DNA of 45,157 nt from a virus. The stretch covers positions 1 through 45,157 of IMG/VR virus record IMGVR_UViG_3300001683_000005; one strand, written 5' to 3'. Positions within the stretch are counted from its first letter, which is position 1. The number at the start of each line of letters is the position of its first letter. This document shows, in pieces, positions 1 to 45,157 of the stretch. The position numbers were made by a program, and so were the translations under genes. A model generated the notes under the pieces. The model ran no database searches, had not been told where the DNA came from, and worked only from the letters and a program-made list of their open reading frames with translations.

Positions 1-91
1 AGCCAAGGGAAGCCCGGTGTCGGACAACTTCTCGTAGTTTGATAAAACAATAAACTACGCAAGGAATCTGCCACCATGGCTATTACCAACT
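1..91. repeat. Terminal direct repeat, left copy (identical to 45067-45157); contig closes on itself, genome unit 45,066 bp
   Basis: Read directly: agccaagggaagcccggtgtcggacaacttctcg...ccaccatggctattaccaact is present at both ends, including the capsid leader hairpin and the first 16 nt of the capsid ORF. This fits circular assembly of a circularly permuted or terminally redundant genome. I cannot distinguish an assembly overlap from a physical terminal repeat. Confidence 0.95.
33..59 (+). promoter_or_regulatory. Leader hairpin upstream of the major capsid gene (possible RNA processing, stability or translation element)
   Basis: Perfect 8-bp inverted repeat cgtagttt (33-40) / aaactacg (52-59) with an 11-nt A-rich loop. 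It lies 17 nt upstream of the capsid ATG, inside a 155-nt leader (44987-45066 plus 1-75), the longest spacer in the late block. The function is inferred. Confidence 0.35.
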
Positions 92-1503
92 CACTGACTG
101 GTCTTGGTAATCTGACGGGCAACGCCGGAACCGCTGGTGCCGACTATAAGGTTTCCAACCTTTATAAGCAGGCATACAGCGACGCGGTGCGCCTCCAGAT
201 CCAGCAGTTCGATTCTCTGCTCTCCGACACTCTCCAACGCGAGAGCATCGAGGGCGAGGTCAAATCATTCGACCGACTCAACAAGAAGAGCGTTGACGAT
301 CTCCTCATCCGTACCCGCAGTGGCCTCTACGGCATCAAAAATGGTGTTGTTGCCACAGATACCGTCCTCGTTGCTGACGCAGTGTATGGGGCGAGCGACA
401 CCCAGCGCCGCATGATCGAGCCTCTGTGGTTCGAGTATGCGGAACTCTTCGACCCTCGCGACTCTCAGGGGCTGATGAAGGCCGTGCGGCCCGATTCTCA
501 ATACCTCCGCAACCTCGCAGCCATCTTCAACCGGAAGAAGGATCGGATCATCCTGGACGCGCTGTCCAAGAATGTGACCGTTCAGCAGCGAACTGGTTCC
601 GGCATAACCACGAACGCCACGGTGGCCTTCACCAACAATATGCAAAACACTGGCGAGGGAGCAACGGCTGCGGTTGGTGACTACAGTGGGGCTGGCTTCG
701 CAACCGAGGGCCTTGAGATTGGCTGCAACCTTGGCAAAGCGGTCGATGGTATCAGTCACCCAACCGTCACCACCCCCCTCTTCGAGGTGACGGCAACCGG
801 GGTGATCGACACAGGCACATGGAATGCCGCTGGTGTGGAATATGTTGGCACAACGGCCGCCAGCCAAGTTCTCGACGCAGCAACCCAGTACGACAGCAGC
901 ACCACCCCACCAACCGTCATCATCCCGGCCACTGGCAGTGGCACTGGCGCTGCTTCTGTTGGCACCGTGACTGAGTTGAACATCGAAAAACTCATCCGTG
1001 CCCGGCAGAAACTTGACGCCAACAACGCACTCATGCCCGGCACACGCTACATTTGCCTGTGTCACCCGAACAACTTCTACAGTCTCATGTCCGACTCGAC
1101 TGACACTCGCTTCACCAGCATTGATTTCAATGACGGCAAGCCGCTCACGAGCGGGGAGGCTTTCAAGTTCATGGGCTTTGAGTTCAGGATCACCAACGAA
1201 CTGCCGCAAGCCGTAACTGATAACACCTCCGCCTCCACCATCTCCGTCACCGACTTCGATGTTATCAATGAGGCCTCGCCTGTGGCCTGTGGCACCACAG
1301 CGGCCAATGTTCCGGTTCGCTGGGTGTACTTCTACACCGAGCAGTGCGGCATCTTCGGCATGAACCAGGAAATGCAGATCCGGTTCGACGAGATTCCCGA
1401 GCGTGGGTATGCCCTTCAAATGTGGCACCAGATCGGGATGAACGGGCTACGCATGGACGGTGACTGCATCGTGCGCGTGGCGTGCAAGGACGAGCCAGCA
1501 TAG
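76..1503 (+). CDS. Major capsid protein (475 aa) with an internal Thr/Gly/Ala-rich insertion of about 130 aa
   Basis: Long ORF directly after the scaffold-like gene. The portal-scaffold-capsid order matches T7 gp8-gp9-gp10. It is preceded by a long leader and followed, after the small structural genes, by a strong terminator. The 387-aa antisense ORF is a shadow. Confidence 0.8.
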   Translation: MAITNSLTGLGNLTGNAGTAGADYKVSNLYKQAYSDAVRLQIQQFDSLLSDTLQRESIEGEVKSFDRLNKKSVDDLLIRTRSGLYGIKNGVVATDTVLVADAVYGASDTQRRMIEPLWFEYAELFDPRDSQGLMKAVRPDSQYLRNLAAIFNRKKDRIILDALSKNVTVQQRTGSGITTNATVAFTNNMQNTGEGATAAVGDYSGAGFATEGLEIGCNLGKAVDGISHPTVTTPLFEVTATGVIDTGTWNAAGVEYVGTTAASQVLDAATQYDSSTTPPTVIIPATGSGTGAASVGTVTELNIEKLIRARQKLDANNALMPGTRYICLCHPNNFYSLMSDSTDTRFTSIDFNDGKPLTSGEAFKFMGFEFRITNELPQAVTDNTSASTISVTDFDVINEASPVACGTTAANVPVRWVYFYTEQCGIFGMNQEMQIRFDEIPERGYALQMWHQIGMNGLRMDGDCIVRVACKDEPA

Positions 1504-1522
1504 GTAAGAGTGGGGGTCTGCT

Positions 1523-1975
1523 GTGACAGGGAAGATGAACTCGATTAGCGCTGAGACACTGACTCGGTTTACCTCCGCGTCAGGGCTTGGTACATTCGGG
1601 ACCGTCTATGTAAACCTACTCACAGCAGGCCCCGCTAACGATGGCACGGTGACGACAGCCGTAGACGGCACGGAGTGGCTAATGGCCAGGGTGCCGATTG
1701 AAAGAACCGAGTGGACCGCCCCGGCGATTGTTCCCGGCAACGCGAACGCGGTGCAGATCACCAACGGCATCCCGCTAACCTGGGACGACATCACCTTCGA
1801 CAACCCTGGCGGCCCCACGGTCACCACTGCCACCGTGACGCACATTGGCGTGTGGAACACTTTCGACGGCACGGGCGACCTGCTCTACTGGGACGAGTTG
1901 GAGGTTGCTCGCACTGTGAACACTGGCGACACCTTCCAGTTGGGGGTGGGCAAACTAAGAATACGGGAGGACTGA
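1523..1975 (+). CDS. Small beta-rich virion protein, paralog 1 of 3 (150 aa); fibre/collar- or decoration-like
   Basis: GTG at 1523 (or ATG at 1535), 20 nt after the capsid stop. The pattern LLTAGPANDGT...NAVQITNGIPLTW...VTHIGVWNTFDGTGDLLYW...VNTGDTFQLGVGKLRI recalls a widespread small phage tail-fibre/collar-like family. This is recollection, not a search. Confidence 0.6.
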   Translation: MTGKMNSISAETLTRFTSASGLGTFGTVYVNLLTAGPANDGTVTTAVDGTEWLMARVPIERTEWTAPAIVPGNANAVQITNGIPLTWDDITFDNPGGPTVTTATVTHIGVWNTFDGTGDLLYWDELEVARTVNTGDTFQLGVGKLRIRED

Positions 1976-1979
1976 TGGA

Positions 1980-2543
1980 ATGACCGACGCAAGTGCCGGA
2001 GCCAGCGCCAATGCTTTCGTTGAGCGAGGCGCGGCAGCAGAGACTACCATGAAGGAGCGCGGCTACCTGACATACGAGGTGGTCGGTCCCGACGGCAAGG
2101 TGAAGCAGACCGCAACGAGCGAGAACGCCCTCACCACCGAGGGCGCCGCGTACATCCTGGGCCTCGTCAAGCCTTCCTCTCCGGGCACCCAGGACACCTC
2201 GCTGTTTCTGGGCCTGATTGGAGACGACCCCACCCTTGCAGTGACAGACACAATGGCGAGCCATGTCGGCTGGACCGAAGAAACTGCGACAGGATATGTG
2301 AGGATCGCTTGGCTCGCAGACGCGGTGACTGCTGGCGCACCAGCGGCCCTGGCCAAACAGTCCTCATGGCCACCCGTGGTTGGTAGGGCGCAGTTGACCG
2401 TTTGGGGGGCCTTCCTGGTCACTGAACTTGGAGCAGGAACCCCTGTAACCCTGATAGCGACCTCGGCGCTCACTGGGGGCGGCAGCCTCTCGGTTGGCGC
2501 GGAAGACACATTGAACATAACCTTCAAACTCACACTGGCCTAA
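1980..2543 (+). CDS. Small beta-rich virion protein, paralog 2 of 3 (187 aa)
   Basis: ATG at 1980 with GGGAGG (1965-1970) 9 nt upstream. The C-terminus ...VGAEDTLNITFKLTLA shares the G-(E)D-T-hydrophobic-x-hydrophobic ending with its two neighbours. Confidence 0.6.
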   Translation: MTDASAGASANAFVERGAAAETTMKERGYLTYEVVGPDGKVKQTATSENALTTEGAAYILGLVKPSSPGTQDTSLFLGLIGDDPTLAVTDTMASHVGWTEETATGYVRIAWLADAVTAGAPAALAKQSSWPPVVGRAQLTVWGAFLVTELGAGTPVTLIATSALTGGGSLSVGAEDTLNITFKLTLA

Positions 2544-2553
2544 AGGAGGGCAG

Positions 2554-3357
2554 ATGAACAGTAACGCAGGGGCCAGTGACAAGGCCGAGATCGAAGTGAT
2601 AAGAGGCACGCCCCCTCCAGTGGGAATGGTTGGGGTGAGCGGCGAGTTCCACATCACCGCACACCACGAAAACGGCGAGGAGTTCTACCGCAACACAGTG
2701 AAGAACGCCACGACGACGGAGTTTCTTGTTGAGATGATAAACATCTTTGGTTCCGGTGCAAAAAACCTTGGTGCTGACGAGGCCGCTATCGGCGACAACG
2801 GAATCATCCAGGCCTTCGCATCTGCTGGCGGGTTAACTGGGGAAGCCACATACGGAACTGCCACCACTGGTGGAACCACCTCCTCCTATGAGTTCATGAT
2901 TGGTCTCGGAACTGCCACCACCCCGACACTCCATGCCACGACCAAGTCCTATACGGACATAGATGTGGGCGCTATAGCCACAACGGGCTTTGGCGAGGTG
3001 GCAGTCTCCGCTGCTGGCATTTCGGATTATACGAGGCAGCGGTTTGGTATCGCTACAGATGCTGGGATCAACCACCCCACCATAGTCGATCCAAATGTCA
3101 CAGTGACCAACCTCGGTGCTGGTGACCGGGCCACTTGGTTGCGTCCGGCCAGTGACACGGGCACGCTCGTGATTACTTGTGTGATGCTGGTGTTTACCAA
3201 CGACATAGATTCTGGCGATAACGCCGTGGGGGCTGGCACCACGGCTGGCTCGCTCAACAGGCTGGTGGCCTGTGCAGACCTTGGTGCCAGCGATGTGGAC
3301 CTGCAAGGTGGCGACACCATCAATGTTCGCTACACCTACCAACTGGCAGCCTCCTGA
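2554..3357 (+). CDS. Small beta-rich virion protein, paralog 3 of 3 (267 aa)
   Basis: ATG at 2554 preceded by AAGGAGGG. Thr/Gly/Ala-rich. The C-terminus ...LQGGDTINVRYTYQLAAS matches the ending shared with 1523-1975 and 1980-2543. Confidence 0.6.
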   Translation: MNSNAGASDKAEIEVIRGTPPPVGMVGVSGEFHITAHHENGEEFYRNTVKNATTTEFLVEMINIFGSGAKNLGADEAAIGDNGIIQAFASAGGLTGEATYGTATTGGTTSSYEFMIGLGTATTPTLHATTKSYTDIDVGAIATTGFGEVAVSAAGISDYTRQRFGIATDAGINHPTIVDPNVTVTNLGAGDRATWLRPASDTGTLVITCVMLVFTNDIDSGDNAVGAGTTAGSLNRLVACADLGASDVDLQGGDTINVRYTYQLAAS

Positions 3358-3440
3358 TGCCTAAACCGAAGAAGCCGAAGAAGAAGCCCAAGAAGGCGGG
3401 CGGAAAGCCGAAGCGAAGCGCGGGGCCGAAGCACTACTAA
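3357..3440 (+). CDS. 27-aa polycationic Lys/Pro-rich micro-ORF (MPKPKKPKKKPKKAGGKPKRSAGPKHY)
   Basis: Not in the ORF track because it is under 60 aa. Its ATG overlaps the upstream stop (cTGATGc). It has in-phase aag/ccg periodicity and ends 18 nt before the intrinsic terminator. It shares the gaagccgaag / KPK..KP.G theme with the 93-aa basic ORF at 26227. Confidence 0.45.
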   Translation: MPKPKKPKKKPKKAGGKPKRSAGPKHY

Positions 3441-3458
3441 AAAGACACACCTCCTCGT

Positions 3459-3501
3459 GGGGGATGGGGGGCCCGTGGAGTTCTCCATCCCCCTATTTTT
3501 T
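3459..3501 (+). terminator. Rho-independent terminator after the capsid/small-structural gene group
   Basis: Perfect 9-bp stem gggggatgg (3459-3467) / ccatccccc (3485-3493) with a 17-nt loop, followed by tatttttt (3494-3501). The position is analogous to T7 Tphi after gene 10. Confidence 0.75.
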
Positions 3502-3511
3502 GGAGGCACGA

Positions 3512-3877
3512 TTGCTAAAACCGTTTTCCGCCTCCACCCCGAAGCCCGTGGTTCCGGCAACCTTCCCGTCTGATCTGGATGTGAAGGACGGGATAATCGA
3601 CGGCACCTACACTCTTGCCTATCAAGACTCTGACGATAACTGGTATTCGATCACGGAATCCTATGATCGCTTCGATGATACTGAAGCAGGGTATATTAGT
3701 TTTCGTTGGCTCGACACGACCATCGTTGCTGAAATACTGCTGACTTCTAGAGCAGTTGTAAAGGCTAGCGGAGTACCTGAGTTGGCGAGGGAGAGCAAGG
3801 TTCATGGTCCTGGAACCTACGGATCAGGGGGTGTTGCCGAGGGTCTGACTAACGGCTTCACCCTGAGGACGGCCTAA
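3512..3877 (+). CDS. Hypothetical structural protein (about 121 aa; start uncertain)
   Basis: The ATG at 3464 given by the ORF track lies inside the terminator stem. The in-frame TTG at 3512 has GGAGG (3502-3506) 5 nt upstream. The stop overlaps the next start (TAATG). Confidence 0.5.
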   Translation: MLKPFSASTPKPVVPATFPSDLDVKDGIIDGTYTLAYQDSDDNWYSITESYDRFDDTEAGYISFRWLDTTIVAEILLTSRAVVKASGVPELARESKVHGPGTYGSGGVAEGLTNGFTLRTA

Positions 3878-6351
3878 TGACATTTTCCGTTGGCGACCGC
3901 ATTGTTGATTCAACCAGAACCGTAATCTCTGGCGTTCCCAATGACACTGGCTACACGCTAGGGGCATCCGAAGATGTTATCATCCTGTGTCACGCAGCGG
4001 CGGATGGATCTAATCGCTTCGACCCAGGCGACCCAGTTAGGATCTTCTACAGAGAAAAAACTATTCCGGAGGGTTCCTTTGCCCTGCTCTCAACCTCTAG
4101 CACCGGGATAGGTGGCCCTCCGGTCATTCCATACACCGTCGCCAGCACCGTCGGCGTCCCACACGATCTCGACAATAACAACCAAGTCTCAAATGCGGTT
4201 GACTCTGGCGGTCAGCCTGTGGAGCGGCGCTGCGGCTCCACTGCCGGGAAGTCATTCGTTGCGATTATGAAGGAATATGCTGGGAGCAACTCTCTCAACT
4301 TCAGCGGCAGTAGCCGTGACGATTTTACGGAAATGCAGGTGGCTATCAACTTCAGCGGGTGTGCGGCGGGAACTATTTGGCAGTTCCAGACCAGATGGAC
4401 GGAGAAGAGCAGTACAGTTGTCAACCTAGACTGTCTTTCAACAGTAACAATCCCTTCCGCGGCCACCACCTACTCTTCCACGGCCTCAGACACGGCCACC
4501 GCAAGTGACGCAGCCCTGGCCGAGCGGCCAGCAGTTACCAAGAGCGCAACTGCCGCTGACAGCGCAACCGCTTCGGACGCAGCGGTGGCCGAGCGGGCGG
4601 GCGTCATTTACGACAGGGCCGCCGCCGACAGCGCAACTGCCTCCGACGCAGCAGTGGCGGAACGCCCAGCCGCCACTAAAGAGACCACGGCTTCCGACAG
4701 CGCCACCGCAAGTGACGCAGCCTTGGCCGAGCGGCCAGCGGTCACCAAGGAGGCCACCGCCTCAGATAGCGCAACGGCCTCCGACGCAGCGGTGGCCGAG
4801 CGGCCAGCAGCCACTAAAGAGGCCACCGCCTCAGATAGCGCCACCTCTTCAGACTCGGTAGTAGCCGAACGCCCAGCCGCAACCAAGTCGGCCACGGCCT
4901 CAGACACGGCCACCGCAAGTGACGCGGCCCTGGCGGAGCGCCCAGCAGTTACCAAGAGCGCAGCGGCTTCGGACAGCGCCACAGCCTCCGACGCAGTAGT
5001 GGCGGACAAGGACTCAACCAAGAGCGCCACAGCCAGCGACAGCGCCACAGCCTCAGACACAGCCCTGGCGGAGCGGCCAGCCGCCACAAAGGCGGCAACG
5101 GCTTCGGACTCAGCCACTGCCTCGGACGCGGTGGCAACTGAGCGGCCTGCCGCAACCAAGAGCGCAACCGCCTCTGATAGCGCAACGGCAAGTGACGCCA
5201 CGGTGGCCACCAAGACCACGGGCGGAGCCGTCACGCATACCGAGAGCGTTGTGGTTCACACGGCCATCGACACGGGTTACCCGACGGTGGAAGTGAGCGT
5301 GGCGCTAGAGGTGGCTCTTATTGGCGCCACGGGTACGGAACTGCACGGGGAGGGCGTTGTCGCTGCGGTGACGGGGGTCACTGCCTACGGCCAGATCACG
5401 CAGGAGGTTCTTGCTCACATAACAGGCGGCACGGACATAGTGGTGGTGACGGACTTGTCGATAGGTGCGGGTGGTGCCGGGGACGCAGGCGCTGACGGTG
5501 CTGGTCCGATGGTTATCGTGGAGGTTGTGGTGCCCATGTCTGGGGGGTCATCCGGGGATGGCTCTGGATCTACTTGGGACGCTGAGGCTACTATAGACGG
5601 GAAGGGTAGCGCCCCCGCCCAGTTGAACTGGTTGTTGTTGGATGAGTTGGCTCTTATTGACGGGGCTGGCAGCGTGGCACCGGAGTTACTATCGGACGGA
5701 GAACTCGTGAGCGTAGAAGAGGTATGGAACACGGCATTGACCGTGCTAGGCGTGACGGTGGTCCAGACCACGGGCGAAGGCAGCCCGCAGGCCGACCTGT
5801 TGAATGCTGTGTGGGATGGTGGTTTCCGCGTGATGTTCTTAGCGGATCACGCCTGGAACGGCGCCAAGAGGACCAAGAAACTGGTGGAGTTTGTCTCCTC
5901 CCCCACAGGCAACAGGTGGAGCCACGCCTACTCACTGCCGGACGACTATGTGCGGGCCTTCAGGATCAACGGCAAGGAACTCCAGCCCGACTCTCATAAC
6001 TACGGCTCCAGCGGCCAACCGGGCGGCCACGACCTCTTTGAGATCGAGGTGGTGGAGAACGCCGATGGCCTCCTCAAGCGCTGTCTTCTTACTGACGAGG
6101 GGACTGTCATGTTGGAATATATGTTTGATGTGGGTAACGCCAACATTGACCTGTTATCACCGATGACGAAATGGGCAATGGGAGTGGCGCTGGCGGCCCA
6201 TGCCGCCCCCAACTTCGGCAAGTCTCAACAGGATATTGCGCTCCTTCAGGAGAGAGCAAACAAGGCGCTCATGGACGCCAAGGGGGTGGACGGGCAAGAG
6301 GGCACCCCGCAGATGTTCCAGACCACTCCAATACTTGACAGCAGGTACTAA
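3877..6351 (+). CDS. Adaptor / tail tubular protein A: a T7 gp11-like C-terminal domain of about 190 aa fused to a 640-aa N-terminal extension with tandem repeats (824 aa)
   Basis: The C-terminal part (...FRVMFLADHAWNGAKRTKKLV...YSLPDDYVRAFRING...MTKWAMGVALAAHAAPNFGKSQQDIALLQERANKALMDAKG) resembles my recollection of the gp11 layout. The gene is TAATG-coupled to the gp12-like gene. The N-terminal extension carries 11 x 23-aa repeats. Confidence 0.6.
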   Translation: MTFSVGDRIVDSTRTVISGVPNDTGYTLGASEDVIILCHAAADGSNRFDPGDPVRIFYREKTIPEGSFALLSTSSTGIGGPPVIPYTVASTVGVPHDLDNNNQVSNAVDSGGQPVERRCGSTAGKSFVAIMKEYAGSNSLNFSGSSRDDFTEMQVAINFSGCAAGTIWQFQTRWTEKSSTVVNLDCLSTVTIPSAATTYSSTASDTATASDAALAERPAVTKSATAADSATASDAAVAERAGVIYDRAAADSATASDAAVAERPAATKETTASDSATASDAALAERPAVTKEATASDSATASDAAVAERPAATKEATASDSATSSDSVVAERPAATKSATASDTATASDAALAERPAVTKSAAASDSATASDAVVADKDSTKSATASDSATASDTALAERPAATKAATASDSATASDAVATERPAATKSATASDSATASDATVATKTTGGAVTHTESVVVHTAIDTGYPTVEVSVALEVALIGATGTELHGEGVVAAVTGVTAYGQITQEVLAHITGGTDIVVVTDLSIGAGGAGDAGADGAGPMVIVEVVVPMSGGSSGDGSGSTWDAEATIDGKGSAPAQLNWLLLDELALIDGAGSVAPELLSDGELVSVEEVWNTALTVLGVTVVQTTGEGSPQADLLNAVWDGGFRVMFLADHAWNGAKRTKKLVEFVSSPTGNRWSHAYSLPDDYVRAFRINGKELQPDSHNYGSSGQPGGHDLFEIEVVENADGLLKRCLLTDEGTVMLEYMFDVGNANIDLLSPMTKWAMGVALAAHAAPNFGKSQQDIALLQERANKALMDAKGVDGQEGTPQMFQTTPILDSRY
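4477..5215 (+). repeat. In-frame tandem repeat, period 69 nt (23 aa), about 11 copies; consensus ATASDSATASDAAVAERPAATKS
   Basis: gagcggcca recurs at 69-nt spacing (e.g. 4522 and 4591). Eleven DSATASD/DTATASD units are visible in the translation. Alternative-frame and antisense ORFs in this region (4505-4861, 4608-5234) are repeat artefacts. Confidence 0.9.
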
Positions 6352-9026
6352 TGGCATGGCAGGTCCAGGAGAGTTTTAGTTCTGGGGAAATGAGTCCTCG
6401 CGCCTTCCCAAGGGCGAGCCTCCCCCAGGTGCAAAGCGGCGCCAAGACGATGCTCAATGCGTTCATAACAGCCTATGGCGCGGCCCAGAAGCGCTACGGC
6501 AGCCGTTTCGTCAAGTTCTCCGACTACCAGCCAGACGCTTCGGAAGTTGGGAATGATTTGTTGGGTGGCGAGGCAATAGCCATTCCCTACGAGACCACAA
6601 CGGGCGGCAAGTACATGGTGGTTCTTACCAAGGTGGCCGAGACTGACACCCTGGCCACTCTGAAGGTGTTGGAGGGCTACTCCTACATCGGGTTCGCTGA
6701 CGACCAAGCGCACGGCCCCATCCCGGCGGTCTCTCCAGCAGACAACACGAAGTACAATACCTTCTACAAGTTGAAGGCTGACGGCCCCCCGCCGCAGGAT
6801 TCCGAACTGCAAGACATTCAGTATTTCCAGATGGAGAATAAGTTGTTCCTGCTCCACCCGGCGCACCCCCCTCTGGTGCTGGAGCGGACGGTGATAGGAA
6901 CGGCTGAGACCTGGAAGTATGAGGTAGCGCCATTCATGGACACCTCCCCACGGGTTCATGTAGAGGGCAACACCATTGGCCTGTTAGTGAACACTGGGGA
7001 CCAGGAGATCACCGCCACCTCTGACTTGTTTGTGCCAGAGGACTTGGGTTCTTATTGGCGGGTGGGCGGAACCAAGCCTGGGAGTTCTTATTCCGAGTGG
7101 GTGAAGGTGACCGAGTACCTGTCGCCTACCATGGTTGGCTATAGCCATGTAGACTCAAACGGGCCTGCTAATGCGCCCGGAAACAACTCACTGGACTGGT
7201 GCGGGCCATTTGTAACCTCCGAGCCCTTGGACATCGTTTGGGCCACCACTCCTCCTGCCACCAATACCACGCAGGTAGTAACTTGGCCCACCACTCCCAC
7301 CACGGCCTTGATCGGCAGCCTCTTGGTTGCCGGGGATCTGTTTGCAATGGTCATTGCCATTGGTTCTGGAGACAGTGTCTCGGTCAGAGTGATAAGAGGC
7401 GGCGTCATCGGCGCTACGGTCAGTCACAAAGTAATGGGGACGAGAAAGGGGGTGACGAGGGACTACTATATGCGGTCCGCGCTTTCTTCGGATGGACAGA
7501 TTTGGTCTACAAAGCAGGCGTGGATCCCCACTGGCCACGAGACTCATTTTGACGGAGCCGACGGCACGGCCACCCGAGGGGGCACCGTGTTCATAGCGGA
7601 CGGGATTGTCGCAGTGACGGGTACGGAGTCTCAGGAGGGGTGGCGAGGATACGAAGTCGTCAATATCGACGGAAGTGGCTATGTTGGCCCCACCTTCAAT
7701 ATCGGGTTCGGCATGAGCGAGGGAGTGGGGTTCCCCTCCGTGGGCACCACCCACCAGGGCCGGGCAGTGCTGGGGGGCTTTATTGGCCCCACCGCTGGCT
7801 TTGGACTCTATTCCGAGAACCTCGTGGTGAGCCGGGTGGGCGAGCCGCTGGATTTCTCCCAAGGAAACGGGGACGCTGTCGATGGGTTCGGCCTCATAGC
7901 CCGTGACGGCGGCCCGATTCAATGGGTTGACTCCAACAGGGATCTCCTCGTCGGCTGTGATCGAGCAGAGTACAGGGTGAATGGCGTACCAATCTCCCCA
8001 ACCACGGCGGCTCTTATCAAGACATCCTCTTATGGAAGCAGCCGGGTCATGCCTGCTCGACTGGGAGCCGCCACTCTATATGTTGCCCGTGATGGCAGAA
8101 GCCTTTATATGGCCACCTACAGCGATATGCAGGACACCTACGATGTTGCTGATGTCACTGACTTGGCTGACCACCTGTTTATTAACGAGTCGATTGCGCA
8201 GTTGGTCGTCACCACCTCGCCGGACATTCTGGTCTGGGTAAGAACCAAGTCAGGAAAACTACGGGTGCTGAACTGGAAGCCTAGCACGAAAGTAATGGGG
8301 TGGAGCCGAGTGGAGACGGGTGCACCGGACGCGGTGGACTGGATCTCTTCCCGGCCCACCCAAACAGAAGGCACATCGCATGACAATGTCTGGGCTGTTA
8401 TCCAGAGGAAGTTCGGCGGTGGGCCTGTTGGAGGGGTTCAAGACAAGACATACCGAAGCATCGAGTCCTTTGGCGAGATATACACGATGGATCAGGAGAA
8501 CACCTACACCGGAACCGCCCTAACTGATGTGCTCACTGATGTTGGTGGTGCTCCAGACCGCTTGACCATTGGCGCCTTGAGGGGGCAGACGGTCCAGGTG
8601 GTAGCGGATGGGGTGTATTACGGGGATGTCACCATGGGCTTCACTGACGACACTGGGGCGGATGTGAGCAACCTGGGAATGGTCGCCATGCCCACCTCGC
8701 TGACTGTGGGGAGGGCGGTCTCTTATAAGATTGAGCCGTGTATCCAGGAGACCGATGTGGGGAGGGGGACCACCCACGGGCACCGCCGCAACATCAGCCG
8801 AATACTGGTGTATGTGCAGAACGCTCGTGGGTTGATTGTTGAGGGCTATGCCATGGACACCGTTCCTGGGGTGCCTGCTAGTGCAGTGGTCCCCACATTT
8901 GGTGGGTGGGTGAGCGTGCCTGTTATCGGGGACTATGGGAACCAGCCAGTCATAACGGTGACCCAGACAGCGCCCTACCAGATCGAGGTGTGCGCTGTGA
9001 ACATGGAGGTGAGTTATGGCGACTAA
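6351..9026 (+). CDS. Nozzle / tail tubular protein B (T7 gp12-like), 891 aa
   Basis: The N-terminus MAWQVQESFSSGEMSPRAFPRASLPQVQSGAKTMLNAFI fits the F..GE.SP...R.D... signature I recall for gp12-type nozzle proteins. Its size and its position after the adaptor also fit. Confidence 0.7.
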   Translation: MAWQVQESFSSGEMSPRAFPRASLPQVQSGAKTMLNAFITAYGAAQKRYGSRFVKFSDYQPDASEVGNDLLGGEAIAIPYETTTGGKYMVVLTKVAETDTLATLKVLEGYSYIGFADDQAHGPIPAVSPADNTKYNTFYKLKADGPPPQDSELQDIQYFQMENKLFLLHPAHPPLVLERTVIGTAETWKYEVAPFMDTSPRVHVEGNTIGLLVNTGDQEITATSDLFVPEDLGSYWRVGGTKPGSSYSEWVKVTEYLSPTMVGYSHVDSNGPANAPGNNSLDWCGPFVTSEPLDIVWATTPPATNTTQVVTWPTTPTTALIGSLLVAGDLFAMVIAIGSGDSVSVRVIRGGVIGATVSHKVMGTRKGVTRDYYMRSALSSDGQIWSTKQAWIPTGHETHFDGADGTATRGGTVFIADGIVAVTGTESQEGWRGYEVVNIDGSGYVGPTFNIGFGMSEGVGFPSVGTTHQGRAVLGGFIGPTAGFGLYSENLVVSRVGEPLDFSQGNGDAVDGFGLIARDGGPIQWVDSNRDLLVGCDRAEYRVNGVPISPTTAALIKTSSYGSSRVMPARLGAATLYVARDGRSLYMATYSDMQDTYDVADVTDLADHLFINESIAQLVVTTSPDILVWVRTKSGKLRVLNWKPSTKVMGWSRVETGAPDAVDWISSRPTQTEGTSHDNVWAVIQRKFGGGPVGGVQDKTYRSIESFGEIYTMDQENTYTGTALTDVLTDVGGAPDRLTIGALRGQTVQVVADGVYYGDVTMGFTDDTGADVSNLGMVAMPTSLTVGRAVSYKIEPCIQETDVGRGTTHGHRRNISRILVYVQNARGLIVEGYAMDTVPGVPASAVVPTFGGWVSVPVIGDYGNQPVITVTQTAPYQIEVCAVNMEVSYGD

Positions 9027-9459
9027 GACGGTGGCGGAACTGTGCCATCGAGAGTACGAGACTGGTGACCTATGGTTGCTCAAAGGAAGGCTCATTCCTA
9101 GCGCAGGCAGATCTTATGAATACGAGGAGTTTGCACAAGAGGGATATGCCCTGACTCTTATCAGGAATGGAGTGGTGGAAGCGTGTATGGGGGTTGTCGC
9201 AGTTGATGACGGTATTGAACTGTGGAGTGCTCCCAGTATAGGATTGGTTGAGGATCATCTTGTAGAGTATTGCAGGCTTGTTATGAGACTTGTCGATGTG
9301 GCGGCAGATGAGCATCGTGAGGATCTTATAGTTCATGTGCTGGAGGACGACATAAAGACCCAGCGGTGGCTTTCATGGTTGGGCTTTGAGGACCGGGGAA
9401 TACGGAAAGAGGGCGGGATAGCAATGCTGAATATGGGCGGGGGTGACAATGGGTATTGA
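9016..9459 (+). CDS. Hypothetical protein in the gp13 position (147 aa); weak GNAT-like C-terminal signature
   Basis: ATG at 9016 preceded by GGAGGTGAG, overlapping the nozzle gene end by 11 nt. ...HVLEDDIKTQRWLSWLGFEDRG resembles the C-terminal ..lGF.. element of GNAT acetyltransferases, but only weakly. Confidence 0.5.
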   Translation: MATKTVAELCHREYETGDLWLLKGRLIPSAGRSYEYEEFAQEGYALTLIRNGVVEACMGVVAVDDGIELWSAPSIGLVEDHLVEYCRLVMRLVDVAADEHREDLIVHVLEDDIKTQRWLSWLGFEDRGIRKEGGIAMLNMGGGDNGY

Positions 9460-9910
9460 GACCGCCGTCATGGCAATCGGTGGAGCGGTGCAGGGCTACC
9501 AGAACAAGAAGCACGGAGATAATGCCGCTCGTGCTGCCCACCGGGCCTCACTTGCCCAGATCAAGGCTCAGAGGCAGGGCAGCGTGGCCCAGATTGCTCA
9601 AGGGCTAGGGGACGCGCTCATGGGCGATAAAAACCTCGCGTGGTCACTTGGCCGGGTGGTGGGAGGCGCCACGGCACAGGGCAGCGGCAGGATGGGGGCA
9701 CTGGATATTGCGAGGGCTATGCAGGGTTCATTCAACATGACGCAGCAGGCAGACAACACACTCCAGGGGCGGTACAACGCGAACTCTGCGAACTTCACAA
9801 ACTCCATGCTCTCTGCTGGCGGGCAGATAGTAGGCGCCTGGGGGGACGGGCCGACAGGCACTTCCGGGCTTAACTACGGCCCCACCGCTACCTACTTCGA
9901 TTGGACATAA
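9443..9910 (+). CDS. Internal virion protein (gp14 position), 155 aa
   Basis: GTG at 9443 or ATG at 9449, overlapping the upstream stop. Hydrophobic, Gly-rich N-terminus (GIETAVMAIGGAVQG) and Gly/Ala/Gln-rich body. Function is assigned from synteny with T7. Confidence 0.55.
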   Translation: MTMGIETAVMAIGGAVQGYQNKKHGDNAARAAHRASLAQIKAQRQGSVAQIAQGLGDALMGDKNLAWSLGRVVGGATAQGSGRMGALDIARAMQGSFNMTQQADNTLQGRYNANSANFTNSMLSAGGQIVGAWGDGPTGTSGLNYGPTATYFDWT

Positions 9911-9913
9911 GAG

Positions 9914-11776
9914 ATGGCAAAGATGCGCCGCCCAATAAGAGAAGGTTCAGCAGCCACGCCCCGCTATCGCACTCAGTTGTGGTCAGCGGAACAGGCGGAC
10001 CCACGGGCTGTGTATGAGGCGGCACAACGGCCCGGCATTGGTGTTGGCCTGAACAACCTGTTTAAGGGGGTGCAGAAGGCTGGCAAGAACATTGAGAAGC
10101 ACCAGGACCGCCAAGCGCAAAAATACATAGCCCTGGCAGAGGAAAAGATAACAGCCCACAGGAGGCGAGGCTTAGGGGAGGCCGCTGACGCATTCCTCAA
10201 CGCCGACATGATAGACCCAGCGAAGTATAGCGCTCAGATCGAAAAGGTTGTGGATGATTCGTATGCCTTGGTTCTCAATGATCCCTCTGCGCCGGAAGCC
10301 GCAAGGAAGTGGGCCAGAGACAATGCCGCCCTGACCAAGGTTAACCAGAAGGATGGGGCGAACGCTATGGTTCAGTCCTCCTGGCATCAGCGGGTTGGGA
10401 AGCAGGTGGCCGACTTTACCGAGAACCTTCGGTTAGGGAAGGACGGGCTTCCCAGGTCCGAGCCGCTAGACATGGATGAGTTGCGAGACTTTCTTGGACC
10501 CATGACTTTGGAATACGAGGCCGTTCTAGCATTGGACGATAAGGGGCCTGCGGCAGAGGAGTTCAAAACAACAGCCATGGCCAACATGAAGTCCGCTCTG
10601 GGTGTGTGGGTGAGAGAGTCAAATACCACTCTTTCTGGGGCGCTACTGAACTACAGAACGCTGCTTGTTCAGCAAGAGGCGGCGCAATACTTCACAGCGT
10701 TCACCGATTCCTCGGGACTTCCAGGGGGTTCTTACGCCATAGCCGTGGAAGAGTGGATAGCAGGGGACATCTCTGACGAGTCACTATTGGCATACGAGAC
10801 CGCTATAGCAGAGGATAGGGCCGATGCTGGAGAACGGCTCACCTCCACATACATGGGCTTGTTCAGCATGGCGCCAAAGGATATGGGGCTTGGGCTGGAT
10901 GCCGACATTGCTCGCGAGTTGGTTTCGCACATCACTGATTTGAGTGCCGACGCGATGGGGGACAAGGGCCACCCGTTCAGGACCATGATCGAGGACTTGC
11001 CGTTGGCGATGGTTGAAGCCATGGGTGTTAGTGGGAATGAAACTGGCACTCTCAACACCGACTTCTCTGTGCTAGATAAATCTGCTGGCCATCTAGGCGA
11101 TATTATAGCGATACTAGAACTGGGGCAGGGCACGAGCCTCTTCAATGGCGCCCTCTTAGGGGAGTTTCAAGAGGCTCAGTTGCAGGCAAGCAAACTCAAG
11201 AAAGAGATCACGGGCTTCGTGGAGTATTGCAACAAGCCCGATGGCGGACTGACGATGGAGGGCGCCCGATTTATCGGCAGATCAAAAGTGAGTCCAGCGG
11301 AGGGCGCCGCGCTGCGGGCCATGATTGGCGAGTCCGTTGAAGCCACTATGGCGGGCGGGTCTTCCGATACGCAGAAGGCGGAGAAGATTGCCACCTTCTT
11401 CCTGGGAATGGCTACCAAGAGCGGCTTCCCCCAGGCCGCCAGTGCGTATCTCCAGGACGCAATCAGTTCCTCCTTGAGAACCGGAGGTGGAGCGGGCAAC
11501 TTCAGGATGTACTGGTTGCCAGTCCTGTACGACATGGCGGTTGTTCGCGCTGAAGCAAGCGGCACAGAGACCCAAGGCGCAACTTCACGGGGCTTGGCGG
11601 CGTCTGGGGCGGTGCCGCATCCTATTCGCCCCGGTGTTTTCACGGGCGAACTGAAGGATGCGTATCGTTTGTTCCGCATTACTGTCAATGAAAACTCCAC
11701 TGGTAAGGTGCCTGATAGTGAGGAACTGTGGGGGTGGTGGCGGGATGCGTCGATTCAGGCGGGAGAACAACAATGA
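9914..11776 (+). CDS. Internal virion / ejection protein, 620 aa
   Basis: Long ORF 4 nt after the previous stop, within the gp14-gp16 syntenic block. I recognise no enzymatic motif. Confidence 0.55.
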   Translation: MAKMRRPIREGSAATPRYRTQLWSAEQADPRAVYEAAQRPGIGVGLNNLFKGVQKAGKNIEKHQDRQAQKYIALAEEKITAHRRRGLGEAADAFLNADMIDPAKYSAQIEKVVDDSYALVLNDPSAPEAARKWARDNAALTKVNQKDGANAMVQSSWHQRVGKQVADFTENLRLGKDGLPRSEPLDMDELRDFLGPMTLEYEAVLALDDKGPAAEEFKTTAMANMKSALGVWVRESNTTLSGALLNYRTLLVQQEAAQYFTAFTDSSGLPGGSYAIAVEEWIAGDISDESLLAYETAIAEDRADAGERLTSTYMGLFSMAPKDMGLGLDADIARELVSHITDLSADAMGDKGHPFRTMIEDLPLAMVEAMGVSGNETGTLNTDFSVLDKSAGHLGDIIAILELGQGTSLFNGALLGEFQEAQLQASKLKKEITGFVEYCNKPDGGLTMEGARFIGRSKVSPAEGAALRAMIGESVEATMAGGSSDTQKAEKIATFFLGMATKSGFPQAASAYLQDAISSSLRTGGGAGNFRMYWLPVLYDMAVVRAEASGTETQGATSRGLAASGAVPHPIRPGVFTGELKDAYRLFRITVNENSTGKVPDSEELWGWWRDASIQAGEQQ

Positions 11777-13806
11777 TTCCTGATCGGCGCGAAGAGCGTC
11801 TAGCGTCTGGGTATGCGGCTATGGGGTACAACACCACCGAGGAGGTGGAAGGGTTGTGGTCACTCTCCGGGTTCCAGGAGGAGTTGGCTACTCGTTTCTC
11901 GGGGGAGGCTGGGGGCTTTGAGGGGTGGGCACAATCTGAAGCGGGCTTCAATATAAACGAGGGCATGGTCTTTACCTCAGGTTTGCAAGATACACGCAGG
12001 ACCGCGAGCGAGGCGCTGCACAACTCTTCTGGTCTGCTTCGTAAGGAGGTTGAGAGGAATATGTCCACCTTCCTGTTCGATCACCCAAACGAGGCCAGCC
12101 AGATGCCGATGAGATTCAGAAACGAGGTGGAGAAGTGGTTCGAGAGAAGAGACTACACGATGGTGGGTAGGCAGAATGTTAGTATGGAAGCCCTCCTGGG
12201 ACAGAAGGGCAATCGGAACTTGCTTCCAGGCACCTACCAGGGAATCCAATACGAAAGCGGTGCAGTGCTGGAGATGGAGTTGGCCAGGGCATTACAGGCG
12301 TCGGGGAAGTATGACGGCACGACTGGAAAGATTTTCGACGATCTGACAGACGAGGGGAAGGGCAGGTGGGTTCTGGAGCAGGCAGGTGAGTACGGCCAGT
12401 TTAAACTGTTTGTCCTGCCACGAGATGGAGGACCATCAGGGGTGGTGAGGGACGCTGAAGGCAACGACATAAAGATAGACCTTAGAGATGTTGGCAATAC
12501 CGAGTATTTCCGACTGCATAAGATATGGTCCCATTGGGGCAGGCCCTCTGGCGGCGCCCTTGCCAACCTCTTAGACCCGCATCACCAGGGCAGGATGTCC
12601 GTAGACGCGTCCTCCCCCGATCACCAGTGGGCTACAGGGATGATGATAGAAGCGGCGGCTGCGGCGTTCTCTGGTCGTGATACTGAGTTTAGTTTCCCAG
12701 AGCGAGGCGTGGGCCAGCGTGGCGAACAGCCGTGGTTTGGCGCTCAACGCACCCTCCTTGAAAGAGATGTGATGGGTCGCGTGCAGGAGGGGGGGGTGGG
12801 CGAACTCATCAAGAAGGCAGTGAAGGGCGCGTGGTGGTTGGCCACCGTAGGTGGTCGCCAAGGAAGGAACTCAAAAGATTTCTTCAAGAACGCGCTTGAG
12901 GAGGCTCGCCAGATTGGGAGGGCGGGGAAGAGTGCGAAGGATTGGGGGACGGGGGGGGTGAAGAAGATCCTGGAGAAGGTGGCTGCGGCTGGAGGGGCGG
13001 GAGCATCTGCGAAGAAGATAGCGGGGGCGACCATCACGGGGATTGGTAAGATATTACTCGCCGCCACGAACCGATCAATAGGCGGATACCCCGGAAGGAG
13101 CGCCGTTCTCGGCACCGTTGCTTGGTGGCTTTACGATGCCTCCGGTGACAAAGAAGGGCTACATCCCGTCGAGATGACACGGGAGATGATGTATGCCGTC
13201 ATGGAGAGTCCCGAGGCGCAGGTACTGTTCAAGACGCCGATGGACCTCCTTGAGCCGTTGTTGAACAATGAGGAATCCTATCCAGGGTCTCAAGCATCAG
13301 ACTGGAAAGGCTCTCAAGATCCACCTGTCTCCAGTTACCAGCCGGGAGAGTCTGGGTTCTCTGATGTAGATGTAAAGATGATTACGGCAATAGTGGATGA
13401 GGTAGGGAGAATCCAGGCCGATGAATCATGGGGGGCGTGGTGGACAGATGTGCTCCTAACCGATAACGAGCAGACGCTGGCTGCCTCCATGACGGTCGTC
13501 AACGCGATGTTCCCTAGTCTAGAACGCGAAATGGACTTCGATCCAGCCGTCATGGAGGCGGTGTCTATGCTGATTTCGAGAACCCCGGAGGGTAGCGACA
13601 ACGCCAAACTTGTGTGGGGGATGCTCAAGGAGCATTGGGACAAGTCTGGCGAGGAGCAGGAGGGTTGGCTTTGGGACTCCACGCCTACCGGAGACGACCG
13701 CATGAAGTTGTATCGGCAGTATTTGAATGAAGATGAGCGGTGGGGGGATCTATCTCTGGCTGACAAGATGGAGGCTATGTTGGTTGGCCAGGGCTGGGGA
13801 TACTAA
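11773..13806 (+). CDS. Internal virion / ejection protein, 677 aa
   Basis: ATG at 11773 overlaps the upstream TGA (ATGA), so I prefer it to the track start at 11728. Contains a Gly/Ala/Lys-rich hydrophobic stretch (...KKIAGATITGIGKILLAATNRSIGG...LGTVAWWLY). Confidence 0.6.
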   Translation: MIPDRREERLASGYAAMGYNTTEEVEGLWSLSGFQEELATRFSGEAGGFEGWAQSEAGFNINEGMVFTSGLQDTRRTASEALHNSSGLLRKEVERNMSTFLFDHPNEASQMPMRFRNEVEKWFERRDYTMVGRQNVSMEALLGQKGNRNLLPGTYQGIQYESGAVLEMELARALQASGKYDGTTGKIFDDLTDEGKGRWVLEQAGEYGQFKLFVLPRDGGPSGVVRDAEGNDIKIDLRDVGNTEYFRLHKIWSHWGRPSGGALANLLDPHHQGRMSVDASSPDHQWATGMMIEAAAAAFSGRDTEFSFPERGVGQRGEQPWFGAQRTLLERDVMGRVQEGGVGELIKKAVKGAWWLATVGGRQGRNSKDFFKNALEEARQIGRAGKSAKDWGTGGVKKILEKVAAAGGAGASAKKIAGATITGIGKILLAATNRSIGGYPGRSAVLGTVAWWLYDASGDKEGLHPVEMTREMMYAVMESPEAQVLFKTPMDLLEPLLNNEESYPGSQASDWKGSQDPPVSSYQPGESGFSDVDVKMITAIVDEVGRIQADESWGAWWTDVLLTDNEQTLAASMTVVNAMFPSLEREMDFDPAVMEAVSMLISRTPEGSDNAKLVWGMLKEHWDKSGEEQEGWLWDSTPTGDDRMKLYRQYLNEDERWGDLSLADKMEAMLVGQGWGY

Positions 13807-16800
13807 TGGCGACGACCTATAAACAAGACCCCCCCAGAGCCTACCCAGAGGCGCTGTACTATAAAGGGACACATAAGCGCGGCAGAGACATTACTAGGTT
13901 CGGGGCAGCCTTCCGAGACATGAATCTGTTCTATGCTGGGTATCGCTATTACGACGACCACTACTCCTTCCACATCCCTCCGACCAAGGGATGGGGGGTG
14001 GAGCAAAACAAAGCCAACCTCTCGGCATACTACGCGCCCCATGTGAAGGCTTACCCTCGCCTGCTCTCTGCTCGTAGCAGGCAAGAGCAGGACCGGGTCA
14101 AGGATATTGTGCGGCGCTCAGTTGCCGATAGGGAAGTGCTGCACGACATGGGCTTTTTTGAGAGCCTCATGTTCTACCTCCCAGTGGGAATGACCAGCCC
14201 CGAGAACTGGGTGCCACTCTCTCGCGCCTTCCGGTTGGGCATGACTGGTTCGAGGGCGGGTGCTTTCAAGGTGGCTGCCGGAACTGGGGGCCGTGCGGTA
14301 ACGGAGGTTGAGAAGGCGGCTCTTATCGCCGCTCATAGAACTCACCCGGCAATCGTCTCGGCGGCGCACATTGGCGACGATATGACACACGGCCTCGCTC
14401 AAAACCTGCTTCAGAGAGTTGCTCTATCAAAGACCACGATAGGGCAGGCGGCTTTGGCCACTGGCCTGGAGGGGATGATAGCGGGGGCTGTTTCTGAGAT
14501 GGTGCTTCAGAAGACTCAACCGCTCCGCACCATGGAGGAAACCTGGATGAGCATCGTCGGAGGCGGCGTGTTCGGAGCCGTTCTCGGAGGAGGCTTCTAT
14601 GCCATAGGCAAGACTTATCGTGGGGCTTTGACCAGTTTGCTCGGACAAGAAGTTGCAGGTGATGTGGCGGTGGCATTGAGAGGCGAATTAGGCAACACGC
14701 TCAATGAGGTGGTTGAGGCGGGTGCAACAGGCTGGATAAGAAAGAGTGACAGAAAGGCGATGGACGAGGGCTTCACTCCCCCGGACGGGCACAGGGACGA
14801 GTACGACTATGTGGAGGTGGCGCCCGGCGCAGATACAAGGGCGGCTGCTGACGAAGCAGTGACGAGGGTTGTGGATGAGGAAAATGCAGCGAGGGCGGCG
14901 GAGGAGGAGGACGCAGCGAGGGCGGCGGATGACGATGACGCCCCAACTGAGTTAGCGCAGGCAGAAGAAGTTGCCCCGAGGGAGAGTGCGACCGAAGTTG
15001 CCACTAGCGATGCTGCCATTGCGAGTCCTGCTGAAGTCTTGATCTCGAAAAGGATGCATGAGGCCCTGCTCCGGCTCGATGCGGACACCAATACCGTAAG
15101 CAGTAAGGTGGCCAGACTGGTCGGCCTAGCCGAAGGCAACACCTTCTGGGGCCGACTCGTGGGTCGCTGGCTGCTCTGGAGTCCCAACACGAGAATGGGC
15201 CAAGAGATCACCGACTACGGGCGGCAAATGTATCAGTTGTTTTCTGGTGGAGCACTCACTCAAGAGGCAGGGTCCAGAGGCCACGGTGTTAATCGTCCTG
15301 GAGCGGACGCAGCGTCGCAGTACATGGAAGTGATGAACCTGAGGCTAGTGGGAGAACTTGCCAAACTCGCCAGGGAGGTCACGGCGTCGTCTGGCGTATC
15401 AGAGATAGACCTGCGCTCCCTCGCCCACTCTTATGCTGTGCGCTCTTATGAGGACGACGGTGTGACCCCTCGTGCCCTAGATTTGGCGGACGAGTTCCAT
15501 GAGAGTTCAGGGCTAGAGGGGGCCGAACGGTCGGTATACGACATAATCAATAAGATTGAAGACCCGACTGCTAGACAGGCGGCAGTTGACGGTGTCGAGC
15601 GTGCGGTCAAAGAGATATATGATCCGTTCATCGAGAACACCGGGAAACTCCTCAGGTCCATGGGCCTTCTGAAACTGGATTCCAGCCAGACCCGACGCAT
15701 GGCAGCCATGTATGTGGCAAGGATGTATGACGCCACGAAGATCAGGAAGCACTATGATGCGTTCTTTGCGTCTGTTCGTGCCGGGATCGAGGAATGGAAA
15801 GCCTCCGACGAGCCGTCGCTAGTAGCGTCGATTGAGGTTCAAAGGCAACTGGTTGCTGACCCCGGCTCGACAGCCTCTGACGCTGCGCACTTGGTCGTCC
15901 TGGAACAAAGGCTGGCTGATCTTATAGGCATAGACGACGCTCGTATTCACGCCGTGATCCGCAACATAATCAATGACCCGATCAACTCTGACATGGCCTC
16001 TAGCCGAATGGGCCCGCAGAACTCTTTACACGAGAGGGTCTTGTTGCTCCGTGATGAGTTTGTGGAGCCGTTCCTTGTTAAGGACATTGGGCTGGTCATG
16101 CAGACGATCACTAAGAGGCACATCCCGAAGGTGGCGATCTACCGATACCTCGCCTCCCCGGTGCAACTGGAACTCATGCAGCGCACGCTGGATCAGTATG
16201 AGGCTTTTGACGACATAATGAAGGCGCTGCGTGACCCTGCGACTGGGAAGATTCCAGACAACTTGCCCAGGGCCGAGGTGGAGAAAGTCACGAAAGCAAT
16301 GAATGACCTCTTCCAGTCAACTAACTTGTTGAGGCTTCATAATGGCTTGCGCCTCTTATCCGTGTTCAAGCCAGAAGTAGCAGGCCAAGCGGTCGAGGCC
16401 AATGGTCAAGCCGTTGATATGGTCGGTATCACTAACAGAATCAAAGACCTGCTGCAAGAACACAGAGACGCTAGTGACACGGCTCATAACCAGCAAGTTG
16501 TTGCCGACGGGTTTGAGGAGAAACTGCTGTCACTGGAGCAAGATATTCAAGACTCGATGAGGGACGCCATTGGGGGCACGACTCCGGCGGAATCCGTGCT
16601 GGATGCCGCCACACTAAGACAGCATCGTGGTTCTCTTATTGTGCAAATGCTTGACGACATGGTTGCCCGAGTGGACTCCGATGAGATTCGTGATGCTGGC
16701 GCTGAGGTGCAGGCAGCCGTGAGCACACTGACTGCCTTCGGAGATGAAGGCGAGAGAGCCCTCAGGGGCGAGGCATTTCTTAACGGCTTGAAGGCGGACA

Positions 16801-18650
16801 TAAGGGAAACGGTTGAGCGGGAGTTTGCCGCGGTCGTTGAGTCGTCCCGGACGCCGGATAACAACAACCAGGGCGGTGATGTTAGTACAAGGGTTGCCAA
16901 TATGGGCCCAGCCGCCTGGGTGCTACACCTCGCTAGGAACATCCATGATCCAGAGAAGTTGATATCAGAGGGCTGGGCGAGCCGAGAGATGATCGACTTG
17001 GTGGAGTCGAAGTTTCTCAAGGGTGGGACAGCCGAAGCGGGGGGGGCGAGCGTCACCAAGGGCGTCTTCCAGTTAGACCCGCATGGCCTCAAGGATGTTA
17101 TTAAAGGGTTCTCGGGCGCCGACTTTTCCACCGCTGTCCATGAGATTGGGCACGCCCTTCGGTTAAGGACTCTTACCAGGGCGAAGATTACTGATGGTCA
17201 TGCGGGAGATGTTACCCACCAGGATATGGACGACCTTGAGTTGTGGGCGAATGACGGCAGGGCTCTTGATCCGTTGGCTGAGGGCAAGGATCGAGTGTGG
17301 ACAACAGACATGGAGGAGAAGTTTGCCCGTGCGTTCGAGCAGTATGTCGCCGAGGGCAAGTTCCAACCGGGCGTCAGCGCTGGTGTGAAACGAGTCATGG
17401 AAGAGTTGATGAAGGCGATGAAGAGGGTGTATCAGGCATTCGCTGGCCGTTTCTCTACGCCGCTCGACCCGAGGGTGAAGACCGTGTTCGACAAACTCCT
17501 CTTATCAGACGAGGACATAGTGGCTGCGGCTGCCAGGGAGACCAACAACTCACCACACAGGCGGCTCACCGAATCTCAAAAGACTGACATTAAGAGAGTC
17601 TTCCACTTGTCGGACTCTGAAGCCGATGGCATCTACGAACTGTATGACGCCCTCAACCTTGACAAGGGCATGATAGTTTTCAAGGACAGTAGCGAGGTAG
17701 CCCCAGGCGGCCTGGAGCAGCGAACCGAAGGCAAGGGAGAGTTCCTTGCTGATAACAAGGTAGATCTTGCAGGGTGGGTGGACGAGTTCACAAACCACCC
17801 TGATTGGAAGGAACGATATGGCGAAGAAGTCATTGAGGGACGCATACGCACGAGCGGCTTCCGCGTTGAGTCTACAGCCGGAGTTCTCTTCAGGGACGGG
17901 CTTATCGAAACCGCCACAACCCACAGATTCGGGAAGGCCGTCGAGGTCAAAGACCAAGCCTTCTACCTCGACCCAGAGGCCAGAATCTACCTCGCCAGAG
18001 ACGCCACCGCAGGGCTCGTAGTCACTCCAGATAGAGACCTGATAAGCGTCCATAAGATGCCGGGCAGTGCCGCAGACATAAACGGGCTTCTCTCGCAGGC
18101 AAGCAAGTTCGCTGAAACACTCGACGGCTTCGATATCAATGGCCACCTGCCCACCCTCTATGGCAGGCATGGCTGGCGTCCGGTAGCCAGGGCGGAGTTC
18201 AATCCAGACTTCCGTCCTGAGGGCTGGGATATGAGGCCAATAGATGAGGGCGGCCTGGGGACTCCTGACATTGTTCTTATGGTGTATGACCCAACTGATG
18301 CGCTCAGGCTTCCGCACGCTGATTCGTTTAACGAGGTGAGGGATCAGGTTCCATTCTTATCAATGGATAAGTATGACGACGCAGTTGCCCTACAGACCCA
18401 GGCCAAGGAACTTATCCGAGAGTCTGTAGGGGGGCGCACAGGTGACGAACTCGACATACAGGCCAAGCAATATTTCCAGACCGAGAGCGAGGTGCCTCGT
18501 ATAGAGGGAGAAGACCATGGGTCGCTGGCTGCCCGTGCAGTACACAGCCCTGATAATCTTCTCAGAGTCTTCGGGACTCCCGACAACATAGAGGGTACTG
18601 GAACTCACCCTCGGTCAAGTCTGCCGAACACTCCGGTTCGAGATCTGTGA
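13806..18650 (+). CDS. Giant virion (ejection / polyvalent-type) protein, 1614 aa, with a zincin HEIGH metallopeptidase motif and a GNAT-like C-terminal region
   Basis: TAATG-coupled start. Hydrophobic segments occur near aa 220-270, and there is an acidic EENAARAAEEEDAARAADDDD tract. HEIGH at 17139-17153 is followed about 55 aa later by EEKFARAFEQYV, a candidate third-ligand Glu helix. 17850-18300 has a GNAT-like pattern (LISVHKMPGSAADINGLLSQA...LPTLYGRHGWRPVARAEF). Confidence 0.65.
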   Translation: MATTYKQDPPRAYPEALYYKGTHKRGRDITRFGAAFRDMNLFYAGYRYYDDHYSFHIPPTKGWGVEQNKANLSAYYAPHVKAYPRLLSARSRQEQDRVKDIVRRSVADREVLHDMGFFESLMFYLPVGMTSPENWVPLSRAFRLGMTGSRAGAFKVAAGTGGRAVTEVEKAALIAAHRTHPAIVSAAHIGDDMTHGLAQNLLQRVALSKTTIGQAALATGLEGMIAGAVSEMVLQKTQPLRTMEETWMSIVGGGVFGAVLGGGFYAIGKTYRGALTSLLGQEVAGDVAVALRGELGNTLNEVVEAGATGWIRKSDRKAMDEGFTPPDGHRDEYDYVEVAPGADTRAAADEAVTRVVDEENAARAAEEEDAARAADDDDAPTELAQAEEVAPRESATEVATSDAAIASPAEVLISKRMHEALLRLDADTNTVSSKVARLVGLAEGNTFWGRLVGRWLLWSPNTRMGQEITDYGRQMYQLFSGGALTQEAGSRGHGVNRPGADAASQYMEVMNLRLVGELAKLAREVTASSGVSEIDLRSLAHSYAVRSYEDDGVTPRALDLADEFHESSGLEGAERSVYDIINKIEDPTARQAAVDGVERAVKEIYDPFIENTGKLLRSMGLLKLDSSQTRRMAAMYVARMYDATKIRKHYDAFFASVRAGIEEWKASDEPSLVASIEVQRQLVADPGSTASDAAHLVVLEQRLADLIGIDDARIHAVIRNIINDPINSDMASSRMGPQNSLHERVLLLRDEFVEPFLVKDIGLVMQTITKRHIPKVAIYRYLASPVQLELMQRTLDQYEAFDDIMKALRDPATGKIPDNLPRAEVEKVTKAMNDLFQSTNLLRLHNGLRLLSVFKPEVAGQAVEANGQAVDMVGITNRIKDLLQEHRDASDTAHNQQVVADGFEEKLLSLEQDIQDSMRDAIGGTTPAESVLDAATLRQHRGSLIVQMLDDMVARVDSDEIRDAGAEVQAAVSTLTAFGDEGERALRGEAFLNGLKADIRETVEREFAAVVESSRTPDNNNQGGDVSTRVANMGPAAWVLHLARNIHDPEKLISEGWASREMIDLVESKFLKGGTAEAGGASVTKGVFQLDPHGLKDVIKGFSGADFSTAVHEIGHALRLRTLTRAKITDGHAGDVTHQDMDDLELWANDGRALDPLAEGKDRVWTTDMEEKFARAFEQYVAEGKFQPGVSAGVKRVMEELMKAMKRVYQAFAGRFSTPLDPRVKTVFDKLLLSDEDIVAAAARETNNSPHRRLTESQKTDIKRVFHLSDSEADGIYELYDALNLDKGMIVFKDSSEVAPGGLEQRTEGKGEFLADNKVDLAGWVDEFTNHPDWKERYGEEVIEGRIRTSGFRVESTAGVLFRDGLIETATTHRFGKAVEVKDQAFYLDPEARIYLARDATAGLVVTPDRDLISVHKMPGSAADINGLLSQASKFAETLDGFDINGHLPTLYGRHGWRPVARAEFNPDFRPEGWDMRPIDEGGLGTPDIVLMVYDPTDALRLPHADSFNEVRDQVPFLSMDKYDDAVALQTQAKELIRESVGGRTGDELDIQAKQYFQTESEVPRIEGEDHGSLAARAVHSPDNLLRVFGTPDNIEGTGTHPRSSLPNTPVRDL

Positions 18651-18858
18651 AGACGATTTAGAAGGGACCAGGGGGGAGGTTGTCCACCCGAACTTCCCCG
18701 GCACGACCGAGGAGTTTGGGCTGCCCACCACAGCCGGAGCCCTGCGAGAGGCCGGATACAAAGGCGCTGACAAGGAGAAGATTGAGCACTGGCACGAGAC
18801 TACCTATGCAACTAAGCCAGACGAACAAAGAAAGAAGTCGTTCTCGGTAGAAGACTCG

Positions 18859-21800
18859 ATGAAGTTGCAAGATGAGATTCTCGTCCCCCATGAGAAGGTG
18901 CTGCGCTACATTGATGGAGTGGACGAGGAGCAAGTGCAAGTATCTGCGATGGGGTACGCCCCGTTGGTGGCAAGGAAGATCCATAACGAACAGGCAATAA
19001 GTTATGGCGAGATCACCCGCCTCATTGATAATAGGCTCGACTTCCTTATGTTCCAAGGGCTGCATAGCCAGAGAGAAGAGATCGAAGGCTACTTGCAATG
19101 GGCGATACGGCAGCATCCTAATGGCAAGCCGTTCCTTGTCGGTGATGATATCAGTCTTGGGGTTCGTGGGAACGGCGGGGAGGCCGTGCATCCTGAGAGT
19201 TTCATAAACGCGCACTCTATCACCCGAAACAACGGCATTGCAATCACTGACGAAAACCTTCTGCGAGCAGACCTAGACCACGAAGTGTTCCGTAAGGATT
19301 ATATTGAGCAAGCAATGTCTGACTTTGATTATGTTATCAAGCAGGTTGGGGAGGGAATGTCTGAGATAGACAGCGTCGCCACGGTCAAGGTGCTCAATGA
19401 CCTCAAAGTAGAGGTACGGGCGGTGCTGGAGAACACGCCGAAAGTGCAAGGTGGACTGCTCAGTTCGCTTGCGTCTGATATGTCCAACTCGTTGATTTAC
19501 AACAGGACGAGAGAGTCCCGAGTGTACAAGGCGAGCAGAGACCTAGCAGCAAAGAAGAAAAGTGGCGCCCCTCTCACCGACGCCGAGTCTGCAAGGGATG
19601 TGTGGAGCCGTAGCGTATATAAGGAGTCAGGCGCCAAAGTGAGGCCGGAGATCGGCGAGCCACCGCAAGGCCCCCTGGAAAACCTCCCTTGGTACAACCT
19701 GACTGGGCTAATCGAAAAGCAGTCATGGAAGGGTCACGAAGAAGGCGGACTGGTCGCTCGGGCTATCATGGATCTCATTGGGGATGGCTATCATAACCCG
19801 GAAAGCCTCGACATTCGCCTGGGGCAGTTCGAGGACAATGTCCGCTTGAGTAAGATATGGGCCAAGCAGGATGCCCTGTTCAATCTTGAACTCGAAATAA
19901 ACAAAACAGATCCACTCCTCACTAAGTCAGCCAGGAAGAAGGGAGAGGCTGCGGTCAGGAAGGCTTGGAAAGAATGGGGCGCCAAGTTCCATAAGGAGCA
20001 GTGGGAGCCCGTATTCGGCAAGGGTAGCAGGGTGGACCCCCACGGGTTCGGGACTGTAAAAACTGGCCCTGATCACCACGGCTCGACCCTCAGAGAGTGG
20101 GAGCACGATGGTGGCCTGATCGACCTGGAGAACATTAGAGACATCGTGCCCGGTCTGCTTGAGGAGTATGGTCAATATCAAGCGCAACTAAAATCAGCGC
20201 TTCGAGTCCTTTATCCGTCAGGTCTGATTCCGGTTGCTCGGTGGCGAGACTTCCTAAGCAACGCACGAAGCGCAGAGCATGACTTCAGATACTCCACTGC
20301 TGGGACTCGCTCACCAGACACTGCGATATCCTTGAAGGCAAAACAGGGCGCCATGCTCAGTATGGGTGACAGGTCCATGTTGTCCGCTACGATTCAGCAT
20401 CCTGAGGCGTTCCATAAGACGACCATCGGTGCTCCGCCCCCTTACGGAGTTCGTGGAGCCCCCGAGGGGTCGGCCACACATGATGTAGCGTACCATGAGA
20501 CTCAGAACATGGTCCTCACCAATGAGGGCGATAAGATCATGAAGGTGACCAAGGGCAGGAAGGTCTTGAAGGAGGTCAGAAAGGACGGCGACACATTCGA
20601 GCAGCCCTCGGATGCCTGGATGGCCAAAACAGAGGGCACACAGCCGGGCGTCGCTGTCCATGAGATCGTTCATATTGATGACATCTTGTTCATGGGTGCC
20701 GCCCGAGAGGGCGAGGTCCATGTCAAGAGGAACGCCCTCCTCTATAACAAGCATCGCACAGTCGCAGATCTATACCAGACCAGCGAGGTCATCCAGAAGA
20801 TCATGGATGAGGTTGAATCTCTTATTGACGGCAAGAAGGTCACCCCGAACGCTGCGGTGGCAAAGGTGCTGGTAAGGCTTGGCTGGGCTGTGCCGATGGG
20901 ACAGGCCAATCAGACGGGGCTCAAGCAGGTCTCGCCCAGGCAACTGAAATCAATGCTGCTCGCTCTGCAAGCGAACAGTAAGAGGATGCTCTTCCACGAC
21001 AAGGCGGACGAGGCTGCCCGATTCTGGTACGAAGATTCCTCTGCCGGAATCCTTGAGGCGTTCCAAGGAGACCTACTTCAGGCGTCGATGTTCATTGATG
21101 TCCTGGCGATCACCTCGGCTAACACCAACCCAAAGCAAAACCTCGGTAACGCATTAGACACCGTGGCCAAGATAATGAACCTGCCAAACCTCAAGTCGGG
21201 CGTGACAAACTTGTTCCCGTCCCATGCGTTCCCTCTCACCTTGAAGCCTAAGTTGGAGAAGATTGTTCTTGGATATGACGCCGCTGGACGAGCGGTTCGG
21301 CTCGGCGACCAGGACTGGTCTATCAGGCTCAGTTCAGGGAAGCGCAACGCCTTCAAGACCGCTTCCTTTGCTCGCACGATTCACCGGGCGCTCCAGTACG
21401 ATATCTTCAGAGAGGAAATGCAAGGTCACTGGCAGTCAGAACTGCACGATGTGGTGGCGGATGTTTGGATGTTCCGCCACTTCCAGTTTGGCAAGACCGG
21501 AGCGCAGGATACTCCAGCAAAGTTCAATGAGCGTCTAAGGCGGTTCCAGACTCACATGGAGACTCTGGGCGCCAAGGGTGACTCGAAGGAGTTGCGTAAA
21601 GCCAGGAATGCGGAGCGTAAGTCCAAGAAGCACCTGAACTATTCGGATTCCACTCGCTCCCTTGATAGTGGCAAAGACTACAAGTTCATGACTGACATGA
21701 TTGAGATGCTGACCGACGAACTCAATGAAGACGCTTATCGTGGAGCGACGGACTGGAAACCATGGCAAGTACAGGCGATGTTGTGGACAACGCATCGCTT

Positions 21801-24800
21801 CATCGAGGCGGGCGAGTCTGACCCCATGGTTTACCACAACCTTCTTGAAGAGGGGTATCCGTGGAGGGCGAATCATCCGTTCACGCCGGGCCCCTCCTCC
21901 ACGCACTTGAATGGCCTGGAGGCCCTGCCGGACAATATAAGGGTGCAGATCGCTGCGCTGCGTAACCGTGCCACCTCTGACTTCCAGACTGACTCTTATG
22001 TGATTGCAACAAACAAAGGCGACACTGGCCACGCAACTCTCGACCTCGCTCTCAAGGAAGTTGGAGGCGAGGCCCACGCCCGGTCAACTGAGGCTGTGCG
22101 TCGTGTTGTGTCCGAAGAGGCGAAAGTGATAAGAGTGGACGGTGCGGTCACTCCCAAGGGGAACCGTGGTCACGCTACCCAGGTCGTCGAGTTGCGGACA
22201 GGTAACGACGACAGGCTACGGGCGGCTGGTGCGAGAATGGGACTGGCTGGTGGCCACGATAATGTCCTCACCTTCCGTGTGCGTCAGTCTGGTAAACAAG
22301 CGCTTCAGATCGTCGAGTTTGATGAGTCGCTCAGTGCTACTCAGATCAAGAACTTGCTGAAGCGACATAAGATGGGCAAGCACTCGATCACAAAGGGCGA
22401 AGGCGACGGGTATCGTGTCTTCATTTACGATGACACTTACGGCAAGGGGGCGCAGTTGCGCTCGCCTGTGCTCATGAAAGTTAGGGAGTGGGTCAGTAAT
22501 GGGAAAATCAAAAAGCACGAAGAGGTCAGGGGGACAGCGGAAAGGGTCGGGGCAGACGACGGCTCCAGCAAAGAAGTCATCGCCGCCTCTTATCGAGACA
22601 CCCTCAGAGGAGTTGACGAGCGAGGGAGCGAAGCCCACAAAGCCCTCGGAACGAGCGTTCCTTATAGTTATTCCCTCGTAAGGGCTACGGGTAGCAGCGC
22701 ACGGAGTGGGCATAACGCTCCGGGGGCAGACGCTGTTCTCCTCGAACTTGGGCTGCCGGGGCTCTCGTCGGTCACGCCTGGGGTGACTGGTACCACCCGT
22801 CTCTTCTTACCGAATCAGGTCATTCCGGCAGCGGTCAGAAGGGAGGCGGAGGAGTGGATCACTAAGACCAACCTGGAGCAGGGCGGAAAGCCAATCTCGA
22901 AGGCGATAATCAAAGCGCTCGCAGGAGTGCTCAACGACGGCGTGCACACGGTCAATGCTGGCAACCAATGGGCAGCAGCCACCGCTGCGCTCTACAGGCT
23001 CGACTCGATTACCTGGAGCCGGATCGTCCCGCCGGATCTGACGAACTCAAAACTGCACAATGGCTATACACTCATGTTGCCCGAAGGTGCGGTGTGGGAC
23101 AGGGACTCGCTCGCTGATCTCCGTGCTCATTTCGAGACGCTCGGCCCGCTCGCTAAGAGGCTTCGGTTTGAGCAGCAGAGCCCGGAGGGTCTTGGGATCT
23201 ATATCACCACGGAGAGAGGGGGGCTGAACTGGTTCCCTGACTCGAAGACAGGGAGCGGTCAGCAGCGCACGGAGATTGACGCTAACCTCTTTCCAAGACT
23301 CCACGAGGCGACGCTCACCGTTAAGAGGTCGCTGGCCGAGTGGAACAAGGGGCGCCCAGAAGCAGGGATGGTCGAGTACGAAGGCTTCACTTATGTTGGT
23401 AACAGATTAGAAAACGATTGGAGTGTGAATCCAAATGGAGAAGGATATCTCGACGCCCCGTGGAAGGGCCCTGGTGGAAAGGCTGTCAAAGCAAGGGTTC
23501 AGGCAGTTGTCAGGAAACTCTTACCCAGAATGGATGCCGCCGACGAAGTTGCCGCAGCCCGGTACGGACTCCAAGTCAACCCAGAACTTCTCAAGTCCTA
23601 CCGAACCCCAGACCACTCCTCCTCCATCGAAGCCGGGCGGGGAACAAACACCTTCTCAAGGGGCGCCTCCGACCCCTCCGTCCGAGGGCGGGAGCCAGAA
23701 TACTTCCAGCACAACGAAAGGCGACAGATAAACTCAGACCTCGAAGCGCTTGGCCTCGGCGGCCTGTTCGACAGCGAGACCATTGCTGGTAACCGCCCGG
23801 AGATCGAGGCTGCACTTGGGAAGATAAGAGAGGGGCGAGCCCGGATCGAAGCGGCAACACGGGCTGCCGGGGGCGAGACCGACCCCAATCAAATGCTGGA
23901 GAGCCTTATCAGTGAGGCTATTGGCCGGGCTGAACAGACTGGTGACCTGCCAGAGATACCGGGCTTCCCCAAACTGACTCAAGGCGTGCAGGATCTCATG
24001 GCAGCGAGAGGCCAGGAGGGCGCCGTCAGGGCCGCTAGGGGGGCTCTGGATGAGGCCGACCCTGGTGGTGCCCCCGCCAGAACGGAGGTCGCAGGGGCCC
24101 AGGGTGGCCTTCGTGCCGCTCGTCACGGGGTCGCCCGAGCAGAAAGCGAGTTCGATTCAGCAACCCAGGAACTTCGTGCTATTTCCGCTGACCTGGGGGT
24201 GCCGACTGACGCCTCCTCCAGGGGGCGGCCAGCCGATGGCTACGAGCCGCACTCTTATGCTTATCCAAAACGGAGAGGGTCGTCGGGTGAGGAGATGGAG
24301 GCCATGGCAGGGAGGGCCAGAGCGGCCACCGAACAAGTCCGCTCGGAAACCAGTGGCGACGCTCTCTCTCTTGAGCCGCACCTTGCTGTTATCAGGCGAG
24401 CGTATGAGAAGAAGGTGGCAGCGGCCAGAACAGCCGGGAACGATGCGGAGGTTAAGAGGCTGGAGAAGCGCTTCCACCAGACCGCAATGGACTTGCAGGC
24501 CATGAAGGATCGAATCCTCAACACTCACGGCATCAATACTGACGCTGTGGGCTACGGAATGAGACTCGCTAAGGCGGCGAAGGACTTCAACTACATTCGA
24601 TTCATGGGGGGCGTGACCCTGAGTTCGATTCCCGACCTCGCAATGGGGATCTCCGTGGCTGGTCTCCGCCCCTACCTCACGGCCTGGGCCAAAATGCTAA
24701 AGGCCGAGATCCTCAACGACGATGTTGCGAGAGCCGACATCGCTAAACTGATCTACGCTGCGGAGACCGTGCTAGGTGAGGAGCGGGTAAGAAAACTCTA

Positions 24801-25890
24801 CTTCCTTGACGACAATCCAATGCAGATCGAGCAGACGAAAGCCGAGAAGGGCTTGGAGTGGAGCGCCCGCAAGTTCGGTAAGTGGTCAGGAATCCAGTAT
24901 TGGAATGCAGTGAACAAGGCGGTGGCTGCCACGGCAATCCAGAGCAGGGTGATCGAGATAAGCCGGAAGGTGCGTGCAGGAACCGCAAGCGCTTTTGAAC
25001 TGGAGATGCTCGGCCAGTTCGGGATCGACACGGAAATGGCCACACTCGTCGCCCGAGTGCACGGAGTAGTCGGAGAGACTGGAGTGGACCTGTTTGGTGG
25101 AGACTTCTACCACAGCCGAGTGGATCTCTGGGACGGGCCGATTGACGGGCTAAGAGCAGACGAAGTTGCGTTCCTGAAGGAGCAATACTACATGGCGATC
25201 ATGCAGGCGGTGAACCGGACAATCGTCACCCCGAATGCTGGTGACCTGCCTCTTATCGCAACCTCTTCCGCTATAGGGAAACTCCTCTTCCAGTTCAAGT
25301 CCTTCAGTTTCGCAGCCACTAACAGCGTGCTCATCTCTGGGCTCCAGCGAGGACTGGAGTATGGAGATATCTCCCAGGTGATCCTCTTGGCCGGGCTGTC
25401 GTCTCTTGGAGGGTTCGTCTACGCAGGCAAGGAGTGGCTCGGTGGCCGTGACCCATTCCGCTACGAAAATGACATCTCCAAGTTCATTGTCGAGGGCATG
25501 GACAGAGGCGGTGGCCTTGGAATCCTGAGTGAGACGAATGCTATCTTCGAGAAGACCTTCGGCCTTGGCCTGTCCCAGTTCGCTGACAGTGGACCCTTGT
25601 CACGGTACTCTTCTCGTAACAAAATGGACGCCTTGATGGGCCCCACCTTTGGAACGGCGAAGGATATGCTGACTATCGCTGGATCATTCCCTAAGATGTT
25701 CACTGCCGACGATGTCAGCGGATACGAGATAGATGCGGCCCGGAGAATGTTCGCATTCCAGAACTTGATCCAGACACGGCTCGCTCTGGATGTTGGGCCG
25801 TCTCTTATCCAGGGCGGGGACGACTTCTTTGCTAACTTCAAGCCTCTACACCGTCGTATGGCGGGCGTTGCTGGGATCGGTGAGGAATAA
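18859..25890 (+). CDS. Giant virion (ejection / polyvalent-type) protein, at least 2343 aa; the 5' end may extend upstream (see findings)
   Basis: The first ATG/GTG/TTG is at 18859 and has no good SD. The same frame is open and coding-like back to 18592. AVHEIVH lies at 20653-20673. C-terminal hydrophobic segments (e.g. VTLSSIPDLAMGISVAGL, VILLAGLSSLGGFVYAG) are typical of ejection or membrane-insertion proteins. Confidence 0.65.
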   Translation: MKLQDEILVPHEKVLRYIDGVDEEQVQVSAMGYAPLVARKIHNEQAISYGEITRLIDNRLDFLMFQGLHSQREEIEGYLQWAIRQHPNGKPFLVGDDISLGVRGNGGEAVHPESFINAHSITRNNGIAITDENLLRADLDHEVFRKDYIEQAMSDFDYVIKQVGEGMSEIDSVATVKVLNDLKVEVRAVLENTPKVQGGLLSSLASDMSNSLIYNRTRESRVYKASRDLAAKKKSGAPLTDAESARDVWSRSVYKESGAKVRPEIGEPPQGPLENLPWYNLTGLIEKQSWKGHEEGGLVARAIMDLIGDGYHNPESLDIRLGQFEDNVRLSKIWAKQDALFNLELEINKTDPLLTKSARKKGEAAVRKAWKEWGAKFHKEQWEPVFGKGSRVDPHGFGTVKTGPDHHGSTLREWEHDGGLIDLENIRDIVPGLLEEYGQYQAQLKSALRVLYPSGLIPVARWRDFLSNARSAEHDFRYSTAGTRSPDTAISLKAKQGAMLSMGDRSMLSATIQHPEAFHKTTIGAPPPYGVRGAPEGSATHDVAYHETQNMVLTNEGDKIMKVTKGRKVLKEVRKDGDTFEQPSDAWMAKTEGTQPGVAVHEIVHIDDILFMGAAREGEVHVKRNALLYNKHRTVADLYQTSEVIQKIMDEVESLIDGKKVTPNAAVAKVLVRLGWAVPMGQANQTGLKQVSPRQLKSMLLALQANSKRMLFHDKADEAARFWYEDSSAGILEAFQGDLLQASMFIDVLAITSANTNPKQNLGNALDTVAKIMNLPNLKSGVTNLFPSHAFPLTLKPKLEKIVLGYDAAGRAVRLGDQDWSIRLSSGKRNAFKTASFARTIHRALQYDIFREEMQGHWQSELHDVVADVWMFRHFQFGKTGAQDTPAKFNERLRRFQTHMETLGAKGDSKELRKARNAERKSKKHLNYSDSTRSLDSGKDYKFMTDMIEMLTDELNEDAYRGATDWKPWQVQAMLWTTHRFIEAGESDPMVYHNLLEEGYPWRANHPFTPGPSSTHLNGLEALPDNIRVQIAALRNRATSDFQTDSYVIATNKGDTGHATLDLALKEVGGEAHARSTEAVRRVVSEEAKVIRVDGAVTPKGNRGHATQVVELRTGNDDRLRAAGARMGLAGGHDNVLTFRVRQSGKQALQIVEFDESLSATQIKNLLKRHKMGKHSITKGEGDGYRVFIYDDTYGKGAQLRSPVLMKVREWVSNGKIKKHEEVRGTAERVGADDGSSKEVIAASYRDTLRGVDERGSEAHKALGTSVPYSYSLVRATGSSARSGHNAPGADAVLLELGLPGLSSVTPGVTGTTRLFLPNQVIPAAVRREAEEWITKTNLEQGGKPISKAIIKALAGVLNDGVHTVNAGNQWAAATAALYRLDSITWSRIVPPDLTNSKLHNGYTLMLPEGAVWDRDSLADLRAHFETLGPLAKRLRFEQQSPEGLGIYITTERGGLNWFPDSKTGSGQQRTEIDANLFPRLHEATLTVKRSLAEWNKGRPEAGMVEYEGFTYVGNRLENDWSVNPNGEGYLDAPWKGPGGKAVKARVQAVVRKLLPRMDAADEVAAARYGLQVNPELLKSYRTPDHSSSIEAGRGTNTFSRGASDPSVRGREPEYFQHNERRQINSDLEALGLGGLFDSETIAGNRPEIEAALGKIREGRARIEAATRAAGGETDPNQMLESLISEAIGRAEQTGDLPEIPGFPKLTQGVQDLMAARGQEGAVRAARGALDEADPGGAPARTEVAGAQGGLRAARHGVARAESEFDSATQELRAISADLGVPTDASSRGRPADGYEPHSYAYPKRRGSSGEEMEAMAGRARAATEQVRSETSGDALSLEPHLAVIRRAYEKKVAAARTAGNDAEVKRLEKRFHQTAMDLQAMKDRILNTHGINTDAVGYGMRLAKAAKDFNYIRFMGGVTLSSIPDLAMGISVAGLRPYLTAWAKMLKAEILNDDVARADIAKLIYAAETVLGEERVRKLYFLDDNPMQIEQTKAEKGLEWSARKFGKWSGIQYWNAVNKAVAATAIQSRVIEISRKVRAGTASAFELEMLGQFGIDTEMATLVARVHGVVGETGVDLFGGDFYHSRVDLWDGPIDGLRADEVAFLKEQYYMAIMQAVNRTIVTPNAGDLPLIATSSAIGKLLFQFKSFSFAATNSVLISGLQRGLEYGDISQVILLAGLSSLGGFVYAGKEWLGGRDPFRYENDISKFIVEGMDRGGGLGILSETNAIFEKTFGLGLSQFADSGPLSRYSSRNKMDALMGPTFGTAKDMLTIAGSFPKMFTADDVSGYEIDAARRMFAFQNLIQTRLALDVGPSLIQGGDDFFANFKPLHRRMAGVAGIGEE

Positions 25891-25893
25891 GAG

Positions 25894-26202
25894 ATGGACG
25901 ATATCGCTTATCAGGTAGGTGTTGGTGGGTTGGTTGCCGTGCTACTGGTAAGGGAGATCCTCGGATTCCTGAAGCACCGGAACGGCAGTGGCCACTCTCC
26001 GGCGAGCCATGGTGACACCGCCGTCTCGCAGGCTCTGCAACTGGAGCGGTGGAAGGCAGTGGAAGAGGCTATACGGGCCAGCACGCACACTATTCGTAAC
26101 AATACCCAGGTGTTAGACTCGCTTGCGCACCATATAGTGGAGAGCAGACAGGAACTCAAAGAGGCCATGGTGGAGTGCCGTGCCTCGAAGCGCACAGGAT
26201 AA
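25894..26202 (+). CDS. Small membrane protein (102 aa): N-terminal TMD plus helical C-terminus; holin or i-spanin-like
   Basis: ATG 4 nt after the giant ORF stop, preceded by GAGGAATAAGAG. TMD VGVGGLVAVLLVREILGFL is followed by a charged helical region. Confidence 0.55.
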   Translation: MDDIAYQVGVGGLVAVLLVREILGFLKHRNGSGHSPASHGDTAVSQALQLERWKAVEEAIRASTHTIRNNTQVLDSLAHHIVESRQELKEAMVECRASKRTG

Positions 26203-26226
26203 GAGGGGGACTGAAAGGATTGCGTA

Positions 26227-26508
26227 ATGGTACAGAAAAGAAAACCAAGCGGCGGAGGTCTGTATAAGACGAAACCCGGCAAGAGGAAGCCCGGCGCCAC
26301 GGCCAGGAGAGCCCCGAGCAGGGCGCTGAAGCCGAAGCCGAAGCGGAAGCCAGCAGGAAGTGCTACTCGGAAGCCAGCAGCCGCTGCTAGTAGTCGGAGG
26401 GGGCACGCCCTCGGGGGTGCGTTTGGCAATAGTGGGAAAATAGGGGGCATGATGAGATCTCTCGCGGCCAGGACCTTGGCCAAGAGGCGTGCCAGGAAAA
26501 AACAATAA
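26227..26508 (+). CDS. Polycationic Lys/Arg/Pro-rich protein, 93 aa
   Basis: MVQKRKPSGGGLYKTKPGKRKPGATARRAPSRALKPKPKRKPAG...LAKRRARKKQ. It sits between two membrane-protein genes. The 212-aa antisense ORF is judged a shadow. Confidence 0.5.
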   Translation: MVQKRKPSGGGLYKTKPGKRKPGATARRAPSRALKPKPKRKPAGSATRKPAAAASSRRGHALGGAFGNSGKIGGMMRSLAARTLAKRRARKKQ

Positions 26509-26516
26509 GAGGCGGA

Positions 26517-26867
26517 ATGGATAAGAGGCAGGAAAATATCATGACGCATACGCCGCGGGGAATCATTCCTGACAGAAAATCTTCAATCTTTTTTTTGACG
26601 GGATTAGCCTGCCTATTAGTGGTGGCGGTTCCCGGTTGCTCTGGCCTCAGCGGATTCCTCGGGGATGTGGGGATCGTTGCAGGTGGCGGGGAACTGGGGG
26701 GCGCCGGGGCCGACACCACTACTGAGCAGATCGTTGAGGGAGTGCGGACTGGGGTGGCTCTTCTGCCGTTCCCAGCAGCCGAGGTGCTAACTGCTGTGCT
26801 GTCCGCATTGGCAGTGTTCTCTTACATGAAACGAAGGGGGGCTTCCAATGCCCAAGTTACTGACTGA
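26517..26867 (+). CDS. Putative lipoprotein with a C-terminal TMD (116 aa); unimolecular-spanin-like architecture
   Basis: AAGAGG SD 4-5 nt upstream. Basic n-region (RGIIPDRK), h-region SIFFLTGLACLLVVAV and a lipobox-like VPG|C. Gly-rich middle section. C-terminal hydrophobic helix VLTAVLSALAVFSYM followed by KRRG. Confidence 0.5.
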   Translation: MDKRQENIMTHTPRGIIPDRKSSIFFLTGLACLLVVAVPGCSGLSGFLGDVGIVAGGGELGGAGADTTTEQIVEGVRTGVALLPFPAAEVLTAVLSALAVFSYMKRRGASNAQVTD

Positions 26868-27030
26868 TATTCTCGTGAGTCGCAAAGCCCAAGCGACCCT
26901 GCTCCTGATCCTGACAGTGGTGTGGGGACCAAATATCGGCCTCGGCCAAGACGCTATTGATGGTATCCAGACGGCCCTGGTCGCCTTCGTGCTGGCTCGT
27001 GCAGTGCATGACCACGCCCTTGCCAAGTAA
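26848..27030 (+). CDS. Small two-TMD membrane protein (60 aa); holin/antiholin candidate
   Basis: ATG preceded by GAAGGGGGG at 6-nt spacing, the same SD as at several other genes. Hydrophobic stretches ATLLLILTVVWGP and GIQTALVAFVLARAV. Confidence 0.5.
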   Translation: MPKLLTDILVSRKAQATLLLILTVVWGPNIGLGQDAIDGIQTALVAFVLARAVHDHALAK

Positions 27031-27058
27031 GAGGCGCAGGCCAAGACGAGGCGTGCAG

Positions 27059-27418
27059 GTGATTAGCCTGGAGGGCTGCTCGCCGAAGCAGAGCACGCTG
27101 GAGCGGAAGGTGACCCTTCAGATTGCAGCCTCTGGGCTTCCTCGCCCTGAAGTGGAGCACCGATTCCACGCCACCCGTAAGTGGAGGTTCGACTTCTGCT
27201 GGCCCGATCAGATGGTTGCGCTTGAGGTAGAGGGAGGTGTGTTTGGCCCAAGGACTGGACGGCACACCTCCCCGGTCGGATTTCATAAAGACTGTGATAA
27301 GTATAACGCTGCAACGGTGGACGGCTGGCGAGTCTTACGAGTCACTTCTAAACATATCCAGAGTGGGGAGGTGATTCCTCTCCTTGAGTCTGCTCTTGTC
27401 CGTTCGGGACACCCATAG
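27059..27418 (+). CDS. PD-(D/E)xK nuclease, Vsr/DUF559-like (about 120 aa; start uncertain, the track ORF begins at 26957)
   Basis: ...HATRKWRFDFCWPDQMVALEVEGGVF...HKDCDKYNAATVDGWRVLRVT matches the D...E-V-E-G / K pattern of restriction-endonuclease-fold DUF559/Vsr-like proteins. Candidate starts are GTG 27059, GTG 27053 and ATG 27008. Confidence 0.55.
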   Translation: MISLEGCSPKQSTLERKVTLQIAASGLPRPEVEHRFHATRKWRFDFCWPDQMVALEVEGGVFGPRTGRHTSPVGFHKDCDKYNAATVDGWRVLRVTSKHIQSGEVIPLLESALVRSGHP

Positions 27419-27865
27419 GAGGAGATCCCACGACCACCGTCCCCGCTTTGCGAGGTCTTCGTCAATAAGATCCGCCCAAGGTGCTGTTATCTCCTTAGTG
27501 AGCGTCAGCGTCTGTGCCAACTCTCTCGCTTTGTTATAAAGACGCACCGCTGCACGGGCAGAGGGTTTGCCCATCACCTCTTCCATCGTGCATGGGGCCA
27601 CAAGCCCAGAAAGGCCGGACAGCACTTTGTCTAGCGGGACCACCGTGCTGTAAGTTTCTCGCTTGGTCAGATCTTTGTGGTATCCGGTGAGTCTCTTGGG
27701 GTCGCCTCCCTCCCACCAGATCATGGGCCAGGGCTGCGCTCGATTAGTCACCAGCAGGACCGCCCCCGGATAAGCGTAGGCTTCAACTTCTCGCCCGCTG
27801 TCAGGATCGACGACCACCCCAACGCTCCTAGCACCGGATAAGAAGTCTCTTGGCGAGGGAGTCAC
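27335..27865 (-). CDS. Hypothetical protein, 176 aa (last gene of the early block)
   Basis: ATGA-coupled to the Erf gene. Its last 28 codons are antisense to the 3' end of the nuclease gene (27335-27418). Confidence 0.5.
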   Translation of the reverse strand: MTPSPRDFLSGARSVGVVVDPDSGREVEAYAYPGAVLLVTNRAQPWPMIWWEGGDPKRLTGYHKDLTKRETYSTVVPLDKVLSGLSGLVAPCTMEEVMGKPSARAAVRLYNKARELAQTLTLTKEITAPWADLIDEDLAKRGRWSWDLLLWVSRTDKSRLKERNHLPTLDMFRSDS

Positions 27866-28821
27866 TGGCCCCCCCCCTCAAGCGCACGGTCGAGGGCGGA
27901 CGGACCCTTCGGAGTAGTTTCCTCACCGGACTTCGGTTTGTAGTGTCCCTCTTTGGCCTTGGTGAAGTGGTCAGGTGAACCACGCAAGGGGACTCGGACA
28001 AAGGTTTCGAGACTCTTACCACCGGGTGACCAGCCCTCGGTCACGGAGAGATCGAAGGGGAGCATCGCCTTCTCGACTAGATCCCAGAACTCCTCCGCCG
28101 TGGTCACGCCCTCTTCACGCATTCTTGCTATCACCAGTTTCCTTCTTGGGTTGTTCATGATCGTCCACTTTGCGAGCCCCATCGCAGTGGTCACGACGAG
28201 ACTGCGAACGAGGTGAGCGTCCCAGTCTTGACGGCTGTCGAGAGCATAGGGCGGCGGATCAGGCCGCTTCTCCCGAGGCTTTTTTCCCTGAGTGCTGGGA
28301 GTCGGGGCCACCTCTTTGCGAGGCTCTGCGGGGCGCACAGGAGCCGCAGTGCGAGGCTGGGCGCTGCTTTTGCCTCGCCTCATGGTCGATTCGCCGTCAT
28401 CGTCCTCTTCTCCCGTGACCATCGAGAGCAGCGCCTGAAGCGAGTATCTTCGCCCATAAGTGATGGCGCTCCCCTGTCCTTGCGCAGTCTGATCCTTCAG
28501 CAGCAGGCGGTACTCGGAGGAGATCCACTCCCCACTCTCTGCGTGTGCAACCACGGTGCGCATGATATCTCCTCGACTGTCTGCGATCAGCCTGTGGAAG
28601 AGCACCAGCCCAGCGTCATGGAGCGGCTGCTTGCAAGTGCTCCACGACTCAGCGAGCGTCGAGTACCTGCTCTTATGAAACGGATTGGCTCCGTCCTGCT
28701 TTACCACTCTCGTGTTTTCTTGTGCCTGAAGCAGCGCTTTCAATACCTTGGACCACTTTGGGCTCCTCCAAGATTCCTCCACCGGGTAGTCCGCCCAAGC
28801 GTTTGGCTCAGTTTCGTTCAT
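27862..28821 (-). CDS. erf: ERF-family single-strand annealing protein with a C-terminal extension of about 130 aa (319 aa)
   Basis: ...ANPFHKSRYSTLAESWSTCKQPLHDAGLVLFHR...HAESGEWISSEY...QTAQGQGSAITYGRRYSLQALLSMVTGEEDDDGE matches the ERF signature (..kY..L..v...GL...HsSGE...Q..GSa.TY.RRY.l..l.g....DDDG). A basic, Pro-rich linker is followed by an extra domain. Confidence 0.8.
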   Translation of the reverse strand: MNETEPNAWADYPVEESWRSPKWSKVLKALLQAQENTRVVKQDGANPFHKSRYSTLAESWSTCKQPLHDAGLVLFHRLIADSRGDIMRTVVAHAESGEWISSEYRLLLKDQTAQGQGSAITYGRRYSLQALLSMVTGEEDDDGESTMRRGKSSAQPRTAAPVRPAEPRKEVAPTPSTQGKKPREKRPDPPPYALDSRQDWDAHLVRSLVVTTAMGLAKWTIMNNPRRKLVIARMREEGVTTAEEFWDLVEKAMLPFDLSVTEGWSPGGKSLETFVRVPLRGSPDHFTKAKEGHYKPKSGEETTPKGPSALDRALEGGGQ

Positions 28822-29081
28822 GGTCGTTCCCTTCTTCTTTCTTGAGACTGATGCAGCCTCTTATTTCTCTCTTCAAGTTTCCTGTATCCCTCAGCAGCAA
28901 CTGCTGCGAAGTGGCTGGTCCCCCTCGTCACTTCTTCAAGGATGTTGGCGGCCAGTTTCCTGGCCTCGGTGTTGGCCATGGTTCCGTCCTGGATCCGAAG
29001 GCTCGCCACATCTTCGAGCAGTTCCTTCAGTGCGTAGACGGCTTCGGCGGTGGGCGTGACCCAGTCGTGATACCCCATCAC
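28818..29081 (-). CDS. Hypothetical protein, 87 aa
   Basis: ATGA overlaps at both ends, between the exonuclease and Erf genes. Confidence 0.5.
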   Translation of the reverse strand: MMGYHDWVTPTAEAVYALKELLEDVASLRIQDGTMANTEARKLAANILEEVTRGTSHFAAVAAEGYRKLEERNKRLHQSQERRRERP

Positions 29082-30025
29082 TTCCCTCCTTTGGTTCGTT
29101 TCACTCGCAAGACCCTGAAGACGGCTTCGTTCACCACATAACTCTTGCGGGTTCGCTCTCCATAAGTGAGCGAGAAGTCCTCGGTGGTCGCTTGGTCAGC
29201 GTCTTCGAGCACTGCGATAAGAAGCGCCTTCGCTGCCTCCACGCGTTTGTCTGCGACTTTGCGTGCTTCTCCTGCTTCGAGATATTCGAGGCTCGCTTCG
29301 TCAATCGCTTCGACCGTGTCTGGTGAGGTGGCGAGAACCTTGCCCGGCAGTTTGACAATCCGCTCTGCACTATCCAGGCTCGGTGCGAGATCCTCCGGCA
29401 TGATCCCGGTCTCGACCGAGTGATACCAGAAGTTGTCGGCCACACTGACCAGCAGTTCTTGCATCTTCTTATCCGCTTGCACTCGGTAGAGCGCATAGGT
29501 GAGTCCGCCGTAAACCTTGCCGTCAGGACCAACTGTTACAAGCATCGCCCCGACCCAAGCCTCGGGTAGATTCGTCACATACATCTGCCACTGAACCTGG
29601 ATAAGAACGGACTCTGGAATCTCGTCGGTCAAGGGGGTTCCCCACTCATGTGTGCGAGCGGAGGATTTGATCTCGACCACTGCGACCGGGACGCCGTCCA
29701 CGGTGACGAGCCCGTCACAGTTGGCAGAGTGATTCGTACCCTCTCTTACTCGGAACTGATTCTTGGTCAGTTTGGCAGCGCCCTCATATATGGTCTCGCC
29801 GCCGATCTGTTCCCGCACCCACTCGATGGTTCCATCTTCAGAGTAGTTCCCAACCACCATCGGTGAGCCTCGTCCTGCTCGCTCCTCGATCTCAGAAGTC
29901 TCTTGAGTTTTCGAGATCCATACATCAGCGGCGTTGGCAAAGGGCGAGACCCCCATCAGTGCAGGCAAGTCGCTGCTCCCGATGTACTTCCGGCGGCGCT
30001 GACGCATCTTCTCAGTTATTGGCAT
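29078..30025 (-). CDS. YqaJ-type (lambda Exo-like) recombination exonuclease, 315 aa
   Basis: N-terminal ...RRKYIGSSDLPALMGVSPFANAADVWISKT (YqaJ hallmark IGgSD...G.sp..t...lw..K) and a PD-(D/E)xK core ...CDGLVTVDGVPVAVVEIKSS. GAGGAGG SD upstream. Confidence 0.8.
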   Translation of the reverse strand: MPITEKMRQRRRKYIGSSDLPALMGVSPFANAADVWISKTQETSEIEERAGRGSPMVVGNYSEDGTIEWVREQIGGETIYEGAAKLTKNQFRVREGTNHSANCDGLVTVDGVPVAVVEIKSSARTHEWGTPLTDEIPESVLIQVQWQMYVTNLPEAWVGAMLVTVGPDGKVYGGLTYALYRVQADKKMQELLVSVADNFWYHSVETGIMPEDLAPSLDSAERIVKLPGKVLATSPDTVEAIDEASLEYLEAGEARKVADKRVEAAKALLIAVLEDADQATTEDFSLTYGERTRKSYVVNEAVFRVLRVKRTKGGK

Positions 30026-30359
30026 TGAACCTCCTCAGATAGATGTCTGGATCGGCAGAGACCGTGCGCATGAGCGTCTCTGGGCTCGCTCCACGGCGAG
30101 CATCGTCCCAGTCCTTGCAGCAACCAATGAGGACTGTTGGATCGACGCCAAGGGCTCCAGCAAGTTGATAGATCGTCGAGGTCTTTGGCTCCGAAGCGCC
30201 CGTCTCCATCTTCCATATAGTCTGCTCTGATAAGTGCGATGATGTGGCCAGTTGCTGGGCGGTCAGGTCCAAGGCTTTGCGCAGGCGCCTGATCGGGTTT
30301 ACACCACTCATCATTCTAGCGACCGCATCTTCTAGCACTGAGTTGTTATTCTTGGTCAC
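30012..30359 (-). CDS. XRE/Cro-CI-type HTH transcriptional regulator, 115 aa
   Basis: IRRLRKALDLTAQQLATSSHLSEQTIWKMETGASEPKTSTIYQLAGALGVDPTVLI is a canonical XRE helix-turn-helix. GTG start. Confidence 0.7.
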   Translation of the reverse strand: MTKNNNSVLEDAVARMMSGVNPIRRLRKALDLTAQQLATSSHLSEQTIWKMETGASEPKTSTIYQLAGALGVDPTVLIGCCKDWDDARRGASPETLMRTVSADPDIYLRRFNANN

Positions 30360-30624
30360 TGTTGATTCCTTCCTGTGGATTCAGGCTCAACCACACCTCG
30401 TGGTCGAGCAGGACCACCGCTGGATTCAACCCAGCAGCAGTCGCGATGGTTGTTATCACATGGACCTCTGGTCGGCGAACACCTCGCTCGTAGGCTCTGA
30501 TGGTGTTCGGCTTCAAGCCAGTCAGGTCACTGAGTTGCTTCGCAGTCAATCGAGAATCACGCCGAGCCGCACGAAGCGGACTCGACGCAATCCACAGAGA
30601 CCTTCCGATCTCGACTCGGTTCAC
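30346..30624 (-). CDS. XRE-type HTH transcriptional regulator, 92 aa
   Basis: LRAARRDSRLTAKQLSDLTGLKPNTIRAYERGVRRPEVHVITTIATAAGLNPAVVL. GTG start overlapping the upstream stop (GTGA). Confidence 0.7.
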   Translation of the reverse strand: MNRVEIGRSLWIASSPLRAARRDSRLTAKQLSDLTGLKPNTIRAYERGVRRPEVHVITTIATAAGLNPAVVLLDHEVWLSLNPQEGINSDQE

Positions 30625-30935
30625 TTGTTCGCCCCTCTGGACCGACCTTGCTGCGGACGCTGGCAGGAGACCACGACCTTTTGCCCGGTCTTGAACTCGA
30701 TCTCACAGGACTGATACAGGACCAAGCCTCCAGGCGAGGCTTCCCAAACACGAGAGACAATCGAGTGGTCGTCGTCTGTGACGGCGAATCCTTGCTCGAA
30801 GATCATGGCGATCTCGGAGAACAGTTCTGTTCCCGACATCTTCTCCTGCTCTCCTGGATCAATACGAACGACCTTGTTGATAGGCGGGAGAGTTATCGCT
30901 CCTTCTCGCACTGGCGTTGACTGCTTCTTCTTCAA
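30621..30935 (-). CDS. Hypothetical protein, 104 aa
   Basis: TTG start with AAGGAG 6 nt upstream. Coupled to the downstream HTH gene. Confidence 0.5.
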   Translation of the reverse strand: MKKKQSTPVREGAITLPPINKVVRIDPGEQEKMSGTELFSEIAMIFEQGFAVTDDDHSIVSRVWEASPGGLVLYQSCEIEFKTGQKVVVSCQRPQQGRSRGANK

Positions 30936-30953
30936 AGCGGTCTCCTTTCTTGC

Positions 30954-31316
30954 CTAAAAAGGCACTTGCTCTTCTGTTTTGGTTGCCTCGGAACAGGAGT
31001 CTCGATGGTCGAATCCGTCAGCGTCCATGGGCTTGTTCTTGCCTTGTCTGGTTCGGATCCAGAACATGGTTTCCCCGCACTTCTTGCACTTGGCCTTCGG
31101 TGCATCCTCCGGCATCTCGTACTGGAACTTGCCGTCATCAGTCTTGAAGCAGTGTGCTACTGGCAGATCGCTGCCAGCACCTGAGGGCGCTGCTGCCGCC
31201 GCCGGAGGCGCCACTGGCCTCGTCAGCAAAGTGTCGTGCAGTTCTTCCAGGGCAGTCGCCACCCTGCTCATGTGATCGGCAAGTTGCTCGGCAACCGCCA
31301 AGAGTTCTTTGCTCAA
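30954..31316 (-). CDS. Hypothetical protein with a zinc-ribbon-like motif, 120 aa
   Basis: ATGA-coupled. ...KCKKCGETMFWIRTRQGKNKPMDADGFDHRDSC suggests a CxxC...H..C metal site. Confidence 0.5.
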   Translation of the reverse strand: MSKELLAVAEQLADHMSRVATALEELHDTLLTRPVAPPAAAAAPSGAGSDLPVAHCFKTDDGKFQYEMPEDAPKAKCKKCGETMFWIRTRQGKNKPMDADGFDHRDSCSEATKTEEQVPF

Positions 31317-31825
31317 GAGTCTCTCTTTCCTGGGGCGTTTACCCCGTTTGAGTATTCAGGAACGGTAACAACGAAGGTGATTCTGGAGGGCTCCTCAGTC
31401 GTGAGACAGCAGTCCTCGCCCTTGTAGTGGACTTCCATGTCCGCTGAGGTCTGAGACCAGATGACAAGGTGATCTGTGCCCCACTGAAAGACGGACACGA
31501 CCCGTCCGTCCAGGAGGTGGGACTCTTCTTGGATTTCAGCCCAGGTGCAGTCCGGATCCTCCTCGAAGATCGAGCCCTCGAAGAGGAACGAAGCCTCCAA
31601 CTCGTTGACAGCCCTCCACAAACCGAGACTGTGCAGTCGGAGCAGGTAAGTGATCGAGTCAGGAGCGGCCAGTTCGGCCACCTTCTCAGAGATGAAGACG
31701 GTCTTGCCGATCTCGATGCGACCGTCGAGCCAGTTCTCACGACGAAGGACTGTCTCGCAAAATGCTCTCGGGTCAAACGCTGCTCCGAGAGTTGGCATCT
31801 GTGGAATGCTGGGCGCTTGCGTCAT
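31313..31825 (-). CDS. Hypothetical protein, 170 aa
   Basis: ATG with AAGGAGGAG SD. Preceded by a sigma70-like promoter candidate. Confidence 0.55.
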   Translation of the reverse strand: MTQAPSIPQMPTLGAAFDPRAFCETVLRRENWLDGRIEIGKTVFISEKVAELAAPDSITYLLRLHSLGLWRAVNELEASFLFEGSIFEEDPDCTWAEIQEESHLLDGRVVSVFQWGTDHLVIWSQTSADMEVHYKGEDCCLTTEEPSRITFVVTVPEYSNGVNAPGKRDS

Positions 31826-31846
31826 CGTGCTCCTCCTTCTTTTGTC

Positions 31847-31875
31847 ACTCTAATAGCGGGCAATACCAGTGTCAA
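31847..31875 (-). promoter_or_regulatory. Sigma70-like promoter candidate (TTGACA-17-TAGAGT) for 31313-31825
   Basis: On the minus strand, TTGACA (31875-31870), a 17-nt spacer, then TAGAGT (31852-31847). It lies in a 73-nt spacer, 22 nt upstream of the ATG. Confidence 0.4.
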
Positions 31876-31898
31876 GCGACTGTGGTTCTGTCCCCTCA

Positions 31899-32039
31899 TT
31901 ATTCTCCTCCAAGCATTATGCGCACGATCAGTGCGAGTGACCCGCAGACCGCAGCGGCAGTCAGCAGAAAGATGGCGTGGTCGAGAGTTGCGTGCAGGAG
32001 TCTGTGCCTGCGGCGCTGGGCTTCGGTGCTCTTACTCAT
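31899..32039 (-). CDS. 46-aa single-TMD micro-protein (MSKSTEAQRRRHRLLHATLDHAIFLLTAAAVCGSLALIVRIMLGGE)
   Basis: Not in the ORF track. Its ATG overlaps the upstream TGA (ATGA at 32039-32036), and GGGAGGAACG lies upstream. Basic N-terminus followed by a hydrophobic helix. Confidence 0.45.
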   Translation of the reverse strand: MSKSTEAQRRRHRLLHATLDHAIFLLTAAAVCGSLALIVRIMLGGE

Positions 32040-32401
32040 CGTTCCTCCCTTTCCTCTTGGAGTTGCCTTTTCCATTCAGGAGAGAGGTCTTCTGTCGCTT
32101 CGATCTTCGTCAATCTTTTCACTGCGTCACGAGCATCGCTGCCCCAAAGCATCTTCTTGTTTACAATTACGCCGTCACGCCTCTTCAGGTTCTCCAACAC
32201 AACCGAAGCGAGCCAGTAGTCCACATGGTCTGCTTCCCCGTTGTGAAAAGTCTCATCGCATTGTTTCCTGCTGCCAGAGCAACTGAATATCGAAGCCTCC
32301 ACCGACACTTCGTCAGGTCCGCAACGGACGCACATGTCTCCTCCGTTGTCGGCCCAGTCGAAAGCGAAAATGTATCTCTTGAGCGGGCCTATTTTATTCA
32401 T
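32036..32401 (-). CDS. Hypothetical Cys-rich protein, 121 aa
   Basis: I prefer the ATG at 32401 (GGAGGAG SD 4 nt upstream, 8-nt overlap with the upstream gene) to the track start at 32473. Confidence 0.5.
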   Translation of the reverse strand: MNKIGPLKRYIFAFDWADNGGDMCVRCGPDEVSVEASIFSCSGSRKQCDETFHNGEADHVDYWLASVVLENLKRRDGVIVNKKMLWGSDARDAVKRLTKIEATEDLSPEWKRQLQEEREER

Positions 32402-32777
32402 CGTTCTCCTCCAGTTCGTCAGCCTCTTGCTCGTCGAGCGACTTCCAGTATTCGTCGGTCGGGTCGTCAGCACTGGATTCAGCGCAGGCGTCGAGAATCT
32501 CCCGGCCCACCTCCGCAGCGTTCGGCGGCGGCAGCGCCCCCGTGTTCAGCGGTCTGCTCCTGACCAGATCGTCCAGGAAGGGCTTGGCGTTCGCCTTCAC
32601 ATCGCGCAGGAAGCCCTCAGGTGTGGTCTCTGGACCGTGGACCCGGCACAACCACTCGGAGCCCTGTGTGGTCGCCAGGAAGGCCGTCAGAGACGCCTCC
32701 AGGGCGGCAGTGTCCTGAGTGATAAGCCCCTCCAGGATCGTCCAGCGCCCGGCGTCACTTTGGTCATTTTCACACAT
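32394..32777 (-). CDS. Strongly acidic hypothetical protein, 127 aa
   Basis: About 27 Asp/Glu against 9 Lys/Arg. The C-terminus is ...SLDEQEADELEENDE. Coupled to its neighbours. Confidence 0.5.
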   Translation of the reverse strand: MCENDQSDAGRWTILEGLITQDTAALEASLTAFLATTQGSEWLCRVHGPETTPEGFLRDVKANAKPFLDDLVRSRPLNTGALPPPNAAEVGREILDACAESSADDPTDEYWKSLDEQEADELEENDE

Positions 32778-33033
32778 GGCTTCCTCCTTCCATGGTCATG
32801 GCCTCGGCGTACCGCTCATAGTACTCAGCATTGTCGTTCAGTTTCTGCACAAGATTATCCAGTCGCTCCACTTCGTCGTCCAGGTCGGGGTCGCCGGAAT
32901 CGGGCGCCCACTCGTCGATTGACTCAGCAGCCTCTCGCAAGAGGCTCGCCAGGGCTAGTTTCTCTTCTCTTGTCATCTCTTCTTCTCCTTCTTCGAGGGA
33001 GGGAGCACCATGCCCCCTCCCGGGCTTGGTCAA
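32770..33033 (-). CDS. Strongly acidic hypothetical protein, 87 aa
   Basis: 24 Asp/Glu in 87 aa (LEEGEEEMTREE...DSGDPDLDDEVERLD). ATGA-coupled to the vWA gene. Confidence 0.5.
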   Translation of the reverse strand: MTKPGRGHGAPSLEEGEEEMTREEKLALASLLREAAESIDEWAPDSGDPDLDDEVERLDNLVQKLNDNAEYYERYAEAMTMEGGSHV

Positions 33034-34484
33034 ACTTGGTCGTTGTCGGCCAGCACTTGCCGGACGACTTCCTCGATGGCTGCTCCCTCTGAGTCCATAT
33101 CAACGAGCCAGTCCCCACCTCGCAAGTGGTAGTTCTCGCCGTCCAGCGCCGTCTTGCAGGCTCTGTGGACCGCCTGGAACGAACGGCTGGGAAGGGGTTG
33201 CAGTTCGCCGTCCTCGCCGCCAGCACTTCCGTACTTCTTGTAGTTGAGAGTCAGCAGACCCGTATCACTGTCTTGGAGTCTCCGTCCCAGGTGGCGGGCA
33301 GCCTTGCTCGGCATTTGCACGCCATTGATGCTCTTGTCGAAGTAGTTCTCCCAGTCTCCGTCACTGACTGCAACGATGTCAGCGCCTTCGTATCCGTGCT
33401 CGTCGATCAGGTCGAGGGCCTTCTCCATCGCCGGGAACAGGTTGGTTCCTCCGTCCACCCACTGGGTGGCCACCGCCAGATAGTCAGCGGCAGTGGCCGA
33501 GGCAGCGTTCTCAAGGCTCAAGGTGACCTGTGAGTAGTGAGCGAACTGCACGCAGTGGAAGGGGCGCTTCTGAAGTTGAGCGACCCGCAGAGCGGCGAAC
33601 GACATCGCGATGGCCCACTCTCTCGGGGGGCCGCTCATGGACCCGCTCTGGTCCACCACCATGATAACCGGGCCACGGCCATGTGGTGCGGTGGTCTGCT
33701 GCTCACTCTGGAGCAGGGTGCCCTCAGCAAACTTCAGGGCGAAGGTGGCGGAGTTGGCCAGTTCCGTTGGGAGGGCCCTGGCAGCGTCACTGCCGTAGGT
33801 GAGAGCGGAGTCCTGACCGCTCCCGAGGACATGGTCCTCGACTGCGCCCTCGACGATAGTCATCGCCTTCCCGAGCAGGTCCATGAACTTGGTGTAGTTT
33901 CGAGCCTGCATGGCTCCAGCGAGGCGATAGACCGTCTCCAGGCTGTCCAGGTGCTGGCAGTATTCTCCGCCTGTCCCCCGGCCACTTCTTCCTGTGCCCT
34001 CGCTGCCCTCGCTGCCCTCGCCTTCGCCGTACAGGGCCTCTTCGCCCAGGAGTTCTTCGAGGTCCGCAAGAACCTCGTCCTTGGCGATGTCTTTCGCTTG
34101 GCTCTTCTGGAGGGACTTGTACTTTTTGGTCAGATCCTCACCGGACCCTCTTACTTTCTCCTCGGTCGTGCCGGGGAAACTGGTCAACTGCGAAACAGCG
34201 AGAACGGCGAGAGCGCTCTCCTGAAGGTTTCCACGGGTGTGGCCCCGCACCTCGTTGGCGAAGTCCTGCACGGCGGGGGCGTCGAACGCTGGCTGGCCGA
34301 GACCAGAAAACTCTCTCATGAAGCCCTTGAAAACATCCATGCTGAACCCGCTGCGCTGGAAGCAGGCGGCGACCCCGATGCTGGCGGGCAGATACCCTTC
34401 GCCGAGCACAGGGTCAACGGCGTACTCGACGCCCTTGGCGGCTCCCTTTCCGTTCTCGTTCATCCACTGATTAAAGTCCTTCAT
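33030..34484 (-). CDS. von Willebrand factor A (vWA) domain protein with a MIDAS motif, 484 aa
   Basis: VIMVVDQSGSMSG (DxSxS), then ...WVDGGTNLFPAMEKAL... and ...ADIVAVSDGDWE (the T and D MIDAS positions). AAGGAG SD. Lies directly downstream of the MoxR-type ATPase gene. Confidence 0.8.
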   Translation of the reverse strand: MKDFNQWMNENGKGAAKGVEYAVDPVLGEGYLPASIGVAACFQRSGFSMDVFKGFMREFSGLGQPAFDAPAVQDFANEVRGHTRGNLQESALAVLAVSQLTSFPGTTEEKVRGSGEDLTKKYKSLQKSQAKDIAKDEVLADLEELLGEEALYGEGEGSEGSEGTGRSGRGTGGEYCQHLDSLETVYRLAGAMQARNYTKFMDLLGKAMTIVEGAVEDHVLGSGQDSALTYGSDAARALPTELANSATFALKFAEGTLLQSEQQTTAPHGRGPVIMVVDQSGSMSGPPREWAIAMSFAALRVAQLQKRPFHCVQFAHYSQVTLSLENAASATAADYLAVATQWVDGGTNLFPAMEKALDLIDEHGYEGADIVAVSDGDWENYFDKSINGVQMPSKAARHLGRRLQDSDTGLLTLNYKKYGSAGGEDGELQPLPSRSFQAVHRACKTALDGENYHLRGGDWLVDMDSEGAAIEEVVRQVLADNDQV

Positions 34485-34525
34485 GTCTTCTCCTTCTTTC
34501 TATGCCCTGTTGGGCCATACTACCT

Positions 34526-34554
34526 ATGCTACTCGATACCTCTGGGGCTCGCAA
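34526..34554 (-). promoter_or_regulatory. Sigma70-like promoter candidate (TTGCGA-17-TAGCAT) upstream of the vWA gene
   Basis: On the minus strand, TTGCGA (34554-34549), a 17-nt spacer, then TAGCAT (34531-34526). It is part of the conserved box CTTGCGAGCCCC and is preceded by the hairpin agtggg-tcggt-cccact (34554-34570). Confidence 0.4.
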
Positions 34555-34573
34555 GTGGGTCGGTCCCACTTTC

Positions 34574-36142
34574 TCACTTTCCACTTTTGCTGGCTTTCAC
34601 GGCTGCTTTGCGGACTCGGTCGGCGACCAGCGCCTCGATGGTTCCGTTGGGGTCGCCCTGCACCGGAACAGGCGAGGACTGAACGACCGGACCCTTGCCG
34701 TTCCCGATCAGCGACTCGGTGGTCGCTGCCATAATCTGGTCTCCGAGGGCCACTGAGTCGCTGACCACATGAGAGACCGAGGAGCGTGAGTAAATCTCCG
34801 CCTCCACGAGTTGGCGCTCTCCTGGGGTGTTCCAGGCCGTGTCAGCGAGAATCAGGGCGTACTCGGGGCCGACCGACTTCTTGCCGTCGAGGTGCGCCCA
34901 CACCTTGGCGACTTCCATGAGGTTCCGCAGGCGGCGGTCGTCAATCCGGATCCCACGGGTGCGGGGGCCAGTGTGCAGGGTGCTCAGGGCGTCGAGGCAC
35001 TGGAGCCACACTTTGCCGAAGGCTTTGGTAAGAGGCAGGGCGAGGGCCTTCTGACGCTCTGCGTCCAGGTCAGCCTCGGTCAGGCTACCGATAACAGACT
35101 GCGGCAGGCTCGGGCGGTTCCACTCCTGGATTCCCAGCAACTGGGCCCGGCCCTCGTCGCCGACAATCGAGTCGCAGTAACAGCGCAGCGAGAAGCGAGA
35201 GTAGAGGGCTTCGAGACTCTTATCCTGAGGCGTCTCGTTGCTGGCGGCGAGCACACAGCGAGTCTTGGCGGCGTGCTCCTTGCCGTCCTCGAAGTAGGTG
35301 CGCTGACTCATCAGGCGCAGCATCGAGTTGAGGAGGAAGGGGCTGCTCTTCCAGATCTCGTCCACCACTGCGAAGGTGGCCTCGCTCATGTATCCCTGGC
35401 GGAGGCGGACTTGGCGCCCCTCCTCGGTCAGAATCTTGGTGTTCATCGGACCCTCCAGTTCATCTCGGCTAGTGCCAGCGGAGACCAGGGTGTCGAAGAC
35501 GGTCCCGCCCACGCACTTGGCGAAGTCCTGGGTGAGGTCGGTCTTACCCGTGCCCGGCGGGCCAAGGAAGAAGCAGTGGCTCTTGCTGACCGCTGCGACC
35601 AGCAGCAACTGCACCTCGTAAGCACGCTCGATGTAGCGCTCGTTGAGGGCGTGTCGGACCTGCTGGAGCGGGGTGAGGTGCTGCGGGGCGACCGCTGCCA
35701 CCGCTGCGGAGGGCGGACCTGAAGACTGTACCCGCTTCGTCGGTCGGGTCGTATCCGGCTTGGCCTTGCCCCGAGACTTCCGACCCGGTGCCGCCGCCAC
35801 TGCGTTCCATGCGGCGAGGGCCGCATCCTCCGCCACATACACTCCCTGCGGGTGACTCGGGTGGATCATGACCAGAGTGAGGGGCAGATCGATGGTGGTG
35901 GTCCCCTTGGTCACGGCGAGGACGCCCACTCTTCCGTTGTTCTTGGCCAAGCGCAGACCGCTGACTCCTGCTGCCCTCATAAGACCGACAAGGCTGAAGA
36001 CCAACGGGCAGAACGAAAGTGAGTTGTGCGCAACGCACTCTTCCATCTCGACTCGGCTGGCGAGGAGCCAAAGATTCCCCGGCACCGTCCCCTGAAACTG
36101 TGCAGTGCAGGACTTCCGCACTTCTCGATACGACTTGCTCAT
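34574..36142 (-). CDS. MoxR-type AAA+ ATPase with an extra N-terminal domain of about 150 aa, 522 aa
   Basis: Walker A FFLGPPGTGKT, Walker B FAVVDEIWK, sensor-1 VLAASNE, and ...ALYSRFSLRCY, typical of MoxR/RavA-like ATPases. AAGGAG SD. Confidence 0.8.
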   Translation of the reverse strand: MSKSYREVRKSCTAQFQGTVPGNLWLLASRVEMEECVAHNSLSFCPLVFSLVGLMRAAGVSGLRLAKNNGRVGVLAVTKGTTTIDLPLTLVMIHPSHPQGVYVAEDAALAAWNAVAAAPGRKSRGKAKPDTTRPTKRVQSSGPPSAAVAAVAPQHLTPLQQVRHALNERYIERAYEVQLLLVAAVSKSHCFFLGPPGTGKTDLTQDFAKCVGGTVFDTLVSAGTSRDELEGPMNTKILTEEGRQVRLRQGYMSEATFAVVDEIWKSSPFLLNSMLRLMSQRTYFEDGKEHAAKTRCVLAASNETPQDKSLEALYSRFSLRCYCDSIVGDEGRAQLLGIQEWNRPSLPQSVIGSLTEADLDAERQKALALPLTKAFGKVWLQCLDALSTLHTGPRTRGIRIDDRRLRNLMEVAKVWAHLDGKKSVGPEYALILADTAWNTPGERQLVEAEIYSRSSVSHVVSDSVALGDQIMAATTESLIGNGKGPVVQSSPVPVQGDPNGTIEALVADRVRKAAVKASKSGK

Positions 36143-36179
36143 TCTATCTCCTTCTTCTTAGTGACTAACACCTACCCCT

Positions 36180-36208
36180 ACGGTACAGCACCACAGGGGG
36201 GCTCGCAA
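36180..36208 (-). promoter_or_regulatory. Sigma70-like promoter candidate (TTGCGA-17-TACCGT) upstream of the MoxR-type gene
   Basis: On the minus strand, TTGCGA (36208-36203), a 17-nt spacer, then TACCGT (36185-36180). It has the same CTTGCGAGCCCC box and geometry as the candidate at 34526-34554. Confidence 0.35.
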
Positions 36209-36237
36209 GCGGTTCTGTCCCGCCTTCTTATCTTTTC

Positions 36238-36795
36238 TTATCTGTTCTTCTTGGGACTTACAATCGCCACTCTGGTCAGCATGGTCTGGTGGACGCCTCC
36301 GAAGTCCTGGTGACGCTTCACCGTGCCTCTTATGGTGAGGCTGGCGCCCTTATCCAGGTCCGCCACCTCCCCGCTCACGAACGCCGTTACGGTGAAGCGC
36401 TCGTCACCGCTCCCCTCGGGGGCCACCTCGAAGTGGAGCAGGGTCCAGGTGGCCCGCTCGACTGGCCCGTTCCAGGATCCGGTCCGGGAAGGTTCCTTCG
36501 ACTTCGTCGTCTTGGCCACAGTGACCTGGAGGGTGACTCGCTCACCAACCGGGACGGGCAGGAAGGCGCCCTGTGGCCCCTCCTCCTGCCTCTTCTCGAA
36601 CTCCCCGACCAGCCGCTCCAGGAGGGCCACCTGCTTCTCGCTGGGGCACCATGGCTCCTGAATGATCCGGGCGACGATGCTGGTCGGCTGCTCCAGGCAC
36701 ATCTTCAGCAGCCTCACGAGCAGCGGCTGGTTGTCCTTGTTCCACTGGGCGCGAGCAGCCTTGTGCTGCTTCATGGTCCTGCGGGGCTTGCTCAT
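36238..36795 (-). CDS. Hypothetical protein, 185 aa; the C-terminal half is possibly OB-fold-like
   Basis: The alternating beta pattern VTLQVTV...WTLLHFEV...FTVTAFVSGE...LTIRGTVKRH...TRVAIV suggests a small beta-barrel. Low confidence for function. Confidence 0.45.
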   Translation of the reverse strand: MSKPRRTMKQHKAARAQWNKDNQPLLVRLLKMCLEQPTSIVARIIQEPWCPSEKQVALLERLVGEFEKRQEEGPQGAFLPVPVGERVTLQVTVAKTTKSKEPSRTGSWNGPVERATWTLLHFEVAPEGSGDERFTVTAFVSGEVADLDKGASLTIRGTVKRHQDFGGVHQTMLTRVAIVSPKKNR

Positions 36796-37121
36796 GAGCG
36801 CCCCCTTGCCGACAAGTAAGACTCCTCTTTGATGGCTGCGTGGTGCAACTTGAGGTAGTCGGCGTTGAAGGTGGCCAGGGCCTGGAGGTAGGCCCTGCGA
36901 CCCGGAGGCAGGTCACTGGCAGGCACAGGATGAATGGTATCGAGCAGGGCGTTCTGGAGCGTCAGGAAGGTGGCGTCACGAGCCTCGAACTGGCCCTCCG
37001 AACTGCACGGTCTGGTGGCGGCGGCGAGGGCGTCCAGGATACTCTGCTCCTGGCGCATGGTCTCCTCGTGAAGGGTGGTGAGGTGCAGAAGTCTCTGCAA
37101 GGTTGTCATCGGGCTGCTCAT
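36792..37121 (-). CDS. Hypothetical protein, 109 aa
   Basis: I prefer the ATG at 37121 (ATGA overlap plus a GAAGGGGGG SD within the conserved junction cassette) to the track start at 37280. Confidence 0.5.
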   Translation of the reverse strand: MSSPMTTLQRLLHLTTLHEETMRQEQSILDALAAATRPCSSEGQFEARDATFLTLQNALLDTIHPVPASDLPPGRRAYLQALATFNADYLKLHHAAIKEESYLSARGRS

Positions 37122-37522
37122 GAGCGCCCCCCTTCGCTGTAGGAGTCTGCGAGGTTGGCCCAGTAGGCCACCGCACCGAGGTGCCAGTGGACCCCTGTGT
37201 GGCTCTGCCAGTCGAGCGGAACGAGGCAGTTCATGGTGCGACCTCCGCCGATGTTGATGTAGTCGTCGGGGTGCTGGCAATAAGGGTCGTGCTTGCGGGT
37301 GTGCAGGATCCAGTCCTCACGGGGCATCTCGTCGCCGTCCTCGTCAGTGGTCGTGAATCCCCTGGCCTTCACCTCGGCGGCGGTCTGGGCGATGAGGCGG
37401 CAGAGGCGCCCCTCGTCCCACCCGGTCACCATCGCAACGGCACTTACCCCCACATTGTCAATAACCACATCGTTGGTCAGGACTGCCAGTGCGAAGTCCA
37501 AACGGTTCAGTTGGTTGGCCAT
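37118..37522 (-). CDS. Hypothetical protein, 134 aa
   Basis: ATG with AAGGAGG SD. The C-terminus ...YSEGGRS is encoded by the conserved junction cassette. Confidence 0.5.
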   Translation of the reverse strand: MANQLNRLDFALAVLTNDVVIDNVGVSAVAMVTGWDEGRLCRLIAQTAAEVKARGFTTTDEDGDEMPREDWILHTRKHDPYCQHPDDYINIGGGRTMNCLVPLDWQSHTGVHWHLGAVAYWANLADSYSEGGRS

Positions 37523-37564
37523 GGTTGGCCTCCTTCTTCTTCAAGGTTGTCTGCCTCGTCAGGC

Positions 37565-37582
37565 CCACGGAAACACCCGTGG
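37565..37582 (-). other. Intergenic hairpin (6-bp stem ccacgg/ccgtgg, 6-nt loop) in the 89-nt spacer
   Basis: Read directly. There is no U-tract, so it is not a canonical terminator. Confidence 0.4.
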
Positions 37583-37611
37583 ACGACGACCCTCCAGTGG
37601 GGCCGTTTCGG

Positions 37612-38124
37612 CTACCGCTTGGCGTTCTCAAGGGCGGCGATCTGCCCCAGCACCTTCCTGCGTATCTCCTTCAGGGCGATTTCACGGGTCTTGCCCGGCC
37701 CCGAACCCTCGTTCCGGGCGACCTGTATAGCATCACTGAGAGCCAAGTGGATCCTCTCAAGGTCATCCTCAGTCAATGGCTCGGTCAGGAACTCAATCGG
37801 GCGGCAGGTTGCGTAGTCGTCGAAGGCAAGGGGCGTGAACTGCTCCACCCACTTCCTGGCGTCCTCCAGGTTCCACTCCATCGGGAAGCGGATCGAGGCG
37901 ATACCCTCCTGTATGTCTTCAGCGGTGAGGGTTGCTCCCTTCGGGAAGTCCAGTGCGATGAGCAGGGCGCAGGGCTGTCCCAGTGGCGTCCTCGTGCGCA
38001 CCTCGTCGCCCTCCTGGACGGTGGCATTGAAGTCAGCGACCCAGAGCCTCTGGACCTCTGTGTGGCTCTCGTCCTCGAACAGTCTGTATTTGCCGCTCAG
38101 GGCGGCTGCGGTTGGGTTGGTCAT
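37612..38124 (-). CDS. Hypothetical protein, 170 aa
   Basis: ATG with GAAGGAGAAG SD. The stop is followed by the TAGCCGAAACG box. Confidence 0.5.
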   Translation of the reverse strand: MTNPTAAALSGKYRLFEDESHTEVQRLWVADFNATVQEGDEVRTRTPLGQPCALLIALDFPKGATLTAEDIQEGIASIRFPMEWNLEDARKWVEQFTPLAFDDYATCRPIEFLTEPLTEDDLERIHLALSDAIQVARNEGSGPGKTREIALKEIRRKVLGQIAALENAKR

Positions 38125-38151
38125 GGTCTTCTCCTTCGTCTCGGGTCTCGT

Positions 38152-38174
38152 GGGGGCGCCACCGTGACGCCCCC
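38152..38174 (-). other. GC-rich intergenic hairpin (7-bp stem gggggcg/cgccccc, 9-nt loop), no U-tract
   Basis: Read directly in the 68-nt spacer between 38193-38654 and 37612-38124. Possibly an RNA stability or processing element. Confidence 0.45.
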
Positions 38175-38192
38175 CTCCTCTTATCGTTTCGG

Positions 38193-38654
38193 CTAGCAGA
38201 AGTGCGACTGGCAGTACGGCTCGTATCCAGGGAAGTCAGCGAGACAGGCCTCGTGAATCCTGGTGCGCTGCTCCTCGGTCAGTTCGTCGTCGAACAAACC
38301 GGACAGGTTGGAGAGGTGCTCCTGGGCGTTCCAGAAGGCGGCCCTCTGAGTGGGGGTATTCTTCGTCCTCTTATTGGCGTTGGCGAGCAGGCGCTCCACT
38401 TTGGTCAACTGGCTTCGCAGGCGCAGTGGCAGCGCCTTCTCCAGTTTCGTCCTCTCGTCGTCACTGTTCCCCAGCGACTCCTCCAGCAGGGCGATCAGTT
38501 CCAGCGTCTGCTCACGGTCCAGGTTCATGACCGGGTCTTCGAGGTCAGCGCCCACGGTCTCTGTCGTCCACATCGCCACCCGCACTCCAGGCCCTGAGTG
38601 CCGAAAGGTGATACTGATCTTTCCGCCAGTGCTTCCGTACAACATCTTGCTCAT
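38193..38654 (-). CDS. Hypothetical protein, 153 aa
   Basis: ATGA-coupled within the junction cassette. The stop is followed by the TAGCCGAAACG box. Confidence 0.5.
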   Translation of the reverse strand: MSKMLYGSTGGKISITFRHSGPGVRVAMWTTETVGADLEDPVMNLDREQTLELIALLEESLGNSDDERTKLEKALPLRLRSQLTKVERLLANANKRTKNTPTQRAAFWNAQEHLSNLSGLFDDELTEEQRTRIHEACLADFPGYEPYCQSHFC

Positions 38655-38875
38655 GAGCGCCCCCCTTCGCTGGTCAACTCGCCCTCCAGCCGGGCGATAG
38701 TTGCGGCCTGGTCACGCACGGTCTCCAGCAGTGCGACAAGGGTCTCTCGCTGAACACGAGCGTTTCCGAACCAGCCTCCCGGCCCTCCGACTGGCCTAAG
38801 GTCTGTGACGATCTGAGCCAGCACTGCTTCGGCATCCACCGCCCTTAGTTTCTCTCGCTTCTCGTTCTCGGTCAT
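38651..38875 (-). CDS. Hypothetical protein, 74 aa (first gene of the early block)
   Basis: ATG with GAAGGAGACG SD. The C-terminus ...LTSEGGRS is encoded by the junction cassette. Confidence 0.5.
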   Translation of the reverse strand: MTENEKREKLRAVDAEAVLAQIVTDLRPVGGPGGWFGNARVQRETLVALLETVRDQAATIARLEGELTSEGGRS

Positions 38876-38930
38876 GGTGCGTCTCCTTCGGTTCGGAGGG
38901 CGGCGGAAGTGCCACTCTCAACATACCTCT

Positions 38931-38959
38931 AGTAGAAGGGAGTGGATTCGTCCCGTCAA
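38931..38959 (-). promoter_or_regulatory. Candidate early leftward promoter (TTGACG-17-TCTACT)
   Basis: On the minus strand, TTGACG (38959-38954), a 17-nt spacer, then TCTACT (38936-38931), 56 nt upstream of the first early ATG. Confidence 0.3.
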
Positions 38960-39185
38960 CCTATGTGGGCAAAGTTCTTACTGCCTTCTTTACCAAACAC
39001 CTACAGAGGGGCAGGAGAGCGGTGGTACTGTGATAATAAATAGTGGAGAATCTTCAGGGAGGCGGGCTTCCAGTAGTACGGTGCTCGCCGGGTCGGGACG
39101 GGACCAGGGCTTCGGGAGCAGGCTGGCAGGTCAGCAGGCAAGGACAGGGTTGTGTCGTCCGGGCCTCCACTGTCTCCCGCTCGTG

Positions 39186-39283
39186 GGTCGCTGGTCGGTG
39201 CGCCGGATAAGAGGTCGGGGCGTGCTGGTCGGTGGTCAGGTCGGGCTGGTCGGGTGGTGCTGGGTCGGTGGATCAGTGGTCGG
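39186..39283 (+). repeat. Cluster of at least 6 short degenerate direct repeats, core TGGTCGG (iteron-like)
   Basis: CTGGTCGGTG is exact at 39191-39200 and 39225-39234. Variants occur at 39213, 39246, 39262 and 39277. The block is strongly G/T-rich on the top strand. Confidence 0.7.
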
Positions 39284-39292
39284 AGGAGGGCT

Positions 39293-39309
39293 GGATAAGA
39301 GCGACCTCG
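39293..39309 (+). repeat. 17-nt box GGATAAGAGCGACCTCG (copy 1; partner at 39389-39405 with 1 mismatch; shorter GGATAAGAG at 39205-39213)
   Basis: Read directly. The box contains the genome-wide over-represented ATAAGAG core. Confidence 0.8.
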
Positions 39310-39388
39310 TTCCCCCCCCGTGCGTGTCGTGCGGGCGGGCGTGCGTGCGGGTGGATCGGAGGGGGCGGGGGCCGGATCCTGGGGGCTC

Positions 39389-39405
39389 GGATAAGACCGA
39401 CCTCG
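39389..39405 (+). repeat. 17-nt box GGATAAGACCGACCTCG (copy 2)
   Basis: Matches 39293-39309 at 16 of 17 positions, 96 bp downstream. Confidence 0.8.
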
Positions 39406-39865
39406 ACCCGGGCGGAGGGGGGGGCGGGCCCCCGGCGGGGCCGTTTCGACGGCAGGTATTATATCCCCTTTGCCGAAATCTGGGCGTGTGTTACTGGGTA
39501 GTGCTCTGAGGGGGTGGTAGTGGCCGAGGAGGGCTGTGGGCGATTGCCCCGCTTGCCGCGTTGTTGCCCCCCTCGACCTTGAGGTTCGGAGAAGTTTGCG
39601 TCAGGTACTTATCCCGGGCTGGTACATAAGGTATCTCGTGCAGGTGCTCCAGTATCCCTCGTCTAACTTTCTCGGCAGTTCTTATGCAGGCTTTGGAGGC
39701 ACGAGCGAAGTCTTCCTTGCAAACGCTTCTCTGGTGGACCTTGCCCAGTAAAAAGGAAACTTCCTCTAGAGTGAGCAGGGAGGGATCGTACTGAACGCCT
39801 AAATAGGAGGGGGGAGGTTTTTTTCTTGGGATTTCTTCCCCTTTGGTCTAGATGGGCCATCAGTT

Positions 39866-39884
39866 CAGCCCACTAGATTGGTAG
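39866..39884 (+). repeat. Imperfect direct repeat CAGCCCACT(A/G)..TTGGT.AG (partner at 40019-40038)
   Basis: cagcccactagattggtag versus cagcccactgagttggtgag, about 150 bp apart, upstream of the first late gene. Nearby, gggtctag/ggtctag is also duplicated (39845, 39973). Confidence 0.5.
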
Positions 39885-40153
39885 ATAGGAGCACTAATCA
39901 AAACCCCCCCTACCCCCCCTTCGATTTGAAGGAGGTTGTGCGCGTGGTAGGAACCTGACCTAGTAAGCCCGCTGGGTCTAGTTCCAATCGCACTGGTAGG
40001 GGGGAGAAGAAGAAAAGCCAGCCCACTGAGTTGGTGAGTAGTCGCTCTCGTCGTCGAAGACCCCAAACTTGACGACCAGCCATTGGACTCGACATTCAGG
40101 AGTCCGCTGGCTGAACGCTGGACAGCCTACTCCGGGCCTCTTATGGTGTCAAT

Positions 40154-40750
40154 ATGAAAAAGAAAGACCCTGAGTCCGTACCCAACATCCCTACTATAAC
40201 CGCTGGCCGCTCTGACAAGGTGGGCCAATATCTTGTGCGTGAACTTCTCAAGGACCGAATGGAGAAGAACATAGCGAAGGGAATGACCTTTAAGGACGCG
40301 GCGGAGAGTGCTGGCATTCCGTATGAGGTGGCTATATCGAGGGCCACCACGGACTCGGAGTTCCAGCGTTGGCTGGCTGCTGCGCCGGACAAGGGCCAGG
40401 AGGAGATCAAGGGGGGGCTGAAGACTGGGCTCCAGATCAAGGGTGAGTTCATGAACAGGTTGGCCAAGGTGGGCCTGTTTGACAAGATTGCCCAGATGGC
40501 TGAGGACGCCGACCCCGCCACTCCCGAGGGCCAGCAAATGCTAGGCTTCTTCATGAGGTATGTGGTTAAGGACATCCTTCCGAAGGAGAGCGCCACGAAG
40601 GTGGAGCAGACGACGAAGGTGGAGCATTCTGATATGACTGACGAGCAACTGCTCTTGCAACTGGAGGCGAGGCGGGCCAAGCGACTGGCCCTCCAGCAGC
40701 GTGCTGAGGAGATCGAACTCAGTGAAGGGGGGAGCGCAGTTGGCCATTAG
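40154..40750 (+). CDS. Small terminase subunit candidate, 198 aa
   Basis: First gene of the late block, immediately upstream of and overlapping the large terminase. HTH-like segment KGMTFKDAAESAGIPYEVAISRA. Coiled, charged C-terminus. Confidence 0.55.
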   Translation: MKKKDPESVPNIPTITAGRSDKVGQYLVRELLKDRMEKNIAKGMTFKDAAESAGIPYEVAISRATTDSEFQRWLAAAPDKGQEEIKGGLKTGLQIKGEFMNRLAKVGLFDKIAQMAEDADPATPEGQQMLGFFMRYVVKDILPKESATKVEQTTKVEHSDMTDEQLLLQLEARRAKRLALQQRAEEIELSEGGSAVGH

Positions 40751-42197
40751 CGACGACGAGCGTGACCGCCTCATGGGTGAACTGGCCCTGGAAGAGGAAC
40801 TGGTAAGAAGGCTCGACGGCAACCCCCTTGCTCAGTTGAAGCCCAATCCTCGCCAGTGGGACTTTCTGAACTCAGCCACCCACGAGACCATGTTCAGCGG
40901 CCTCAATCAGGCTGGTAAGAGCACGGCCCTCTGCCTGAAGGCTGCCTACCACCTCACGGGGATCTACCCCAAGGAATACACGGGTCCAAGGTTTGACGGC
41001 CCGATCAACTCAGCCATTGGTGGTGAGACTGCCCAGTCCACCCGAGACCTCTTATGTGACCGCTTGCTGGGCACTTTAGGTGAGCGTGGCACGGGCTACA
41101 TTCCGAGTGAGTGCGTGGACGAGGCGAAGATAACAAGGCTCACTGGCGGCATTCCCAACCAGATCGACTTCTTCCAGGTCAAGCACCACGATAAGAACGG
41201 GGCCTTTGACGGGTGGAGTAAGTGCTTTGTGTTCTCTTATTCGAGTGGCTGGCAGCGCCTTCAGGGCTACACGCTCCACTGGATAGGGTGTGACGAGGAA
41301 CCGAAGTTCGACATTTACGACGAGTTCAGTGCGAGGCTCAATGCAACCAACGGCTACATGGACATGGCCCTGACTCCGCTCCAGGGCGAGACTGCCCTCT
41401 ATCTGCTCTTTGAGGAGGATAAGAGTGGCGTGCGGGTCATGATTAACTACGACATCATGGACACCGACCACATGACGGACGACGACCGCACCCGTCTGAT
41501 TGGCAAGTATGAGAACCACCCACTGGCTGAGGCCCGTCTCCATGGCCGTCCAGTAAGAGGGGAGGGGCTTGTCTACACCACCCCTGACCACATATTGGAG
41601 ATAGAGGACTTTCTTATTCCGGAGCACTGGAAAGAGATCATTGGCCTGGACTTCCCCCACGGCACGGGCGTGTTTGCTGCGGTGAAGATGGTCTACAACC
41701 CTGACGACGATGTGCTCTATTTAGTGAGTGAGTACAAGGACGAGGGCAGGGAGAGCGTGGTCTATGCTGACCGGGTGCGCCTCATGGGGGGTGGCACTTG
41801 CCCGGTGGCTTGGCCCCACGACGGTGCCCGCACATTCACCGACGGCTCCACCATAGCGAAGAAGTATAAGGGGTACGGGCTTGCAATGTTGCCCGGTCCC
41901 GCTCATTTTGTTACGCTAGAGGGTAAGAAGACTTTCGCCATCATGAGTGCGGTTGAGGAGATGGTGGACCGAATGCAGACGGGCAGGTTCCGTGTGTTCA
42001 AGTCATCGTGTCATAAGTGGTTCCGGGAAAAGCGCCGCTACAAGCACAACGCTGGCAGGATTGCGACAAAACAGGACGACCACCTCATAGACGCCATGCA
42101 CAAGGCGATCATGATGTTGAGGGAGGCTAGGCCCTCCAATGAAACAAAAGAAATGATAGCCCCGCGAATGCCGGAGCATGACTTCTTCGGTGGATAA
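40740..42197 (+). CDS. terL: Large terminase subunit (about 485 aa; start TTG 40740, or GTG 40701 / ATG 40773)
   Basis: Walker A SGLNQAGKST, Walker B-like LHWIGCDEEP, and nuclease-domain acidic motifs IIGLDFPHG and KQDDHLIDAMHKA. The TTG at 40740 has GAAGGGGGG 7 nt upstream. Confidence 0.8.
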   Translation: MAISDDERDRLMGELALEEELVRRLDGNPLAQLKPNPRQWDFLNSATHETMFSGLNQAGKSTALCLKAAYHLTGIYPKEYTGPRFDGPINSAIGGETAQSTRDLLCDRLLGTLGERGTGYIPSECVDEAKITRLTGGIPNQIDFFQVKHHDKNGAFDGWSKCFVFSYSSGWQRLQGYTLHWIGCDEEPKFDIYDEFSARLNATNGYMDMALTPLQGETALYLLFEEDKSGVRVMINYDIMDTDHMTDDDRTRLIGKYENHPLAEARLHGRPVRGEGLVYTTPDHILEIEDFLIPEHWKEIIGLDFPHGTGVFAAVKMVYNPDDDVLYLVSEYKDEGRESVVYADRVRLMGGGTCPVAWPHDGARTFTDGSTIAKKYKGYGLAMLPGPAHFVTLEGKKTFAIMSAVEEMVDRMQTGRFRVFKSSCHKWFREKRRYKHNAGRIATKQDDHLIDAMHKAIMMLREARPSNETKEMIAPRMPEHDFFGG

Positions 42198-42208
42198 GAG
42201 GAGGCCCA

Positions 42209-43879
42209 GTGTCTAAGGATCTTGATGAACTGATTGACCGCCTGGAGTACATGAAGGGCTTGAGGTACAACGACGAGCAGACTTGGCAAGAGATTAGCGA
42301 CCTCATGATGCCTTTCCGTGGGGATATCACCACCACCAAGAGCACTGGTAGCCGGAGGGTTTCCCCGGTATTTGACAGCACGGCCATGCAGGCTGCTGAC
42401 ACCTTCGTCAACTTTATCAAGGGCGCAGTGATCCCCGGCAACCTGGACTGGCTCAAACTGGAGGCATCGGCCCCATTCACTGACGACCTGAAGGTGCAAG
42501 AGGTTCTGGACCTCACCTCCACCAAGATCCTGGAGGCCCTCTCGGGCTCCAACTTCTATATGCAGGCCACGGCCTTCCTGCGGGACTTTGCCGTGCTTGG
42601 TAATGGGACCATGTTCGTGAACGAGCGTCCCCCCCAACTGAACCGCTCTGGCTCCACCTTTGGTGGCCTCAGTTTCGAGGCTGTCCCGGTGAGCAGAATG
42701 TGGTGGTCTACGGGAGCGGAGCAGGCCCCGACTATCATGGCGAGGGTGTTTGAACTACCAGCCCTTGACGCTTTCAAGTTCTTTGATGGCAAGCCGGGCG
42801 CTGCCTGCCTGGAGATGCTTGAGAGAGATCGAATGGGCACGGTGGAGTATTTCCACTTCTGTTACGAGAACGAGGACAAGATTCCTGGCGGCATTTCGTC
42901 GGCCATGGAGAAGCCTTGGGTGAGCCAGTTCCTGTCCCTGGGGGCCAGACCGGAGATCATTCGAGAGGGTGGATTTGAGTTCTGCCCCTACATAATCAGC
43001 CGCTGGATGGTGGTTGACGGCGAGACCTATGGGCGAGGAAGAGGGCACTTGGCCCGGCCAGACACAAAGGGCGTGAATGAGTTGCGTAGGCAGATCCTCA
43101 TTGCTGCTGGTAAAGATCTAAATCCCCCATTGATGGTGGAGCATGACACGATGGTCACCCTCGACTTCTCGCCCAACGGGATCATGGTGACCCGTCCCCC
43201 CATAAAAATGAACCCCACCTACCTGAAGAGTGATTCCAAGTACGAGGTGGCTGACGGCATTGCGAGGCTAGACCGTGACCAGATTGGTCGAGCCTTCATG
43301 AGCGAGGTGTTTGACGAGCCTGAGACCCAGCCCCGTAGTGCTGAGGAGAGCAGGCTCCGCCAGAGCAGGATGCTCCAGAAAATGGCAAGCCCAGCGGAAG
43401 TGATGAGCCATGAGTTCCTCACCCCTCTTATTGACGCCGTGGTGGAGTTAATGAGCAGGAATGGCGCCCTACCGGAACTGCAAGAGATTGTGGAGGGGGG
43501 CGTGGATGTGAACATCCACTACCAGAGTCCCGTCTTCACTGCGCAGAAAGCGAGCGGCGGGAGCAAGGTTCAGGCCTTCCTGGAGAGACGACTCATGTTA
43601 TTCCAGGCCACCCAAGACCCCGCTTGGCTGGATGATATAGACTACGACGCTATAACGGCCTACGATGCAAGGACCGCCGATGTGCCAGCGGAGATATTCC
43701 GCACACAGGAAGAGGTGGCAATGCGGAGGGAGGCCCGTGCGCAGGCACAGGCCCAACAAATGATGATGGAACAAGCACAACAAGCGGCACAGATTGCTGC
43801 CGCACAAGGAGGAGGCCCAGAGGGGATGGCGCCAGAGCCAGCCCTTCCAGGCATGACGGAAGGACCACCGATTGGGTAA
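42209..43879 (+). CDS. Portal (head-to-tail connector) protein, 556 aa
   Basis: GTG start with GAGGAGG SD. Located between terL and the scaffold gene. Its size and the Gln/Ala-rich C-terminal tail (AQAQAQQMMMEQAQQAAQIAAAQ) fit a podovirus connector. Confidence 0.75.
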   Translation: MSKDLDELIDRLEYMKGLRYNDEQTWQEISDLMMPFRGDITTTKSTGSRRVSPVFDSTAMQAADTFVNFIKGAVIPGNLDWLKLEASAPFTDDLKVQEVLDLTSTKILEALSGSNFYMQATAFLRDFAVLGNGTMFVNERPPQLNRSGSTFGGLSFEAVPVSRMWWSTGAEQAPTIMARVFELPALDAFKFFDGKPGAACLEMLERDRMGTVEYFHFCYENEDKIPGGISSAMEKPWVSQFLSLGARPEIIREGGFEFCPYIISRWMVVDGETYGRGRGHLARPDTKGVNELRRQILIAAGKDLNPPLMVEHDTMVTLDFSPNGIMVTRPPIKMNPTYLKSDSKYEVADGIARLDRDQIGRAFMSEVFDEPETQPRSAEESRLRQSRMLQKMASPAEVMSHEFLTPLIDAVVELMSRNGALPELQEIVEGGVDVNIHYQSPVFTAQKASGGSKVQAFLERRLMLFQATQDPAWLDDIDYDAITAYDARTADVPAEIFRTQEEVAMRREARAQAQAQQMMMEQAQQAAQIAAAQGGGPEGMAPEPALPGMTEGPPIG

Positions 43880-44177
43880 CAACGAGGAGATGAACAAGGT
43901 TAATGACTCCATGTACACCGTGGACGATAAGACCATGCTTATTGATGTGTGTCTTTTATTCGAGAGCGATCTCGGTAAGAAGGTGCTGGGGTACATGGAA
44001 ACGCTGAGTGGGGCCATGCACTCCCTTGAGCCGGAAGAGGTGGAGGCCCGTGAAACTGGTAAGAGTGTGCCCATCTGCCCGATAGGAATGAGCAAGCGGA
44101 ATGGCCAGAGGGCCTTCTACTGGCGTATTATTGCAATGATTGGTGAGGGTGACCGACTCCGAGGGGGGATTGAATGA
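43872..44177 (+). CDS. Hypothetical head-module protein, about 101 aa (start uncertain: TTG 43872, ATG 43890 or 43911)
   Basis: ORF between the portal and scaffold genes. ATGA-coupled to the scaffold gene. Confidence 0.45.
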   Translation: MGNNEEMNKVNDSMYTVDDKTMLIDVCLLFESDLGKKVLGYMETLSGAMHSLEPEEVEARETGKSVPICPIGMSKRNGQRAFYWRIIAMIGEGDRLRGGIE

Positions 44178-44986
44178 GCGACCTGAATGAAACTTTACCA
44201 GACGACTTCGAGGGCCGGGCAGGCTTGGCGGAGAAGTTTGGCACCGTGGCAGACCTAGCAACCTCTTATCAAGCCCTCCAGGGGCAGATGGGCGGAAGTG
44301 CCAGGGTTCCAGGCGAGGACGCCTCCCCTGAGGATTGGCGCTCCTTCTACACCAAGATGGGCGCCCCGGTCAGCGTTGAGGGCTATGGGGTGCCAGAGGA
44401 CATGGACGCTGGAACCAAGTCCCAGTTGGTTGGCCTCAGACAGCAGGCCCTGGATTCCGGGCTCACCTCAAAGCAGTGGGATAGCCTGATTGGAACGGTG
44501 GCCACTGGTGCGTCCTCCCAGATAGAGAGCCACCGAGCCCTCCTCGAAGCCACCAAGGAGGAGTGGGCCACCCAGTCCAGGAAGAAGTACGGCGACCAGT
44601 TCGATTCAAAACTGGCCATGGCGGAACGAACCTATCGTCACATTGTTGGCGACGACGCAGAGGTGGGCGCTCTCCTGGAGAGCACTGGGCTCAATAAGAA
44701 CCCTAGATTACTGGACCTATTTATGAAGGTTGGAGAACAAATGGCAGACGATACGATTCCAGCCGACGCTGGTGGAGCCCCTCAGGGCAATGCGAACTCT
44801 CTGGCCATGCGGGCCAGGAAACTACTCAAGGAGGGTGCAGTTAACAATCCGCGCCACCCTGACTATGAGGAAGCCTACCAGGAGTACATGAGAATCCAGT
44901 CCAATCTCATGGAGCAGGGCTTTGCCGGGATAACAGATCCCCGCCTCAAAGAAACCCAGGAGTTCCCCCTTTACGAAGATGCGTAA
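44174..44986 (+). CDS. Scaffolding protein candidate, 270 aa
   Basis: Charged protein with predicted helices, located between the portal and major capsid genes (the T7 gp9 position). Confidence 0.6.
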   Translation: MSDLNETLPDDFEGRAGLAEKFGTVADLATSYQALQGQMGGSARVPGEDASPEDWRSFYTKMGAPVSVEGYGVPEDMDAGTKSQLVGLRQQALDSGLTSKQWDSLIGTVATGASSQIESHRALLEATKEEWATQSRKKYGDQFDSKLAMAERTYRHIVGDDAEVGALLESTGLNKNPRLLDLFMKVGEQMADDTIPADAGGAPQGNANSLAMRARKLLKEGAVNNPRHPDYEEAYQEYMRIQSNLMEQGFAGITDPRLKETQEFPLYEDA

Positions 44987-45066
44987 GACCTGATAGAGTG
45001 AACCTGTTCGATAACCCTAAGGGCCGGGCTGACCGCAGGAAAGACTGCCGAAGGGGCTCGCGTGTG

Positions 45067-45157
45067 AGCCAAGGGAAGCCCGGTGTCGGACAACTTCTCG
45101 TAGTTTGATAAAACAATAAACTACGCAAGGAATCTGCCACCATGGCTATTACCAACT
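45067..45157. repeat. Terminal direct repeat, right copy (identical to 1-91)
   Basis: Same 91 nt as bases 1-91, compared base by base. Confidence 0.95.

Follow-up and report, generated by a model that had tools for sequence, protein, structure and literature searches.

Known systems of dispersed short sequences

The DNA uptake sequences of Neisseriaceae and Pasteurellaceae recur roughly once per kb, in either orientation and within genes in the cheapest frames, and their density is maintained rather than their position. These elements are 9–12 bp long with extended flanks and reside on the chromosomes of bacteria, where uptake bias drives them, and close pairs are typically inverted (terminators). 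Phage stoperators are 13–14 bp in length and are located mostly between genes or at gene ends. In cluster A mycobacteriophages, they constitute dozens of asymmetric sites for one protein throughout the genome, with a lineage-specific motif (PMC6550527, PMC9283540). This motif co-varies with the repressor, and the sites point predominantly in one direction relative to transcription (PMC6550527). Chi-enriched phages, including lambdoid LLS, P1, and Pseudomonas MD8, have a short asymmetric top word at about one per 1–2 kb that is codon-independent, is accompanied by frequent near-variants, and is in excess in some related phages and not in others (PMC12315714). In these phages, one strand holds 87–100% of the copies, which are concentrated toward one end of the genome, and the phages have no recombination genes of their own (PMC12315714). 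Finally, three members of the phage family examined here (L065, L066, and L071) carry origin iterons beside a D5/PriCT-type primase-helicase. These iterons form a single local array of about 20 direct repeats with a period of 15–17 bp, and they are not enriched elsewhere in those genomes.

The window analyzed in this study, meaning the whole stretch of 45,157 nucleotides, is a circular assembly with a terminal overlap of 91 bp. It represents the genome of an uncultured marine podovirus in which the heptamer CTCTTAT/ATAAGAG occurs at approximately one copy per kb. The heptamer resembles uptake sequences in its density, its two orientations, its intragenic location, and the maintenance of density over position. 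However, its close pairs are direct, unlike typical pairs of uptake sequences. With stoperators it shares dozens of asymmetric copies genome-wide and a lineage-specific motif; the clade-specific pattern of the heptamer, and of the word CTAGCA in a sister lineage, is that reported for stoperators (PMC6550527). The differences are a shorter core (7–10 bp), the position of 35–36 of the 43 copies inside genes, and an orientation relative to transcription of 23:20, which is to say no bias. In addition, no cognate repressor was identified, and neither integrase nor partition genes were seen in the window. The points of likeness to Chi-enriched phages extend to every property of the top word listed above, whereas the strand distribution of the heptamer is 67:33, its copies are scattered, and the phage encodes an ERF annealase and a YqaJ exonuclease. 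Furthermore, the Chi sequences named for such phages (GCTGGTGG, GCTGGCGC) are G-rich (PMC12315714), whereas the heptamer is AT-rich and its genome has 58% G+C. The spacing of the iterons recurs in three tandem pairs of the window, and half of the iterons read GATAAGA, which is the same 7-mer as the window's extended motif. However, neither an array of this kind nor a primase-helicase is present in the window (no primase or polymerase was found there), and only terS and structural proteins are common to the two types of phage.

Abundance of the heptamer

An exact search of the window yielded 43 copies, with 29 reading CTCTTAT and 14 reading ATAAGAG on the top strand and none within the terminal overlap. 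These counts match the original prediction, which had also placed all 14 ATAAGAG copies correctly but four CTCTTAT copies slightly off; these four start at 9155 (not 9165), 36327 (not 36337), 41234 (not 41233), and 43425 (not 43435). Shuffles that preserve dinucleotides (n = 100) give 2.48 ± 1.57 copies with a maximum of 7, and Markov models of order 0, 1, and 2 predict 3.1, 2.6, and 4.3, respectively, which bears out the claim of a more than 10-fold over-representation. Unmasked models of order 3, 4, and 5 predict 8.5, 24, and 40 copies only because their training data include the sub-words of the motif, and these values drop to 5.1, 9.8, and 8.6 when the 43 sites are masked. When all 7-mers are compared, ATAAGAG is the most exceptional, with a z-score of about 18. 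Overall, the excess over composition and codon expectations is 10–17-fold.

Selection at the level of DNA

Synonymous-codon shuffles within genes (n = 1000) retain 3.9 ± 1.9 copies with a maximum of 12, whereas 36 copies are observed in genes, and permutation of whole codons predicts 3.0. Codon-preserving shuffles had been named beforehand as the refuting test for a DNA-level rather than peptide-level signal, and they leave a roughly 9-fold excess. Among 110 peptide positions compatible with the motif, 36 carry the heptamer. The mixed codon phases reported earlier are also evident: in the sense direction, CTCTTAT occupies phases 0, 1, and 2 in 3, 10, and 9 copies, and ATAAGAG in 7, 7, and 0 copies, where phase 2 corresponds to an in-frame TAA. 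The heptamer is therefore present in every usable phase, and the rare codons ATA-AGA and TTA are employed to build it. These results show that it is the DNA as such that is under selection, for a recognition site.

The reading of individual copies illustrates this diversity (coordinates are followed by + for CTCTTAT or − for ATAAGAG on the top strand). ORF 2554–3357 includes a copy whose sense is ATA AGA G (2599–2605, −; Ile-Arg) and which is conserved in 6 relatives. The same sense reading is found in the tail protein gene at 6351–9026 (7392–7398, −), in ORF 9914–11776 (9935–9941, −), and at 22129–22135 (−) and 23824–23830 (−). The tail protein gene at 3877–6351 carries two copies that read gCT CTT ATt (5315–5321, +, Ala-Leu-Ile; 5651–5657, +), and CTC TTA T is the sense reading at 16353–16359 (+), with its rare TTA codon, and at 17499–17505 (+). 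Other copies lie in the genes for a 1614-aa internal virion protein (14320–14326, +) and a 2343-aa virion protein (20819–20825, +) and in ORF 44174–44986 (44263–44269, +), and the exact search also located copies at 9155–9161, 16633–16639, 21993–21999, 22587–22593, 24252–24258, 25250–25256, and 25802–25808 (all +).

In five copies, the TAA is the genuine stop codon of a gene, and three of the five also supply GAGG for the next gene, in agreement with the proposed overlap of stop codon and SD sequence at gene junctions. The copy at 9907–9913 (−), which is 28 bp from that at 9935, ends ORF 9443–9910 ahead of an ATG at 9914, and that at 25887–25893 (−) ends the 2343-aa gene ahead of an ATG at 25894. 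The copy at 26199–26205 (−) ends ORF 25894–26202 and continues with GG (TAAGAGG), whereas those at 26505–26511 (−) and 42194–42200 (−) end ORF 26227–26508 and terL, respectively, the latter stop being followed by GAGGAGG upstream of the portal gene start.

The core TCTTA is present in 119 copies, of which 65 have a 5′ C and 73 a 3′ T. Both are found together in 43 copies versus 39.9 expected under independence, and thus the flank preferences are additive. The base 3′ of the heptamer is A in just one of 43 copies (8720–8726, +), giving the consensus (G)(C)[C>T]TCTTA[T>C][not A], or with [C/T/G] as its last position. The original prediction that one-off variants are frequent is correct for CTCTTAC/GTAAGAG (14 versus 3.9) and TTCTTAT (15 versus 3.0) but not for CTAAGAG (5 versus 3.5) or TTAAGAG (3 versus 2.9); the enriched variants are TTCTTAT, CTCTTAC, ATCTTAT, CTGTTAT, and no others. 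CTCTTAT forms the central part of a putative asymmetric recognition site some 9–10 bp long. Additive, matrix-like degeneracy is as expected for protein-DNA recognition, and the heptamer behaves like a protein-binding site.

Distribution, orientation, and spacing

The copies are scattered roughly at random along the genome. The top-strand bias noted earlier exists as a ratio of 29:14, but its significance is only P = 0.03 and it is gone in the wider TCTTAT family (41:32). The order of orientations reveals no runs and no domain structure. Because of this weak bias and the absence of orientation runs or domains, the suggested polar Chi/KOPS-like role has little support. As had been noticed, all six copies in the leftward block are ATAAGAG on the coding strand (all + on the top strand). 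They occur in the ERF gene (28670–28676), ORF 28818–29081 (28858–28864), the gene for a MoxR-like ATPase (35217–35223), ORF 36238–36795 (36327–36333), an intergenic position (38178–38184), and ORF 38193–38654 (38368–38374).

Three direct pairs are spaced by 15–16 bp, versus 0.046 expected (P about 2e-5 uncorrected, or about 6e-4 allowing for the choice of distance bin). The pair at 8011–8017 and 8027–8033 (+, 16 bp) is kept in relatives, and the others are 15428–15434 with 15443–15449 (+, 15 bp) and 26505–26511 with 26521–26527 (−, 16 bp), the last at the start of ORF 26517–26867. No pair is among the sites lost in relatives that cover them. Inverted pairs within 80 bp are absent, although about 3 are expected from the number of sites and the genome length. 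Most copies stand singly, with no weak partner at 15–16 bp.

Density is highest in a gene-free, G-rich stretch (38876–40153) between the leftward early block and terS, with 2.35 heptamers and 4.7 TCTTA cores per kb. This region contains the three predicted GGATAAGA boxes, at 39205 (GGATAAGAG, with the heptamer at 39207–39213, −), 39293 (GGATAAGAGCGACCTCG, with the heptamer at 39295–39301, −), and 39389–39405 (+; GGATAAGACCGACCTCG, a one-off variant that is a 17-nt repeat of the second box). The three boxes share a longer repeat, and a close relative likewise has three there. A further copy (40138–40144, +) precedes the start codon of terS by 9 nt and is kept in 9 of 9 relatives aligned there. 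Conversely, no heptamer is found at 29100–35200, which spans the YqaJ exonuclease, two XRE genes, small ORFs, and a VWA gene, and where TCTTA occurs at 1.15 per kb versus roughly 1.0–1.4 per kb expected from composition. The significance of this gap is marginal (gap P = 0.07; potential-site test P = 0.17). That these 6 kb of accessory early genes have no heptamer, and the core only at about its composition-expected level, is in keeping with a trait that belongs to the lineage and not to every DNA present in the host.

Occurrence among relatives

A density of about one heptamer per kb is kept by all relatives with at least 91% terL identity, and also down to 72% identity in the tail protein of ORF 6351–9026. 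The close relatives come from independent metagenomes, and every one has the heptamer. In contrast, relatives at 72% terL identity have no heptamer and use different codons for the same amino acids. The alignable words are one base off at terL positions 41049–41055 (+; CTGTTAT) and 41234–41240 (+; CTCATAT) and at portal gene position 43425–43431 (+; CTCTAAT); terL carries another copy at 41419–41425 (−). The heptamer clade has a G+C content of 58% versus 51% in the motif-less relatives, and a host change could account for the heptamer equally well. A different codon-independent word, CTAGCA (46 versus 11 expected), characterizes another lineage and likewise clusters in the non-coding DNA that lies upstream of that lineage's own terS. 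Positions turn over between relatives while density is maintained, and individual positions do not look critical because their conservation is barely above neutral (for example, 5 versus 3.2 and 20 versus 17.7). A single scan of a genome collection gave only a terL match of 48% identity, located in an Anaerolineae MAG on a contig of 7.6 kb.

Alternative explanations

The main rival of a binding-protein reading is that the phage has accumulated a signal for a host enzyme, such as the host Chi that turns RecBCD/AddAB degradation into recombination, or another 'self' signal, for example of the uptake type. We regard this as unlikely. Accumulation of host Chi by phages is documented, with frequent near-variants and an excess that codon usage does not explain (PMC12315714), and the heptamer is likewise the top word of its genome at about one per kb, turning over in position at a constant density. 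It also arrives together with the change in G+C content (51% to 58%) that is suggestive of a switch of host, and a circularly permuted genome would presumably need both orientations throughout. However, Chi-rich phages have nearly all of their sites on one strand, clustered near one end, and lack a recombination module, whereas a scattered 29:14 distribution and ERF and YqaJ genes are found here. Neither the direct pairs nor the non-coding cluster plays a part in a Chi model, and the known Chi sequences are G-rich rather than AT-rich. A second possibility, which we consider distinctly improbable, is that a DNA-modifying or processing enzyme acts on the heptamer, be it a methyltransferase, some other base modifier, or a site-specific nickase of the sort known from T5-like or phiKMV-like virion DNA. 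Type III, Type IIG, and BREX enzymes typically target short asymmetric 6–7-mers that show Y/R degeneracy, and in the CTAGCA-rich sister lineage a C5 cytosine methyltransferase is encoded in between terS and terL (PF00145, E = 1.3e-34). However, restriction and BREX targets are depleted in phages and not enriched 10-fold. Neither Pfam and PHROGs scans of the ORFs nor motif greps in all frames turned up a methyltransferase, glycosylase, transferase, or nickase in the window; the scans covered the gene set used here with the exception of about nine small ORFs of the structural region (including 1523–1975, 1980–2543, 3464–3877, 9016–9459, 9443–9910, and 43872–44177). Known nick consensus sequences number from a few to about a dozen per genome and are often on one strand, in contrast to 43 copies on both strands, and the phiKMV-like decamer occurs once, at 40126, without the upstream CGAC.

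It is even less probable that the heptamer has no function and that biased mutation, repair of the very-short-patch type, or gene conversion creates it from near-cognate words. In bacteria, repair is known to cause certain words to be over-represented, positional conservation is near neutral, and TTCTTAT and CTCTTAC, the variants with the strongest enrichment, are transition neighbors of the heptamer. Yet CCCTTAT, CTTTTAT, CTCCTAT, CTCTCAT, and CTCTTGT are not depleted or enriched as such a process predicts, and known repair-driven excesses stay below about 2-fold rather than 10–17-fold. The scans and greps described above found no candidate enzyme in the window, and the direct pairs and the non-coding cluster are left unexplained. 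Very little weight can be given to an artifact or a coding by-product, whether a repeated peptide, codon-pair bias, SD sequences, or the Nextera/Tn5 adapter (CTGTCTCTTATACACATCT), which contains CTCTTAT. Literature matches to the heptamer are mostly Nextera adapter primers, and the stop codon and GAGG overlaps described above are compatible with a by-product, but codon-preserving and codon-permuting shuffles abolish the excess, and all usable phases and both orientations are represented. The adapter continues with A, unlike 42 of the 43 copies, and adapter-like matches extend to no more than 10 nt, a length reached once. Copies are also present in frame in conserved genes and recur in independent JGI, ENA, Logan, and NCBI assemblies. 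The shuffles, the codon phases, the base after the heptamer, and the recurrence in relatives refute this explanation.

A candidate dispersed protein-binding site

The explanation we tentatively prefer is that a DNA-binding protein specific to the lineage uses the heptamers as binding sites dispersed over the genome. We lean toward a protein-binding site because of the additive degeneracy, the direct pairs at 15–16 bp, the high density in non-coding DNA, and the clade specificity, whereas the core is short for a specific binder. We infer not only protein binding but also a phage origin for the protein and a purpose for the binding. The only recognizable DNA binders in the window are two small XRE proteins and terS. 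XRE proteins usually bind palindromes, which counts against this explanation. The evidence leans against terS as the putative specificity determinant because its helix-turn-helix stretch is conserved in lineages without the heptamer. The binder would be a sequence-specific protein belonging to the phage lineage, with unannotated early proteins and the two XRE proteins as candidates.

Many individually weak sites, together with a few tandem pairs and a cluster upstream of terS, might allow such a protein to mark or coat the phage's own genome. This could serve for genome-wide transcriptional silencing of the stoperator kind, for discrimination between phage and host DNA at packaging, or for the protection of phage DNA.

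Over-representation of the heptamer

The heptamer CTCTTAT, whose bottom-strand copies appear as ATAAGAG on the top strand, is genuinely and strongly over-represented. The original prediction counted 29 copies of CTCTTAT and 14 of ATAAGAG, and both counts are confirmed, although four of its coordinates were wrong by 1-10 bases. Dinucleotide shuffles yield 2.5 expected copies (maximum 7), and Markov models of orders 0-2 yield 2.6-4.3. Models of orders 3-5 predict 8.5, 24 and 40 copies, and only seem to explain the count because they are trained on the sub-words of the motif itself; masking the 43 sites lowers their predictions to 5-10. A codon-preserving shuffle had been proposed as the decisive test, and the excess survives it. 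When synonymous codons were shuffled within each gene, 3.9 ± 1.9 in-gene copies were expected (1000 shuffles, maximum 12), compared with the 36 observed. Whole-codon permutation gives 3.0 copies, and in a codon-aware scan over all 7-mers ATAAGAG ranks first (z = 17.6).

The motif is written into genes at the level of DNA. Sense copies of CTCTTAT occupy phases 0, 1 and 2 in 3, 10 and 9 cases, where they encode Leu-Leu, x-Leu-Ile and x-Ser-Tyr, respectively. Sense copies of ATAAGAG fall seven times each in phases 0 and 1, encoding Ile-Arg (codons ATA-AGA) or x-Lys-Ser/Arg. The third phase of ATAAGAG places TAA in frame and is used five times (9907, 25887, 26199, 26505 and 42194), always as a genuine stop codon, and three of these five copies are directly followed by GG ahead of the start of the next gene. 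The heptamer is present at 36 of the 110 positions where synonymous codons would permit it. A peptide or codon cause is ruled out by the codon shuffles. At alignable terL and portal sites, phages whose terL is 72% identical to that of the window carry CTGTTAT, CTCATAT and CTCTAAT, each one base removed from the motif.

Sequence characteristics of the motif

The core of the motif, TCTTA, has 119 copies versus 45-62 expected. A C nucleotide precedes 65 of these cores and a T nucleotide follows 73, and both flanks are present in 43 cores versus 39.9 expected, indicating that the two preferences are independent. The nucleotide after the heptamer is C, T or G, with A found in only one of the 43 copies. 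The two upstream positions lean to G and C, which leads to the consensus GCCTCTTATC (read from the opposite strand, GATAAGAGGC). Among single-nucleotide variants, only TTCTTAT, CTCTTAC, ATCTTAT and CTGTTAT are enriched and the rest occur at expectation. Within 50 bp on either side, there is no information past positions -1 and +1/+2 and no hidden longer element. Because these flanks are not conserved, the motif does not belong to any longer repeat.

Distribution, orientation and spacing

Gaps between copies are near Poisson (CV 1.21), with 0 to 7 copies per 3 kb and no gradient along the genome. Genes contain 35 of the 43 copies, and the remaining eight are at gene boundaries or intergenic. 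A strand bias had also been claimed. It holds for the exact heptamer at 29:14 (P = 0.03), but is absent in the wider family TCTTAT (41:32). Relative to transcription, 23 copies read CTCTTAT in the sense direction and 20 read ATAAGAG. We considered and rejected a polarity or domain structure of the orientations, given that a hand count finds 16 runs versus about 20 expected and that the strand bias reaches no more than the P value stated.

No heptamer occurs between 29.1 and 35.2 kb (P = 0.07). The TCTTA core has a density of 1.15 per kb inside this gap, which is approximately as composition predicts, compared with 2.7-3.5 in most other segments and 1.8 in the first 9 kb. The genes of this motif-free island are those for the YqaJ exonuclease, both XRE proteins and the VWA protein, along with small ORFs. 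The possibility that the island is a recently acquired module was rejected, as neither its G+C content nor its tetranucleotide composition stands out and a potential-site test is not significant (P = 0.17).

Density peaks upstream of terS, in a gene-free stretch of 1.3 kb (38876-40153), with 2.35 copies of the heptamer and 4.7 of the core per kb. This stretch has a G-rich top strand with poly-G/poly-C runs and three GCTGGTCGG repeats at 39190-39253; a pac site, an origin and a non-coding RNA are candidate identities for it. The relatives for which called genes are listed likewise have about 1 kb without gene calls upstream of terS. Three boxes in this stretch (39205, 39293 and 39389) share the longer repeat GGATAAGA(G/C)CGACCTCG, and a close relative likewise carries three boxes upstream of terS with a different spacing. 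The sequence CCTACTCCGG at 40126-40135, just before the motif copy at 40138, matches the 3′ half of the phiKMV nick consensus. A phiKMV-type nick site at 40126 was nevertheless judged to be a chance match because the sequence occurs only once and without the upstream CGAC half.

Three direct pairs of the heptamer are spaced 15-16 bp apart (8011/8027, 15428/15443 and 26505/26521), whereas 0.046 are expected (P of about 2e-5, uncorrected for how the distance was chosen). None of them is among the sites lost in relatives that cover them. There are no inverted pairs within 80 bp among the 43 copies, and a search for a weak partner at ±15-16 bp of every site left most copies without one. Tandem Repeats Finder returned no array in the window, where the three pairs stand isolated.

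The source phage

The window represents a complete genome assembled as a circle, with 45,066 unique bp, as established by the recurrence of its first 91 bases (1-91) at 45067-45157 as a direct overlap. The source is an uncultured marine podovirus-like phage. Its rightward genes include terS, terL and those for a T7-type portal, a scaffold/protease-like protein, the major capsid protein, tail tube proteins and two giant internal virion proteins (1614 and 2343 aa), along with small lysis-region ORFs. A leftward early block (27.3-38.9 kb) carries genes for an ERF annealase (PF04404, 1.3e-18), a YqaJ exonuclease (PF09588, 1.1e-13), two XRE proteins, a VWA protein and a MoxR-like ATPase, as well as unannotated ORFs, among them 27335-27865, 36238-36795, 37118-37522, 37612-38124, 38193-38654 and 38651-38875. 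The VWA and bpMoxR (PF20030) genes of this block are adjacent (33030-36142, minus strand) and lie mostly within the motif-free island; Pfam describes PF20030 as the MoxR family of MoxR-vWA-beta-propeller ternary systems. A type II hammerhead ribozyme is located between two leftward early ORFs (37545-37613, minus strand), where the match to Rfam RF02276 is full-length and scores 55.3 bits versus a gathering score of 37 (E = 8e-9). Codon usage is odd for a G+C content of 58%, with AGG and AGA making up 39% of Arg codons and ATA 22% of Ile codons. No tRNA, replication initiator or primase genes were found in the window.

Near-identical genomes of 44.2-45.7 kb are present in several independent assemblies (a Mediterranean metagenome record, JGI, ENA and Logan), and contigs of 44-46 kb come from Mediterranean, Tara or JGI samples. 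The wider terL family counts at least 534 metagenomic loci. The GenBank phage collection yielded no megablast match to the window at the nucleotide level, and the nearest portal proteins are at most 28% identical. MoxR homologues are all metagenomic. A scan of a genome collection for the host gave a single, distant match (48%), to a short contig of an Anaerolineae MAG.

Occurrence in related phages

The clade members fetched have a terL at least 91% identical to that of the window, or the tail protein of ORF 6351-9026 at identities down to 72%. All of them have about one copy per kb, across different samples and assemblers. Most copies are inherited in common and a few are lost or gained, and site-by-site conservation is only slightly over the neutral expectation. 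The clade seems to maintain the density of the copies rather than their positions. The relatives with 72% identical terL (G+C 51%) have no heptamer excess. Scans with the MoxR and ERF proteins for unrelated phages with the motif returned only clade members. For CTCTTAT-N8/9-CTCTTAT in viral contigs, the matches listed were clade members and AT-rich or low-complexity chance matches.

A codon-aware scan of the family revealed one other lineage with a comparable but different word, CTAGCA(G) (46 versus 11), which also clusters in the non-coding stretch upstream of terS. This lineage is enriched in CTAGCA/GCTAGC, and CTAG overall occurs 91 times versus 55 expected. A gene for a C5 cytosine methyltransferase (PF00145, E = 1.3e-34), apparently split by a frameshift, is located between its terS and terL (1873-2730 of locus L009, identical to L057). 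Other apparent excesses in the family were dismissed as a local iteron array (loci L065, L066 and L071) or as coding repeats (L110). AACTCA/TGAGTT is a second word enriched over codon shuffles in several family lineages (the window, L005, L008 and L009), with 41 copies in the window versus 15 expected and 8-9 copies of AACTCAA in L008 and L009 versus 1.2-1.6. An unrelated viral contig of 14 kb (L132, IMGVR_UViG_3300017648_000055) is another phage sequence with a strongly over-represented short word, carrying CCTTGAG 29 times and CCTCAAG 23 times versus 1.4 expected.

The iteron array of L066 (3930-4300; also in L065 and L071) consists of about 20 tandem units, GGGCCGATAA(G/T)RT, with a period of 15-17 bp. 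It adjoins genes for a D5/PriCT-type primase-helicase, an SSB and an ERCC4 nuclease, and thus probably serves as a replication origin. GATAAGA, which matches the extended motif of the window, is found in half of the units, and the period matches the spacing of the direct pairs in the window. However, the primase-helicase is absent from the window, and the two phages have only terS and structural proteins in common. The link between the iterons and the window motif is suggestive only. Also considered was terS as the determinant of specificity. Its helix-turn-helix stretch is conserved whether or not a lineage carries the motif, which makes terS an unlikely source of lineage specificity.

Possible functions of the motif

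Short words held dense in phage genomes by selection are already known; new here are the motif itself and its unusual rules of orientation and position. The best fit, which we favor tentatively, is that the motif is a dispersed putative binding site for a lineage-specific DNA-binding protein. This reading draws on the additive degeneracy of the motif, the fixed spacing of the direct pairs, the density peak in non-coding DNA, the lack of polarity and the restriction to one clade. Such a protein would bind motif copies across the phage genome, to a purpose that we can only infer. Among known protein-binding systems, the stoperator motif co-varies with the phage repressor (PMC6550527), and stoperators resemble the 43 copies in being many asymmetric, genome-wide sites with a lineage-specific consensus. 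However, stoperators have one predominant orientation relative to transcription and are located mostly between genes or at gene ends, whereas the window has a 23:20 division and 35 of 43 copies inside genes. Stoperators are bound by the immunity repressor of their phage; the window encodes two XRE proteins. DNA uptake sequences are similar in occurring about once per kb, in both orientations and within genes in all frames, but they have a conserved core of 9-12 bp with a flanking consensus that the motif lacks. They belong to the genomes of naturally competent hosts. Origin iterons form a local tandem array beside an initiator gene, unlike the copies described here.

The main rival to the binding-site reading is a signal read by the host, such as Chi, which we consider unlikely. 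A Chi word would be abundant and replication-oriented in the host genome and recognized by the RecBCD/AddAB of the host. Chi-rich phages are documented, and they share with the window a similar density of sites and an excess that codon usage does not explain (PMC12315714). Their sites are almost all on one strand (20 of 23 in LLS, 32 of 32 in MD8) and near one genome end, and these phages do not carry recombination genes (PMC12315714). None of this holds in the window, where the orientations divide 29:14, the copies do not cluster at one end, and the phage has its own ERF and YqaJ recombination genes. It is improbable that the motif is the target of a modification or nicking enzyme, since neither Pfam nor PHROGs identified a methyltransferase, base-modifying enzyme or nickase family in the ORFs tested and catalytic motifs were found in no real ORF. 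We give still less credence to a neutral repair or conversion drive, which leaves the 10-17-fold excess, the selective variant spectrum and the spaced pairs unaccounted for. A coding by-product is excluded, and so is contamination with adapters. CTCTTAT is part of the Tn5 mosaic end, but longer matches to it are absent, 42 of the 43 copies are followed by a base other than A, and in-frame copies recur in independent assemblies.

If the motif is indeed bound by a lineage-specific phage protein, one speculative and rather doubtful extension is that it serves as a barcode. The protein would read a word placed about once per kb in the genes of the phage, so that phage DNA might be told from the DNA of the host or of competitors. 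The word would be placed via rare codons and stop codons where required, its use might be in packaging, protection or global silencing, and it would switch between sister lineages, from CTCTTAT here to CTAGCA in another.

With one third of the protein-permitted positions filled, selection at the DNA level is as strong as that for Chi or uptake sequences, and it is found here in a marine podovirus that is uncultured and distributed worldwide. A reader encoded by the phage would make the motif a means for the phage to mark its own genome, with rules for the size, position and orientation of sites unlike those of stoperators. Were the reader a host enzyme instead, the motif could serve to assign a host to the clade, and it would be a candidate for the Chi sequence or another self signal of a marine bacterium not yet in culture.

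Follow-up and report, generated by a model that had tools for sequence, protein, structure and literature searches.

Short-tailed phages eject a gp16-type protein into the cell, where it opens a DNA channel. In phage T7 the products gp13-gp16 add up to 2,399 aa, in line with the roughly 2,400 aa quoted in a first-pass annotation of the locus analysed here. gp16-type proteins of normal size have 609-1,337 aa, and residues 411-1118 of T7 gp16, which lie between two transmembrane (TM) regions, have been assigned to the host cytoplasm (PMC8954989). The modelled pre-ejectosome of phage A4, in which large all-alpha ejection proteins contact DNA, includes an ejection protein of at least ~1,715 residues. 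Moreover, a 4,515-aa virion protein of phage JC1 was detected by mass spectrometry, and the 3,500-aa N4 virion RNA polymerase is an ejected protein with a zincin-like metallopeptidase domain (cf. PMC13434306). Among the domains of polyvalent proteins, finally, the zincin-like metallopeptidase is the commonest, and GNATs are also listed (Iyer, Burroughs, Anand, de Souza, Aravind 2017; PMC5512222).

The window, that is the whole stretch of viral DNA analysed (45,157 nucleotides), has ends that overlap by 91 bp and therefore corresponds to a circular podophage genome of 45,066 bp. Our best explanation, to which we assign as a whole a probability of about 0.6, is that a T7-like short-tailed phage has its ejection-protein (internal core) module at positions 9016-25890, and that the module ends in a split gp16-type ejection protein which would present enzyme-like cargo to the host cytoplasm. 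The five ORFs of 155, 620, 677, 1614 and 2343 aa (ORFs A to E) that the first-pass annotation had placed at 9443-25890, and put at 36% of the genome, were all recovered on the plus strand; they span 16,448 bp, or 36.5% of the genome. The module directly follows an adaptor-like gene (phrog_394) and the nozzle gene (phrog_376). For comparison we used three distinct relatives of ~90-98% identity, namely two IMG/VR contigs (L005 and L006) and one protein-cluster representative (P0001). Since the reading frames are kept open in these relatives and dN/dS is 0.07-0.3 across most of ORF E, the block is truly coding. At the same position phage EC.W1-9, a relative with a normal module, has genes of 154, 191, 915 and 1129 aa. 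Published podophages of 39-47 kb have giant ORFs of 1,902-4,012 aa there (Pseudomonas AF, 2,213 aa; Xanthomonas Tenjo, 2,341 aa; Vibrio MZH0603, 1,902 aa; Limnohabitans DC33, 3,125 aa; Microcystis Mel-JY33, 4,012 aa), and a giant ORF in the gp16 position is not unique to the window.

Table 1. Coordinates of the ejection module and of the features recognised within it
Feature	Position (nt)	Strand	Residues	Evidence
Small internal virion protein (gp13/gp14-like)	9016..9459	+	147 aa	phrog_308 'internal virion protein', E-value 2.6e-4
ORF A, second small post-nozzle protein, Gly/Ala/Gln-rich	9443..9910	+	155 aa	ORF call, conservation
ORF B, gp15 position	9914..11776	+	620 aa	position, comparison with relatives
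ORF C, orphan	11773..13806	+	677 aa	ATG overlapping ORF B stop as ATGA
ORF D	13806-18650	+	1614 aa	ORF call
N-terminal half of gp16-like scaffold	13806..16307	+	ORF D aa 1-834	phrog_342, HMM, hhalign
Hydrophobic segments	14448-14609		ORF D aa 215-268	hydropathy scan
Zincin-like module	17055..17534	+	ORF D aa 1084-1243	phrog_9880, E-value 1.5e-17
HEIGH motif	17139-17153		ORF D aa 1112-1116	conserved in relatives
GNAT-like module	17871..18410	+	ORF D aa 1356-1535	tblastn; phrog_2563; PDB profile
Junction of 921-bp (307-codon) in-frame deletion, between two A[KR]QYFQ linker repeats	18460..18487	+		window-specific
Window-specific 20-bp deletion site, after GAGATCTG	18640..18650	+		alignment with L005 and L006; frame translations
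Remnant linker, P/G/T/E-rich, looks interdomain	18651..18858	+		open in ORF E frame
ORF E	18859-25890	+	2343 aa	ORF call
Orphan fast-evolving stretch	18859..20658	+	ORF E aa 1-600	identity windows, dN/dS
HEIVH motif	20659-20673		ORF E aa 601-605	conserved in relatives
DUF7178-like all-alpha domain	20962..21828	+	ORF E aa 702-990 (insert aa ~773-935)	phmmer
Short module, NDWS-x-NP-x-GE-x-Y ... RYG	23359..23604	+	ORF E aa 1501-1582	common to same DUF7178 proteins
C-terminal half of gp16-like scaffold	24382..25890	+	ORF E aa 1842-2343	phrog_16310, phrog_342, tblastn, HMM
Hydrophobic segment	25363-25428		ORF E aa 2169-2190	hydropathy scan

The small upstream gene and ORFs A, B and C stand in gp13/14/15-equivalent positions. 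The 147-aa ORF, which is the module's first gene and lies just upstream of the coordinates annotated at first, has a single hydrophobic segment (aa 44-64, hydropathy scan) and is conserved in the relatives. ORF A has counterparts of 155 aa in L006 and 153 aa in L005 and gave no family match in domain and PHROG profile searches; in normal relatives its position is taken up by a pair of small genes (154 and 191 aa). ORF B has its first ~60-100 aa in common with a 583-aa gene of the relatives, the remainder being an unrelated replacement, and was without a match both in tblastn searches of phage records and in family searches. For ORF C, which has an alternative GTG start at 11728 (692 aa), no match was obtained in INPHARED or IMG/VR, and the relatives carry an unrelated 527/529-aa gene in its place. 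ORFs B and C together are, as judged from these comparisons, a swapped cassette. A conserved N-terminus followed by a swapped remainder is frequent in fibres, and an ORF and family scan of the window revealed, as the first-pass annotation had it, no tail-fibre gene downstream of ORF E, where ORFs of 102, 116 and 153 aa precede minus-strand genes. It might be argued that the missing tail fibre or receptor-binding proteins are to be sought in the giants, or in ORFs B and C, which would explain the variable cassette. We consider this highly improbable, since D and E carry hydrophobic segments and are homologous at both ends to the gp16 family, B and C occupy what in normal relatives is the gp15 position, with the small internal proteins on one side and gp16 on the other, and no fibre or spike families were matched. 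Moreover, the adaptor protein has a 610-aa repeat-bearing N-terminal extension that is the better candidate.

The two giants that had been annotated are both real ORFs, but they correspond to one gene in the relatives. All three have a single fused ORF (4,309 aa in L005, 4,354 aa in L006 and 4,277 aa in P0001), and ORFs D and E are the two halves of this gene of ~4,300 residues. In the window a 20-bp deletion causes a frameshift, which leads to the TGA at 18648 that ends ORF D. The remnant linker that follows is coding in the relatives and has no start codon in the window. ORF E begins 208 nt past the ORF D stop, lacks a Shine-Dalgarno sequence and may be poorly expressed. The undeleted form of the junction was found in two contigs; searches of IMG/VR and of JGI metagenome contigs did not turn up the deleted one. 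A cassette at the site of the larger, 921-bp deletion is retained in all three relatives. Because the gene bears two derived lesions, its cargo may be dispensable.

It is conceivable, if doubtful, that the split is not biological, the sequence being either in error (assembly or sequencing) or that of a minority or defective variant, and that the real protein has ~4,030 aa. The fused ORF in every relative and a deleted junction found in no other IMG/VR or JGI contig would fit this, as would an ORF E without Shine-Dalgarno sequence or translational coupling, a promoter-like signal in the D-E gap that is not above chance, and no exact ORF D or E product on record elsewhere. However, short-read or homopolymer errors do not typically take the form of a clean 20-bp deletion in sequence without repeats, and the deletion lies within a disordered interdomain linker, where fission would be tolerable. 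Finally, the same lineage underwent another in-frame deletion, independent of the first and 160 bp upstream of it, which suggests real remodelling. An artefact of this kind would touch the split alone and is compatible with our best explanation.

The assignment of both giants to an ejection module after the nozzle, already proposed in the first-pass annotation, is borne out by profile matches at the two ends of the fused protein. phrog_342, which contains T7 gp16 in full length, matches ORF D aa 31-436 (profile positions 228-487, E-value 6e-8) and ORF E aa 1842-2306 (profile positions 781-1215, E-value 2e-33), and phrog_16310 matches the C-terminal half of ORF E (E-value 7e-80). A scaffold HMM built from four normal gp16-like homologues of 1,004-1,129 aa aligns to ORF D with states 171-230 (weak) and, at aa 596-834, with states 394-624 (E-value 1.6e-11), and to ORF E aa 1862-2311 with states 612-1034 (E-value 1e-76); ORF D aa 218-834 and ORF E aa 1862-2311 are collinear with this profile. 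hhalign gave a probability of 96.4% for the scaffold, and tblastn with the C-terminal half of ORF E recovered proteins encoded at the gp16 position in podophages of E. coli, Klebsiella and Vibrio (E-value 1e-50). ORF E has a further hydrophobic segment at aa 1915-1936, and an acidic Ala/Glu/Asp tract was found at ORF D aa ~348-395 (acidic-window scan). The hydrophobic segments bracket the insert in the same arrangement as in the normal homologue, and there is a single insertion point between the two hydrophobic regions, which holds ~2,640 aa in the window and 3,035 aa in the relatives. The fused D/E product is thus, at the level of sequence comparison, one T7-gp16-type ejection protein with a ~3,000-aa mid-protein cargo, and it is this one insertion that accounts for its size (4,277-4,354 aa in the relatives, 1,614 + 2,343 aa here). 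A direct profile search of the PDB did not recover T7 gp16; the link between scaffold and T7 runs via the PHROG profile, and the topology argument therefore leans on the model of a distant homologue.

The insert appears to be a string of modules with disordered linkers between them. In the zincin-like module the HEIGH motif is followed by a conserved E-x-x-A-R-x-x-E-x-Y helix; tblastn detected the module in giant proteins of phages AF, Tenjo, CP2, MZH0603 and Mel-JY33, and H, E, H and the downstream E are invariant in five of five aligned sequences. Most of its top matches in a PDB profile search are zincin peptidases, at non-significant E-values of 0.03-0.8. The GNAT-like module matches the C-terminus of a 'minor capsid protein' of Microbacterium phage UtzChips (tblastn, E-value 5e-9) and also the DC33 giant, and its top PDB profile match, in the acetyl-CoA motif region, is the GNAT 2qec at a non-significant E-value of 0.087. 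The hydrophobic segments, acidic tract, HExxH motif and GNAT-like region attributed to the giants at first were thus all located. Profile searches of the giants in tiles, which had been suggested as a check, yielded no enzymatic domain, and no cargo module at all, over the curated thresholds of Pfam and NCBIfam. Since neither these thresholds nor significance in the PDB search were reached, what identifies the modules as zincin-like and GNAT-like is their motifs together with weak profile matches.

The first 600 residues of ORF E are a variable hot spot: identity among relatives is 62-90% and dN/dS 0.8-1.3, compared with at least 92% identity per 100-aa window past aa 600 and at least 94% from aa 701. 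A search of 1.84 billion representatives with this stretch found only a near-identical cluster. The DUF7178-like domain was recognised through phmmer matches to six proteins (P0002-P0007; library-wide E-values 7e-6 to 8e-4), and Pfam places DUF7178 at the matched site in five of them (the exception is P0006); the Pfam scan of ORF E itself did not call it. In other podophage contigs DUF7178 proteins are located in post-nozzle ejection modules. For ~1,500 aa of the insert no family or structure match was obtained; confidence was low in both structure predictions (pLDDT 36 and 47), and fold searches with them gave no significant match.

These results could also be read as structural padding without an effector, the HExxH and GNAT-like resemblances being inactive relics and the insert serving a bigger capsid core or a cytoplasmic hub for DNA handling (binding, spooling, ratcheting). 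The lack of enzymatic domains over any curated threshold would fit, and the modelled segment is all-alpha and resembles ejection-protein scaffolds such as the large DNA-contacting proteins of phage A4. Moreover, DUF7178 occurs in ejection-module proteins of ordinary size (855 and 1,184 aa) without a recognised enzyme domain, and in the window neither the missing cassette nor the split gene has led to an obvious loss of the genome. We nevertheless regard padding as unlikely. The H-E-x-x-H and downstream Glu are invariant in distant phages, and HExxH is conserved in the clade. The modules are also found at the C-terminus of the UtzChips protein and beside ART-PolyVal in other giants, which are classic effector positions, and their shuffled order suits independent cargo units more than one integrated structure.

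The first-pass annotation had likened the giants to the polyvalent proteins that Iyer and Aravind described, and this comparison holds at the level of shared modules. The zincin-like and GNAT-like modules of ORF D recur in the giants of AF, Tenjo, MZH0603, Mel-JY33 and DC33. Pfam LPD22, LPD23 or ART-PolyVal was found in all four of these giants that were scanned (AF, Tenjo, MZH0603 and DC33), and the DUF7178-like homologues of ORF E carry ART-PolyVal, LPD38, LPD23 and LPD14. The module order of ORF D is reversed in the DC33 giant. Modules in common with recognised polyvalent proteins, and gain, loss and shuffling of modules, are observed. The comparison does not extend to the Pfam polyvalent models themselves (MPTase-PolyVal, ART-PolyVal, LPD1-39), none of which matched ORF D or E.

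Beyond these observations we infer packaging, ejection, topology, enzyme activities and targets. According to our best explanation, a few copies of the protein would be packaged in the capsid core and ejected before the DNA. The scaffold ends would enter the inner membrane and help to build the DNA channel, which, following the T7 model, would put the insertion point on the cytoplasmic side, so that the cargo would face the host cytoplasm as soon as infection begins. In the cytoplasm the cargo may modify or cleave host targets, and host takeover or anti-defence, as proposed at first, is a candidate role. The zincin-like module possibly cuts the protein itself first, before the cargo acts. In the state seen in the window, the gene is split within an interdomain linker and has lost one cargo cassette.

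How does D/E relate to described systems? The 'DarB-like' virion proteins Bcep22 gp75, of a type with which the giants had been compared at first, and JC1 gp69 resemble D/E in having ~4,500 aa, taking up more than 20% of a podophage genome (22% in JC1) and standing at the end of the morphogenesis block, just 5' of the lysis genes. An antirestriction protein of this type would be a virion-borne helicase and DNA methyltransferase directed against type I restriction. It is an exceedingly improbable identity for D/E, which has a different, gp16-like scaffold at its ends and shares no sequence similarity with Bcep22 gp75, JC1 gp69 or P1 DarB. Pfam and NCBIfam scans of D, E and their tiles detected no helicase, methyltransferase or DarB-related domain, and among the 50,697 phage records searched by tblastn with D and E no Burkholderia, Ralstonia or P1-like record was matched. 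As sequence homology, the identity is refuted by these scans and tblastn searches.

The N4 virion RNA polymerase is likewise a giant ejected podophage protein with a zincin-like module, but it belongs to a different virion module, and an RNA polymerase domain was not detected in D/E. In the UtzChips protein it is the C-terminal domain (aa 360-523) that is homologous to the GNAT-like module. Such head ('minor capsid') proteins are usually MuF-like, and MuF fusions have their effector domains at the C-terminal position. D/E lacks a MuF domain, and its carrier, unlike that of UtzChips, is a gp16-type ejection protein. The polyvalent proteins are also very large multi-module proteins within the virion gene block, with modules shuffled from protein to protein; the zincin-like module is common to D/E and all five giants named above, the GNAT-like module to D/E and DC33. 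However, polyvalent modules are strung after an N-terminal anchor, and the AF-type giants, with LPD22 at their start, gave no match to the D/E scaffold, whereas the D/E cargo sits inside a recognisable gp16 scaffold. Common to D/E and the T7 gp16 type (PHROG 342) are the rank of last and largest gene in a post-nozzle ejection module, one hydrophobic region close to each end, and both scaffold halves collinear with normal homologues (EC.W1-9, TL-2011b, Vibrio 1.138.O and ctHz2215). D/E differs from this type in lacking the lytic transglycosylase domain and, in the window, in occupying two ORFs. The locus would represent a strategy already known from phages, in a form both unusual and extreme.

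Bases 1-91 of the window are an exact repeat of bases 45067-45157, indicating a circular assembly with a true length of 45,066 bp. The first-pass annotation had singled out five post-nozzle ORFs of 155, 620, 677, 1614 and 2343 aa, here termed A to E, as an enlarged ejection module filling about 36% of the genome. All five are found on the plus strand, and the block they form (9443-25890) measures 16,448 bp, corresponding to 36.5% of the 45,066-bp genome. Both the block and its placement are confirmed, and the hedged interpretation attached to it points in the right direction. The order adaptor-like gene, nozzle, 147-aa ORF, 155-aa ORF, B, C and D/E is the same as in normal relatives, and D/E is the last large gene of the internal-core operon, among the packaging and virion (late) genes. 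The yardstick of approximately 2,400 aa for T7 gp13-gp16 agrees with our count of 2,399 aa; in the E. coli phage EC.W1-9, a normal relative, the matching genes encode 154, 191, 915 and 1129 aa. E is followed by three small ORFs and then by minus-strand genes (Erf, RecE-like exonuclease, ATPase), in line with the remark that no separate fibre gene follows the two giants, D and E.

Genes, modules and motifs of the ejection region (nt, window positions; aa, residues of the ORF named)
Feature	Position	Strand	Remarks
Adaptor-like gene	3877-6351	+	phrog_394 match only in C-terminal 210 aa (aa 612-823 of 824)
Nozzle gene	6351-9026	+	phrog_376
Upstream small ORF, 147 aa	9016-9459	+	phrog_308 'internal virion protein'
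ORF A, 155 aa	9443-9910	+	
ORF B, 620 aa	9914-11776	+	
ORF C, 677 aa	11773-13806	+	ATG overlaps stop of B as ATGA; 692 aa if from upstream GTG
ORF D, 1614 aa	13806-18650	+	
ORF E, 2343 aa	18859-25890	+	
Zincin-like module	D 1084-1243		HEIGH and downstream conserved E-x-x-A-R-x-x-E-x-Y helix
GNAT-like module	D 1356-1535		homologous to C-terminal domain of UtzChips 'minor capsid protein' and to DC33 module
Orphan stretch	E 1-600		no relatives outside the clade
DUF7178-like domain	E 702-990		matched by six large proteins, library-wide E 7e-6 to 8e-4
Second short module	E 1501-1582		common to the same DUF7178 proteins
[QE]YFQ sites, window	D 1556, E 1615 (nt ~18471-18479, ~23701-23709)		
[QE]YFQ sites, fused D/E protein (G6 numbering)	aa 1559, 1875, 3626		

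The description of D and E as separate genes does not hold for their relatives. In two IMG/VR contigs with 89-98% DNA identity to the window (L005 and L006), D and E are fused in single ORFs of 4,309 and 4,354 aa. Exhaustive searching among 1.84 billion protein representatives recovered one more distinct relative (4,277 aa), which is fused as well, and a further copy of the undeleted form is found on a metagenome contig. In alignments with the relatives, 20 bp are missing from the window directly after GAGATCTG; the gap shifts the frame and leads to a TGA at 18648-18650. The 208 nt from the stop of D to the ATG of E are coding in the relatives and are still open in the frame of E in the window. 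Judged by this sequence comparison, D and E are one gene, not two. The split itself may be an artefact or error instead of a real fission. The junction of the 20-bp deletion is absent from all other IMG/VR and JGI contigs searched, the start of E has neither a Shine-Dalgarno sequence nor translational coupling, and promoter and terminator scans gave no signal above chance; the split falls inside a P/G/T/E-rich interdomain linker. We also considered a programmed +1 ribosomal frameshift at CUG-UGA-A (window 18640-18660), which would rejoin D exactly to the frame of E (...PVRDL/EDDLEG...) and whose product would lose only seven residues, FWRTGRV, that are found in the relatives. Such a programmed shift is unlikely, as the relatives do not need it, and the restored frame is probably a coincidence because neither slippery re-pairing nor an upstream Shine-Dalgarno sequence is seen.

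PHROG 342, which takes in T7 gp16 over its full length, matches both ends of the fused protein: positions 228-487 align with D 31-436 (E 6e-8) and positions 781-1215 with E 1842-2306 (E 2e-33). A scaffold HMM built from four normal homologues of 1,004-1,129 aa matches D 218-276 weakly (states 171-230), D 596-834 with an E of 1.6e-11 (states 394-624) and E 1862-2311 with an E of 1e-76 (states 612-1034), and the hhalign probability for the D match is 96.4%. These matches follow one another collinearly and meet at state ~612-624, and therefore the stretch from D ~835 to E ~1861 represents a single insertion. At the level of profile alignment, the fused protein is thus a gp16-type scaffold with an insertion at one site, measuring ~2,640 aa in the window and 3,035 aa in L006. 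A simple Kyte-Doolittle scan places hydrophobic segments on both sides of the insert (D 215-268; E 1915-1936 and 2169-2190), and those of the normal homologue EC.W1-9 (195-223 and 985-1007) occupy the same relative places. T7 gp16 in the PDB was not reached by a direct profile search. The lytic transglycosylase N-terminal domain is confined to the T7 subgroup of gp16: D, E, B and C have no SLT or lysozyme match, and in normal relatives of this clade the lytic domain resides in the gp15-position protein. A tail-fibre role of the giants was rejected on the gp16-family matches at both ends and the hydrophobic segments.

Proteins of the gp16 type range from 609 to 1,337 aa, and in the current T7 model gp16 residues 411-1118, between the two TM regions, form a hub in the host cytoplasm (PMC8954989). 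By rough profile arithmetic, the insertion point corresponds to T7 gp16 residue 850-880. Based on the T7 model and this distant homology, we infer that the inserted cargo would be delivered to the cytoplasmic side.

In D/E, four or more distinct conserved modules can be marked out, and those of the insert are separated by long low-complexity linkers. The zincin-like module is homologous to segments in the giants of Pseudomonas phage AF, Xanthomonas phages Tenjo and CP2, Vibrio phage MZH0603, Microcystis phage Mel-JY33 and Limnohabitans phage DC33, and across five phages the HExxH motif (HEIGH in D) is joined by an invariant downstream E in E-x-x-A-R-x-x-E-x-Y. In zincins, a beta-sheet precedes the HExxH helix and a Glu in a further helix downstream is the third zinc ligand. 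The best PDB matches of its profile are mostly zincins (ACE, neurolysin, Spartan, thimet oligopeptidase) at a non-significant E of 0.03-0.8, and Pfam Peptidase_M78 scores only E 0.07 on the AF copy. For the GNAT-like module, which has no Pfam match, the best PDB match is the GNAT 2qec, in the motif A / beta5 region, at a non-significant E of 0.087. The acetyl-CoA motif A (R/Q-x-x-G-x-G/A) is recognisable in the copy of Microbacterium phage UtzChips (VRGIARTLL) and degenerate in D. Thus, the zincin HExxH and GNAT-like region proposed earlier stand as a motif and as shared modules; as enzyme folds they find only non-significant PDB counterparts. In the set of six proteins matching the DUF7178-like domain, Pfam DUF7178 lies at the matched place in five, and ART-PolyVal, LPD38, LPD23 or LPD14 also occur across the set. 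The orphan stretch at the start of E is hypervariable: its identity among the relatives is 62-90%, versus 92% or more in all 100-aa windows of E that follow (94% or more from aa 701 on), and its dN/dS is 0.8-1.3. It is directly followed by a conserved HEIVH at E aa 601.

The profile-HMM check for enzyme domains that had been proposed for the giants came out negative, with no significant match in Pfam (whole proteins, and 450-aa tiles of D in full and of E 1-1850) or NCBIfam, and none of the insert modules reached a curated threshold in either library. Pfam MPTase-PolyVal, ART-PolyVal and LPD1-39 gave no match in D, E or the tiles at E <= 1, and phmmer searches of the PDB returned nothing significant. 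A His_Phos_1 match on one tile (E 2.4e-4), below the gathering score and in a low-complexity linker, was treated as spurious. Structure prediction, likewise proposed, yielded no usable model. Run on the single sequence of D 1040-1560, AlphaFold2 reached a pLDDT of only 36. With eight sequences, E 690-1040 gave an all-alpha model with a pLDDT of 47, for which Foldseek found nothing below E = 1 in the PDB and only non-significant matches, to large uncharacterised phage proteins, in BFVD. As no enzyme assignment is significant, the insert may instead be purely structural; next to the invariant HExxH and the modules shared with other giants, we consider this unlikely.

Also missing from the window is a 921-bp in-frame cassette that all three relatives keep (L006 14238-15159). 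Its loss, with the junction at 18460-18487, is flanked by two A[KR]QYFQ linker repeats. On visual inspection, the cassette shows a GNAT-like R-G-Q-G-A ... Y-Q-R-K-G-F pattern; neither Pfam, the PDB nor the profile of the D module supports a GNAT, and tblastn found no relatives of the cassette. The fused protein contains the tripeptide YFQ, as part of [QE]YFQ, three times versus 0.14 times expected by composition, always at module boundaries. We speculate that [QE]YFQ is a candidate processing or cleavage site; the repeats may instead be only linker remnants of a cassette duplication.

Upstream of the giants, A and the 147-aa ORF are conserved small post-nozzle proteins, and B and C sit at the gp15 position. 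Approximately 4 kb (window 10108-14122) are swapped for unrelated sequence in relatives that are otherwise more than 90% identical (92-98% on both sides). The swapped stretch comprises B except for its N-terminal ~60-100 aa, C in full and the N-terminal ~110 aa of D. No relatives of B and C were found in INPHARED, nor of C in IMG/VR. The joint replacement of B, C and the gp16-like N-terminus would fit a swap of interacting partners.

Outside the ejection block, the minus strand encodes an Erf-like annealing protein and a RecE-like exonuclease (window 27862-30025), no ORF in the genome is large enough for a T7-type RNA polymerase, and in this genome the structural module is T7-like and the early region is not. 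Megablast found no near relative among phage records, and a genome scan found no prophage relatives in GTDB genomes. The adaptor-like protein measures 824 aa versus ~190 aa in the gp11-type adaptor family. Its N-terminal ~610 aa include a 69-bp (23-aa) unit rich in Ala, Ser and Thr (ATASDSATASDAAVAERPAATKS), present in 9.5 tandem copies (array 4478-5129). The counterpart in L006 has 882 aa, and the repeat copy number may therefore differ between the two. The genome has no fibre gene standing by itself, which makes the extension a candidate for a fibre or appendage in fusion with the adaptor.

How the giant might work can be outlined from its homology to gp16. A few copies would be packaged into the core, to be ejected ahead of the DNA; the scaffold would build the inner-membrane part of the channel, the cargo would reach the cytoplasm, and its enzyme-like modules would act on host targets, possibly after self-cleavage. 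On a back-of-envelope estimate, the capsid contents would grow by less than 3% with four to five copies of a 4,300-aa protein, so that packaging costs little compared with the coding capacity taken up. Taken further, the gp16 scaffold may serve as a membrane-anchored delivery platform: both hydrophobic regions would enter the inner membrane, and the ~3,000-aa insert would be threaded into the cytoplasm beside the entering DNA end. There, the zincin-like module would cut the [QE]YFQ linkers and free separate effectors, the hypervariable E 1-600 would be locked in an arms race with host defence, and fission in the linker would be a step that turns cargo modules toward free-standing injected proteins. 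This further reading is quite improbable (roughly 0.15).

The ejection proteins of podophages have generally been regarded as a channel-building kit whose size varies little; in this clade the scaffold tolerates a threefold expansion at one site. If the predicted topology holds, this would give a small phage a concrete route to deliver a multi-enzyme payload, amounting to about a quarter of its coding capacity, to the cytoplasm before any gene expression. The cassette loss, the linker fission and the hypervariable 600 aa would mark the parts under conflict-type selection. Moreover, the zincin-like (phrog_9880 region) and GNAT-like (phrog_2563) families and DUF7178 with its partner module are conserved domain families that are missed by the Pfam polyvalent models and still unmodelled.

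Of the known systems to which the giants had been likened, DarB and the Bcep22-type protein were rejected as homologues by direct tests: there is no Pfam or NCBIfam match to an SF2 helicase or methyltransferase, and no Burkholderia, Ralstonia or P1 record is among the tblastn matches. The comparison with polyvalent proteins is borne out through shared modules, the Pfam polyvalent models themselves having no match in D/E. Pfam polyvalent domains (LPD22, LPD23, ART-PolyVal) are present in the giants of AF, Tenjo, MZH0603 and DC33, the four that were scanned. The modules of the window recur, shuffled, in recognised polyvalent proteins, and their set is therefore part of the polyvalent domain network of Iyer et al., 2017. 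In that study a zincin-like metallopeptidase is the commonest polyvalent domain and GNATs are listed, and gp16 or internal virion proteins are never mentioned (PMC5512222). DC33 differs in carrying the zincin-like and GNAT-like modules of D in the opposite order. Its record (PQ492659.1, 39 kb) is filed under Inoviridae, a label that looks wrong because several large ORFs surround the giant, and the genome has PHROG families in common with the AF giant, a podophage protein.

Marine podophage contigs encode DUF7178 proteins of 855 and 1,184 aa in their post-nozzle ejection modules. In two such contigs (L013 10625-14035; L014 7048-10602) they are separate genes immediately upstream of a large protein, which in L013 (1,136 aa) has a weak match to an internal-virion-protein PHROG and in L014 (1,002 aa) has none. 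One of the DUF7178 proteins, P0004, has a ParB C-terminal-domain-like segment at its end. A 2,354-aa protein with DUF7178, ART-PolyVal and LPD38 is the last gene of a structural-strand block and is followed by small genes and minus-strand SSB and Erf, a layout that resembles that of the window.

Giant ORFs at the gp16 position are already known from several published podophages of 39-47 kb, namely AF (2,213 aa), Tenjo (2,341 aa), MZH0603 (1,902 aa), DC33 (3,125 aa) and Mel-JY33 (4,012 aa); among the podophages compared, the ~4,300 aa of the fused relatives are the longest. The AF-type giants differ in that they do not match the gp16-like scaffold of the window. What is unusual here is that polyvalent-type cargo has been inserted into a recognisable gp16 scaffold, in the stretch that separates the two hydrophobic regions, and that natural variants (fission, cassette loss and a hypervariable stretch) accompany the giant.

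Follow-up and report, generated by a model that had tools for sequence, protein, structure and literature searches.

The closest known counterpart of the giant gene considered here is that for the T7 gp16-type internal virion protein D (phrog_342, 'internal virion protein with endolysin domain'). In both cases the gene is the last and largest of its cluster and the genome carries a T7-type portal (PF12236), capsid and terminase, and the family profile matches both ends of the intact giant protein; unlike the T7-type proteins, which have ~1,300 aa, those considered here have 4,034-4,354 aa, making them three times longer, and ~3,000 aa of unrelated modules stand between the matching ends. Two last-in-cluster internal virion proteins of temperate or marine podoviruses, Escherichia phage TL-2011b gp38 (1004 aa) and the 'putative internal virion protein 1' of Vibrio phage CKB-S2 (1059 aa), share the C-terminal ~450 aa at 27-33% identity (E down to 1e-54), and the gene order is likewise tail, tail, small and then large internal virion proteins. 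Their proteins are of ~1,000 aa, with the preceding large protein encoded by a separate gene, whereas here a single chain has ~3,500 aa ahead of the shared domain. A broader comparison is with the polyvalent proteins of phages, as defined in Iyer et al. 2017 (PMC5512222), which combine several recognisable effector or enzymatic domains in one polypeptide and among which zincin-type peptidase modules are common (PMC5512222). The likeness lies in a very large multi-module protein encoded among the virion/late genes of a portal-terminase phage, in modules gained and lost between relatives, and in two HExxH motifs like those of zincin-type peptidase modules. The difference is that no domain of the giant protein is significant against Pfam, so that membership would be by architecture and context only.

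Two cases of recoding also bear comparison. At the +1 site of prfB (RF2), CUU-U permits the P-site tRNA to re-pair in the +1 frame. The present locus shares with prfB the +1 relation between two frames and a UGA in frame where the shift would occur, but it has no CUU-U and no Shine-Dalgarno (SD) sequence 3 nt upstream, and no other copy of the gene shows the arrangement. In Alteromonas virus vB_AspP-H4/4, a -1 frameshift was proposed to join the endolysin and internal virion protein genes (PMC5658483), a recoding claim that likewise concerns the internal-virion-protein cluster in a marine podovirus. That shift is of the -1 type at a slippery sequence in overlapping genes, whereas the present locus lacks a slippery sequence and is broken by a private deletion.

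The gene resides in the genome of a circular podovirus of ~45 kb from deep-sea metagenomes, represented here by the window, the whole stretch of 45,157 nucleotides that was analysed (IMG/VR record IMGVR_UViG_3300001683_000005). Two long ORFs, ORF1 and ORF2, are separated in it by a coding-like frame with no start codon, which a sequence-only reading had put down, in its headline, to +1 recoding into a protein of ~4,027 aa.

The giant gene and its product

ORF1 and ORF2 are very probably the halves of one 4,034-codon gene, which profile matches and gene position predict to encode a giant T7-gp16-type internal virion (ejection) protein. The N-terminus of ORF1 (aa 31-436) matches positions 228-487 of the phrog_342 profile (E 6e-08), ORF2 matches positions 781-1215 (E 2e-33) as well as phrog_16310 (7e-80), and an intact relative matches phrog_342 (1235 positions) in two stretches (E 1e-46), which argues that both ends belong to one protein family. 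The C-terminal ~450 aa of ORF2 form a widely conserved gp16-like domain, and it is to this domain that TL-2011b gp38 and the CKB-S2 protein are homologous. Profile positions 1-228, the lysozyme/transglycosylase part, were unmatched, and Pfam gave no hit for an N-terminal lytic transglycosylase/endolysin domain; neither half, nor an intact relative, had a significant hit among Pfam, NCBIfam or PDB sequences. The gene closes the internal-virion-protein cluster, which comes after the tail-tube genes. The morphogenesis module is T7-like: portal (PF12236), terminase, capsid, tail proteins (phrog_394 and phrog_376) and the small internal virion protein (phrog_308) stand in canonical order. The giant protein is presumably packaged and injected.

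The HExxH motifs are HEIGH at 17139-17153 and HEIVH at 20659-20673. When a construct spanning the junction was used as query in a word-indexed protein search, only two distant proteins came up, with hits in the HExxH region of ORF1 and in a second ORF1 module (aa ~1392-1494); because they match modules inside ORF1 and not the junction, they were unusable as an outgroup. Among relatives a 948-nt in-frame module is present or absent, an indel polymorphism that lies 160 nt from the break. A gp16-like ejection protein of 4,000-4,350 aa whose modules come and go would represent virion-protein expansion of a known kind.

The start-less stretch and the missing 20 nt

The geometry that the sequence-only reading described holds in every coordinate, as does its translation. 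ORF1 (13806-18650, 1614 aa, ending in TGA 18648-50) is followed after 208 nt by ATG 18859, the first ATG/GTG/TTG of ORF2, and the ORF2 frame, which is +1 relative to ORF1, extends upstream of that ATG without a stop for 89 codons, as far as TAG 18589-91 (Table 1). The composition is gene-like, as had been claimed: GC at codon positions 1/2/3 is 0.60/0.44/0.67 in the 70-codon bridge, 0.63/0.43/0.64 in ORF1 and 0.61/0.44/0.66 in ORF2, and purines occupy 0.70 of first codon positions in the bridge. The start-free leader of 89 codons is the longest among 38 stop-to-stop frames of at least 200 codons in the window, the runner-up having 51, and given that 6.9% of codons in this phage's genes are ATG/GTG/TTG, the probability of meeting no start in 89 codons is ~0.002. 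In a phmmer comparison with the intact 4277-aa relative, homology in the downstream frame begins at query residue 19-20, which is the deletion junction; across 18592-18648 the conserved frame is the upstream (ORF1) one. Disorder-promoting, linker-like composition around the bridge reaches 0.66-0.76, versus a protein mean of 0.57.

Table 1. Features of the locus, as read with a deletion in a single gene (window coordinates)
Feature	Position	Strand	Reading
Giant-gene 5' part, codons 1-1614 (ORF1)	13806..18647	+	Appears as an ORF of its own (1614 aa) solely through the deletion
Downstream-frame codons over the ORF1 tail (19)	18592..18648	+	Open by chance; not homologous coding in this frame
Deletion junction	18647..18648	+	20 nt absent that every other copy carries
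Premature TGA	18648..18650	+	Normal GTT GAA GAC (V E D) read one base out of register, T/GA A
Bridge, 70 orphaned codons	18649..18858	+	Ordinary in-frame giant-gene coding sequence, colinear with all relatives; no start codon left
Giant-gene 3' part, 2343 codons and stop (ORF2)	18859..25890	+	In the intact gene ATG 18859 encodes an internal Met

When every fetched locus was scanned, the site was intact in nine independent contigs and deleted in none, and the deletion allele is seen in one contig in ten. Each of the nine others reads through as one continuous ORF, which answers whether orthologues have one ORF or two. Single giant ORFs occur in three divergent relatives, of 4354 aa (L001), 4309 aa (L002) and 4277 aa (L013/P0003); ORF1 is 93.5% identical at the amino acid level to residues 36-1567 of the L001 protein, and ORF2 is 94.8% identical to its residues 1871-4354. 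Six further contigs, 99.84-100% identical to the window, are copies of the same phage, and all carry the 20 nt. They come from five NCBI metagenome assemblies (JAPOGJ010001725, JAPOGN010001102, JAPOGK010001204, JAPOGL010001908 and JAPOGO010000738) and from Logan SRR3577362 (contig SRR3577362_128371, Guaymas Basin). The called gene has 4034 aa in five of these six; the exception, a 3618-aa call in JAPOGL, was considered as a natural truncation and rejected, because the gene is interrupted there by a scaffold gap of 100 N, one flank of which is duplicated over 55 nt. JAPOGK has a nonsense SNP in its YqaJ gene, another disruptive polymorphism in this population. Elsewhere, the junction region had no blastn or tblastn match among INPHARED phages, the 1614-aa, 2343-aa and 692-aa products drew no record in exact look-ups, no relative was found in the genome contig collection, and further IMG/VR scans yielded nothing beyond the same two contigs.

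The missing 20 nt are TTTTGGAGGACCGGGCGAGT, in place of which the L002/L006 contig has TTTTGGAAGACCGGAAAAGT. The window reads GAGATCTG up to 18647 and TGAAGAC from 18648 onward, and relatives read PVRDLFWRTGRVEDDLEG at the site of the premature TGA. Re-insertion of the 20 nt into the window yields a 4034-aa ORF that is one residue off that of JAPOGK. In a three-way alignment over 9.4 kb the 20-nt gap is the sole frame-breaker, all other indels being multiples of three (3, 6, 9, 12, 15 and 48). Microhomology at the junction amounts to 1 nt; a 3-nt GTT microhomology was discarded, since the two GTT copies are 19 nt apart, not 20.

Together, these comparisons lead us to conclude, with a probability of roughly 0.93, that the start-less stretch is the middle of one giant gene broken by a 20-nt deletion, with no recoding, whichever origin the deletion has. 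The loss of 20 bp between 18647 and 18648 in this one sequence shifts everything downstream into the +1 frame, creates an immediate TGA, and leaves 70 normal codons without a start, which then appear as a coding-like open frame. Because the 20 nt are lost in this sequence only, the break represents a frameshift lesion or an assembly fault and not programmed recoding. Two proposals of the sequence-only reading survive in part: the bridge is real coding sequence of one protein of about 4,000 aa, although the intact form has 4,034 aa and not 4,027, and an indel is indeed present, but of 20 nt and not of 1. For annotation, the two ORFs become one 4,034-codon gene with a frameshift, to be marked as disrupted or corrected, and not a recoding candidate.

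Origin of the deletion

We lean slightly towards the deletion being a real, very recent private allele in the sequenced DNA. The window is without any other indel relative to the near-identical copies, a 91-nt terminal overlap suggests de Bruijn assembly, which would be unable to invent junction k-mers, and the YqaJ nonsense SNP shows that disruptive polymorphism exists elsewhere in the population. If the allele is real, the gene would be broken, giving a 1614-aa N-terminal fragment and a C-terminal half that would be initiated independently and weakly at best. If the allele were real and dominant in its sample, such a crippling lesion would be unexpected in a gene whose frame every other copy conserves, which leaves room for a fission that is tolerated.

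That the deletion is a library or assembly artefact is nearly as probable, in which case the true genome would have the intact 4,034-aa ORF. The closest copy, the Logan contig, differs from the window by the 20-nt gap alone, with 0 mismatches in 13,976 nt; a compensating start is lacking, and the lineage-specific N/S of ORF2 is the same as that of an intact relative (40/26 versus 33/26), although this measure does not separate a recent lesion from an artefact. A 20-nt loss at 1 nt of microhomology is not what classic replication slippage would leave, nor does it resemble a typical assembler error.

Split translation, frameshifting and chance

Within the branch in which the deletion is real, and as a share of that branch rather than an addition to it, the phage might be viable with two polypeptides, the N-terminal fragment ending at the TGA and the 2343-aa C-terminal half being initiated on its own, at AUG 18859 or at a near-cognate bridge codon, e.g. 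CTG 18721 or ATT 18781. We regard this tolerated fission as unlikely. The break does sit in a linker-like, disorder-promoting segment close to the polymorphic 948-nt module, and cultured relatives manage with a ~1,000-aa protein that has only the C-terminal domain. The region of AUG 18859 is A-rich (40% versus 26%) and weakly structured (-10.3 kcal/mol, in the top 10% of internal AUGs), and GAGGAG lies 6 nt upstream of CTG 18721. Against this, 208 nt pass without a canonical start, and the SD at ATG 18859, already judged poor by the sequence-only reading, is indeed weak (-3.0 kcal/mol with a generic anti-SD). The SD-like strings are codons of the intact gene, identical in relatives that do not need them; the AAGGAG that had been offered in support of initiation at ATT 18781 encodes K-E in the intact gene and is not shared by L002, and that proposal finds no support. 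Nor does any homologue start at the equivalent of Met 18859, a residue missing from L002/L006 through a 9-nt in-frame deletion; this is the opposite of the uniform start at that Met by which the sequence-only reading would have been refuted.

The state of ORF2, with neither extra stops nor a nonsynonymous excess, would suit a functional half-protein. But the allele occurs in one contig of ten and an otherwise identical copy is intact, which leaves no time for selection to have acted, so that the N/S test is uninformative here. Moreover, the two gp16-like profile ends normally lie on one chain. The corresponding scenario, a giant ejection protein caught mid-fission whose 2,343-aa half arises from a fortuitous, SD-less, A-rich and unstructured AUG 18859 and whose halves are packaged separately, is in our judgement improbable to the same degree.

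Programmed +1 frameshifting, whether at CUG-UGA-A or at another point of the 57 nt in which both frames are open, would produce the ~4,027-aa fusion. In its favour are the +1 relation of the downstream frame, the stop codon in the A site, a classic pause for +1 shifts, and the fusion itself, which would be colinear with the intact homologues but for 7 residues. Nine other copies, six of them of the same phage, encode the protein unshifted, and the supposed site is the scar of a private deletion. The tRNA-Leu (CAG) on CUG cannot re-pair on UGU, unlike that at CUU-U in prfB. No SD-like stimulator was found upstream of the stop (anti-SD pairing within 18600-18645 reaches -3.3 kcal/mol at best), no homopolymer precedes the stop, and the RNA fold at 18600-18760 is no better than that of shuffled sequences (z-score -0.45). 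We hold a programmed shift to be very improbable, and as an evolved mechanism it is, as judged from the comparative data, refuted; the headline claim of recoding is not supported. The idea that the 89 codons are open at random, in G+C-rich DNA separating two genes, is refuted and of negligible probability: chance accounts for its first 19 codons, but the remaining 70 are homologous, in frame, to coding sequence in nine other contigs, with gene-like codon statistics and a leader length extreme for the window.

A deletion in a single gene remains the preferred reading, and two minor observations concern the same region. A minus-strand ORF at 18658-19215 (185 aa) was rejected as a shadow ORF, as L006 interrupts its frame with a stop and its translation is hydrophobic and of low complexity. 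The near-identical assemblies were recoverable by exact-protein look-ups of small neighbouring genes, a route by which such questions can be settled without reads.

A start-less frame inside one giant gene

The first of two large ORFs in the window (ORF1, 13806-18650, 1614 aa) ends at a TGA at 18648-18650, and the second (ORF2, 18859-25890, 2343 aa) follows after a spacing of 208 nt, in the +1 frame relative to ORF1. Upstream of its ATG at 18859 the frame of ORF2 stays open for 89 codons, back to a TAG at 18589-18591; spacing, frame relation, open stretch and translation are all as the sequence-only reading gave them. The 70 codons between the ORFs (the bridge, 18649-18858) have a GC content of 0.60/0.44/0.67 at codon positions 1/2/3, indistinguishable from ORF1 (0.63/0.43/0.64) and ORF2 (0.61/0.44/0.66), and a position-1 purine fraction of 0.70, whereas neither alternative frame of this stretch has a gene-like composition; the bridge was thus rightly described as coding-like. 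Chance had been kept as an alternative, but the 89-codon leader lacking ATG, GTG or TTG is the longest among the window's 38 long open frames (the runner-up has 51 codons), and its probability is ~0.002 given the start-codon density in this phage's genes. In light of the gene-like composition and the extreme leader length, the start-less open frame is a real observation and not a chance one.

When IMG/VR was scanned for the peptide pattern of the bridge plus the first 530 aa of ORF2, two contigs of divergent relatives came up, L001 and L002, in both of which the region lies inside one unbroken ORF (4258-17322, 4354 aa, and 4321-17250, 4309 aa, respectively). The aligned DNA is nearly identical over ~190 nt 5' of the window stop and ~90-97% identical 3' of it, and exactly between window positions 18647 and 18648 both relatives have 20 additional nt (TTTTGGAGGACCGGGCGAGT in L001, TTTTGGAAGACCGGAAAAGT in L002). 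They read across the junction as …PVRDLFWRTGRVEDDLEGTRGEVV…, and the window TGA is the normal …GTT GAA GAC… read out of register. phmmer, run exhaustively against 1.84 billion representatives, gave one close relative, P0003 (4277 aa), to which the downstream frame aligns from query residue 19, the deletion point. P0003 is encoded on contig L013 (Ga0255982_100491), where, the 20 nt aside, no base differs from the window over at least the 60 nt before and the 84 nt after the junction. Rather than starting at an equivalent of Met-18859, an arrangement considered in the sequence-only reading, the homologues have one ORF across the site; that Met is absent from the divergent contigs L002 and L006 through a 9-nt in-frame deletion, so the codon is not a conserved start.

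Small proteins encoded nearby (Erf, the 102-aa product of 25894-26202 and the 891-aa tail protein), looked up by exact sequence, led to six contigs at 99.84-100% identity to the window: JAPOGJ010001725, JAPOGN010001102 (45,294 nt), JAPOGK010001204 (44,619 nt), JAPOGL010001908 and JAPOGO010000738 (45,685 nt) from NCBI, and SRR3577362_128371 (35,821 nt) from Logan, SRR3577362 being a Guaymas Basin deep-sea hydrothermal metagenome (PMC8851854). All six have the 20 nt, and in five the gene caller gives a giant-gene product of 4034 aa, that is, 1614 + 7 + 70 + 2343; the call of 3618 aa in JAPOGL is due solely to a 100-N scaffold gap. Over 16-20 kb the window differs from these contigs by 2-4 substitutions and the single gap, and from the Logan contig, over 13,976 nt, by the 20-nt gap alone. 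At two positions (18140 T, 24309 A) the window departs from the JAPOG and SRR216074xx contigs; both alleles are synonymous third-position states found in the divergent relatives, the former also in the Logan contig. With the 20 nt restored, the window has a 4034-aa ORF one residue off the JAPOGK product.

As read from these alignments, the start-less frame comes from the middle of one 4,034-codon gene that a 20-nt deletion, private to this sequence, has broken: loss of the 20 nt between 18647 and 18648 exposes the out-of-register TGA and orphans the bridge. The earlier expectation of a coding bridge and a ~4,000-aa product agrees with the 4034 aa encoded by intact copies. Its indel alternative was right in kind, the size being 20 nt and not 1; among all fetched loci scanned, the junction is intact in nine independent contigs and deleted in none.

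Origin of the deletion and signals at the junction

Alignment of the window with the divergent contigs L005 and L006 over 9.4 kb shows that the other indels are of 3, 6, 9, 12, 15 and 48 nt, all multiples of three, and that the 20-nt gap is the only one to break the frame. No other indel separates the window from its near-identical copies, which argues that it is not a noisy assembly and favors a real allele in the sequenced DNA, to which we give a probability of about 55%. In the same direction, a 20-nt loss is atypical of base-calling error, the terminal overlap of the contig suggests a de Bruijn assembler, which would output only junction k-mers occurring in reads, and a disruptive polymorphism, an apparent nonsense SNP splitting the YqaJ-like exonuclease gene in JAPOGK, occurs in the population. 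An artefact is somewhat less probable; it, or at most a transient minority allele, is favored by the occurrence of the deleted copy in one of ten assemblies, by a closest copy identical apart from the gap, by the frame being kept in every other copy and by the lack of anything that compensates for the lesion. The lineage-specific N/S of ORF2, 40/26 in the window vs 33/26 in the intact L005 lineage, points the same way, giving no sign of relaxed constraint. The verdict on the open frame is unchanged whether the deletion is real or artefactual.

A viable gene fission in progress is improbable. The AUG at 18859 has a weak SD (-3.0 kcal/mol), and its surroundings are A-rich and weakly structured (-10.3 kcal/mol, top 10% of 96 internal AUGs), so that some fortuitous initiation there is conceivable, with no indication of design. 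Non-canonical initiation, proposed earlier for the ATT at 18781, is not supported: the AAGGAG before it is not conserved in L002, and all three SD-like strings of the bridge are codons of the intact gene that also occur in relatives not needing them. Nor is the programmed +1 recoding proposed with it, since relatives read through and at the would-be site, CUG-UGA-A, re-pairing of the P-site tRNA-Leu on UGU is impossible, whereas the CUU-U of the prfB +1 site permits re-pairing. No SD-like sequence lies 5' of the ORF1 stop (best -3.3 kcal/mol), and 18600-18760 shows nothing unusual in its RNA fold (z = -0.45); the absence of a homopolymer upstream of the stop also rules out transcriptional slippage.

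A 185-aa GTG ORF antisense to the junction (18658-19215, minus strand) was rejected as a shadow ORF, its translation being hydrophobic and of low complexity, with a stop in L006.

Identity of the giant gene

As a contig the window closes into a circle, its first 91 nt overlapping exactly with its last (1-91 identical to 45067-45157), and has 45,066 nt of unique sequence. Structural genes cross the circular junction, with terminase, portal and scaffold at the window end and capsid at its start. The module comprises terminase, a T7-type portal (PF12236), scaffold/protease, capsid, the tail proteins phrog_394 and phrog_376 and the small internal virion protein phrog_308, followed by two large unassigned proteins and the giant gene. 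The profile phrog_342, 'internal virion protein with endolysin domain' of the T7 gp16 kind, matches ORF1 at residues 31-436 (profile 228-487) and ORF2 at its C-terminus (profile 781-1215); the two ORFs thus carry both ends of one family, which the intact L013 protein matches in two stretches (E 1e-46). The C-terminal ~450 aa have homologues at 27-33% identity in 60 cultured phages, where the domain ends a ~1,000-aa protein closing the internal-virion-protein cluster (e.g. TL-2011b gp38 and Vibrio CKB-S2 'internal virion protein 1'). Nothing else was found for the giant protein in sequence searches of Pfam, NCBIfam and PDB.

Each half of the protein has an HExxH motif, neither with a Pfam domain at threshold; the surroundings of HEIGH have distant homologues (P0001 and P0002, 25-32% identity) and a phrog_9880 match. 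The motifs may mark zincin-like peptidase modules, such as phage polyvalent proteins contain; those proteins are virion-packaged (Iyer et al.), and the giant protein resembles them, by architecture only, in these motifs and in modules that vary between relatives. The deletion site lies in a linker-like stretch (disorder-promoting residues 0.66-0.76 vs a mean of 0.57).

Features of the window at and beyond the junction
Feature	Position	Strand	Remark
HExxH motif HEIGH	17139-17153		5' half of giant protein
SD-like AGGGGGGAGG	18670		in bridge
SD-like GAGGAG	6 nt before CTG 18721		in bridge
SD-like AAGGAG	3 nt before ATT 18781		in bridge
HExxH motif HEIVH	20659-20673		3' half of giant protein
Erf annealase	27862-28821
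YqaJ/RecE-like exonuclease	29078-30025
VWA-domain protein	33030-34484	minus	adjoins MoxR-type ATPase
MoxR-type AAA+ ATPase (PF20030 bpMoxR)	34574-36142	minus

Variable modules and other genes

The giant gene of the divergent relatives (L001/L005, L002/L006 and L013) contains an additional in-frame module of ~948 nt (316 codons), which lies 160 nt 5' of the 20-nt site, is absent from the window (junction 18460-18487; L005 9045-9993) and its near-identical copies, and has no Pfam match. In L005 it is flanked by an imperfect direct repeat of ~22 nt, AGGCCA(A/G)(G/A)CAATATTT(T/C)CAG, and the window at this junction reads like a recombinant between the two repeat copies. A mosaic block (window 10108-14122 vs L005 1288-4707) covers genes 9914-11776 (620 aa) and 11728-13806 (692 aa) and the first ~31 residues of the giant protein, with no DNA similarity to the corresponding L001/L005 region; of the 620-aa protein, the N-terminal ~100 aa alone are common to both, at 63% identity.

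The 824-aa tail protein gene (3877-6351) contains degenerate tandem repeats at ~4478-5210, with self-matches at offsets of 69, 138, 207 … 414 nt (69-75% identity; unit ~23 aa). The JAPOGK and JAPOGO scaffolds have 100-N gaps exactly there, which indicates a region hard to assemble. An acidic EENAARAA/EEDAARAA repeat in the giant gene (~14875-14929) differs in repeat number in L013; at this repeat the JAPOGL scaffold (L027 9862-9961) has a 100-N gap and a 55-nt duplicated flank, and an apparent second natural disruption of the gene was dismissed as a scaffolding artefact.

The early or non-structural arm contains the MoxR-type ATPase, the VWA-domain protein, the Erf annealase, the YqaJ/RecE-like exonuclease and HTH_3 regulators; the window ORFs scanned showed no DNA polymerase, RNA polymerase or integrase. 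In JAPOGK010001204 (L017/L037), a genome otherwise 99.85% identical, a G-to-A change at window 29593 coincides with a call of the 315-aa YqaJ-like exonuclease gene as 144 + 168 aa and resembles a nonsense polymorphism. Most genes of the window's phage have no cultured relative in INPHARED. At least three separate data sets, the JAPOG*/SRR2160748x series, JGI 3300033151 and Guaymas Basin SRR3577362, yielded the same genotype on assembly (at least 99.8% identity; loci L014-L043); this is thus a widespread and strikingly conserved deep-sea phage.
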